A stretch of DNA of 20,000 nucleotides from an uncultured virus (IMG/VR IMGVR_UViG_3300030372_005500). Lineage: Duplodnaviria; Heunggongvirae; Uroviricota; Caudoviricetes. The stretch lies in IMG/VR virus record IMGVR_UViG_3300030372_005500. One strand, written 5' to 3'. Positions within the stretch are counted from its first letter, which is position 1; each line of letters starts with the position of its first letter. Under the pieces are notes generated by a model. It did no database searches, was not told where the DNA came from, and was given only the letters and a program-made list of their open reading frames with translations. Below, in pieces: positions 1 to 20,000 of the stretch. A program made the position numbers and the translations under genes.

Positions 1-2
1 GC

Positions 3-2567
3 TCCAATGGTAAAAACCTCGAAGCAGTATTCCAATCATCGGCCAATATGTATTGTCCTGAGGGTAATTTCCCAATAATACAATCAGAATCTATACCAGT
101 ACATTCCACACAGACATTACAATTACCAACAGAATACGATACAAGCCTAACATCAACAAGTTGGGACCGTACATATCATAGAGTAAATTCATTTATCTAT
201 CCAAATCAACCTTATCTATTTGTATTTCTTTTAGAATTAGAAGAATCAAATCCAATTATATCATGGACTGCAGAAGATGCAAATGGCCCAGGACAAGAGA
301 CATTCATTAGATATGGAGAATATAATTTTAGCAATCCATTTAATGATGATGGGCAATTAAATTACTTAAGAAATCCACATACTCACAATTCAAATACAGA
401 AAGAGTGCCTTTAGACTCAGGAACTTCATTTGTTTTCACACAAGGTCAATCACAAGACATGGCAGGTTATCGCTTTCATGCAGATAATACAACAGTTTCG
501 TTTATGAAAGAACTTCCAGAGGCAGTATCTCATAGTCCAGGAGCAGATGGCAAATTTGATTGGTATGATGGAGACCCTGCAGTTAATGATGATGAATTGG
601 ATTTCGTATCATTGTATATGCCCTTTATTAATCATGAAAGAAAAGATATTACTATAGAATACATGGCCTTGGCTTATGAACTTCAAGATGATGGAGATGT
701 ATTTTTGAAGCAGTGGATGAATGCCTCAAGAATGGGTTGTTTCAATGACACAAGACCTCAAGGTACTGGTTTTTCAAGTTCTTCAGCAAACTGGGATAAT
801 ATGTGTGAAGATCCATTAGATACGGAAGATTATTATGGAATGAGTGAAATGTTAGATGCGAAACACAATTATTATTATTCTGGATTCTGGTATTTAGGAT
901 ATCCTGACGAAGGGCTTAGTATTCGGCCAATGGATGGCTCCACAGGCACAGCTCTTGAAGGTTTTAGTTGTGCATATAGTGACCTTGTTAATTGGGGTAC
1001 AAATTGCCGTAGTGATGATTTTCAAAGAAGAGCAGGAGTTCTAAATGATGAAACTACAAATCCAGAATATTTTAGAAAACAACATACAGATTATTTCTTG
1101 CATACTTCTGAATTAATACCTGAAAATGGGACAACACACATATTATATTTATTTAAATTTGCAGGAACTCACCATTGGCAATCAAATATTGAAGATGTAT
1201 GTTTTTATTGTGATGCTCAAAATCCATTCACTCCTGCAGAATTCACTTCAAGTGCAAACGAAGCAGGTACGATTCAAGAAATGAACCGAATAACTTCTTT
1301 CAATAAGGACCGAGATTCAGATGGTGACGGTAGAACTGATACCGATTGCTTGCAATATTCATGCCAGCAGAATACAACAGACATAACTTTATTGATACAA
1401 AAACCGTCTTCTAAAACTGGAGAAAGAGAATTACCGTTGCCTATCTGGGGTGTAGGGCCAAATATGACTTGCATAAGTCGGTCAACTTTTAATTTTAATG
1501 GGGTTGACCCTGGAACTATATCGTCGGATAATGTAACAACTTGTCCAGGCACCTTTTCTGCACCAATTAATGGATGGGCTAAGTATCAAGAAGTACATGA
1601 TAGGGTTGATGGCTACCGAATAGATGGAGCAAGAAATGAATTGATTGTATCAAGTGCAGATTGGTTTAATCCGTTAGGAATTTGGTGCACAAATGATAGA
1701 ATTCAATTAGGTTTTGGCGCAATAAATGGATACGGATGGAACACTGCAAAACCATGTGTTACTGATGATAGTTTGCAAGGGTGGTCAAATGCCGATAACA
1801 AAGGTGAAGATAGGGCGAGAGGAGTTTATGAGATCAATGGAAGAAGTGCTACATACACAAGCATACATGACTATGAGTTTCATTCAACAGAATTAATGGC
1901 TTCAGCATCACTTACAAGCGGTAGGTGGACTGAAGTAAAAGGAACATCAACTGGTTTTGATTATTTAGACAATACATTTAGGCATAAGATAGTTGAAAGG
2001 AACATTTATGAACTTACGATAGTCACATCTAATTATGATGTACCTGAATGTCCAGTAGGCACTACTGAAGTGGATGGTCTTAATTGTGCAGATTCAGGAG
2101 ATGTAGCACTAAGAAGTGTAATATCAGATACAGTGAATGTATTGAAAGATGTAGGACATTCTTGTAATCCCGTAAGTGTTAACTCTCAAGCGGCTTATTG
2201 GGATGTTACATATGATATGGACTGGGACAAATGTGGTAGTTCAATAAAAGATGCTATAGCAGGAGTAGCCCAATATGATTGGGGTACTTTTGTAGAAGGG
2301 GCGCAAGCACTGTATGGAAATATAGAAGATGCAATAGGAAAGGCTTGGGAGCAAATTAAAGGGCTTGGAGAATGGTTTGCTCGTGTTGCAGTAGATGCAA
2401 TGGGCATAATAACAAGTTTATTCCATGAGATAGGAGCCCATATGGATGAAATCGTTACGGGATTCTTATATCTTGCAGGATTACTTGGACTTTCATTCTT
2501 TTTACAGATGATAGTAAGATTTGGTGCAACAATATTAATTTCTATTGAAAGAAGAGGTGCAGCATAA
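3..2567 (+). CDS. Large acidic, Cys-rich surface protein with C-terminal membrane anchor (putative virion adhesin/spike); probably 5'-truncated by the window
   Basis: Frame is open from base 3 to the ATG at 48, so the true start is probably upstream. Many N-x-S/T sequons; C-terminal amphipathic helices then hydrophobic GFLYLAGLLGLSFFLQMIVRFGATILI and a short basic tail. Shares motifs with 2635..5442. Confidence 0.7.
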   Translation, partial: SNGKNLEAVFQSSANMYCPEGNFPIIQSESIPVHSTQTLQLPTEYDTSLTSTSWDRTYHRVNSFIYPNQPYLFVFLLELEESNPIISWTAEDANGPGQETFIRYGEYNFSNPFNDDGQLNYLRNPHTHNSNTERVPLDSGTSFVFTQGQSQDMAGYRFHADNTTVSFMKELPEAVSHSPGADGKFDWYDGDPAVNDDELDFVSLYMPFINHERKDITIEYMALAYELQDDGDVFLKQWMNASRMGCFNDTRPQGTGFSSSSANWDNMCEDPLDTEDYYGMSEMLDAKHNYYYSGFWYLGYPDEGLSIRPMDGSTGTALEGFSCAYSDLVNWGTNCRSDDFQRRAGVLNDETTNPEYFRKQHTDYFLHTSELIPENGTTHILYLFKFAGTHHWQSNIEDVCFYCDAQNPFTPAEFTSSANEAGTIQEMNRITSFNKDRDSDGDGRTDTDCLQYSCQQNTTDITLLIQKPSSKTGERELPLPIWGVGPNMTCISRSTFNFNGVDPGTISSDNVTTCPGTFSAPINGWAKYQEVHDRVDGYRIDGARNELIVSSADWFNPLGIWCTNDRIQLGFGAINGYGWNTAKPCVTDDSLQGWSNADNKGEDRARGVYEINGRSATYTSIHDYEFHSTELMASASLTSGRWTEVKGTSTGFDYLDNTFRHKIVERNIYELTIVTSNYDVPECPVGTTEVDGLNCADSGDVALRSVISDTVNVLKDVGHSCNPVSVNSQAAYWDVTYDMDWDKCGSSIKDAIAGVAQYDWGTFVEGAQALYGNIEDAIGKAWEQIKGLGEWFARVAVDAMGIITSLFHEIGAHMDEIVTGFLYLAGLLGLSFFLQMIVRFGATILISIERRGAA

Positions 2568-2587
2568 TGTTTGAAAGACTAAAAATG

Positions 2588-2628
2588 TTTTTATATCTTT
2601 TAGAATCATATAGGGAGCACAAAGGAGA
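2588..2628 (+). promoter_or_regulatory. Archaeal-type TATA box and RBS for 2635..5442
   Basis: TTTTTATAT at 2588-2596 preceded by an A-rich tract; AAGGAGA at 2622-2628 just before ATG 2635. Confidence 0.45.
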
Positions 2629-2634
2629 TTTAGA

Positions 2635-5442
2635 ATGAGAGCAATATTCGTATTCATAGTATTAATGGTAAACATAGCATCACCTGCAATGGCAGATGAA
2701 GATAGTATTTTTGAAGGTAGTAAACCAATTAACATTGAACGAGTTCTTGAAGTATCTGAAGACTTATTAGTTGCTAATGCAACGGAGAATGTAAATCTAA
2801 TTAATGTAGGCGATACAGCAAATATAACACGAAATATAGAGACTTGGACTGATTTTAAAAATACAACAGGTGAAGACGGAGCTTATGTCGGTGCACCGTT
2901 TGAAGAGAATATACTTAGAGTAAATGATTCAGGTGCGGTAATCGTATCAGGGTTACTCAGAGCTCCATCGGATGCAATCATGTCAGGAGCTTCAGAAGGA
3001 TGGCTCAGGATACCTTTGAATCTTAATATTAATGAAACATACAAGAAGTGTGCATTGACTTTTAATGAAGATTACCAAACGCCACCTCTACCAGAGAATC
3101 CTTGGCAGGCATGTTCACCTAATTTAGATATAAGAATGCAGATCTACCACATAGGAAATCCTAATTCTTATAATTTGACTGCAGATGGATATCCAAGCCT
3201 ATGTTGTAAATGGGGTTCTGATTATAATCCTGGTTGGAGCGATATGGAATTATTTGATTCATATTTTGACCATTCAATAGAGCCTTTAGCACATCCAACT
3301 AAAGTATGGGACAAAGTATATCGTCACTCCCATAAAGACCAGAAATGTTCTCCAGAATTTTTTATGCCATGGGCACCACCTGGACTTGAAAGTGTAATGC
3401 CACAAGAGATAGCAGATTATTATGGTGCTACAAATCCTATGATACCTGGAGGATGTAGAGATGCAACAGATAACTCAATTCCTCTTACAGGAGACCTAAT
3501 AAGAAGAGATATAGACAATAGAACTTATCTTTGGTGGTCATTCCCATGGTATCCTGATGAACACTATGCCTATATAATAGAAACTAATAACTCAATGATA
3601 TTTCCTGAGGTATATTGGACAACTGCAGACCTTGGTGATGATGGGATAAGTAAGAGTTATTTGAAATTAGAAGATAATATGCATTATAGTTTGAAAGAAG
3701 AATGGGCATCACTATCACCAGCGACTTGTGGTGTTTCAGGTTACTTTAAAACAGATTGCGATGATAATTTGGTTTACAATAATTATACACTTCCAGTAGA
3801 CCTCGGAACTTCTGTATTATTTACAGAAGGCCATGGTTATGGTGTAAGAGGCTTTAACATTACTGATACTGCTACAACATACAATAATCTTGGTTATGGA
3901 CAGAATACACAATGGGAATATAGAACACCTCTTGATGGAATAATGTTCTATGACAGGTTAGATAGAGCATTTGATAATACTAAAGATAGATTAACATTCA
4001 CTATGCCCTTTTCATTACCAGATGTTACAAACACTAACACAACTGATTTTGAAGAGCGAGCAATAGTAACTACTTGCGTACAAGGATTAGATGATTCTTT
4101 AATGCCAATAGATGACGAGAGCTGGACATGCAATCAGCAGGTTGCAACAGACCATGTAATCATAAGTGGAAGAGATACGGACGTAGATACGGCTTCAAAC
4201 ATACTATATGCTCAGAATACATGGGGTTCTGGTATTTGTTATGATCATACAAGTGCAGTTCCTGCAGTACCTAATTGTGATGAATATGGAGATTATGGTA
4301 TATGGACTTCAAGTGGTGGTGGTTTTGAAGATACTGCATTTACTCCAGGGCGACAAGATGGAGATGAAAATCTACACGGAGCTACTTATCTAAAATACTG
4401 GATGTCTTTTGAATTTTATGACCCTCCAACTATAGATGGAGGAGGTTTAGTAGATATGAGTCCTCAATGTCAATATTCAGTTGATTTCTATACTATTTCA
4501 TGTAGAGGAGATGGAACCCGAATCTGGTTACATGACTTTGCAGGTGAAGAGATGGATGAAGATTCTCAATTAATGAATTCAATGTGGGTATTCCAGGGCG
4601 GCAATTTAACTAATGCTCACAGCACACAAGAAGCTGAAGAGGGTTATTTTGACCATAGACACTTTAGACAAGTAGGAAGTCCATTCCCTCTTTATACTGA
4701 ATCTTATACATATGCAAATAATATATCTATGTGGAATAATTCAATTAATCTTAAGCATTATAATTGGAGACCTTTCCATACTACAGAAATATCAGAAGGA
4801 ACATTAGCTAACATAAATCCAGTCCAAGTAGGTCAAATATTTGAATATCATGTTAAAGTAATACATGAGGGTGTAGAATATACGAACTGTGAAGCCTATG
4901 AAGTAGTTCAAGGAATAAAGGAAGGTAATGTAATGTTAGATAGTTATTCTTTCCAGGGTTCTGGCATGCCTCTTGAATTTGCAGAGGATGGCTTTTGTGA
5001 CGGTAAAAGTTTCAAGGAAGTATATAATTTCGTTCAACAGACTACTGAACAATGTAGGGCGTTAAATCCGAGTGGAAATGGTAAAGGTGGTTTCTGTGAA
5101 GCAGGAATGTTAAATTGGCAGACAAGAGAGCTAATAGAATTACCAGGCTTAATTAGTCAGGAAGTTAATTTAGCATTTATGTTGGAGATTTTGGCCTTCA
5201 TAGTAAATAGAATAGAAGAGAACCTAAATTCTGTTGGTCAACTTATATTGTTCCTTCTCCCATTTTCAATATTCATAGTAGGTATTGCAATAATATGGCA
5301 TGCTACCAGGATGTTAACTTTGATGATAAGAGGTGAATTAGATATGGCCTTAGAGCTTACTGACCTTGATAGGTTCGGTATTGCAGGTATAACAAAGGCC
5401 TTTACCAATTTAGATTATCTGCGGAGGAGGCCGAAAGAGTAA
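2635..5442 (+). CDS. 935-aa exported, Cys-rich glycoprotein with signal peptide and C-terminal TM helices (putative adhesin/spike)
   Basis: Signal peptide MRAIFVFIVLMVNIASPAMA with AxA cleavage site; more than ten N-x-S/T sequons; C-terminal hydrophobic segments (LILFLLPFSIFIVGIAIIW) and basic tail RRRPKE. Confidence 0.75.
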   Translation: MRAIFVFIVLMVNIASPAMADEDSIFEGSKPINIERVLEVSEDLLVANATENVNLINVGDTANITRNIETWTDFKNTTGEDGAYVGAPFEENILRVNDSGAVIVSGLLRAPSDAIMSGASEGWLRIPLNLNINETYKKCALTFNEDYQTPPLPENPWQACSPNLDIRMQIYHIGNPNSYNLTADGYPSLCCKWGSDYNPGWSDMELFDSYFDHSIEPLAHPTKVWDKVYRHSHKDQKCSPEFFMPWAPPGLESVMPQEIADYYGATNPMIPGGCRDATDNSIPLTGDLIRRDIDNRTYLWWSFPWYPDEHYAYIIETNNSMIFPEVYWTTADLGDDGISKSYLKLEDNMHYSLKEEWASLSPATCGVSGYFKTDCDDNLVYNNYTLPVDLGTSVLFTEGHGYGVRGFNITDTATTYNNLGYGQNTQWEYRTPLDGIMFYDRLDRAFDNTKDRLTFTMPFSLPDVTNTNTTDFEERAIVTTCVQGLDDSLMPIDDESWTCNQQVATDHVIISGRDTDVDTASNILYAQNTWGSGICYDHTSAVPAVPNCDEYGDYGIWTSSGGGFEDTAFTPGRQDGDENLHGATYLKYWMSFEFYDPPTIDGGGLVDMSPQCQYSVDFYTISCRGDGTRIWLHDFAGEEMDEDSQLMNSMWVFQGGNLTNAHSTQEAEEGYFDHRHFRQVGSPFPLYTESYTYANNISMWNNSINLKHYNWRPFHTTEISEGTLANINPVQVGQIFEYHVKVIHEGVEYTNCEAYEVVQGIKEGNVMLDSYSFQGSGMPLEFAEDGFCDGKSFKEVYNFVQQTTEQCRALNPSGNGKGGFCEAGMLNWQTRELIELPGLISQEVNLAFMLEILAFIVNRIEENLNSVGQLILFLLPFSIFIVGIAIIWHATRMLTLMIRGELDMALELTDLDRFGIAGITKAFTNLDYLRRRPKE

Positions 5443-5939
5443 TGGTAAAGATAGATAAGCCAATAAAGGAGAATTATCCGAATGTCTTTGAAGCATTCGA
5501 TTATATGGAATTAGGGTTTTGGGTTCTTACAGTAATAACTATAGTAACTTTAGCCAGTATATTATTTAAATTCTTATCAAGTTATGGAATAGATGATAGT
5601 AGAGATCTACTACACCCTGGTCTACGTTTTGGTCCAGGACATTTTGCACATCGAGTGGTTTTAGTTATATTGTACCTACTTAGGTTTTTAGGTGTAATAA
5701 TAGTCATAACTGAGTTTGTAGAAGGTTTTGACTTTAATTTATTCATGGAAATGAATTATTGGGATTTCTTTGTTTTAGGGCTGTTACCAGCATTTTTCTG
5801 GTTCGGCTTTTTCTTGGTTCTTAGCGAATGGTTTAAGTTCCAGTGGATGGGTTCAGTACAGAGGTGGGAAGAATATATTGAGGCCTATACCTTGGAATTA
5901 CCTGAGCCTGACTACGAAGAAGAATATTACGAAGAATAA
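5442..5939 (+). CDS. Integral membrane protein (about 3 TM) with acidic C-tail
   Basis: Three hydrophobic stretches; TAATG overlap with the upstream gene; GGAGG upstream. Confidence 0.7.
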   Translation: MVKIDKPIKENYPNVFEAFDYMELGFWVLTVITIVTLASILFKFLSSYGIDDSRDLLHPGLRFGPGHFAHRVVLVILYLLRFLGVIIVITEFVEGFDFNLFMEMNYWDFFVLGLLPAFFWFGFFLVLSEWFKFQWMGSVQRWEEYIEAYTLELPEPDYEEEYYEE

Positions 5940-5956
5940 AATAGGAAGAAACGACA

Positions 5957-6712
5957 ATGGCAGACAGCATAATGACGGAGGAACTCTTCACTCTATTATT
6001 AATTGGGATGGTAGGATTCTACTTTCTCAGTTTAGTAATAAAGAACGCATACGGTTTGGCGTTCCTCAGAACCAGCAACCAAAGACAGAAATCTTTGAAG
6101 GTAATAGACCCACATGCATTACAGCGTGTAAAACACGACATAATACAATCATGTAAGGCGTCTTTACCAAGAGGACCAGCCAAACTATGGCTAACAGGCA
6201 GTAGACACGTCTCAAGGGTGTTTCTGGGGCATATAGAGGGCATTAACGAAACAAACTCAATAAGGTGGTTTGTTGTAAAGCCAAAAAAGGTTAGTATCTT
6301 TTCTTTTTCTATACCTCTTTCATATTCCAGAGTTATAGCCGTTCACAAAGATTATTGTTCACACCCTACAAGTCCAGATATATTTATTAGAGCCACAAGT
6401 ATCAATCTTCATGCAGACGCTTTCTGGGTTCCATCATATATTGATGATTATGAAGAGCCAATTGACACTCAAAGACTTCTTGAAATGTGGGATGAATTAA
6501 TAATGGATTGGAAAGTATGGATGCTAAGATTCCAGCATATAGTCCAGACTGATCTCGGACCTCGTTTATTGGTAAGAGCTATGAATCCAAGTATAGCAGA
6601 CAGGGCCAAGGAAATATACCCTGGAGGTCCAGTAAGAGAAATAGAAGTTAATGAACAAACAGGAGGCAAATATACTGAGCCTCCTAAAAACCCAAGGGGG
6701 CCTATGCAATGA
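5957..6712 (+). CDS. N-terminally membrane-anchored protein, unknown function
   Basis: 251-aa ORF with a single N-terminal TM (LFTLLLIGMVGFYFLSLVI); ATGA overlap with the next gene. Confidence 0.7.
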   Translation: MADSIMTEELFTLLLIGMVGFYFLSLVIKNAYGLAFLRTSNQRQKSLKVIDPHALQRVKHDIIQSCKASLPRGPAKLWLTGSRHVSRVFLGHIEGINETNSIRWFVVKPKKVSIFSFSIPLSYSRVIAVHKDYCSHPTSPDIFIRATSINLHADAFWVPSYIDDYEEPIDTQRLLEMWDELIMDWKVWMLRFQHIVQTDLGPRLLVRAMNPSIADRAKEIYPGGPVREIEVNEQTGGKYTEPPKNPRGPMQ

Positions 6713-7785
6713 TGTGGCCAGATGCACTCTTCATATACTGTATGAAGGGTTTGATACACTATACTACAGCATATCCTGATATTTCAACAGGTCAAGATGC
6801 ATTTCTGAATGATTGGGGTGTAATACTATTAGTTTCTGCAGTTGTATTATGGGTATTCAAAGAATTTTATCATTTATTCTTTGAACCAATCATTAGACCC
6901 AACCTTGTTCTGAAAGATGAGTTTCAGGAGAAAGTAGAAGGTAGGATTGTTTGGGTCAAAGGAGTAAAAGAAGGATTCTTTTACGCTTATTGGTTATTCT
7001 GGTCAGGACTCTATAGGAGATTCCCAAGGTTCCAGGGTATGGATTATCAATTTGGAGTAATGATGTTAACCTATGGATTAGTTAGAAGTTTACAGAGTAT
7101 GCATTTTCAGTTGATGGAAGTAAATATAATACCAGTATGGGGTCCAGACATGGGTATTTGGGGCCGTATCTGTTTCTATGGCAGTATCCCTTTCCTATTA
7201 GGATATATTTTAACAAACAGAGAAGACTTTGATAAATGTATAGAATTAGATGACGAAAGCCCTTACAACATCGCATTAGGTAGGAGAATGACAGAAGGCA
7301 AGGTAATCTACTTTAGACAGACAGGCCAATACTTACCTCAATTACTAAGAACATCTCAATTATGGATAGACGATTCAGTAGAATTACATCATTTTTGGGG
7401 TAGAGTGGTTATAGAGGCTACAAACATATCATACACGCCAAATCCTAATCTTGATTACTTCGTATTGCATTATGCAAATGATGCACCAGTTACTCTTGAG
7501 GATTGGCAGGGTGTAACTCACTTAGTAAGTAATGACCTAAAAGGTTCACAAAAGCTATCTGTAGCTGCTTCTGCAGCAGATCCAGACGTATTAAAGAGAC
7601 AACAAGAGAGAACTACTTTTGTTTTCAACCCAGACTGGGAGAAATTAATTCTGGAGTTAGCAGAATCAGACGGAGTTATAACTGACGAAGAGAAAGAAAT
7701 ACTTGCACGTTACAATTTAGATGCCGAAGATTTACAAAAGAAATCTAAGCAGTCTAAGCCGACTTCTGTAAGAGCTCAAGATTAA
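6709..7785 (+). CDS. Multi-pass membrane protein with soluble C-terminal domain
   Basis: 358-aa ORF with 3-4 hydrophobic segments in the N-terminal half; its 3' end overlaps the convergent ATPase gene. Confidence 0.7.
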   Translation: MMWPDALFIYCMKGLIHYTTAYPDISTGQDAFLNDWGVILLVSAVVLWVFKEFYHLFFEPIIRPNLVLKDEFQEKVEGRIVWVKGVKEGFFYAYWLFWSGLYRRFPRFQGMDYQFGVMMLTYGLVRSLQSMHFQLMEVNIIPVWGPDMGIWGRICFYGSIPFLLGYILTNREDFDKCIELDDESPYNIALGRRMTEGKVIYFRQTGQYLPQLLRTSQLWIDDSVELHHFWGRVVIEATNISYTPNPNLDYFVLHYANDAPVTLEDWQGVTHLVSNDLKGSQKLSVAASAADPDVLKRQQERTTFVFNPDWEKLILELAESDGVITDEEKEILARYNLDAEDLQKKSKQSKPTSVRAQD

Positions 7786-8611
7786 GTCTTTTAGCAGCAG
7801 CTTTACACATTGCCACAGAGGCATTTTCTACAGCTTCAGCCATGAGGTTACCAGAGTATATCTTTAGGCCTTTGAATTCATTTCTACCATTAACTAACAT
7901 CATATCTTTCTTTTCACCTTGTAGTTCTCTGATGAAGTCCATTAATGTTTCCACTTTGTTTCCTCCAGCCTTCTCAATATATCTCTGCAGTAACATTTCC
8001 TTACCTTCTTGTTCCACAGGTGCATATTGAGCTTTAATTGCTGGATCTAAATCAGGAAAGCGATGAATATATGCTTGCCTAAAGAATGGATACTTATAGT
8101 TAGATAAAGCAGTAGTAGTCGGATAGTGAACTGCTACATAACCTCTTTTTCCGTGAACTGTATAGACAGTATTGAATAAACTGATTCTATCACTAACACC
8201 AGGGTTAAGGAAACGAAGTTTAGGTAAATTAAGTATCATAATCTTTCTACGCTTTCTTACAACCATTAATGCTTGTATGATAGCTTTATTGACAGAGTTT
8301 TGCCATTCTTGGGAGAAAAGAGCACTTCCAGCTTCGTCAAGTATAATTGGTGTTTCATCATCGTTTACATCTAATAACTCAAGGAAACCAGCCCCATCAT
8401 AGGTAATCATGGTGTTTAAATCAAATTCACAGCCCAAAGCCTCACAGAAATACTGTGCCATTTGAATACTAAGAACAGTTTTACCAGTTCCAGGTATTCC
8501 TACATTAACAATAACTGCATCCCAATCATTTTTAATTCTGGCACATATCTTGTAACAGTCTTGCCTCAGCAAATCATTCTCGGCAACATAATTAGTAAGT
8601 ATAGAGCTCAC
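7754..8611 (-). CDS. Zot/pI-like (FtsK-HerA superfamily) P-loop ATPase, putative virion assembly/extrusion ATPase
   Basis: Walker A GIPGTGKT; Walker B IILDEAG followed by LFSQEW; conserved RK then hydrophobic strand (VRKRRKIMILNLP). This pattern resembles Zot/pI-type viral ATPases. No TM segment. Confidence 0.7.
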   Translation of the reverse strand: MSSILTNYVAENDLLRQDCYKICARIKNDWDAVIVNVGIPGTGKTVLSIQMAQYFCEALGCEFDLNTMITYDGAGFLELLDVNDDETPIILDEAGSALFSQEWQNSVNKAIIQALMVVRKRRKIMILNLPKLRFLNPGVSDRISLFNTVYTVHGKRGYVAVHYPTTTALSNYKYPFFRQAYIHRFPDLDPAIKAQYAPVEQEGKEMLLQRYIEKAGGNKVETLMDFIRELQGEKKDMMLVNGRNEFKGLKIYSGNLMAEAVENASVAMCKAAAKRLNLELLQKSA

Positions 8612-9108
8612 AATTCTCCTCCATCATCTACAACCCTTGATTCTTCTGGGTCAATAACTACATTGCCGTCTTTATCCTTCGGAACACCAATAGAACTATC
8701 ATCATACATCTTTGATTTACTAACCTTTGTCTTTTTAACAAGTGGCTGTATAACTTCATCAAATAGTTTCCAGCAAAGACCATTCATCTTGAATAAACGG
8801 CTTGGTGGAGGTCTTTCCATGGCCATAGTAGGGTCATCCCAATTCTTTTCTACAATTCCACGCATATCTCTAAATTCCTTAACAACTTCTCTTATTCTCT
8901 TATTTGCAACAAGTTTTAGTTCTTTATCAGTTAAATCCCAATGAGGTCGTAGCATAGAAACAAATATCTCAACAGCATAAAACAATCCTTCAGGATTACC
9001 AGAGGCTGCAGCTCCAGTAATTGCACTCTGAACTTCCATTAGTTTATCAGTATAGCCTGGTTTACGCCAATTGCTTGCGCCACCAGATGCTTGTGGGTCT
9101 TGGTCCAT
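8608..9108 (-). CDS. Hypothetical protein co-transcribed with the ATPase
   Basis: 166-aa ORF, overlap-coupled to both neighbours. Confidence 0.65.
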   Translation of the reverse strand: MDQDPQASGGASNWRKPGYTDKLMEVQSAITGAAASGNPEGLFYAVEIFVSMLRPHWDLTDKELKLVANKRIREVVKEFRDMRGIVEKNWDDPTMAMERPPPSRLFKMNGLCWKLFDEVIQPLVKKTKVSKSKMYDDSSIGVPKDKDGNVVIDPEESRVVDDGGEL

Positions 9109-9410
9109 TAAACTCCGAAAACAGCTTTCTTACGTTGTTCCAGTTCACGTTGAACGTTGTCAATGAATCTTAGAACAGTCTGAGCATCAAATCTCATTGG
9201 GCCTGCGTCCCCAGTCCCTTTGAAGAAATCAAAAGGGTTGGGCAGTTTATTGTCGTGTTGGCATCTCATAACTATTGTGTCCAGATCACGCTGTGCTCTC
9301 ATAAGTGCTATAGGGTCATCAGCGTGCTCATAATTCCGATAGAATGAGGTAACTCGTTCTTGTAACGAGCTCTCATCAAATGTTGGTTCCGAAAAGCTTC
9401 CTCTGCTCAT
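9108..9410 (-). CDS. Hypothetical protein, first gene of the ATPase operon
   Basis: 100-aa ORF; TATA box about 25 nt upstream suggests a leaderless mRNA. Confidence 0.65.
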   Translation of the reverse strand: MSRGSFSEPTFDESSLQERVTSFYRNYEHADDPIALMRAQRDLDTIVMRCQHDNKLPNPFDFFKGTGDAGPMRFDAQTVLRFIDNVQRELEQRKKAVFGV

Positions 9411-9434
9411 CGGGAAATCAAAAAGCGGAAAACG

Positions 9435-9447
9435 TATTTATACTTTT
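9435..9447 (-). promoter_or_regulatory. BRE-TATA promoter for the ATPase operon
   Basis: Minus strand reads AAAAG-TATAAATA, ending 25 nt before ATG 9410. Confidence 0.55.
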
Positions 9448-9486
9448 AGAAGACACACACACCTTCATTTCCACTGGAAAAAGATT

Positions 9487-9527
9487 GGTGGCCGTAATAA
9501 CCTGGCAATGGTTAGGGTGGGGCCACC
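9487..9527. other. Imperfect GC-rich stem-loop in divergent intergenic region
   Basis: GGTGGCC (9487-9493) pairs with GGCCACC (9521-9527); inner TAACC (9498-9502) pairs with GGTTA (9510-9514) around a TGGCAAT loop. Confidence 0.45.
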
Positions 9528-9590
9528 GTATTGTTATTTAAACAGCACTCTATATATCTGATGGCAATGGCAACTATGGGTGGTTAAGAA

Positions 9591-10580
9591 ATGGCAACAA
9601 ACTTACAAACAGAAGCATTAAAATTATTGGTCGGGCCTCCAGCAATTCCTGCTGCGGCAGTCGCCAAAAGATTAGGTGTGAATAAAGCAACAGTATCTAA
9701 GTGGATACGTCGATGGCTCGACGAAGGAAAAATAATACAAGACCCCAACGCAATAGAAATATCAAGTTGGATAACTGGAGGCAGACCTCCTAAAATTTAT
9801 GTGGCTAAATATCATGGCAACAAAGGTAGCACACCATTGGAAACTAATATGGCAACTAAGGTACCTGCAGTGATTACTTCAACGGATGCCGTAGAGCCTT
9901 CAATGATTTTAGATGGAAATTATGCAAGGCCTCATTCTGGAGCTTGGATTTGCAGAGGAGTGAACAAGCCAAAGACTGATCTGTCAGAATCAAGACTTTG
10001 TGTTAAGGATAATACAATAAATCAAGTAAGAAATATACGATTAGATTATACAGATGGCTGGAGAGTAAATTACAAAGAAGGTCCTCGAAAAAGGAGTGTA
10101 ATTATCTATCCTCCAAGTAAGGAGATGACTACTCTAACTACACTTGATGATTTTATAGTAGACCGAGAGAAAAAGATGATGAATATATGGAATGATATTG
10201 TTCGTAGTTTTGGGTTTGATTATAAGTTCCTTGACCAGATGGTTCCAATGGAAATAGGGGTGCCTGTGTCTGACGAAGGATTGAGCAGAGAAGCAGGTGA
10301 AAGAATAAAGACTGTTGATGGAGATATGTGGGTTGACCGTTCTGAAGAAGCAGTAGTTCCAGGTGCAGTAGAATTAGAAGGCGATGCGCCTGTAATGAGA
10401 GGTCTTGCAAAGATGCCAGACTTGCTTCATGAAATTATTCTTGAGTTAGGTAAAGGCCGTAAAGAAATGGGTGAAAATACCAATGAAAGATTAGAAAGGC
10501 TTGAGAATGCAATGACTAAATTATTAGATGGTGTAGATGAGCCTGAAGATGACGATAAAGAAGTAGAGGGTTACGTTTAA
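9591..10580 (+). CDS. N-terminal HTH DNA-binding protein with uncharacterised C-terminal domain (regulator or replication initiator candidate)
   Basis: AAAVAKRLGVNKATVSKWIRRWLDEGKI is a typical winged HTH; coiled-coil and acidic C-terminus; TATATAT at 9551-9557 upstream. Confidence 0.65.
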   Translation: MATNLQTEALKLLVGPPAIPAAAVAKRLGVNKATVSKWIRRWLDEGKIIQDPNAIEISSWITGGRPPKIYVAKYHGNKGSTPLETNMATKVPAVITSTDAVEPSMILDGNYARPHSGAWICRGVNKPKTDLSESRLCVKDNTINQVRNIRLDYTDGWRVNYKEGPRKRSVIIYPPSKEMTTLTTLDDFIVDREKKMMNIWNDIVRSFGFDYKFLDQMVPMEIGVPVSDEGLSREAGERIKTVDGDMWVDRSEEAVVPGAVELEGDAPVMRGLAKMPDLLHEIILELGKGRKEMGENTNERLERLENAMTKLLDGVDEPEDDDKEVEGYV

Positions 10581-10593
10581 GTACTGTATATTA

Positions 10594-10782
10594 GTGCCTA
10601 CACTAAACATGGTTCTAAACAAGAAAACAAACTTTGGTCATCCTGATTGGGATAAAGCACCAGAGTGGGCTGAATATCTTGTTCATGATATGTTTACTGG
10701 CCAATGGGTATGGTTAGAGAAGCACCCAAGGTTTTGGCATGAAGGTAAAACTTTAGTAGTAGTAATGGAGGTCAATGAATAA
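10594..10782 (+). CDS. Small Trp-rich viral protein
   Basis: PDWDKAPEWAEYLVHD..GQWVW pattern is reminiscent of small phage hypothetical proteins; start codon uncertain. Confidence 0.55.
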   Translation: MPTLNMVLNKKTNFGHPDWDKAPEWAEYLVHDMFTGQWVWLEKHPRFWHEGKTLVVVMEVNE

Positions 10783-10921
10783 AACAGATATGCTTGGTTT
10801 AACAATACTTATAATGTGTATAATTTATGTGATTGTTATCTTCATATATGCAGAAATTGAAGTTTATATGGAAAGAGATCCAATAGAATGGCTATTAGGA
10901 TTCGGAGAAAAAAATGAGTGA
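10775..10921 (+). CDS. 48-aa single-TM peptide (not in ORF track)
   Basis: Hand translation MNKTDMLGLTILIMCIIYVIVIFIYAEIEVYMERDPIEWLLGFGEKNE; GGAGGT RBS; fills the gap between two genes. Confidence 0.6.
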   Translation: MNKTDMLGLTILIMCIIYVIVIFIYAEIEVYMERDPIEWLLGFGEKNE

Positions 10922-11345
10922 CAAAAATAGAAAAATAGAAGAGTTTGGTAAGCGCAGAGTCTCACACAGGTCCTTGATAGAAGGGCAGGTCAAAGGCTCG
11001 AAGGAAAGATTTACTCCCAGTATCATTTCGGGAATAAATAAAATAAATATTGAGAGAGTAATAAGTAATGATGTTCCTCAAGAGGAGACTATGCCTCTAT
11101 GGAAGAATGGTAAACTTACTGGTTCAGTAATAAAAAAGGTCTGGGATTTAATAGACTTAGATTTAATTGTAAAATTAGAGAATGGTTGGAAAATAAAACC
11201 TAAACCAGGATACAATAAAACAATATATTATATCAATAGAAATGGTAAATGTTCTTGTCAAGGATATAAAGTAAGACAAGCCTGCAGTCATGCACTTGCA
11301 GTAGATGTTCTTGTTAAATTAAATCAGATGGGATGTGCACAATAG
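10914..11345 (+). CDS. SWIM-type zinc finger protein
   Basis: C-terminal CSCQGYKVRQACSHALAV fits the SWIM CxCx(n)CxH signature. Confidence 0.75.
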   Translation: MSDKNRKIEEFGKRRVSHRSLIEGQVKGSKERFTPSIISGINKINIERVISNDVPQEETMPLWKNGKLTGSVIKKVWDLIDLDLIVKLENGWKIKPKPGYNKTIYYINRNGKCSCQGYKVRQACSHALAVDVLVKLNQMGCAQ

Positions 11346-12020
11346 ATGGGCTTGCCATTTAGTGCTGTAGATTACTTTGGATTAAATCACGACTTATTGG
11401 CAAATGCAGATATATTGAAAGATGCTCATGATACTGCAGAAGTAGTATGGGACCAGGTGTTAAACACTGGAATGAGTATTAGGTCAAGGATTCCAATAAA
11501 ATACAGGCCACCAGTAGCAATCTGTATTGGTCTAAGATTATCGGGTGTAGTGTTTTCTTTTAAGACAGTAGCAGGACACTTTGGGATTAAACAGAGTAGT
11601 TTAGCAAAATATTTCAACAGAGTATCTCATTGGAAACAACCAGAGTGGATAACATTTAGTTATGATGGAGATTTGAATATTGCAGGTGAAGATATAGTTG
11701 TAGATAAAGGATTTATTAGTGTAAAACTTCCTTTGTACCTTAGATATCCTGAGATAAAAATGGGAGACATCATTGATAGTTTTAGTGCAACCCTGGGCAA
11801 ACCAGAGTTATCAAGTAAAGCGCATAAGCTATACTTAGCCTACTTAGATGAGAGGAAAGGAATAGGTGGTAGATCAATGAATGTATTTGCTGCAGCTTTG
11901 ATACTTGTATCTTCGTTAGAGAATAAAAGTAAACTATCACAGAACAATATATGCAATTCACTTGGCATTTCTAAAAGACCAATAAGGGAATGTGTCGCTT
12001 TAATAAAGGAGTGTGTTTGA
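11346..12020 (+). CDS. TFIIB/TFB core-domain homologue (two cyclin repeats, no N-terminal Zn ribbon)
   Basis: GRSMNVFAAALILVS..SQNNICNSLGISKRPIRECVALI matches the second TFB cyclin repeat and HTH; PVAICIGLRLSGVVFSFKTVAGHFGIKQSSLAKYFNRV matches the first. Confidence 0.75.
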   Translation: MGLPFSAVDYFGLNHDLLANADILKDAHDTAEVVWDQVLNTGMSIRSRIPIKYRPPVAICIGLRLSGVVFSFKTVAGHFGIKQSSLAKYFNRVSHWKQPEWITFSYDGDLNIAGEDIVVDKGFISVKLPLYLRYPEIKMGDIIDSFSATLGKPELSSKAHKLYLAYLDERKGIGGRSMNVFAAALILVSSLENKSKLSQNNICNSLGISKRPIRECVALIKECV

Positions 12021-12089
12021 GTAAAAAACAGAAATGGGCTGAAGAGATTATTTTAAATCTCGTTGACCTATTCAATTCAAAGAGTAAAG

Positions 12090-12233
12090 ATGGAACTAAG
12101 CGGAACGATGATAGAAATGAAAAACAGAATAATGAAAGCCGAGATAGTACTAAGGCAGATAAGGAAGGATTCAAATCCAGCATTTCTAAAGAGACTGGCC
12201 GATGAATATTTCGGGAGTGTAAAAAATGACTGA
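12090..12233 (+). CDS. 47-aa hypothetical protein (not in ORF track)
   Basis: MELSGTMIEMKNRIMKAEIVLRQIRKDSNPAFLKRLADEYFGSVKND; overlaps the next start. Competes with the track ORF 11990..12205. Confidence 0.4.
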   Translation: MELSGTMIEMKNRIMKAEIVLRQIRKDSNPAFLKRLADEYFGSVKND

Positions 12234-12402
12234 TAAAGATGTAAAAGACCTAAAAGTGCCTTCAATGCCATTAGTAAACCCATTCAAGAGACATCCAGTT
12301 GTCCAGGCTTTAATTGATATCTCAGATCATGTACTATCATTCTTTCTATGGCTTTTATTTGGTTTACTTATTGGTTTGACGTTTAATTTTATTTTCTCAT
12401 GA
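12226..12402 (+). CDS. 58-aa C-terminally anchored membrane peptide (not in ORF track)
   Basis: MTDKDVKDLKVPSMPLVNPFKRHPVVQALIDISDHVLSFFLWLLFGLLIGLTFNFIFS; GGGAG upstream; ATGA overlap with 12399. Confidence 0.55.
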   Translation: MTDKDVKDLKVPSMPLVNPFKRHPVVQALIDISDHVLSFFLWLLFGLLIGLTFNFIFS

Positions 12403-12632
12403 GCTATTGGGAAAAGGGAAAGCAGTTTGCAGAAACTCACGTAATACCTTATACGATTATCTATTTGTCTACTTTTGTAACAACAATGATAGTTAGTGGT
12501 ATTTTCTTTATACAAGAATTTGGTTTAGAGCCAGGTTTAGCTGCAGCTTATGTTTTTACAAAGGCATTAACACCGATAAGAATGGCTACAGCAATAATTG
12601 GGACATATTATTATGTCCAAACATTTCAGTAA
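12399..12632 (+). CDS. Small membrane protein, DUF1279/FAM210-like motif
   Basis: Two hydrophobic segments with AYVFTKALTPIRMATA, resembling the AYxxxKxxxPxR motif of DUF1279. Confidence 0.5.
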   Translation: MSYWEKGKQFAETHVIPYTIIYLSTFVTTMIVSGIFFIQEFGLEPGLAAAYVFTKALTPIRMATAIIGTYYYVQTFQ

Positions 12633-12659
12633 CAATCTGTTCACAATTGTTACTATCGA
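12629..12659. repeat. Left copy of a 31-bp inverted repeat containing the dyad GTAACAAT-N9-ATTGTTAC
   Basis: GTAACAATCTGTTCACAATTGTTACTATCGA; its reverse complement matches 15610-15640 at 28/31 positions. Confidence 0.85.
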
Positions 12660-12685
12660 GGAGAAAATATTTTTAGCATTTTTGC

Positions 12686-13252
12686 TTATTTGTTACCACC
12701 GTCGGAGTGGGTAACAGTTGTTCTCGAAATTCCGAAAAACGTAGAAATTATTTTTGGAAGGTACCAAAGAATGATAAAAGCAATAACTCTGTAAAGCACA
12801 TAAGTAAAACTAAACCAATCAGCGGAACATGCGGATGGATACCAGTGTACAATGCAATTATGCCAAACCAAATATTGAATTATCAGTAAGCCAAGTAAGA
12901 AAACACAAAGAAGTAAGAAAGAAGAGTTGAACATAAGCTGATGTTGAATAGGACCCATGGCTTTAATTTCAGTAATTTGTTTTTCGATATGATCTCTAAT
13001 CTTACTAACAGGGCTCTTAAAAGATATAGAATCGGAAAGTATAGTAATGCCCAAAGCAACACAACTTCCAGAAAAAAGAATAAGATGTAAGTAGGAAGGA
13101 TGTAATAGTCTACTACAATTTCCATAATCGCAACCAGTTTGTTCATGCCAATGTTCTCCATTAAATATAAATCCATAAAGATAAGCTAAGTAGGCAGAAT
13201 ATAATATTACTATGATGAGTAATATATTTCCAAGTTTTTCAGTCTTGCTCAT
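12686..13252 (-). CDS. Four-TM membrane protein with an internal two-fold repeat (TM - Cys/His/Trp loop - TM)
   Basis: Four hydrophobic segments; loops HWHEQTGCDYGNCS and WHNCIVHWYPSACS. Confidence 0.65.
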   Translation of the reverse strand: MSKTEKLGNILLIIVILYSAYLAYLYGFIFNGEHWHEQTGCDYGNCSRLLHPSYLHLILFSGSCVALGITILSDSISFKSPVSKIRDHIEKQITEIKAMGPIQHQLMFNSSFLLLCVFLLGLLIIQYLVWHNCIVHWYPSACSADWFSFTYVLYRVIAFIILWYLPKIISTFFGISRTTVTHSDGGNK

Positions 13253-13616
13253 CAGGTAACCTTAGTCTGTTCCTTAGTTTATCTTGAACTAATCTATCAA
13301 CTTCAGCACTACCTTTGCCATTACGTTGTATTATTGCTGTCTTATAAGCCAAAGCAATCATTTTACTGCGTTGTTCTTTAAAGCCTTTCAAAACCCTAAA
13401 CTTTGCAAGTTTCCTAATGTCGCTATCAGTTATCTTTTTCTTTTTGATATCTTTTCTTTTCTTCCTGGTAATTATTCTATATTCTTCTTCAACCCATTCA
13501 TCAATAGATTTCAATCTAACTTCATCAATAACTCTTTTGCATTCATCCCAAAGTATGTGGTCAAATTTCTCACCACCTTTTCGATAAGGTTTAAAATCAA
13601 ATTTTTTACCAATCAA
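13239..13616 (-). CDS. Basic Lys/Arg-rich hypothetical protein
   Basis: 125-aa ORF, TTG start with GGTGAG upstream; overlaps the downstream gene. Confidence 0.6.
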   Translation of the reverse strand: MIGKKFDFKPYRKGGEKFDHILWDECKRVIDEVRLKSIDEWVEEEYRIITRKKRKDIKKKKITDSDIRKLAKFRVLKGFKEQRSKMIALAYKTAIIQRNGKGSAEVDRLVQDKLRNRLRLPDEQD

Positions 13617-13618
13617 AA

Positions 13619-13729
13619 TTACTCACCGTAATTCCTTTGATATTCTTCTTCTCTACATTCTTCACATATTTCATCATCAAAGATACACATATGTTGATTA
13701 CATCTCGTACATTTTCTATATTTTCTCAT
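13619..13729 (-). CDS. 36-aa CxxC..CxxC zinc-finger microprotein (not in ORF track)
   Basis: MRKYRKCTRCNQHMCIFDDEICEECREEEYQRNYGE; GGAGA RBS upstream. Confidence 0.6.
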   Translation of the reverse strand: MRKYRKCTRCNQHMCIFDDEICEECREEEYQRNYGE

Positions 13730-13747
13730 TTCATATCTCCATTTTAA

Positions 13748-13849
13748 TTATTGACACTTCCTACATTTCCAAACTATCTCATTTGAAATCAAAAGCGGAT
13801 TTAATGTAATACCAACTCCTGAACGTTTACAAATAGAACAATTAATCAT
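13748..13849 (-). CDS. 33-aa CxxC..CxxC zinc-finger microprotein (not in ORF track)
   Basis: MINCSICKRSGVGITLNPLLISNEIVWKCRKCQ; overlaps the upstream stop. Confidence 0.55.
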   Translation of the reverse strand: MINCSICKRSGVGITLNPLLISNEIVWKCRKCQ

Positions 13850-13973
13850 TAGACATCCATTTATGCCCTTCTCTGCAATTAAAAAAGATAGTAGGGGTCT
13901 TATCTCTATCTTTCATCTCTAAAGTTCTATACAACCAAGGACAGCTACATGTAGGGCATGTAGATCTACTCAA
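13842..13973 (-). CDS. 43-aa TFS/TFIIS C-terminal-like zinc ribbon (not in ORF track)
   Basis: TTG start; MSRSTCPTCSCPWLYRTLEMKDRDKTPTIFFNCREGHKWMSND aligns by eye to the TFS consensus CPxC...Y...QTRxADEPxTxFYxCxxCGHxW. Confidence 0.6.
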   Translation of the reverse strand: MSRSTCPTCSCPWLYRTLEMKDRDKTPTIFFNCREGHKWMSND

Positions 13974-14094
13974 AGACAACTACCCCACATTCAGTACATA
14001 GCCACCCTTCAGGGTTATGCTTCTTTCCTTGTGCACCTCTTCTGGTGTACATACGTCTCATTGCTATTCCACAGTTACAAGTTGGTTTTTTCAT
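13966..14094 (-). CDS. 42-aa zinc-ribbon microprotein (not in ORF track)
   Basis: MKKPTCNCGIAMRRMYTRRGAQGKKHNPEGWLCTECGVVVFE. Confidence 0.6.
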   Translation of the reverse strand: MKKPTCNCGIAMRRMYTRRGAQGKKHNPEGWLCTECGVVVFE

Positions 14095-14098
14095 GTTT

Positions 14099-14326
14099 TC
14101 ATCTCAAATATTCTTCTTGAATTATATTGATATTATGGTCGGCCTCTCTGGCCATTGTTTCTATTTTCTCATGGATTCTCCAGAAGTCAAGTTCAGCATC
14201 CTGGTCTTCCCATCTTAATACTTCATCTAAATGTATTCTATTTGCCTTAGTAAAGTTACGAACAATATGAATGAAAGCCCGTACCTGGTCAAGCTCAGGC
14301 ATTATAGAGGGATTGTATTCTTTCAA
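14099..14326 (-). CDS. Hypothetical helical protein
   Basis: 75-aa ORF, TTG start overlapping the nuclease stop. Confidence 0.55.
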   Translation of the reverse strand: MKEYNPSIMPELDQVRAFIHIVRNFTKANRIHLDEVLRWEDQDAELDFWRIHEKIETMAREADHNINIIQEEYLR

Positions 14327-15246
14327 GCTAACGCCCCCATGTAATCATATTCCTCAACATCATTTACCAAAGGAACATCAGATATTCTAATAGGTCCATC
14401 CTTTCCATATTTGTACATTGAACAAGCTTCCTTATAGTCACAGAATGAGCAGTTATATCCGTATTTGGGTGTAAAGATATCATTAGTTACTGCGTGAGTA
14501 AACTCTTTGCACAATTGCTCAAGGTATTCTGAATCAGCCTCATATCTCTCAGTCTTGTAGACTTTGCCAGATCTAAGATGATAATATAGTAAATCATCAA
14601 GAGGTTCACCATATAACTCATCAAAAGCAATAGAATAGATAGTAAACTGAGGATTATTATTCAATACATGAGCCTTGCCTTCTGGAGGATGTTTGTCTGT
14701 CTTATAATCTAAAACAATATTCTTACCGTCTTTAGTCTTATCTATTCTATCAATCACTCCAAGAAGGGGATATCCTCTCCAGTTAAATCTAAATCGCTTT
14801 TCAAGGCCAATTGGCTTCTCATCGTTAACATGTCTATCATAAAATTCACCCAGTATTCTTTCACCTAATTTCTTCATTGAGAAATACTCCAGGTGTGGTT
14901 TCTTTAGATACCATTTAATGTGAGATGCTAAAGTAACATTAACAACATCACCATTAGCTAACTGATAGGGATATATTTTGAATTCAGCATTATCAAGCTG
15001 TTTTCCTTTTAGTAATTCTCCAGAACACTGCAGACGCCATCTATACTTAAATGAATTAACAAAGCTCTCCCTGCTCTTATAGTTCCTCTTGTAAAACATC
15101 TCTACCATGTAGTGGATCTCTTTTCCAAAAGCTAATTGAGGAGAAATAGGAGGTTTCTCTTTAACAACATAATTAAGATAATATTTGAACGGACATGACT
15201 GATAAACAGATAACTTTGTAGCTGAAATGTGATTAATCTTCGCCAC
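14323..15246 (-). CDS. Cas4/AddB-like PD-(D/E)xK exonuclease with Fe-S staple
   Basis: SATKLSVYQSCP (Cys1), GKEIH, EKRF, GVIDRID, VLDYKT, QFTIY, and C-terminal CSFCDYKEAC. Confidence 0.85.
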   Translation of the reverse strand: MAKINHISATKLSVYQSCPFKYYLNYVVKEKPPISPQLAFGKEIHYMVEMFYKRNYKSRESFVNSFKYRWRLQCSGELLKGKQLDNAEFKIYPYQLANGDVVNVTLASHIKWYLKKPHLEYFSMKKLGERILGEFYDRHVNDEKPIGLEKRFRFNWRGYPLLGVIDRIDKTKDGKNIVLDYKTDKHPPEGKAHVLNNNPQFTIYSIAFDELYGEPLDDLLYYHLRSGKVYKTERYEADSEYLEQLCKEFTHAVTNDIFTPKYGYNCSFCDYKEACSMYKYGKDGPIRISDVPLVNDVEEYDYMGALA

Positions 15247-15448
15247 GTTTATACATTCCTTTATGGTGTCTGTATCTCTTTAATCCATCTACACAAGCAA
15301 GATAGCAATTGTTACATAGATATCCTACAGGTATGTAGTCAGTTCCTTTCTGACCTTGTTTCACCAATATAGAAACTTTTCCTTTAATAGCTTCTTTGAT
15401 AGTTCCATCAACTTCACGACAGTGGTCGCATATACTTATTTTAGGCAT
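15233..15448 (-). CDS. 71-aa zinc-finger protein
   Basis: CDHC...PVGYLCNNC; ATG 15448 preferred over the track's 15466 start because a TATA-like TTAAATAA lies about 22-30 nt upstream. Confidence 0.6.
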   Translation of the reverse strand: MPKISICDHCREVDGTIKEAIKGKVSILVKQGQKGTDYIPVGYLCNNCYLACVDGLKRYRHHKGMYKRGED

Positions 15449-15572
15449 AGTGGAAAGTATAGGCACCCTTATTTAAGAATAGTGTAGGCACCTGTATTCA
15501 CGCATACGCATAATAGAATAATCAAAGAGTATTTGCAACAACTGTTACCGAGAAAAGTGCCTTTAGAGGATG

Positions 15573-15587
15573 GTAACACTTATATAA
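15573..15587 (+). promoter_or_regulatory. GTAACA box abutting a TATA box, upstream of the recombinase operon
   Basis: GTAACAC-TTATATAA; same arrangement as GTAACAA-TTATATAT at 18068-18082. Confidence 0.5.
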
Positions 15588-15609
15588 TCCCACCGTCTGA
15601 GAGCTATCG

Positions 15610-15640
15610 TCGATAGTAACAATTGAGTATAGATTGTTAC
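15610..15640. repeat. Right copy of the 31-bp inverted repeat
   Basis: TCGATAGTAACAATTGAGTATAGATTGTTAC versus reverse complement of 12629-12659 TCGATAGTAACAATTGTGAACAGATTGTTAC. Confidence 0.85.
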
Positions 15641-15650
15641 CGATAAAAAC

Positions 15651-15875
15651 ATGGGACGCAAACTAATAACAGGATATACAGTTGAAAGGAACAAGGAATG
15701 GTACCTTGCAATAAAAAAGCAAAAGAGCAGATGTGCAAGGTGTGATGGGTCTCTCAACAGTAGTATCAAGGTCAAACAGAAGAAAAGTTGGCTTGTTGAT
15801 AAGAAGGCATATTGTGGAACATGTTCAAGAATAATAAAGGATGGAAAGAAAAATGAACAGGAAGAGAGCAACTAA
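15651..15875 (+). CDS. Basic CxxC..CxxC zinc-finger protein
   Basis: CARC...YCGTC in a 74-aa Lys-rich ORF. Confidence 0.65.
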   Translation: MGRKLITGYTVERNKEWYLAIKKQKSRCARCDGSLNSSIKVKQKKSWLVDKKAYCGTCSRIIKDGKKNEQEESN

Positions 15876-16011
15876 GGTACCCTACGAAGGATATACATTA
15901 CCACCTTCTTCAGAGAAAGGTGGGAAGTTTGTAGACTTCAAAAGGATAATAGAAAGGAAAGCAGTAAAGAAGATACGAGTAAAGAAGGAGAGAAACAATG
16001 ATAAAGCTTGA
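15853..16011 (+). CDS. 52-aa basic peptide (not in ORF track)
   Basis: MNRKRATKVPYEGYTLPPSSEKGGKFVDFKRIIERKAVKKIRVKKERNNDKA; overlaps both neighbours. Confidence 0.45.
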   Translation: MNRKRATKVPYEGYTLPPSSEKGGKFVDFKRIIERKAVKKIRVKKERNNDKA

Positions 16012-16135
16012 TAACATAGATAGAATAATTACAGAGATCAAAGAGAAGGAAGCTCCAGACCATATTACCTGGAGGATGGAATTAGATAATGAAATAAAGG
16101 AGAAGTTACATGCCAAAAGAACCCCTTACAATTAA
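15998..16135 (+). CDS. 45-aa peptide directly upstream of the recombinase (not in ORF track)
   Basis: MIKLDNIDRIITEIKEKEAPDHITWRMELDNEIKEKLHAKRTPYN; AAGGAG RBS. Confidence 0.5.
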   Translation: MIKLDNIDRIITEIKEKEAPDHITWRMELDNEIKEKLHAKRTPYN

Positions 16136-16679
16136 AGAACAAGATACATTATTGAAAGCTGCAGAGAAATATGGAGACTATCAACGTTGGGAAGGAAGTG
16201 AGGACAAGCTTGACACATACAAAGCTATAGCTTTCATGTTAGATACAGCATGCCATCCTTCAGTGTTGTCCGACGAGAAACATCAACTAAGAACAGTAAA
16301 AGAGAAAGGTAAAATCTATATCGAATGGAATAGGCCTAAGAAGAAAGGACATGACGCTTTTACTCGTATCAGGGCAAGTAAAAGGTTAGTCTCCTGGGTG
16401 GAAGAGTTCGTAGCATTAGAGAAGCCAGGTTATAGGCAATTTTACAATCATATGTTAAGGGCAGTAGCAGAAACAATAACAGATCCATCACGAGGATTAA
16501 CAAGAGAGAATCTATCACCTTTGGCAATAAGACATACCTTTGCAGTTAACATGTTAGATAGAGGAGTAGATGCTGAAGCAGTAAGACAGATGATGAACTG
16601 CAGTAGAAAGACATTAGAATTTTATTCAAAATACAGGAGGGATATGTTGGAGTCTAAGTTAGACGACATCGACTGGTAG
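16110..16679 (+). CDS. Catalytic-domain-only tyrosine recombinase with deviant active-site motifs
   Basis: PLTIKEQDTLL start of the catalytic domain; box I MLDTACHPSVL; PKKKG loop; box II SPLAIRHTFAVNMLDRGVDAEAVRQMMNCS..TLEFY; AAGGAG RBS. Confidence 0.85.
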   Translation: MPKEPLTIKEQDTLLKAAEKYGDYQRWEGSEDKLDTYKAIAFMLDTACHPSVLSDEKHQLRTVKEKGKIYIEWNRPKKKGHDAFTRIRASKRLVSWVEEFVALEKPGYRQFYNHMLRAVAETITDPSRGLTRENLSPLAIRHTFAVNMLDRGVDAEAVRQMMNCSRKTLEFYSKYRRDMLESKLDDIDW

Positions 16680-17060
16680 TGCGTAGAAGACACATGCAAG
16701 GTAAGCAACACCAGTACACTTTGTGTGGGCATCAAACAACCTCTGGAGAGTGGGCAAGGATGCTAAGGGATGCCAACAAAATTAACTGTAAAAGATGCTT
16801 AATGGTACAGAAAAGAATAGATCAGAAGAAGAATAAGAAGAAGTAGTTTGGTTAACAGTATATCCATTCATGATGCAGCTATAGTAGTCTCAAAATATAT
16901 ACCGTTTATATAGGCATATCAGAACAACATCAGACTATAGTCTAACATATACTGTTGCCCTACAGATAAATCCTAAGATCAATACATAAAAACACTGTTT
17001 ATCCTCTATAAACCCTCCAAAATACCAATGATTTAGATGGTTATTGTTTAATTTTACTCG

Positions 17061-17204
17061 TATATATATTTATATTTATGGGGGTATACGTATTCATAAA
17101 GTAATATATATACTAAACGTATTGGTGTAAGGGGTCCATGCGGTTATATATACTACATTAGACAGTTATATATCTAACCTGCCACGGCAGGAAAACACGG
17201 AGGA
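17061..17204 (+). promoter_or_regulatory. Cluster of TATA-like boxes, short hairpin and RBS upstream of the coat-like genes
   Basis: TATATATA-type tracts at about 17061, 17104, 17144 and 17166; CCTGCC-AC-GGCAGG dyad at 17178-17191; GGAGGA at 17199-17204. Confidence 0.55.
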
Positions 17205-17211
17205 AAAAAGC

Positions 17212-17388
17212 ATGAAATCTTTGAACCGAACCGCAGTCGCTGTTGGCACAACAGTCGGCTCTGTAAGTTCAGCATTTGCTTCAGACACAACTGACGCAAT
17301 CACTGACTTGCTACCTACTATTGTAGAATTAGCTGTAGTCATTGCATTGTTAGGAATGGTCGTAAGCATGTTGAAGAAGATGAACTAA
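17212..17388 (+). CDS. Inovirus pVIII-like coat protein paralog 1 (58 aa; not in ORF track)
   Basis: MKSLNRTAVAVGTTVGSVSSAFA|SDTTDAITDLLPTIVELAVVIALLGMVVSMLKKMN: signal peptide, acidic N-terminus, one TM, basic C-terminus. Confidence 0.75.
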   Translation: MKSLNRTAVAVGTTVGSVSSAFASDTTDAITDLLPTIVELAVVIALLGMVVSMLKKMN

Positions 17389-17401
17389 GCTTAATTGAAA
17401 T

Positions 17402-17581
17402 ATGAATTTCAATAAAGTAGCAGTAACATCTGGAGCAATCTTGGGATCTGCCCAAAGCGCATTTGCAAGCGTAGGTAACGCAACTACAGCTATAACGGAT
17501 TTACTTCCAGTTATAATTGAGTTGGCTATTGTTATAGCACTATTAGGTGTTGTAATGGGCTTGCTAAAGAAGATGAATTAA
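17402..17581 (+). CDS. Coat-like paralog 2 (59 aa; not in ORF track)
   Basis: MNFNKVAVTSGAILGSAQSAFA|SVGNATTAITDLLPVIIELAIVIALLGVVMGLLKKMN. Confidence 0.75.
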   Translation: MNFNKVAVTSGAILGSAQSAFASVGNATTAITDLLPVIIELAIVIALLGVVMGLLKKMN

Positions 17582-17593
17582 GGATATCCTTAA

Positions 17594-17767
17594 ATGAACT
17601 TCAAAAAAGTAGCGCTTAGTGCAGGAGCAACCTTAGGAGCTGTATCAAACGCAGCAGCATCAAACCTATCTGATTCAGTAACAGAATTAGTACCAATTAT
17701 TGTAGAATTAGCAGTAGTTGTCGTACTATTGACTTACGTATTAAGTGTGGTTAAGAAACTAAATTAA
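17594..17767 (+). CDS. Coat-like paralog 3 (57 aa; not in ORF track)
   Basis: MNFKKVALSAGATLGAVSNAAA|SNLSDSVTELVPIIVELAVVVVLLTYVLSVVKKLN. Confidence 0.75.
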   Translation: MNFKKVALSAGATLGAVSNAAASNLSDSVTELVPIIVELAVVVVLLTYVLSVVKKLN

Positions 17768-17776
17768 GGAGTTATT

Positions 17777-17947
17777 ATGTACAACAAAATAGCAACCTCA
17801 GTTGGTTTGACCTTAGGTGCAACATCCAACGCAATGGCAGGTAATTCTACCGACGCAATTTTGGAAATATTTCCAGTAATTGTAGAGTTAGTTATTATCA
17901 TAGCTATGCTTGGATGGATCATGAAGTTATTGAAAGGCCTAAATTAA
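17777..17947 (+). CDS. Coat-like paralog 4 (56 aa; not in ORF track)
   Basis: MYNKIATSVGLTLGATSNAMA|GNSTDAILEIFPVIVELVIIIAMLGWIMKLLKGLN; AAGGAG RBS. Confidence 0.75.
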   Translation: MYNKIATSVGLTLGATSNAMAGNSTDAILEIFPVIVELVIIIAMLGWIMKLLKGLN

Positions 17948-18022
17948 GGCGTTTTAATTAACCTCAGCTTCGCATATTTCGCCCCCCTATCGAGGAAACT
18001 CATCGGCATTTATTGCTGGGCG

Positions 18023-18072
18023 GTTACTCGGCAAAGGTAAGGTGTCACTCCCTTACCTTTCGCCCCTGTAAC
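18023..18072. other. Long stem-loop downstream of the coat-like genes (terminator, RNA stabiliser or packaging signal)
   Basis: Perfect 10-bp stem AAAGGTAAGG (18033-18042) / CCTTACCTTT (18051-18060) with an 8-nt loop, extendable by GGC/GCC and GTTAC/GTAAC. Confidence 0.65.
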
Positions 18073-18107
18073 AATTATATATGCATCCCCAATAAGGTAA
18101 CTAAAAG

Positions 18108-18254
18108 ATGACAAAAAACTCTAACAGAATCAAAACATTTCGAATCGTCGAGAAATCTAACGTTAGTGTGGACAATCCTACTTCTTTTGGCCCTTCAAAA
18201 ATTAAGATTACTATTCCGAAAGGAACTCAATTAAAAGTTAAGGAGGTCAAGTAA
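18108..18254 (+). CDS. 48-aa basic peptide (not in ORF track)
   Basis: MTKNSNRIKTFRIVEKSNVSVDNPTSFGPSKIKITIPKGTQLKVKEVK; TATA box about 27-33 nt upstream; TAATG overlap with 18254. Confidence 0.55.
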   Translation: MTKNSNRIKTFRIVEKSNVSVDNPTSFGPSKIKITIPKGTQLKVKEVK

Positions 18255-19633
18255 TGGCCGCCCAAGTATATAGAGCAAGACAATTCAAGAACGGAAAAGG
18301 ATTTGCAGTAACTACAGCTACGACTAAAGATGGCAAGGCTGATTTTACTAAAGCATTTTTTCTGAAAAACGAAGGTGAAGCTAAACAGAAATATGGAAAC
18401 CAGAAAAATAATTTTAACATAGGTAGTGCATTTGTAAGTCAAAATCCAAATTTATTCCAAGGCAAAAAAAGAAGTAATTTATCAAATCAATTAGGTGGCG
18501 GTAAAGGAAACAGATCTAACTCTGGAGCTGATTTTAAAGGTAAGTCAGGAAAGCCACAACAAAAGTTAGCCAAGCCTTTGCCGAAGCCCAGAGATGTAAG
18601 GGGAGTTCCTAATACAAGCTCCGAGATTGCTGTAAGAAGAATAGCAACAGGAGATTTTGAAGATAAACAAGTTGGAAGAGCATTCCAGAAATGGGCAGGT
18701 GTAAAAAAGATGAAGGATGGAGAATATGACTTCCAAAGAGATGACAAAACGATGGGTAAGGTTTACAATGATTATATTACAGTAAAAACTGCAGCTTCTA
18801 ATTCAACACAATATCTAAAGAATAATGACCCAGAAGCTGCCTTAGAGGAATATACAGATGCAAGCCTTGCAGCAAGCAGATTACCTAAAGAAATAAGAAA
18901 TATTAAGTCAGTTGGAGGAGGCACTTTCTTTGGAAAAGGATATGTAGGAACTATAGAAAAGAATTTCAAGAGTGCAAGTAACCAAGCTGGATATGGCGCT
19001 GCAGATAAAGCATACAAGACAGGTTGGTTCGGTAGGCCAAGTATTGCAGCTAAAATAGAACAATCAAATCTTGAGGCTATGGAAATACAAGCTAAGGCAG
19101 ATAAAGAATCTGCAAAGGCATTGTTAGAAGAAGGTAAAGAAAGGTCTTCGAGGTCTAAATCAGTTAGACTTGCTGAAATAGAGGCTGAGAAAAGAGCAAG
19201 TGCTTCTTTCTTGAATAAGATAACTGGCGGATTAGTAGGTAGAGATTCATTAGCTACATTAAGAGTTAAATCAGAAAGGGCAGAAGCAGAGGCAGCACTT
19301 AAAACAGCAAAACAAGAAGGAGCTGCTGCAGAAGAATCTGCAAAAGCACAAAGAAAAGCAATTAGCGTTCAATCAGGAGCATTCGGAGCCAGGCAAAGAG
19401 CTCAGAAATTAGAAAGCCAAGAATTAGAGAGATTAGAGCAGAGATCTGCAGAAGGCAGGCCCATAACAAAGGCAGACAAAGCCAGGCTTAAGTTTATCAG
19501 AGAATTCGGAGAACAAACGCCTTCATCTTTCGCAAGAGGTGAAAGTCAAGTTAGATCAGTAATAGCGCCTGATGCAGAGACAATCCAGGCAGCAAAAGAC
19601 TTTGAGAGAAAAAAGAGAGGTTCTAAGAAATGA
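18254..19633 (+). CDS. 459-aa basic Lys/Ala/Gly-rich protein with coiled-coil C-terminal half
   Basis: Strong AGGAGG RBS; no Cys and no TM; A/E/K/R-rich helical segments. Confidence 0.75.
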   Translation: MAAQVYRARQFKNGKGFAVTTATTKDGKADFTKAFFLKNEGEAKQKYGNQKNNFNIGSAFVSQNPNLFQGKKRSNLSNQLGGGKGNRSNSGADFKGKSGKPQQKLAKPLPKPRDVRGVPNTSSEIAVRRIATGDFEDKQVGRAFQKWAGVKKMKDGEYDFQRDDKTMGKVYNDYITVKTAASNSTQYLKNNDPEAALEEYTDASLAASRLPKEIRNIKSVGGGTFFGKGYVGTIEKNFKSASNQAGYGAADKAYKTGWFGRPSIAAKIEQSNLEAMEIQAKADKESAKALLEEGKERSSRSKSVRLAEIEAEKRASASFLNKITGGLVGRDSLATLRVKSERAEAEAALKTAKQEGAAAEESAKAQRKAISVQSGAFGARQRAQKLESQELERLEQRSAEGRPITKADKARLKFIREFGEQTPSSFARGESQVRSVIAPDAETIQAAKDFERKKRGSKK

Positions 19634-20000
19634 GTGTAAGAAATGAGATAAGGCCTTATACACGCAAGGTATATACTTCTACTCCAAAATCAGGAACAAT
19701 AAGAATCGCTATTAACAGGAACACTCCATTAGAAGATAGAAAAACTTGGCTTGGAAACACAACACCAATAAAATACAAGACAGTTCCAAGATTTAGATTA
19801 AAGAAAGACGGCAGAATTGATGCACACCAGGATACTCCATATGTAGAAAGACCAGGCAGTCCAAAAAATGTAGTATCATTAGATAAGTATGGTAATAGGG
19901 ACTTACAGACAGAAAAAGAATACTTTGGTTATGCAGGAACTTCAGATAGAGATTATCTTAAAGAAACGGCAGGTGCAGCTAAAGGCGCATCAGACAAAGC
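19630..20000 (+). CDS. Basic hypothetical protein, 3'-truncated by the window
   Basis: ATGA overlap at 19630; frame MSVRNEIRPYTRKVYTSTPKSGTIRIAINRNT... stays open to base 20000. Confidence 0.65.
   Translation, partial: MSVRNEIRPYTRKVYTSTPKSGTIRIAINRNTPLEDRKTWLGNTTPIKYKTVPRFRLKKDGRIDAHQDTPYVERPGSPKNVVSLDKYGNRDLQTEKEYFGYAGTSDRDYLKETAGAAKGASDK

Follow-up and report, generated by a model that had tools for sequence, protein, structure and literature searches.

The 20,000-nucleotide stretch analyzed here (the window) is part of a 73,044-bp circular element, most likely the genome of an archaeal virus that is non-tailed, non-lytic, and undescribed. Its morphogenesis module is most likely of the kind found in the spindle-shaped archaeal viruses His1, LSV-48N, the fuselloviruses, and the wyrdviruses. 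The fuller reading, an undescribed lineage of large, non-lytic dsDNA viruses with an unusual single-helix coat peptide, has in our judgment about an even chance of being right. It is based on 22 of ~73 kb, and capsid, terminase, conjugation, or replication genes elsewhere on the circle could change it. Whether the particle is a spindle, pleomorphic, or a rod is beyond what a sequence can tell.

An earlier note on the window had left circularity to be checked, and the map did close as a circle. A 59,934-bp contig from a public run leads from window position 20000 back to position 1 by way of 53,044 bases, with even depth. The same genes are carried by contigs of 72,976, 73,064, 73,400, and 74,554 bp. 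Gene content was surveyed in 22 kb of the circle; L001, a locus that repeats the window, extends to the left of it. As noted earlier, both strands of the window carry genes (Table 1). No relative was found in the IMG/VR collection searched, INPHARED (tblastn), PLSDB, or GTDB genomes, and the suspicion of an undescribed lineage was borne out in that the collections and literature searched held no description of it. The names given by the sources to the relatives P0002, P0164, and P0217 carry "0.1-0.22" and those of others "0.22-3"; association with particles is possible.

Table 1 Features of the window and their positions
Feature	Position	Strand	Basis or remark
Adhesin-like protein 1, C-terminal 854 of 1193 aa	1..2567	+	Acidic, Cys-rich; completed from L001
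Adhesin-like protein 2, 935 aa	2635..5442	+	Signal peptide ending AMA, followed by D
165-aa protein, three hydrophobic helices	5442..5939	+	First gene of conserved block; orthologues in L002, L003, L008, L011, L012
251-aa protein, one N-terminal membrane helix	5957..6712	+	Conserved block
358-aa protein, N-terminal half helical and membrane-like, C-terminal half conserved	6709..7785	+	Conserved block
P-loop ATPase, 285 aa	7754..8611	-	Homologue of His1 ORF16, LSV-48N, and SSV1 B251 ATPases
Two small soluble proteins, 166 and 100 aa	8608..9410	-	Same operon as ATPase
329-aa protein, HTH_23 at N-terminus	9591..10580	+	E 1.1e-6; conserved in L004, L008, L010
143-aa basic protein, weak SWIM-type zinc-finger match	10914..11345	+	17.5 bits, below 19.6 cut-off
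TFB/TFIIB cyclin-core protein, 224 aa, without N-terminal zinc ribbon	11346..12020	+	Pfam, alignment
Palindrome GTAACAAT-N9-ATTGTTAC, copy 1	12629..12653	.	One border of minus-strand module
188-aa protein, four hydrophobic helices	12686..13252	-	Helix prediction
Cas4-like PD-(D/E)XK nuclease, C-terminal Cys cluster	14323..15246	-	Pfam E 1.4e-30; phrog_69 E 2.2e-29
Zinc-ribbon protein, 77 aa, CxxC...CxxC	15233..15466	-	Sequence
Palindrome GTAACAAT-N9-ATTGTTAC, copy 2	15616..15640	.	Other border of minus-strand module
Small Cys-motif protein, CxxC...CxxC	15651-15875		Sequence
Tyrosine-recombinase-like protein, 189 aa, catalytic-domain part only	16110..16679	+	Weak profile matches
Small Cys-motif protein, one Cys/His pair and one CxxC	16679-16846		Sequence
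AT-rich non-coding leader of peptide array, 365 nt	16847..17211	.	TATA-like box and GGAGG
Four tandem peptides, 56-59 aa	17212-17947	+	ORFs, family alignment; candidate major virion (coat) protein
Peptide ORFs 1-4	17212-17388, 17402-17581, 17594-17767, 17777-17947	+	ORF list
Very basic protein, 459 aa, net +33, low-complexity, helical	18254..19633	+	ORF; directly after peptide array
Further basic protein, start only, runs off window	19630..20000	+	ORF

The ATPase carries the argument. It has the Walker A motif GIPGTGKT, the Walker B motif IILDEAG, and a helical C-terminal domain, and it is without a membrane segment. A profile of 40 sequences matched the ATPase of LSV-48N at 98.9% probability (E 1.4e-17, 232 columns), His1 ORF16 at 98.5% (E 3.8e-15, 243 columns), and SSV1 B251 at 93.9% (E 1.6e-7, 180 columns). 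The alignment with these three cultured spindle-shaped viruses is approximately full length, including the C-terminal helical domain, and one family member (P0010) found the LSV-48N gene by direct tblastn (E 3e-9, 90% coverage). With M13 pI, only 65 columns around Walker B were aligned (79.5%). In BFVD, the best named full-length fold match was ORF286 of Acidianus two-tailed virus (TM 0.54, rmsd 3.7), and Zot proteins of Inoviridae were also among the matches. The earlier designation as Zot/pI-like was partly retained: of the 60 family members scanned, 11 matched Pfam Zot, with matches confined to the Walker-B portion of that profile, and the ATPase itself gave no Zot match. Its sole significant library match was PHROG 5484, annotated "DnaA-like replication initiation protein." Because the family, with 1325 relatives at E<=0.001, is large and the core fold ties among VirB4, AAA+, Zot, B204, and HerA (Z 10-11.5), it is not proven to be virus-only. 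The two operon partners of the ATPase are kept in all related loci; in L009-L012 they run collinearly with the adhesin block.

The gene order around the ATPase points the same way. In the window, the adhesins are followed by the membrane-protein block (the conserved genes between adhesin and ATPase), the ATPase, the TFB core, and the zinc-ribbon proteins. In LSV-48N, termed lemon-shaped in published abstracts, a three-gene operon ends with the ATPase and diverges from a block that encodes two 800-900-aa proteins, and a short integrase comes next; the arrangement in the window is the same. Like the element, His1 encodes many small CxxC proteins as well as proteins that combine a signal peptide with a C-terminal anchor, and the ATPases of both His1 and LSV-48N are homologous to that of the window over their full length, with a C-terminal helical/HTH-type domain. 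The ATPase was the only shared protein detected; the shorter LSV-48N proteins did not match any of seven window proteins. The hosts of His1 and LSV-48N are halophiles, whereas the element comes from marine plankton; His1 is 14.5 kb and linear, LSV-48N 24.9 kb and circular, and SSV1 ~14-15 kb, compared with ~73 kb here.

In excerpts of the preprint on wyrdviruses, which are spindle-type Asgard viruses, a coat protein, an adhesin, and a five-gene block precede a pI-like ATPase that, like B251, has no membrane domain; one or two coat paralogues, many zinc-finger proteins, and a TFB homologue in WyrdV1 are also described (bioRxiv 10.1101/2021.07.29.453957). This published layout matches the module order of the window, and in L011 and L012 an adhesin, five genes, and the ATPase likewise follow on one strand. 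According to the same excerpts, wyrdviruses differ in their genomes of <= ~20 kb and in a recognizably His1-like coat protein of ~80 aa with two membrane segments. SSV1 has the B251-type ATPase, and in it the tandem coat paralogues VP1 and VP3 precede the basic DNA-binding protein VP2. However, the element is ~5 times larger, and of the 14 SSV1 proteins compared with seven window proteins, the 13 other than the ATPase gave no match; the recombinase-like protein did not match the SSV1 integrase. The marine Nipumfusiviridae and Thaspiviridae of Nitrosopumilaceae also have giant adhesin-like proteins and small hydrophobic putative coat proteins, but these coat proteins have 81-89 aa and two helices, the genomes are 27-38 kb, and thaspivirids are linear. 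For NYM1, the ATPase profile found nothing beyond the P-loop (11%), and 24 ORFs gave no match to six block proteins, the peptides, or the TFB-like protein.

The candidate coat protein is unusual. Peptides 2-4 are 46-63% identical to the first. In each of the four, the signal-like N-terminus ends in AxA, and a sequon, PxIxEL, a single strong membrane helix, and a basic tail are present. Across the 23 aligned sequences of this marine family, the Ala at -1 is invariant, N-x-S/T lies just past the AxA-like site in 20, PxIxEL is present in all 23, and the C-terminus holds 2-3 basic residues. The N-terminal segment is weakly hydrophobic (window mean, ~1.0-1.6) and the second strongly so (2.6-3.3); a second strongly hydrophobic helix, which defines spindle-virus coat proteins, is absent. 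His1 VP21, for comparison, has 73 aa and two hydrophobic helices. The pVIII-like layout described earlier was found in all four peptides, but homology was not detected: profile comparison gave 3.2% probability with M13 pVIII, 0.6% with His1 VP21, and 5.8% with SSV1 VP3. Matches to coat families were nonsignificant (phrog_2145 in 3/23, best E 0.009; Pfam Phage_coatGP8 in 2/23, E 0.084). By eye, helix 2 of SSV1 VP1/VP3 shares with the peptides a sequon, L-(L/V)-P, a hydrophobic helix, and a basic tail. The layout is one of high dosage, with four tandem copies, SD motifs, and a TATA-like box; upstream of the first start codon, this box lies at 46 nt and a GGAGG at 13 nt. The 459-aa protein that follows matched no family in Pfam or PHROG and is a candidate DNA-condensing protein.

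The description of the two giant proteins as C-terminally anchored and adhesin-like was confirmed, as both begin with a hydrophobic signal and carry hydrophobic helices at the C-terminus. The signal peptide of adhesin 1 is encoded to the left of the window, as seen in L001, and the orthologue of this protein in L002 is 78% identical; Pfam gave no family. In adhesin 2, the helices lie at residues 839-857 and 870-888, and L003 and L008 retain the C-terminal half (31% identity); no sequence match was found in Pfam or PDB. Both parallel VP4 of SSV19 in size and C-terminal helical anchor; the available part of that report describes VP4 as a 1236-aa tailspike with a C-terminal helical-bundle anchor and the structural proteins as N-glycosylated (PMC9351363). 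In the conserved block, orthologues of the 251-aa protein were found in 7 loci besides L001 (60-98% identity). Relatives of the 358-aa protein form 11 clusters, all marine; no distant relatives were found, and its fold model was poor (pLDDT 51.6).

An archaeal origin, as proposed in the earlier note, is supported by the TFB core (28.3 bits to the Pfam TFIIB repeat; cut-off, 23.6) and by a near-identical ATPase cluster mate (90% identity) from a MAG named Thermoplasmatota at NCBI. The host is probably a marine archaeon of the Thermoplasmatota (Marine Group II/III), as judged from this one MAG label. Other proposed archaeal markers fared less well. TATA-like boxes do lie 40-51 nt upstream of four operon-leading genes, as candidates only; the three small CxxC proteins exist, but none matched Pfam TFIIS/TFS; and the adhesins showed no enrichment in sequons (observed and expected, 10 and ~13 for one, 14 and ~8 for the other). 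The 329-aa HTH_23 protein may be a regulator or a replication protein. The recombinase-like protein scored 23 bits in Pfam, below the cut-off of 27.1, and far below the cut-off for XerA (E 6.9e-6); its gene is in a stretch that varies among strains and at which assemblies break, with two alleles at 15985-16439. The palindrome, with 2 matches against 0.04 expected, is conserved in L008.

The element could instead be a large plasmid or be transferred in vesicles without being a true virus, although this is unlikely. Its membrane proteins, adhesins, and ATPase would then serve transfer between cells, either in membrane vesicles or by contact, and the small peptides would be vesicle or pilus-like components; the pR1SE plasmid of Halorubrum is the model. 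A ~73-kb circle of even depth with a recombinase-like gene is consistent with this, as are the lack of a recognized capsid family in the 22 kb seen (Pfam, PHROG), the absence from the IMG/VR collection searched, and an ATPase core fold equally near VirB4, TcpA, TrwB, and viral ATPases. However, the ATPase matches three cultured spindle-shaped viruses over its full length and had no tblastn match in 72,556 plasmids; VirB4, relaxase, and partition genes were not found in the part seen, and the module order is that of the wyrdviruses as excerpted. We consider it improbable that the element is a tailed or icosahedral virus with its capsid and packaging genes in the other 51 kb. On that reading, the ATPase would be a replication protein resembling DnaA, and the peptides and giant proteins would be accessory membrane proteins, e.g., for superinfection exclusion or lysis. 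The terminase, portal, HK97, and tail families are absent from the 22 kb seen, save for one weak tape-measure match (PHROG, E 0.0025) on the helical C-terminus of adhesin 1, and four tandem high-dosage peptides with two ~1000-aa membrane-anchored adhesins would be unusual in tailed viruses. In addition, the 73,064-bp JGI/IMG contig bears the ATPase, yet the IMG/VR collection searched has no relative, which would be surprising if that contig carried standard tailed-virus hallmark genes. In favor of a tailed or icosahedral virus are the PHROG 5484 annotation, a C-terminal HTH or other DNA-binding-type domain in 10/60 ATPase-family members, and a size normal for archaeal tailed viruses; the circular map would then reflect terminal redundancy or circular permutation of the genome. 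The Poseidoniales viruses in the portion of a taxonomy account available are all head-tailed (PMC12451623).

The inovirus-like nature proposed in the earlier note was not upheld. A giant filamentous virus with a pVIII-type coat along its DNA and a pI/Zot ATPase is very improbable, although the peptides have the layout of pVIII of Inoviridae (M13, Pf1-type), with a signal, a short acidic or glycosylated N-terminus, one helix, and 2-3 basic C-terminal residues, and although the weak coat-family matches, the Zot matches, and the alignment around Walker B also favor it. The ATPase is without the membrane segment of pI, and its alignments with spindle-virus ATPases are far better and longer; for the peptides, homology to pVIII was not detected. 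The 22 kb seen yielded neither an HUH Rep nor an ssDNA-binding protein (Pfam, PHROG), and genes of dsDNA elements are present (Cas4-like nuclease, recombinase-like gene, and the archaeal transcription factor TFB). The replicon is ~10 times the size of an inovirus and would be many micrometers long as a stretched filament. The caveat in the same note, that pI-like ATPases also occur in archaeal spindle-shaped viruses, turned out to be the better lead.

For the preferred reading, a non-lytic archaeal virus, we infer the following steps from the parts and homologies observed. A strong promoter would drive production of the four tiny peptides in large amounts. These would be inserted into the cell membrane by the Sec pathway, cut after the AxA site, and N-glycosylated on their short external stub, to end as single-helix type-I membrane proteins with the basic tail inside. 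Host transcription would be redirected by the TFB core, HTH, and zinc-ribbon proteins, and DNA would be processed by the Cas4-like nuclease and the recombinase-like protein and condensed by the basic 459-aa protein. Together with its two partners in the operon and the block's three membrane proteins, the soluble His1-ORF16/B251-type ATPase would drive assembly of the nucleoprotein and its extrusion or budding through the peptide-loaded membrane. The proposal of a virus-like element with extrusion agrees with the literature, as wyrdvirus ATPases of this kind are tied to pI and extrusion-type release in the preprint excerpts (bioRxiv 10.1101/2021.07.29.453957). The two giant acidic proteins, which the helices at their C-termini would anchor in the particle, may act as host-binding fibers or spikes.

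The window is best explained as DNA of large, non-tailed viruses of archaea that form an undescribed lineage and carry a morphogenesis module of the spindle-virus type. The supporting evidence consists of the homology of its 285-aa P-loop ATPase, the layout of four tandem small peptides and two giant adhesin-like proteins, the synteny of these genes, and the size of the replicon. The DNA is AT-rich (GC, 0.32 to 0.43 per kb) and densely coding on both strands, and SD-like motifs lie upstream of 11 of 29 start codons, compared with 8.9% at random positions. Scans of the window for tRNAs and Rfam families found none.

Features of the window and their coordinates
Feature	Coordinates (strand)	Description
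Adhesin 1	1..2567 (+)	Giant, very acidic, Cys-rich; at the left edge of the window and incomplete there
Adhesin 2	2635..5442 (+)	935 aa; giant, very acidic, Cys-rich
Membrane proteins of 165, 251, and 358 aa	6709-7785 (358-aa protein)	Three genes to the right of the adhesins
100-aa protein, 166-aa protein, 285-aa P-loop ATPase	7754..8611 (-) (ATPase)	Three-gene operon on the opposite strand, in that order
HTH_23 protein, then weak SWIM-like protein		
TFIIB-repeat (TFB-like) protein	11346-12020	224 aa; follows the SWIM-like protein
Palindrome, two copies	12629-12653 and 15616-15640	Flank the minus-strand module
Minus-strand module	12686-15466 (-)	Includes a four-helix membrane protein
Cas4-like PD-(D/E)XK nuclease		In the minus-strand module; E 1.4e-30
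Noncoding segment	13750-13855	106-nt stretch of the noncoding region between the 125-aa and 75-aa genes
Three small Cys-motif proteins		Zinc-ribbon type
Assembly bubble	15985-16439	In and just before the recombinase-like gene
Short tyrosine-recombinase-like protein	16110-16679	189 aa; scores under family thresholds
Noncoding leader		365 nt; followed by the peptides
Four tandem peptides	17212-17947 (+)	56-59 aa
Perfect hairpin	18030-18065	Noncoding, downstream of the peptide array
459-aa protein		Net charge +33; after the peptides

Contigs of four public runs were aligned to the window. The first 3591 bases of a 59,934-bp contig correspond to window positions 16410-20000 and the last 3299 to positions 1-3299, with 53,044 bases between them, and the replicon map thus closes as a circle of 73,044 bp. 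This closure relies on a single assembled contig, whose run is possibly the window's own source, together with contigs of matching size, and the map may also be that of a terminally redundant linear genome, with which it is compatible. Other contigs that share the ATPase or the peptides have lengths of up to 73,064, 73,400, and 74,554 bp, and the 72,976-bp contig of locus L001 is 99.9% identical to window positions 1-16171, where it ends. Sequencing depth is flat over the window. The public-run contig brings the circle to closure at even depth, and the reading of the 73-kb contig as a host chromosome with a provirus was for that reason rejected. Left of the window, L001 carries four more small ORFs (133, 60, 103, and 80 aa; L001 positions 16172-18415), for which a Pfam scan found no family; the element continues there without recognizable cellular genes. 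At the assembly bubble, two public sequencing runs, X1 and X2, contain two alleles side by side that differ at 13 of 170 nt and 10 of 148 nt, and the assemblies, including the 72,976-bp contig, break at this point.

The ATPase was not assigned by family models. All of its Pfam matches were under threshold (nSTAND3, E 0.003), Pfam Zot did not match it, and its PHROG match was to family 5484, "DnaA-like replication initiation protein," at E 1.9e-8. A profile built from five close relatives retrieved 1325 proteins at E<=0.001, mostly of 250 to 320 aa. When 60 of the 150 listed members were scanned for domains, Pfam Zot matched 11, always at profile positions of about 65 to 156 (the Walker-B part), and 10 carried an HTH or another domain of DNA-binding type at the C terminus. 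Comparison of a 40-sequence ATPase profile with individual viral proteins placed the spindle-type viruses at the top, and the gene of LSV-48N, a lemon-shaped virus according to the abstracts of two papers, was also matched directly by family member P0010. The match to the control protein of HRPV-1 does not support a pleolipovirus VP8-type NTPase.

Comparison (hhalign) of the 40-sequence ATPase profile with viral proteins
Target	hhalign probability (%)	E	Aligned columns
LSV-48N ATPase	98.9	1.4e-17	232
His1 ORF16	98.5	3.8e-15	243
SSV1 B251	93.9	1.6e-7	180
M13 pI	79.5	1.5e-5	only 65
NYM1 ORF19 (control)	11	0.0027	94
HRPV-1 VP8 (control)	1.8	0.028	60

The AlphaFold model of the ATPase was good (pLDDT 88.7). 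Its best named full-length match in BFVD was ORF286 of Acidianus two-tailed virus (TM 0.54); a protein of Acholeplasma phage L2 and the Zot proteins of inoviruses came lower. In a PDB structure search with the ATPase core, VirB4 (Z 11.5), AAA+, Zot, STIV2 B204, and HerA were tied at Z 10 to 11.5, and because such generic P-loop matches tie, the fold alone cannot classify the protein. The 285-aa protein has no hydrophobic segment. Judged by profile comparison, it is the ATPase known from spindle-shaped viruses of archaea, without a membrane domain. Its likeness to Zot is real but distant and has already been noted for wyrdvirus ATPases (bioRxiv 10.1101/2021.07.29.453957).

The surroundings of the ATPase agree with this assignment. 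It was present in 12 metagenome loci (L001 to L012) at 66 to 100% identity, and the conserved set comprises the C-terminal half of the adhesin, the 165-, 251-, and 358-aa proteins, the 100- and 166-aa proteins, the ATPase, the HTH and SWIM-like proteins, the TFB core, and the nuclease. The ATPase operon is inverted in the window and L001 to L008, whereas in L009 to L012 it comes after the adhesin block with no change of strand; L011 and L012 accordingly show the order adhesin, five genes, ATPase. Wyrdviruses have the same layout (bioRxiv 10.1101/2021.07.29.453957), one member encoding a TFB and zinc-finger proteins being numerous. LSV-48N is organized similarly: two proteins of 800 to 900 aa are encoded on one strand, the ATPase operon, again of three genes, diverges from them, and there is a short integrase. 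Adhesin 1, complete in the near-identical L001, has 1193 aa and an N-terminal signal-like helix. The signal peptides of both adhesins end in A-x-A followed by acidic residues, and both proteins end in C-terminal hydrophobic helices. The GC content of L001 to L012 ranges from 0.35 to 0.48 with gene order kept, which suggests hosts of differing base composition.

The peptides are 55 to 62 aa long with one strongly hydrophobic segment each, and copies 2 to 4 of the array are 46 to 63% identical to the first. A peptide profile search at E<=0.01 found 23 proteins of 44 to 104 aa, all from marine assemblies; the alignment (n = 23) combined the 4 window copies with 19 of those found, with P0170, P0175, P0176, and P0178 left out as truncated or fused. 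In this alignment, an AxA-like site has an invariant Ala at -1 and a mostly small residue at -3, nearly invariant Asn and Asp lie just past the site, and a Pro, an Ile, a Glu-Leu pair, and, within the hydrophobic segment, a later Leu do not vary. N-x-S/T follows AxA in 20 of the 23 sequences, PxIxEL occurs in all 23, and two or three Lys/Arg residues lie within the last eight positions. Mean hydropathy is about 1.0 to 1.6 for the first segment and 2.6 to 3.3 for the second. The pVIII-like description in the earlier note thus holds, with a putatively cleavable signal followed by a single membrane helix and a basic tail. Cleavage after AxA would leave a mature peptide of about 33 to 36 aa. A two-helix hairpin, as in spindle coat proteins, was discarded in view of the weak hydrophobicity of the first segment and the conserved AxA at its end.

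The layout was not matched by detectable homology. The hhalign values against M13 pVIII (3.2%), His1 VP21 (0.6%), and SSV1 VP3 (5.8%) do not demonstrate homology, and short hydrophobic proteins of this kind carry little homology signal in either direction. All coat-family library matches were nonsignificant, including Pfam Phage_coatGP8 in 2 of 23 peptides (E 0.084) and Phage_Coat_B in 1 of 23 (E 0.72). By eye, the succession of sequon, D/E-L-L-P, hydrophobic helix, and basic tail is seen again in helix 2 of His1 VP21 and SSV1 VP1/VP3, a likeness that we regard as a lead, not evidence. The hairpin downstream of the array (AAGGTAAGG ... CCTTACCTT), also noticed by eye, may be a terminator or processing site.

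Other window proteins gave few matches. Neither sequence homology between an adhesin and SSV1 C792 nor any PDB-wide sequence match to adhesin 2 was found, and PDB sequence searches with window proteins were uninformative; residues 240 to 310 of the 358-aa protein showed a weak, nonsignificant similarity to astrovirus capsid (E 0.11 to 0.28). The fold model of the 358-aa protein was poor (pLDDT 51.6). The ESM Atlas yielded no usable match for it and gave scores of <=0.82, leads at best, for the 329-aa HTH_23 protein. In profile comparisons, seven window proteins (five of the six proteins of the membrane-protein and operon block, adhesin 2, and the recombinase-like protein) gave nothing above 3.7% with 14 SSV1 proteins. 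The six block proteins, peptides, and recombinase-like protein matched 29 LSV-48N proteins only through the ATPase and one P-loop-only match, and the six block proteins, peptides, and TFB-like protein had no match among 24 ORFs of NYM1, a spindle-shaped virus of marine Nitrosopumilaceae. The recombinase-like protein reached 23.0 bits with Pfam Phage_integrase (cutoff, 27.1) and 25.8 bits with NCBIfam XerA (cutoff, 220), with no match to the SSV1 integrase by profile comparison. The TFB-like protein has one TFIIB repeat (28.3 bits; cutoff, 23.6) and is a core-only homologue, since the zinc-ribbon motif is absent from its N terminus and from those of its three orthologues. The palindrome GTAACAAT-N9-ATTGTTAC has 2 matches in the window compared with 0.04 expected, one copy being kept in the divergent relative L008; the copies may serve as terminators, as binding sites for a regulator, or as sites of inversion. 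Within the module that they flank, the 106-nt noncoding stretch at 13750-13855 is missing from L002, which is 92 to 97% identical.

The oversized inovirus-like archaeal virus proposed in the earlier note is the weakest of the readings weighed. Members of the Inoviridae have small circular single-stranded DNA genomes of about 5 to 15 kb, a size from which the 73,044-bp map departs. In place of a pI/Zot protein with an N-terminal P-loop domain and then a membrane segment, the element has an ATPase devoid of hydrophobic segments and alignable to pI over 65 columns. Pfam found no HUH replication initiator or single-stranded-DNA-binding protein among the 30 window ORFs and 5 L001-flank ORFs (the four left of the window and the full-length adhesin), and neither did PHROGs among the 30 window ORFs. 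The inovirus reading thus fails on ATPase architecture and genome size, and neither coat homology nor such replication genes appear within the 22 kb seen. Of the features of spindle viruses, the ATPase is of the His1 ORF16/SSV1 B251 type without a membrane domain. The adhesin resembles theirs in layout and synteny, with a C-terminal helical anchor and a position next to membrane-protein genes and the ATPase, but showed no sequence homology to SSV1 C792. The peptides depart from the coat proteins of that group, being neither two-hydrophobic-helix hairpins of about 73 to 90 aa nor VP1/VP21 homologues.

Two serious rivals remain because 22 kb of the 73 kb was examined. One is a plasmid or vesicle-borne element; in the 22 kb examined of about 73 kb, Pfam matched no VirB4-type ATPase, coupling protein, or relaxase, and tblastn with the ATPase found no match in PLSDB plasmids. 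The other is a virus with conventional capsid genes elsewhere in the replicon; Pfam and, for the 30 window ORFs, PHROGs found no HK97-fold capsid, portal, or large terminase in the same 22 kb of about 73 kb.

The stretch or parts of it occurred in 20 marine runs from 11 studies among the matches listed, 4 of them with at least half of the sampled words. NCBI attributes one member of the 90% cluster of the ATPase to a "Candidatus Thermoplasmatota archaeon" metagenome-assembled genome, an assignment based on binning only. Two pattern scans of GTDB species genomes with the ATPase gave no relative, and an integrated form was therefore not found. Scans of IMG/VR with the ATPase, the peptides, and the 358-aa protein also gave no relative; the single IMG/VR peptide "hit" (L015) lies in a high-GC tape-measure gene and was spurious. 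The ATPase had no tblastn match among INPHARED phages. Archaea of Marine Group II/III rank with the most abundant plankton. In the passages of the 2025 ICTV summary that were consulted, every classified virus of Poseidoniales is head-tailed (PMC12451623). The literature covered, including PMC10866085, PMC8491892, PMC11706807, PMC12451623, PMC9351363, and bioRxiv 10.1101/2021.07.29.453957, describes no spindle-type or otherwise non-tailed virus of Poseidoniales/Thermoplasmatota, and an earlier description may exist.

Within the favored spindle-type lineage, the peptides would be inserted by Sec, cleaved, and glycosylated, and would form the major virion protein. The basic 459-aa protein may condense the DNA, and the ATPase may drive extrusion or budding in a putatively nonlytic life style. 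In its most specific form, this describes a family of circular double-stranded DNA viruses of about 73 to 75 kb infecting marine planktonic Thermoplasmatota, the first non-tailed ones there, with a shell of a Sec-cleaved, N-glycosylated, single-helix coat peptide of about 34 aa in pVIII-like layout, assembly driven by a spindle-virus ATPase, and a genome 3 to 5 times those of His1, LSV-48N, and SSV1-type relatives. We offer this full picture tentatively, as possible but, taken as a whole, rather unlikely.

If the proposal is true, the absence of the element from the virus collection searched would reveal a gap in surveys of marine viruses. The candidate coat peptide would be smaller than any known from a large double-stranded DNA virus and would bear on the kinship of spindle, rod, and filamentous capsids. 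The element would then be a living intermediate linking the extrusion of filamentous phages with the assembly of spindle viruses, or a convergent form between the two, and estimates of the control of these archaea would change in the light of a chronically released virus with global distribution.

Follow-up and report, generated by a model that had tools for sequence, protein, structure and literature searches.

Small zinc-ribbon and zinc-finger ORFs are common in archaeal virus genomes. For two other proteins, an action on archaeal RNA polymerase (RNAP) has been described. TFS4 is reported to be a host-encoded RNAP inhibitor found only in Sulfolobales and induced by infection (PMC5715097, PMC8448823). 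It is reported there to inhibit through a shortened C-ribbon hairpin bearing 2–3 lysines (PMC5715097), with the N-ribbon anchoring the protein between the RNAP lobe and jaw and the linker inserting strands into the jaw, driving allosteric opening and inhibition (PMC8448823, PMC9501531). The second protein, RIP (ORF145) of Acidianus two-tailed virus, inhibits RNAP and mimics part of TFB, and it is the only virus-encoded archaeal RNAP inhibitor described in PMC9501531 and PMC8448823. The listings and abstracts returned by a literature search (RIP and TFS4 papers and general reviews) contained no virus-encoded TFS-like ribbon in archaeal viruses, and those returned for the virus group contained nothing matching the element analyzed here.

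The window is a 20,000-nucleotide stretch of DNA from an uncultured virus (IMGVR_UViG_3300030372_005500), with a G+C content of 32–43%. A previous analysis, referred to as the sequence-only reading, had reported an unannotated 43-aa ORF at 13842..13973. Such an ORF is indeed present on the minus strand, the coordinates being those of the form that starts at the second of two TTG codons, and the residues quoted for it (CPTC, LY and LEMKDRDKTPTIFFNCREGHKW) were all found in its product. This ORF, the target of the present work, lies in a run of tightly packed minus-strand genes that includes a nuclease, a 75-aa ORF and other zinc-ribbon ORFs. The genes referred to below are as follows.

15233–15466, minus strand: 77-aa zinc-ribbon ORF that opens the operon
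14323–15246, minus strand: PD-(D/E)XK (Cas4-like) nuclease, the anchor gene of the operon (Pfam PF12705, E 1.4e-30; phrog_69)
14099–14326, minus strand: 75-aa ORF between the nuclease and zr42, kept in the closer loci
13966–14094, minus strand: zr42, a 42-aa zinc-ribbon ORF upstream of the target, overlapping its start by 14 nt
13842–13979, minus strand: target ORF, full form, 45 codons from the first TTG (13977–13979), directly after an in-frame TAG
13842–13973, minus strand: target ORF, 43-aa form, 43 codons from the second TTG (13971–13973)
13842–13844, minus strand: TAA stop codon of the target ORF
13748–13849, minus strand: 33-aa zinc-ribbon ORF downstream of the target, overlapping its stop, present in L001 and L009
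13619–13729, minus strand: 36-aa zinc-ribbon ORF of the same operon
end of the same gene run, minus strand: 125-aa ORF and 188-aa membrane ORF
11346–12020, plus strand: TFB/TFIIB-like cyclin-fold protein (Pfam PF00382, E 1.8e-6) with no CxxC and no N-terminal zinc ribbon

The target is one of five small zinc-ribbon genes in the Cas4-like nuclease operon. The TFB-like gene, which is kept in the related loci L001, L002 and L004, shows the element to be engaged with archaeal transcription. Also encoded in the window are an HTH protein, a SWIM-finger protein, a tyrosine-recombinase fragment, a DnaA-like AAA ATPase (phrog_5484, E 1.9e-8) and two proteins of >800 aa, both of which have a C-terminal stretch that is hydrophobic. 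The gene content is that of an archaeal virus or integrative element; the element is termed virus-like here because no capsid gene was identified in the window. Scans of the window for tRNAs, Rfam families and repeats gave nothing relevant.

The upstream neighbor zr42 adjoins the target in nine of the ten related loci, in a frame different from that of the target; in L008 the nuclease sits between them. Pfam and PDB searches with zr42 gave no TFS-N likeness, hhalign against TFS-N gave 46% over 9 columns, and a complex prediction of zr42 with the target returned a score of 0.02 (mark 0.32), which speaks neither for nor against a complex. The idea that zr42 and the target are the halves of a split or frameshifted two-ribbon TFS was rejected on the grounds that zr42 lacks TFS-N likeness and that the nuclease lies between the two genes in L008. 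In one marine metatranscriptome run (X1), three identical short contigs were found at 14044–14338, 15079–15241 and 15264–15412. They leave 13842–13979 uncovered and, being contig-level data with possible DNA carry-over, are uninformative on expression of the target ORF. No contig matching the window was present in two further metatranscriptome runs.

Since no protein was found by searching directly with the 45-aa product, relatives were collected through the adjacent nuclease. Among 5.8 billion proteins, a word-index search with the product gave no candidate, the window's own product not being listed, and three matches came from a full HMMER scan over 1.84 billion representative proteins, all of them tandem-repeat or ankyrin-type artefacts and none a family member. 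Scans of IMG/VR with the nuclease and with the target family alignment gave no match. Among INPHARED phages there was no DNA match to the window, the target ORF gave only chance tblastn matches (E 7–9), and the nuclease has only distant relatives (24–26%). Nuclease homologues ranged from 98% to 35% identity, and alignment of the closest nucleases led to 27 metagenome loci and 17 genome loci, many of the latter from Woesearchaeota, Pacearchaeota or Nanoarchaeota MAGs. The nuclease is at least 55% identical to that of the window in 15 of the 27 metagenome loci, ten of which reach the target position (L001, L002, L004 and L006–L012); L003, L005 and L022–L024 end before it. A homologous ORF was found in all ten, the copy in L011 being cut by the contig end. 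Relative to the window, the homologue is identical in L001, 98% identical in L002, 81% in L004, 59% in L009 and 43–49% in L006, L007, L008, L010 and L012. No family member was found in the 12 more distant metagenome loci or the 17 genome loci, where nucleases are ≤44% identical. A profile search added three called family proteins of 55 aa (P0054–P0056), the only called members in the 5.8-billion collection. The nearest clusters in the ESM Atlas were unnamed small proteins and one DUF7838 zinc β-ribbon cluster at 0.92, which serves as a lead only. The family is unannotated and apparently confined to one group of marine contigs.

The target ORF is a real, conserved gene, since it is kept in all ten covering loci and is under purifying selection, with dN/dS values of 0.03–0.14 in the cleanest pairs. 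L006 and L007 differ by 10 synonymous and 2 non-synonymous changes (dN/dS 0.03, Nei–Gojobori), and the window and L004 by 12 synonymous and 12 non-synonymous changes over 22.8 and 100.2 sites, respectively (dN/dS 0.14). In-frame stops lie on both sides of the ORF in every related locus, and the target is a stand-alone protein with no attached domain. A TTG or ATG is found 4–7 codons ahead of the first Cys in nine of the ten related loci; L007 has none at this distance, its ATG lying 20 codons further up, and it is from this ATG that members of its clade have been called as proteins. In favor of a chance open frame between real genes are the short length and TTG start of the target, its omission by gene callers, the absence of any protein found among 5.8 billion with the 45-aa query and the lack of an RNA contig over it. 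Such a frame is extremely improbable here given a homologous ORF in 10 of 10 covering loci at identities down to 43–48%, an excess of synonymous changes, three relatives called as proteins and a confident AF2 fold, and the conservation pattern effectively refutes it. The sequence-only reading had allowed that the ORF might not be conserved; the ten loci settle that point in its favor.

The family comprises 10 distinct sequences. Its landmarks, in the window allele and 43-aa numbering, are as follows.

13947–13958, minus strand: first zinc knuckle, C6-P7-T8-C9, with C, P and C invariant in the family
13893–13922, minus strand: β-hairpin tip, L18–P27, holding D24-K25 (the "DK" of the sequence-only reading) and a 5-residue extension
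13863–13877, minus strand: second knuckle, C33-R-E-G-H37 (C-x3-H), with C33, R34 and H37 invariant
13857–13859, minus strand: W39, invariant in the family

Residues C6, P7, C9, W13, L14, Y15, T17, K25, N32, C33, R34, H37 and W39 are invariant in the 10 sequences, and the family signature is CPxC-x3-WLY-x-T ... K ... [YF]-x-N-C-R-x2-H-x-W. All 10 have a second knuckle of the form C-R-x-[GA]-H and lack the fourth Cys found in TFIIS-type ribbons, so that the ligand set, C-x2-C ... C-x3-H, is Cys3-His. This use of C-x3-H instead of C-x2-C is a detail that had not been flagged in the sequence-only reading. AF2 gave a three-stranded ribbon, with pLDDT values of 82 for the long form of the window and 86.5 for the short form of L006. 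Every member carries a net positive charge (+2 to +8). These data establish the coding status, conservation, ligand pattern and fold class of the family.

Hairpin length divides the family. In the window, L001, L002 and L004 the hairpin is 5 residues longer (...T-L-E-M-K-D-R-D-K-T-P-T...) and the knuckle-to-knuckle spacing is 23 residues; the spacing is 18–20 in the other members, and 7 of the 10 sequences have a tight short turn, e.g. V-D-K-R-G, G-K-D-G or S-K-Q-G. The window's 5-residue extension makes its allele resemble a TFIIS/TFS C-ribbon. Seven of the 10 sequences, including four short forms, have D-K at the hairpin tip and the others have G-K or S-K; a D-E tip is absent from every member. 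Short-form tips carry one invariant Lys, joined in some by an Arg or Lys (D-K-R-G, G-K-D-G, S-K-Q-G), and the tip on the long hairpin of the window allele reads K-D-R-D-K. The L012 hairpin reads Q-T-R-G-K-D-G, a Q-T-R that is confined to L012/L011 and missing in 9 of the 10 distinct sequences.

The two hairpin forms have been exchanged between close relatives. In L009 the nuclease, zr42 and the 33-aa ORF are 99, 95 and 94% identical to those of the window, respectively, and the target copy is a short form at 59%. The divergence is limited to about 13865–13950, a cassette of roughly 90 nt with flanks 93–97% identical, and demonstrably the body of the target gene alone was exchanged in L009, as a cassette, by recombination. 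In the nuclease tree, rooted by DPANN-associated outgroups and with 100/100 support for a clade of 11, L008, then L006/L007/L010 and then L012/L011 diverge before the long-form clade, and all of these carry short forms. Because the long form is nested among short-form branches, the TFS-like hairpin length looks, by parsimony, like a derived 5-residue extension, and the short hairpin, the common form, is probably ancestral; this polarity rests on the tree of a neighbor gene, while the target gene itself recombines (L009). A TFS C-ribbon whose hairpin was later shortened is a possible ancestor, since the L012 hairpin reads Q-T-R-G-K-D-G.

The sequence-only reading had taken the target for a stand-alone TFS/TFIIS-like zinc ribbon. 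In its full form, this explanation holds that the target goes back to a TFS/TFIIS C-ribbon from which the acidic pair has been lost, and that it acts as a minimal TFS4-like plug, inserting into the NTP-entry funnel of host RNAP to inhibit or modulate the enzyme; we consider this unlikely. The Pfam TFIIS_C comparison proposed in the sequence-only reading gave PF01096 as the top family for the window ORF (E 0.06–0.08, aligned end to end), and five of nine members matched it (best E 0.0038), but the window ORF scored 13.2–13.6 bits against a curated cut-off of 21, none of the nine members reached the cut-off, and unrelated single-ribbon DPANN ORFs of 169 and 124 aa scored an equivalent 15.3 and 13.3 bits; true TFS proteins in five DPANN genomes scored 65–69 bits. 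At E ≤ 1, PF01096 also found matches in 11 of 14 control genomes, bacteria included. By phmmer against the PDB, 8 of the 11 matches at E ≤ 10 were C-ribbons of Rpa12, TFS, C11 or Rpb9, the best being Rpa12 (E 0.011) and T. celer TFS (E 0.013), and the latter was also the best non-repeat match of the family profile (E 0.06); TFS4, however, was not among the PDB matches at E ≤ 10 in either the sequence or the profile search. The top 9 Foldseek matches of the long form were TFS, Rpa12, C11 and TFIIS, and Rpb9, C11 and TFS ranked first for the short form, yet no match reached E ≤ 0.001, and the best geometry-only VIA-align Z score (3.8) was tied with NrdR, FlgE and chemokine hairpins. With hhalign, the family gave 77% over 36 columns against 27 DPANN TFS C-ribbons, with D24-K25 opposite D-E (all 27 sequences carry Q-T-R-x-x-D-E, which the selection pattern required). 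An HMM of the DPANN TFS C-ribbon ranked L011 (18.7 bits, E 0.0004), L012 (16.8 bits) and L004 (12.1 bits) first when the window and 44 loci (L001–L044) were scanned as 6,112 six-frame ORFs, but two unrelated ORFs outscored the window ORF, which received no more than 7.6 bits (E 1.2), and the family profile found TFS in none of 41 DPANN genomes, in 40 of which TFS genes were located. The TFIIS-type signal is not general to small Cys-rich ORFs, since the other zinc-ribbon ORFs of the operon gave quite different weak matches, none of TFIIS type. Also in keeping with an RNAP plug are the TFB-like gene of the element, the ~90-nt cassette swap of one allele, which fits pressure on a host-contact surface, and the combination of a short hairpin with an invariant Lys in the short forms, inhibition by TFS4 being attributed to a short C-ribbon hairpin with 2–3 lysines (PMC5715097). 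Against it stand the absence of the fourth Cys in all members and of Q-T-R in 9 of 10 distinct sequences, a hairpin whose length is not conserved and whose TFS-like state looks derived, and the lack of the N-ribbon and linker by which TFS4 is described to dock and inhibit (PMC8448823, PMC9501531). What stands of the sequence-only reading is a stand-alone ribbon whose top-ranked likeness is of TFIIS type; with every match below threshold and the fourth Cys missing, that likeness is too weak and too variable among relatives for the target to be named a TFS mimic.

A TFB-type origin was weighed on the same kinds of evidence. The target would then be a stand-alone TFB-type ribbon, acting either as a decoy at the RNAP dock against host TFB or as a ribbon supplied in trans to the element's own TFB-like protein; we regard this as quite unlikely. 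Against 30 DPANN TFB N-ribbons, an unbiased comparison set, the short forms gave 93% by hhalign over 25 ungapped columns, in which the family's invariant Lys aligns with the Lys conserved at the tip of TFB ribbons ([DE][KR]GE in 28 of 30). The family profile gave 59 matches at E ≤ 10 over the 41 DPANN genomes, none at a TFS gene; 14 fell exactly on the TFB N-terminal ribbon (coordinates confirmed with PF08271), corresponding to 14 of the 41 genomes with a best E of 6.8e-4 per genome. Others lie on small ORFs that we take to be RNAP subunit P. The TFB-like protein of the element (11346–12020) has no ribbon of its own, and RIP, an archaeal-virus inhibitor of RNAP, is described as acting by mimicking part of TFB (PMC9501531, PMC8448823). 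However, PF08271 is not among the 12 Pfam families matched by nine members at E ≤ 10, a TFB-ribbon HMM does not put the family first among the 6,112 viral ORFs (E 0.04–0.7), both hhalign and HMMER align the third TFB-ribbon Cys with a Tyr or Phe of the family, the target has no B-reader or B-linker, and the TFB-like gene was seen beside long-form alleles only (L001, L002, L004). The hhalign values themselves are matched by baselines between unrelated ribbon classes. The whole family gave 91% against the TFB ribbon (TFB-ZR) and 77% against TFS-C, the short forms gave 85.5% against TFS-C over 19 columns, and the three long forms, the only ones favoring TFS-C, gave 76% against it versus 64% against TFB-ZR. 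For comparison, TFS-N gave 95%, TFS-C 72% and zr42 71.5% against TFB-ZR, and since probabilities between any two of the compared classes run from 54 to 95%, hhalign cannot assign the ribbon class. These methods can assign the family to the transcription-type ribbons but do not resolve it further. The proposal that a catalytic DE had been changed to DK holds as an alignment, in that HMMER as well as hhalign puts D24-K25 opposite the D-E of TFS, Rpa12 and C11, but K25 is invariant, D-K occurs in 7 of 10 sequences and TFB tips read [DE][KR]GE in 28 of 30, and "DK" can for these reasons be taken for a TFB-like tip motif that belongs to the family itself, and need not be a mutated catalytic "DE".

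The target is best read as representing a new small basic zinc-ribbon family of transcription-factor type. The explanation that we favor, and consider probable, is a stand-alone basic Cys3-His ribbon, produced from the nuclease operon, that binds a macromolecular partner through its exposed hairpin and conserved aromatic face and does not stimulate cleavage. The uncultivated marine element, archaeal and virus-like, would translate the gene from its Cas4-like-nuclease operon, probably with coupling to the overlapping upstream zr42. A single zinc would be held by C6, C9, C33 and H37 in a three-stranded fold of ~40 residues, and the common form of the family has a short basic hairpin that matches TFB-N or TFS-N type ribbons in size and spacing. 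With its exposed hairpin and conserved W-L-Y / Y-R-N face, the target may serve as a small basic adaptor that binds its partner early in infection, which could be a nucleic acid or part of the host apparatus for transcription or replication. Lacking an acidic pair, it would be unable to stimulate transcript cleavage.

Targeting of RNA polymerase is possible on the basis of these comparisons, as a minority hypothesis. In its broadest form, a stand-alone decoy of ~40 residues, derived from either a TFS-C/TFS4-like ribbon that plugs the funnel or a TFB-N-like ribbon that blocks the dock, would act against host RNAP, and the cassette-shuffling of hairpin-length alleles between near-identical genomes would reflect an arms race over the interface with the polymerase; we think this rather unlikely. 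If the target does bind RNAP, it would be the smallest virus-encoded archaeal RNAP factor of that kind and, coming from a marine lineage that lacks a cultured host, would offer a natural probe of either the NTP funnel or the TFB dock. The family is also an instance of an unannotated micro-gene family mostly missed by gene callers, and it illustrates that a hairpin extended by 5 residues in one lineage can give a generic transcription-type ribbon the appearance of a catalytically altered TFS.

Comparison with the known systems places these features in context. With the PF01096 C-ribbon the target has in common a three-stranded ribbon, a CPxC first knuckle, an aromatic residue past the second knuckle (GH-x-W) and an F-F/Y-x-C strand, and the window allele has a knuckle spacing of 23 residues compared with 24 in DPANN TFS. 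It differs in its second knuckle (C-x3-H instead of C-x2-C), in the lack of an acidic pair in any member, in a hairpin 5 residues shorter in most members and in having no N-ribbon or linker. The TFB N-ribbon (PF08271) has the same length as the short forms and shares with the family a D/E-K tip, whereas the target uses a downstream His in place of the third Cys and has no B-reader, linker or cyclin core. TFS4 and the target are both ribbons without the acidic pair, and the short forms combine a shortened hairpin, a conserved Lys and a net basic charge; TFS4, however, is a two-ribbon cellular protein with a run of 2–3 Lys at the tip, and the target is a single viral ribbon for which, as judged from the flanking stops and the zr42 searches, neither the ORF nor the neighboring genes supply an N-ribbon or linker. 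The likeness to RIP, a small virus-encoded protein directed against archaeal RNAP, is functional only and hypothetical for the target; RIP has an unrelated fold and is described as binding the clamp inside the DNA channel. The same size and early/replication-operon setting are found in the small zinc-ribbon ORFs of archaeal viruses, four more of which occur in the target's own operon, and from these the target family is set apart by its defined, conserved signature.

The small ribbon gene differs in form between closely related loci. In the metagenome locus L009, its body (L009:881–994 against window 13865–13950) shares only ~55–60% DNA identity with that of the window, in a setting where the flanking genes are 93–97% identical. 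The gene body has been replaced in a cassette-like manner, with a short hairpin in place of the long hairpin. A further variation concerns the start of the ORF in the clade of loci L006 and L007:

L006:1964–2207, L007:893–1160 and called 55-aa family proteins P0054–P0056: extended ribbon ORF, with the frame open for 28 codons further upstream

Here, the called start is the upstream ATG, which creates an overlap of ~80 nt, in a different frame, with the gene for zr42, the neighboring upstream 42-aa zinc-ribbon ORF; the L007 ORF lacks a TTG at the usual start position. zr42 itself (window 13966–14094, minus strand) represents a well-conserved family of its own, with homologues in nine loci and invariant residues P4, C6, C8, G9, R13, R14, Y16, R18, R19, G23, H26, E29, G30, W31, C33 and C36. 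No informative match to zr42 was found in Pfam or PDB, the top hits being rubredoxin-type knuckles (E 0.04).

The closest relatives of the Cas4-like nuclease in named genomes (37–44% identity) were located on genome contigs L028–L039, from Woesearchaeota, Pacearchaeota and Nanoarchaeota MAGs, and this placement hints at either a DPANN host or related elements binned with DPANN MAGs. The small ribbon gene was present in none of these contigs. Several short open frames of 43–125 aa exceeded the cut-off of PF08271 (TFB/TFIIB N-ribbon) in DPANN genomes G010, G014, G040, G043 and others; thus, stand-alone TFB-type ribbons seem to be present in DPANN genomes themselves.

The element also carries a TFB-like gene, directly preceded by a SWIM-finger ORF:

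10914–11345: SWIM-finger ORF
11346–12020, plus strand: TFB/TFIIB-like protein, 224 aa, with cyclin repeat PF00382 (E 1.8e-6)

The N-terminal zinc ribbon and B-reader are absent from this protein, which is kept at 76–100% in three related contigs (L001, L002 and L004). Two further genes of the window are:

12399–12632, plus strand: 77-aa ORF with two hydrophobic stretches, conserved in L001, L002 and L004
7754–8611, minus strand: DnaA-like ATPase (phrog_5484)

Together, these two may be comparable to the capsid/ATPase pair of spindle-shaped archaeal viruses.

What the first reader, a model, noticed from the sequence alone, without database searches (positions are those of the whole stretch)
17212..17947. 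Hidden tandem array of four paralogous inovirus-coat-like microproteins
Seen: four consecutive 56-59 aa ORFs, all below the ORF-track cutoff. Each has a 21-23 aa signal peptide ending AxA and a 35-37 aa predicted mature helix with a polar/acidic N-terminus, invariant P-x-I-[VI]-E-L, a hydrophobic core and a K-x-[ML]-N C-terminus. Known: signal peptide / acidic / TM / basic is the architecture of the Ff-phage major coat protein pVIII, normally single-copy and about 50 aa when mature. Inference: a heteropolymeric or switchable filament coat built from four unusually short subunits. Alternatives are a novel pilin set or spindle-virus-like capsid subunits.
Basis: partly seen in the sequence, partly recalled or inferred. 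Interest (0 to 1): 0.9.

Follow-up and report, generated by a model that had tools for sequence, protein, structure and literature searches.

The report
Four tiny archaeal virus coat proteins
Four neighbouring genes for 56-59-residue membrane proteins are real, conserved and found in ocean RNA libraries, and they most likely build the coat of an undescribed marine archaeal virus rather than of a filamentous phage.

Summary
Four tandem ORFs (17212-17947, + strand) encode 56-59 aa paralogs with the stated motifs. They evolve under purifying selection, keep their order in diverged relatives, and are covered by RNA-library contigs from three studies.

The inovirus reading does not hold. At least 27 kb of the element was seen. 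It carries an archaeal TFIIB-like factor, a small tyrosine recombinase, a Cas4-like nuclease and an ATPase whose only PHROG match is the fusellovirus B251 family. No pI/Zot ATPase, Rep or coat-family match was found.

My best reading (0.58) is that these are the main virion coat or envelope subunits of an undescribed marine archaeal dsDNA virus organised like spindle-shaped viruses. The operon is followed by a conserved run of very basic proteins and flanked by large membrane-anchored surface proteins.

Cleavage is untested. Homology to SSV1 VP1/VP3 or His1 VP21 is not demonstrable: 34 of 300 shuffles score as well. The family is tiny, with 15 representative clusters among 1.84 billion proteins.

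This is a new variant of a known kind, of moderate interest.

The parts
17162..17173 (+). TATA-like promoter motif ACAGTTATATAT about 40 nt upstream of gene 1. A near-copy (ACAATTATATAT) lies at 18071-18082 ahead of the next gene block.
   Evidence: Direct repeat D5 and the sequence. RNA-library contigs start at 17185-17190. Promoter function is inferred.
17212..17388 (+). Paralog 1 (58 aa). This first-position type has no N-x-S/T sequon in its linker.
   Evidence: The sequon is absent in all 6 first-position orthologs examined.
17402..17581 (+). Paralog 2 (59 aa), with sequon N-A-T in the linker.
   Evidence: AF2 model.
17594..17767 (+). Paralog 3 (57 aa), with sequon N-L-S.
17777..17947 (+). 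Paralog 4 (56 aa), with sequon N-S-T. AAGGAG lies 6 nt upstream of its ATG.
17980..18072 (+). Structured G+C-richer stretch after the array, with a 13-bp perfect stem at about 18030-18062. It may be a transcript 3' end or stabiliser.
   Evidence: -39.2 kcal/mol, z -3.0, and 1 of 200 shuffles folds as well. Inverted repeat I9. Function is inferred.
18254..19633 (+). 459-aa very basic protein (pI 10.0, 19% K+R), the first of a conserved run of basic proteins downstream. It is a candidate genome-condensing (nucleoprotein) component.
   Evidence: Syntenic orthologs occur in L005, L009 and L012. There is no Pfam or PHROG family and no Atlas lead. The role is inferred.
19630..19998 (+). Start of a 159-aa basic protein (pI 9.8, complete in L002). 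Five more basic proteins (pI 9.3-10.5) follow in L002.
16110..16679 (+). Small (189 aa) tyrosine recombinase directly upstream. It is the best-conserved gene of the element (65-94% aa identity in relatives).
   Evidence: Pfam Phage_integrase E 7.6e-5, below the cut-off. phrog_1 and phrog_216 integrase. Conservation.
7754..8611 (-). P-loop ATPase of the fusellovirus B251 family, without a TM segment. It is a candidate replication or morphogenesis ATPase.
   Evidence: Its only PHROG match is phrog_5484, E 1.9e-8. SSV1 B251 falls in the same family at 5e-101. BLASTP to SSV1 B251 gives E 2e-6, 31% over 102 aa. No TM-like window.
11346..12020 (+). TFIIB/TFB-like transcription factor, which marks the element as archaeal.
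   Evidence: PF00382 E 1.8e-6, 28.3 bits against a cut-off of 23.6.
14323..15246 (-). Cas4-like PD-(D/E)XK nuclease.
   Evidence: PF12705 E 1.4e-30. phrog_69 E 2.2e-29.
48..5442 (+). Two large acidic, Cys-rich proteins (839 and 935 aa, pI 4.4) with C-terminal TM anchors. They are candidate virion surface or adhesion proteins.
   Evidence: No family match. The role is inferred by analogy with His1 ORF26/27-type anchored proteins, described in the record notes.

Best explanation
The four genes form one operon that encodes paralogous, membrane-inserted alpha-helical subunits. These are most likely the main coat or envelope proteins of an undescribed dsDNA virus (or provirus) of an uncultivated marine archaeon. 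The virus is organised like the spindle-shaped archaeal viruses, not like an inovirus.

Proposed mechanism, with shown and inferred steps marked:
1. The four genes are transcribed from a TATA-like promoter at about 17166. Shown: RNA-library contigs span all four genes. Inferred: they form a single transcript and the level is high.
2. Each precursor inserts into the host membrane with both charged ends inside and the acidic linker outside (inferred from the charge pattern).
3. The N-terminal 21-23 residues are probably removed by signal peptidase after the near-invariant Ala. I put this at about 60% within this reading. The result would be a peptide of about 35 residues. Otherwise the segment stays as a weak first helix of a hairpin.
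4. The linker of paralogs 2-4 is N-glycosylated, while paralog 1 is not (inferred from a position-specific sequon).
5. The subunits leave the membrane to form a mixed helical lattice or envelope around DNA during non-lytic extrusion or budding. The DNA is condensed by the basic proteins encoded directly downstream. The short basic C-tails face inward and the glycans face outward (inferred by analogy with fuselloviruses and with pVIII).
For: Real genes:
- dN/dS is 0-0.42 in 17 of 20 orthologous pairs, and 3 pairs are saturated.
- Positional orthology is kept in L005, L008 and L009. Position labels cluster on the tree, with 0 of 500 shuffles as low.

RNA libraries:
- X5 has a 1090-nt contig at 17190-18279 with depth 74, against 3.8-14 for the seven other X5 pieces listed in table 8 (19 further pieces across the four runs were not shown).
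- X17, from the same sample, has a contig at 17256-17941 with depth 27, against 2-6 elsewhere.
- X19, from another study, has a contig at 17185-17987. X18, from a third study, covers 17636-17898.

Viral and archaeal context:
- TFIIB-like factor above the Pfam cut-off, recombinase and Cas4-like nuclease.
- The ATPase's only PHROG match is the family of SSV1 B251.
- The block recombinase, array, 460-aa basic protein, further basic proteins (pI 9.3-10.5) is syntenic in L005 and L009. The recombinase, the array and a basic protein of 400-470 aa after the array recur in L010 and L012 (L012 without the recombinase).
- Large acidic TM-anchored proteins and a LamG-domain protein of more than 1204 aa flank the block.
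- SSV1 has the same local logic: VP1, then VP3, then basic VP2.

Architecture (43 sequences):
- K/R sits near the N-tip (net +1.3) and the C-tail is net +2.2.
- Ala is at -1 in 42 of 43, and -3 is A, V, S, T or G in 43 of 43.
- The linker is net -1.9.
- A sequon occurs in 36 of 43. The 7 without one are all first-position genes.
- Distant members P0030 and P0032 carry classical Sec-type leaders.

No rival capsid:
- Pfam found no HK97, jelly-roll, portal or terminase family in the 22 window proteins or the 8 L002 proteins. PHROGs, run on the 22 window proteins only, found none either.
- No other conserved small two-helix ORF shows RNA cover.
Against: - No virion has been seen and no peptide detected.
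- There is no significant sequence link to any capsid family. Pfam, PHROGs, NCBIfam and PDB sequences give nothing above threshold.
- hhalign against 13 fusellovirus and His1 MCPs scores 18.3, and 34 of 300 block-shuffled controls reach that.
- AF2 gives one straight helix with a weak N-half (pLDDT 65-71), so neither a hairpin nor a lattice is shown.
- The N-segment is only weakly hydrophobic (Kyte-Doolittle 0.7-1.3 over 19 residues). That is marginal for a signal peptide and poor for a TM helix. It is also about as conserved as the linker (0.47 against 0.43 identity) and has two invariant Gly, which is unusual for a mere leader.
- Contig depth is a poor measure of expression, contigs cannot prove one transcript, and RNA libraries can hold DNA (caveats printed).
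- About 9 kb of the presumed 36.5-kb genome was not seen.
- The element was not found in IMG/VR, INPHARED phages, PLSDB or GTDB species genomes by the methods used. Its viral nature therefore rests on gene content only.
Confidence: 0.58

Rival explanations
1. The four peptides are non-structural accessory membrane peptides of the mobile element. They could act in superinfection exclusion, as viroporin- or holin-like release factors, or as secreted or anchored archaeocin-like peptides, and be expressed from the resident element.
For: - They are small single-pass peptides with leader-like N-termini.
- Strong RNA-library cover would also fit a gene expressed from a carried element.
- No homology to any capsid family was found.
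Against: - Four paralogs are kept in a fixed order with position-specific features across diverged relatives.
- They always sit between the recombinase and a conserved run of basic proteins, next to surface-protein genes.
- No partner immunity or lysis gene was recognised.
- The only microcin or holin matches are E 0.3 in 1 of 43 and E 0.057 in 1 of 22.
Confidence: 0.17
2. They are subunits of a pilus-like or adhesive filament made by a non-viral integrative element. This would be a conjugative-pilin analogue, extracted from the membrane like VirB2/CedA1-type pilins.
For: - They are small hydrophobic helical subunits with a leader, in multiple paralogs.
- The element carries a recombinase and large adhesin-like proteins.
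Against: - Pfam found no VirB4/TraC/HerA-type ATPase, VirB6-like protein, coupling protein, relaxase or prepilin peptidase family in the 30 proteins scanned (22 window, 8 L002); PHROGs, run on the 22 window proteins only, found none either.
- Prepilin motif models match only at E 2.1-3.9.
- The run of very basic proteins fits DNA packaging better than a pilus.
Confidence: 0.07
3. This is a true inovirus-type filamentous virus coat, as in the first reader's headline reading. The four pVIII homologues would coat an extruded ssDNA filament.
For: - The architecture matches the leader / acidic / TM / basic order.
- There are sub-threshold matches to inovirus coat families.
- Atlas feature look-alikes at 0.86 carry PF05356 in 34-35% of their members, which the tool rates as a lead only.
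Against: - At least 27 kb of contiguous element was seen, with large genes on both strands.
- Pfam found no Zot/pI, Rep or secretin family in the 30 proteins scanned, and PHROGs none in the 22 window proteins. M13 pI falls in phrog_1675 and phrog_197, whereas this element's ATPase falls in phrog_5484.
- hhalign to M13 pVIII gives P 0.011 and probability 3.8%.
- The C-tail carries only +1 to +3 charge.
Confidence: 0.02
4. The C-terminal half (motif, TM, basic cluster) is an archaeosortase-type sorting signal. In that case the products are only tiny lipid-anchored glycopeptides.
For: The tripartite layout P-x-I-V-E-L, then a TM helix, then KK at the very C-terminus after a leader resembles PGF-CTERM or PEP-CTERM signals. 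That resemblance is recalled knowledge.
Against: - No CTERM sorting model of NCBIfam matches any of the 43 members at E up to 10.
- The TM part is the best-conserved part of the protein (0.61 identity). That fits a functional helix better than a discarded signal.
- No archaeosortase gene was seen.
Confidence: 0.03

Closest known systems
Major capsid proteins of spindle-shaped archaeal viruses: SSV1 VP1/VP3 (Fuselloviridae, phrog_11172 and phrog_5402) and His1 VP21 (Halspiviridae)
   Same: - Both are small, membrane-derived alpha-helical subunits encoded as tandem paralogs.
- Both have an N-x-S/T sequon just before the C-terminal hydrophobic helix, which starts ...L-[LV]-P-[LVI]... and ends in K/R.
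- A basic-protein gene follows them, and the same genome holds a B251-family ATPase and an integrase.
- Chronic, extrusion-like release is described for this virus group (passages read in bioRxiv 10.1101/2021.07.29.453957).
   Different: - Those proteins are 73-92 aa when mature, with two strongly hydrophobic helices and one or two paralogs.
- Here the proteins are 56-59 aa, the first segment is only weakly hydrophobic and looks like a cleavable leader, and there are four paralogs.
- Sequence similarity is not significant: 34 of 300 shuffles score as well, and there is no match to phrog_11172 or phrog_5402 at E up to 1.
Inovirus major coat protein pVIII (M13 gene VIII; phrog_1646; Pfam PF05371, PF05356, PF19199)
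   Same: Both have the order leader, acidic N-part, one TM helix, basic C-tail. Both would be stored in the membrane before assembly. That storage step is recalled knowledge for pVIII; the M13 record notes were seen. This is what the array most likely works like if the leader is cleaved.
   Different: - There is no family membership: best E values are 0.079-0.72 in 1-3 of 22 members.
- The mature part is about 35 aa, against 50 for pVIII.
- The tail carries +1 to +3 charge, there are four genes instead of one, and the genome is a large dsDNA-type archaeal element without pI, pIV or Rep.
Predicted capsid proteins of marine thaumarchaeal spindle viruses: NSV1 (Thaspiviridae, 81 aa) and 'Nipumfusiviridae' NYMAG-47 (89 aa)
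   Same: They share a marine, low-G+C, archaeal setting. They also share small hydrophobic helical proteins found by structure or hydropathy rather than by sequence, sequons at the turn, and genomes of 27-38 kb (PMC8491892 read whole; passages of PMC10866085).
   Different: - Those are two-helix proteins present as a single gene, and NSV1 is linear with a protein-primed polymerase.
- I could not compare sequences, because NSV1 is not in the collections held.
- No polymerase gene was seen here.

Membership tests
Inovirus major coat protein (pVIII) / Inoviridae | Sequence match to a coat family (PF05371, PF05356, PF19199, PF10389; phrog_1646) | tested here: not met
   PF19199 matches 3 of 22 members (best E 0.084). 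PF05356 matches 1 of 22 (E 0.72). phrog_1646 matches 1 of 22 (E 0.079). All are below threshold. hhalign against M13 pVIII gives probability 3.8%.
Inovirus major coat protein (pVIII) / Inoviridae | Small ssDNA genome with a pI/Zot-type morphogenesis ATPase (TM-anchored) and a rolling-circle Rep | tested here: not met
   At least 27 kb of the element was seen. Pfam found no Zot or Rep family in the 30 proteins scanned, and PHROGs (22 window proteins only) none. The ATPase falls in phrog_5484, not phrog_1675 or phrog_197, and has no TM segment. Strandedness of the genome cannot be tested with these tools.
Inovirus major coat protein (pVIII) / Inoviridae | Leader peptide, acidic N-part, single TM helix and basic C-tail | tested here: inconclusive
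   The hallmarks are present: Ala at -1 in 42 of 43, a small residue at -3 in 43 of 43, linker net -1.9 and tail net +2.2. Cleavage is not shown, and the leader's h-region is weak.
Spindle-virus MCP (SSV1 VP1/VP3, His1 VP21) | Detectable sequence or profile similarity | tested here: not met
   No match to phrog_11172 or phrog_5402 at E up to 1. The hhalign score of 18.3 is reached by 34 of 300 block-shuffled controls. Pairwise hhalign P values are 0.005-0.03.
Spindle-virus MCP (SSV1 VP1/VP3, His1 VP21) | Two strongly hydrophobic helices joined by a short turn (hairpin) | tested here: not met
   The N-segment reaches Kyte-Doolittle 0.7-1.3 over 19 residues, against 2.5-2.9 for the C-segment. 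AF2 gives one straight helix, not a hairpin. A weak first helix is not excluded.
Spindle-virus MCP (SSV1 VP1/VP3, His1 VP21) | N-glycosylation sequon in the outward loop before the last helix | tested here: met
   A sequon is present in 36 of 43 members. The same placement is seen in SSV VP1/VP3 and His1 VP21. Glycosylation itself is not testable here.
Spindle-virus MCP (SSV1 VP1/VP3, His1 VP21) | Genome context: B251-type AAA+ ATPase, integrase, adhesin, and a basic DNA-binding protein next to the MCP genes | tested here: met
   phrog_5484 at E 1.9e-8, and BLASTP to SSV1 B251 at E 2e-6. Recombinase. Basic proteins downstream. Anchored surface proteins and a LamG giant protein. Only the ATPase rests on homology; the rest is by analogy.
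Type IV pilin / archaellin-like | Class III (prepilin) signal peptide followed by an N-terminal hydrophobic helix | tested here: not met
   PF07963 matches at E 3.9 in 3 of 22 members, and TIGR02532 at E 2.1 in 1 of 43. The hydrophobic helix is C-terminal.
VirB2/TrbC/CedA1-type conjugative pilin | Encoded with a VirB4-type ATPase and other mating-pore genes | tested here: not met
   Pfam found no such family in the 30 neighbouring proteins scanned, and PHROGs (22 window proteins only) none. About 9 kb of the presumed genome was not seen.
Archaeosortase/exosortase C-terminal sorting signals (PGF-CTERM, PEP-CTERM and kin) | Match to a CTERM sorting-domain model | tested here: not met
   No CTERM model appears among the 15 NCBIfam families matched at E up to 10 by 43 members.

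The most novel reading that the evidence does not exclude
An archaeal dsDNA virus builds its shell from four co-expressed, signal-peptide-processed, single-helix glycopeptides of about 35 residues. One would be unglycosylated and three N-glycosylated. This would be the smallest capsid subunits known and a four-component helical lattice. It would also be a coat biogenesis route (Sec leader, membrane storage, extrusion) that converged on inovirus pVIII within a spindle-virus-like genome, or descends from a hairpin capsid protein whose first helix became a leader.
Probability: 0.3. Interest if true: 0.8.

Novelty: new variant of a known kind. Interest (0 to 1): 0.55.

Why it matters
Viruses of abundant uncultivated marine archaea are mostly invisible to marker-gene tools, because their capsid proteins are tiny, hydrophobic and fast-evolving. 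This array defines a new family with a clear signature: a leader ending small-x-Ala, a sequon, L-L-P-x-I-[VI]-E-L, a TM helix and KK. The family has only 15 representative clusters among 1.84 billion proteins.

The signature could be used to pull out a whole group of about 36-kb elements that the searches here did not find in IMG/VR, INPHARED or PLSDB.

If the leader is cleaved, it would show that the pVIII-type solution (a single-helix coat stored in the membrane) also exists in archaeal dsDNA viruses. It would also give a concrete intermediate for how two-helix spindle-virus capsid proteins and single-helix coats relate. The fixed one-plus-three split in glycosylation sequons offers a testable case of division of labour among capsid paralogs.

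Tried and rejected
- **Complex prediction.** Complex prediction on the four paralogs was never run. The queue was full, and the tool was declared unavailable. Co-assembly is therefore untested.
- **Second AF2 job.** A job on the 459-aa basic protein (alignment A9) was not accepted.
- **Fold search.** I ran no fold search on the AF2 model, because a single straight helix would match any helix.
- **Whole genome or longer records.** No genome is held for the window, and the records behind L001-L005 are not held. Circularity and the missing 9 kb or so could not be checked.
- **Genome size.** The length of 36.5 kb is only a guess. The two longest contigs are 36,665 and 72,976 bases, about a twofold ratio.
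- **Host.** Two scans of GTDB species genomes, with the array profile and the recombinase profile, found nothing. Relatives of the TFIIB-like protein are only copies of the same element.
- **IMG/VR.** Four scans (array, 459-aa protein, ATPase, recombinase) found no relative.
- **INPHARED and PLSDB.** tblastn of paralog 1, the ATPase and the recombinase found no match.
- **NSV1.** It is not held under the accession I recalled.
- **Homology to spindle-virus capsid proteins.** The recurrent alignment of the T-x-I-T-[DE]-L-L-P motif to the start of helix 2 of SSV1 VP1/VP3 and His1 VP21 looked promising. It failed the shuffle control.
- **Invertible switch.** Weak inverted repeats flank the array (16838-16860 and 18164-18186, 74% complementary) beside a recombinase. 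I rejected a switch because every locus has the same orientation and no joints were seen.
- **Rfam and tRNA.** Both scans of the window found nothing.
- **Atlas, 459-aa protein.** No usable hit.
- **Atlas, paralog 2.** Scores were 0.86-0.88, which the tool rates as leads only.
- **RNA cover elsewhere.** Parts of the window without RNA-contig cover are not evidence of silence.
- **Literature.** Four keyword searches turned up no description of this array. That cannot prove it is unpublished.
Full report
**1. Observation**

One search lists four + strand ATG ORFs at 17212-17388, 17402-17581, 17594-17767 and 17777-17947. They encode 58, 59, 57 and 56 aa and lie 9-13 nt apart. GGAGG, AAGGA and AAGGAG sit a few bases before genes 1, 3 and 4.

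The four align over their whole length at 63, 49 and 46% identity to the first, with 13 invariant columns.

**2. They are genes**

A profile search of 5.8 billion clustered proteins found 23 relatives among 194 candidates. All are 44-104 aa and from marine metagenomes, and none has a Pfam domain. An exhaustive HMM search of 1.84 billion representatives found only 15 clusters at E up to 1e-3, so the family is very small. All 15 are 26-104 aa, so there are no fused forms.

One metagenome scan returned 15 loci.
- A motif scan finds four copies in the same order in L001-L006, L008, L009 and L012.
- It finds two copies in L010, L011 and L013, one at a contig end in L007, and none in L014 and L015, which were weak 19-residue matches.

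Of 20 orthologous pairs, 17 give dN/dS of 0 to 0.42, and 3 have saturated dS. Each window paralog is closest to the gene at the same position in L005, L008 and L009.

On a maximum-likelihood tree the position labels cluster (0 of 500 shuffles as low). The four genes of L012 group together, and the two-copy lineage forms its own clade with 99/98 support. Copy number has therefore risen more than once, or copies are homogenised. The tree has only 62 columns, so deep forks are unsure.

**3. RNA libraries**

Twenty public runs hold the stretch or a part of it, and four of those are recorded as RNA. I laid those four on the whole window.
- X5 has a 1090-nt contig at 17190-18279 with word depth 74.2. 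The seven other X5 pieces listed in the contig table have depths of 3.8-14.1; 19 further pieces across the four runs were not shown.
- X17, from the same sample, has a contig at 17256-17941 with depth 27.3, against 2-6.4 elsewhere.
- X19, from another study, has an 805-nt contig at 17185-17987.
- X18, from a third study, has a 263-nt piece at 17636-17898.

The tool warns that contigs cannot prove a transcript, its ends or its level, and that RNA libraries can contain DNA. The excess of the array contig over the rest of the same element in the same run is what I rely on, and it is a hint only.

The X19 contig is a strain variant. Of 22 changed codons, 17 are synonymous. Both single-base insertions lie in the spacers between genes.

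A TATA-like word, ACAGTTATATAT, lies at 17162-17173, just before the contig starts. It recurs at 18071-18082 before the next gene block.

**4. Surroundings**

Pfam and PHROGs scans of 22 window proteins gave these matches.
- A TFIIB-like factor: 28.3 bits against a cut-off of 23.6.
- A Cas4-like PD-(D/E)XK nuclease: E 1.4e-30.
- An HTH protein.
- A 189-aa tyrosine recombinase: below the Pfam cut-off, with PHROG integrase families at E about 6e-5.
- A P-loop ATPase whose only PHROG match is phrog_5484, at E 1.9e-8.

SSV1 B251 falls in phrog_5484 at 5e-101, whereas M13 pI falls in phrog_1675 and phrog_197. BLASTP of the ATPase to B251 gives E 2e-6 over the Walker region. BLASTP to the His1 ATPase is not significant.

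L001 and L002 are the same element at 99.8-99.9% identity and run 7.4 kb past the window end. There the array and the 459-aa basic protein are followed by six more basic proteins (pI 9.3-10.5). After them come an acidic WD40-like protein and a protein of more than 1204 aa with LamG domains.

The order recombinase, array, 460-aa basic protein, further basic proteins is kept in L005 and L009 and in reduced form in L010 and L012. The window's first two genes encode 839- and 935-aa acidic, Cys-rich proteins with C-terminal TM anchors.

Pfam found no terminase, portal, HK97, jelly-roll, Zot or Rep family in the 30 proteins scanned, and PHROGs found none in the 22 window proteins. The eight L002 proteins were scanned with Pfam only.

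**5. Architecture**

The figures below come from 43 family members.
- The N-tip is net +1.3.
- A 12-residue Ala/Gly/Ser/Thr/Val-rich segment follows, with two invariant Gly four residues apart.
- Next come polar residues, then a position that is A, V, S, T or G in 43 of 43, a variable residue, and Ala in 42 of 43.
- The linker after that Ala is net -1.9 and holds N-x-S/T in 36 of 43.
- Then come L-L-P-x-I-[VI]-E-L and a strongly hydrophobic helix, ending in a tail of net +2.2.

The small-x-Ala pattern fits the (-3,-1) rule for signal peptidase I, which I recall rather than tested. Distant members P0030 and P0032 have plainly classical leaders.

Against a simple leader, the segment is only weakly hydrophobic (Kyte-Doolittle 0.7-1.3 over 19 residues). 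It is also about as conserved as the linker (0.47 against 0.43 pairwise identity, with the TM at 0.61).

AF2 with the 43-row alignment gives one straight helix over residues 3-58, with pLDDT 65-71 in the N-half and 90-97 in the C-half. It predicts no hairpin, but a monomer model cannot settle this. I put cleavage at about 60%.

The seven members without a sequon are all first-position genes: six p1 genes and the first gene of L010. That is a fixed difference between the first paralog and the others.

**6. Comparison with known families**

No Pfam, PHROG, NCBIfam or PDB-sequence match reaches significance. The best inovirus-coat matches are PF19199 at E 0.084 in 3 of 22 members and phrog_1646 at E 0.079 in 1 of 22.

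SSV1 VP1 and VP3 fall in phrog_11172 and phrog_5402, which the family does not hit at E up to 1.

hhalign places the family's T-x-I-T-[DE]-L-L-P stretch on NATLLNLVPLF of SSV1 VP1/VP3 and on TTLWELLPLL of His1 ORF21. That ORF21 is the capsid protein VP21 is my recollection. Against an alignment of 13 such proteins the score is 18.3, and 34 of 300 block-shuffled controls reach it. Homology is therefore not shown.

The likeness is one of layout: a sequon, then a helix that starts L-[LV]-P and ends in K/R.

Passages I read state that spindle-virus capsid proteins are about 80 aa with two hydrophobic segments and occur as one or two paralogs. They also state that these viruses carry a B251-like ATPase and an adhesin and are released without lysis (bioRxiv 10.1101/2021.07.29.453957; PMC10541130). 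NSV1's predicted capsid protein is 81 aa with two hydrophobic helices (PMC8491892, whole text). Marine 'Nipumfusiviridae' capsid proteins were found only by structure (PMC10866085, passages).

**7. Reading**

Five points make virion coat or envelope subunits the best explanation (0.58).
- The array heads a conserved block of basic and surface proteins.
- The element carries archaeal transcription and spindle-virus-type ATPase genes.
- The array stands out in RNA libraries.
- No conventional capsid gene was seen.
- The peptides have the topology expected of membrane-stored helical coat subunits.

In function they would work like pVIII if the leader is cleaved, or like a reduced VP1-type hairpin if it is not. 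In neither case is family membership shown.

The rivals are accessory membrane peptides (0.17), pilin-like subunits of a non-viral element (0.07), a sorting-signal-only product (0.03) and a true inovirus coat (0.02).

Earlier notes of this scan describe tandem two-helix capsid-like proteins on other marine circular elements of 26-37 kb. I treat them as context, not as support.

**8. Limits**
- No SignalP run, multimer model, proteomics or full genome was available.
- The host is unknown.
- The genome size is a guess from two contig lengths.
- Contig-based RNA evidence is weak by the tool's own statement.

Noticed in passing
window 17980-18072: A G+C-richer, strongly structured stretch lies right after the array. 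It folds at -39.2 kcal/mol with z -3.0, and 1 of 200 shuffles folds as well. It includes a perfect 13-bp stem. It has no Rfam family and is not a tRNA. It may be a transcript 3' end or stabiliser, or a recombination site.
   Followed up: partly
window 16679-16846 (+): A 55-aa very basic ORF with a C..H...C..C pattern overlaps the recombinase stop codon. It may be a small zinc-ribbon DNA-binding protein. A 365-nt AT-rich non-coding stretch full of TATATA palindromes (16847-17211) follows it.
   Followed up: no
L001 and L002 (contig starts correspond to window 16410 and 16240): Two independent long contigs of the same element both begin inside the recombinase gene. Their lengths, 36,665 and 72,976 bases, stand almost 1:2. 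This hints at a circular genome of about 36.5 kb, with one contig a head-to-tail dimer. It might also point to an assembly break at a recombination site within the gene.
   Followed up: partly
L002 3391-6176 and window 18254-19998: A run of seven consecutive very basic proteins (pI 9.3-10.5, up to 31% K+R) has no family match. The run is conserved in L005 and L009, which is unusual even for archaeal viruses. They are candidate DNA-condensing proteins.
   Followed up: partly
window 12399-12632 (+): A 77-aa ORF with two hydrophobic segments is conserved in L005. It is a possible two-helix membrane protein in the regulatory part of the element. It has no sequon, and no RNA-contig cover was seen there.
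   Followed up: partly
window 15651-15872 (+) versus 15563-15871 (-): The + strand 74-aa frame, not the longer - strand ORF, is the one conserved at protein level in L010 (55% identity). The - strand ORF is therefore probably spurious.
   Followed up: partly
L011 699-1078: The two copies in this two-gene array have identical C-terminal halves. This suggests recent duplication or gene conversion within the array.
   Followed up: no
L002 7535-11146: A protein of more than 1204 aa with two LamG/ConA-like domains (PF13385, E 4.7e-34) starts inside the end of a WD40-like, TM-anchored 473-aa protein. It is a likely host-attachment module.
   Followed up: no
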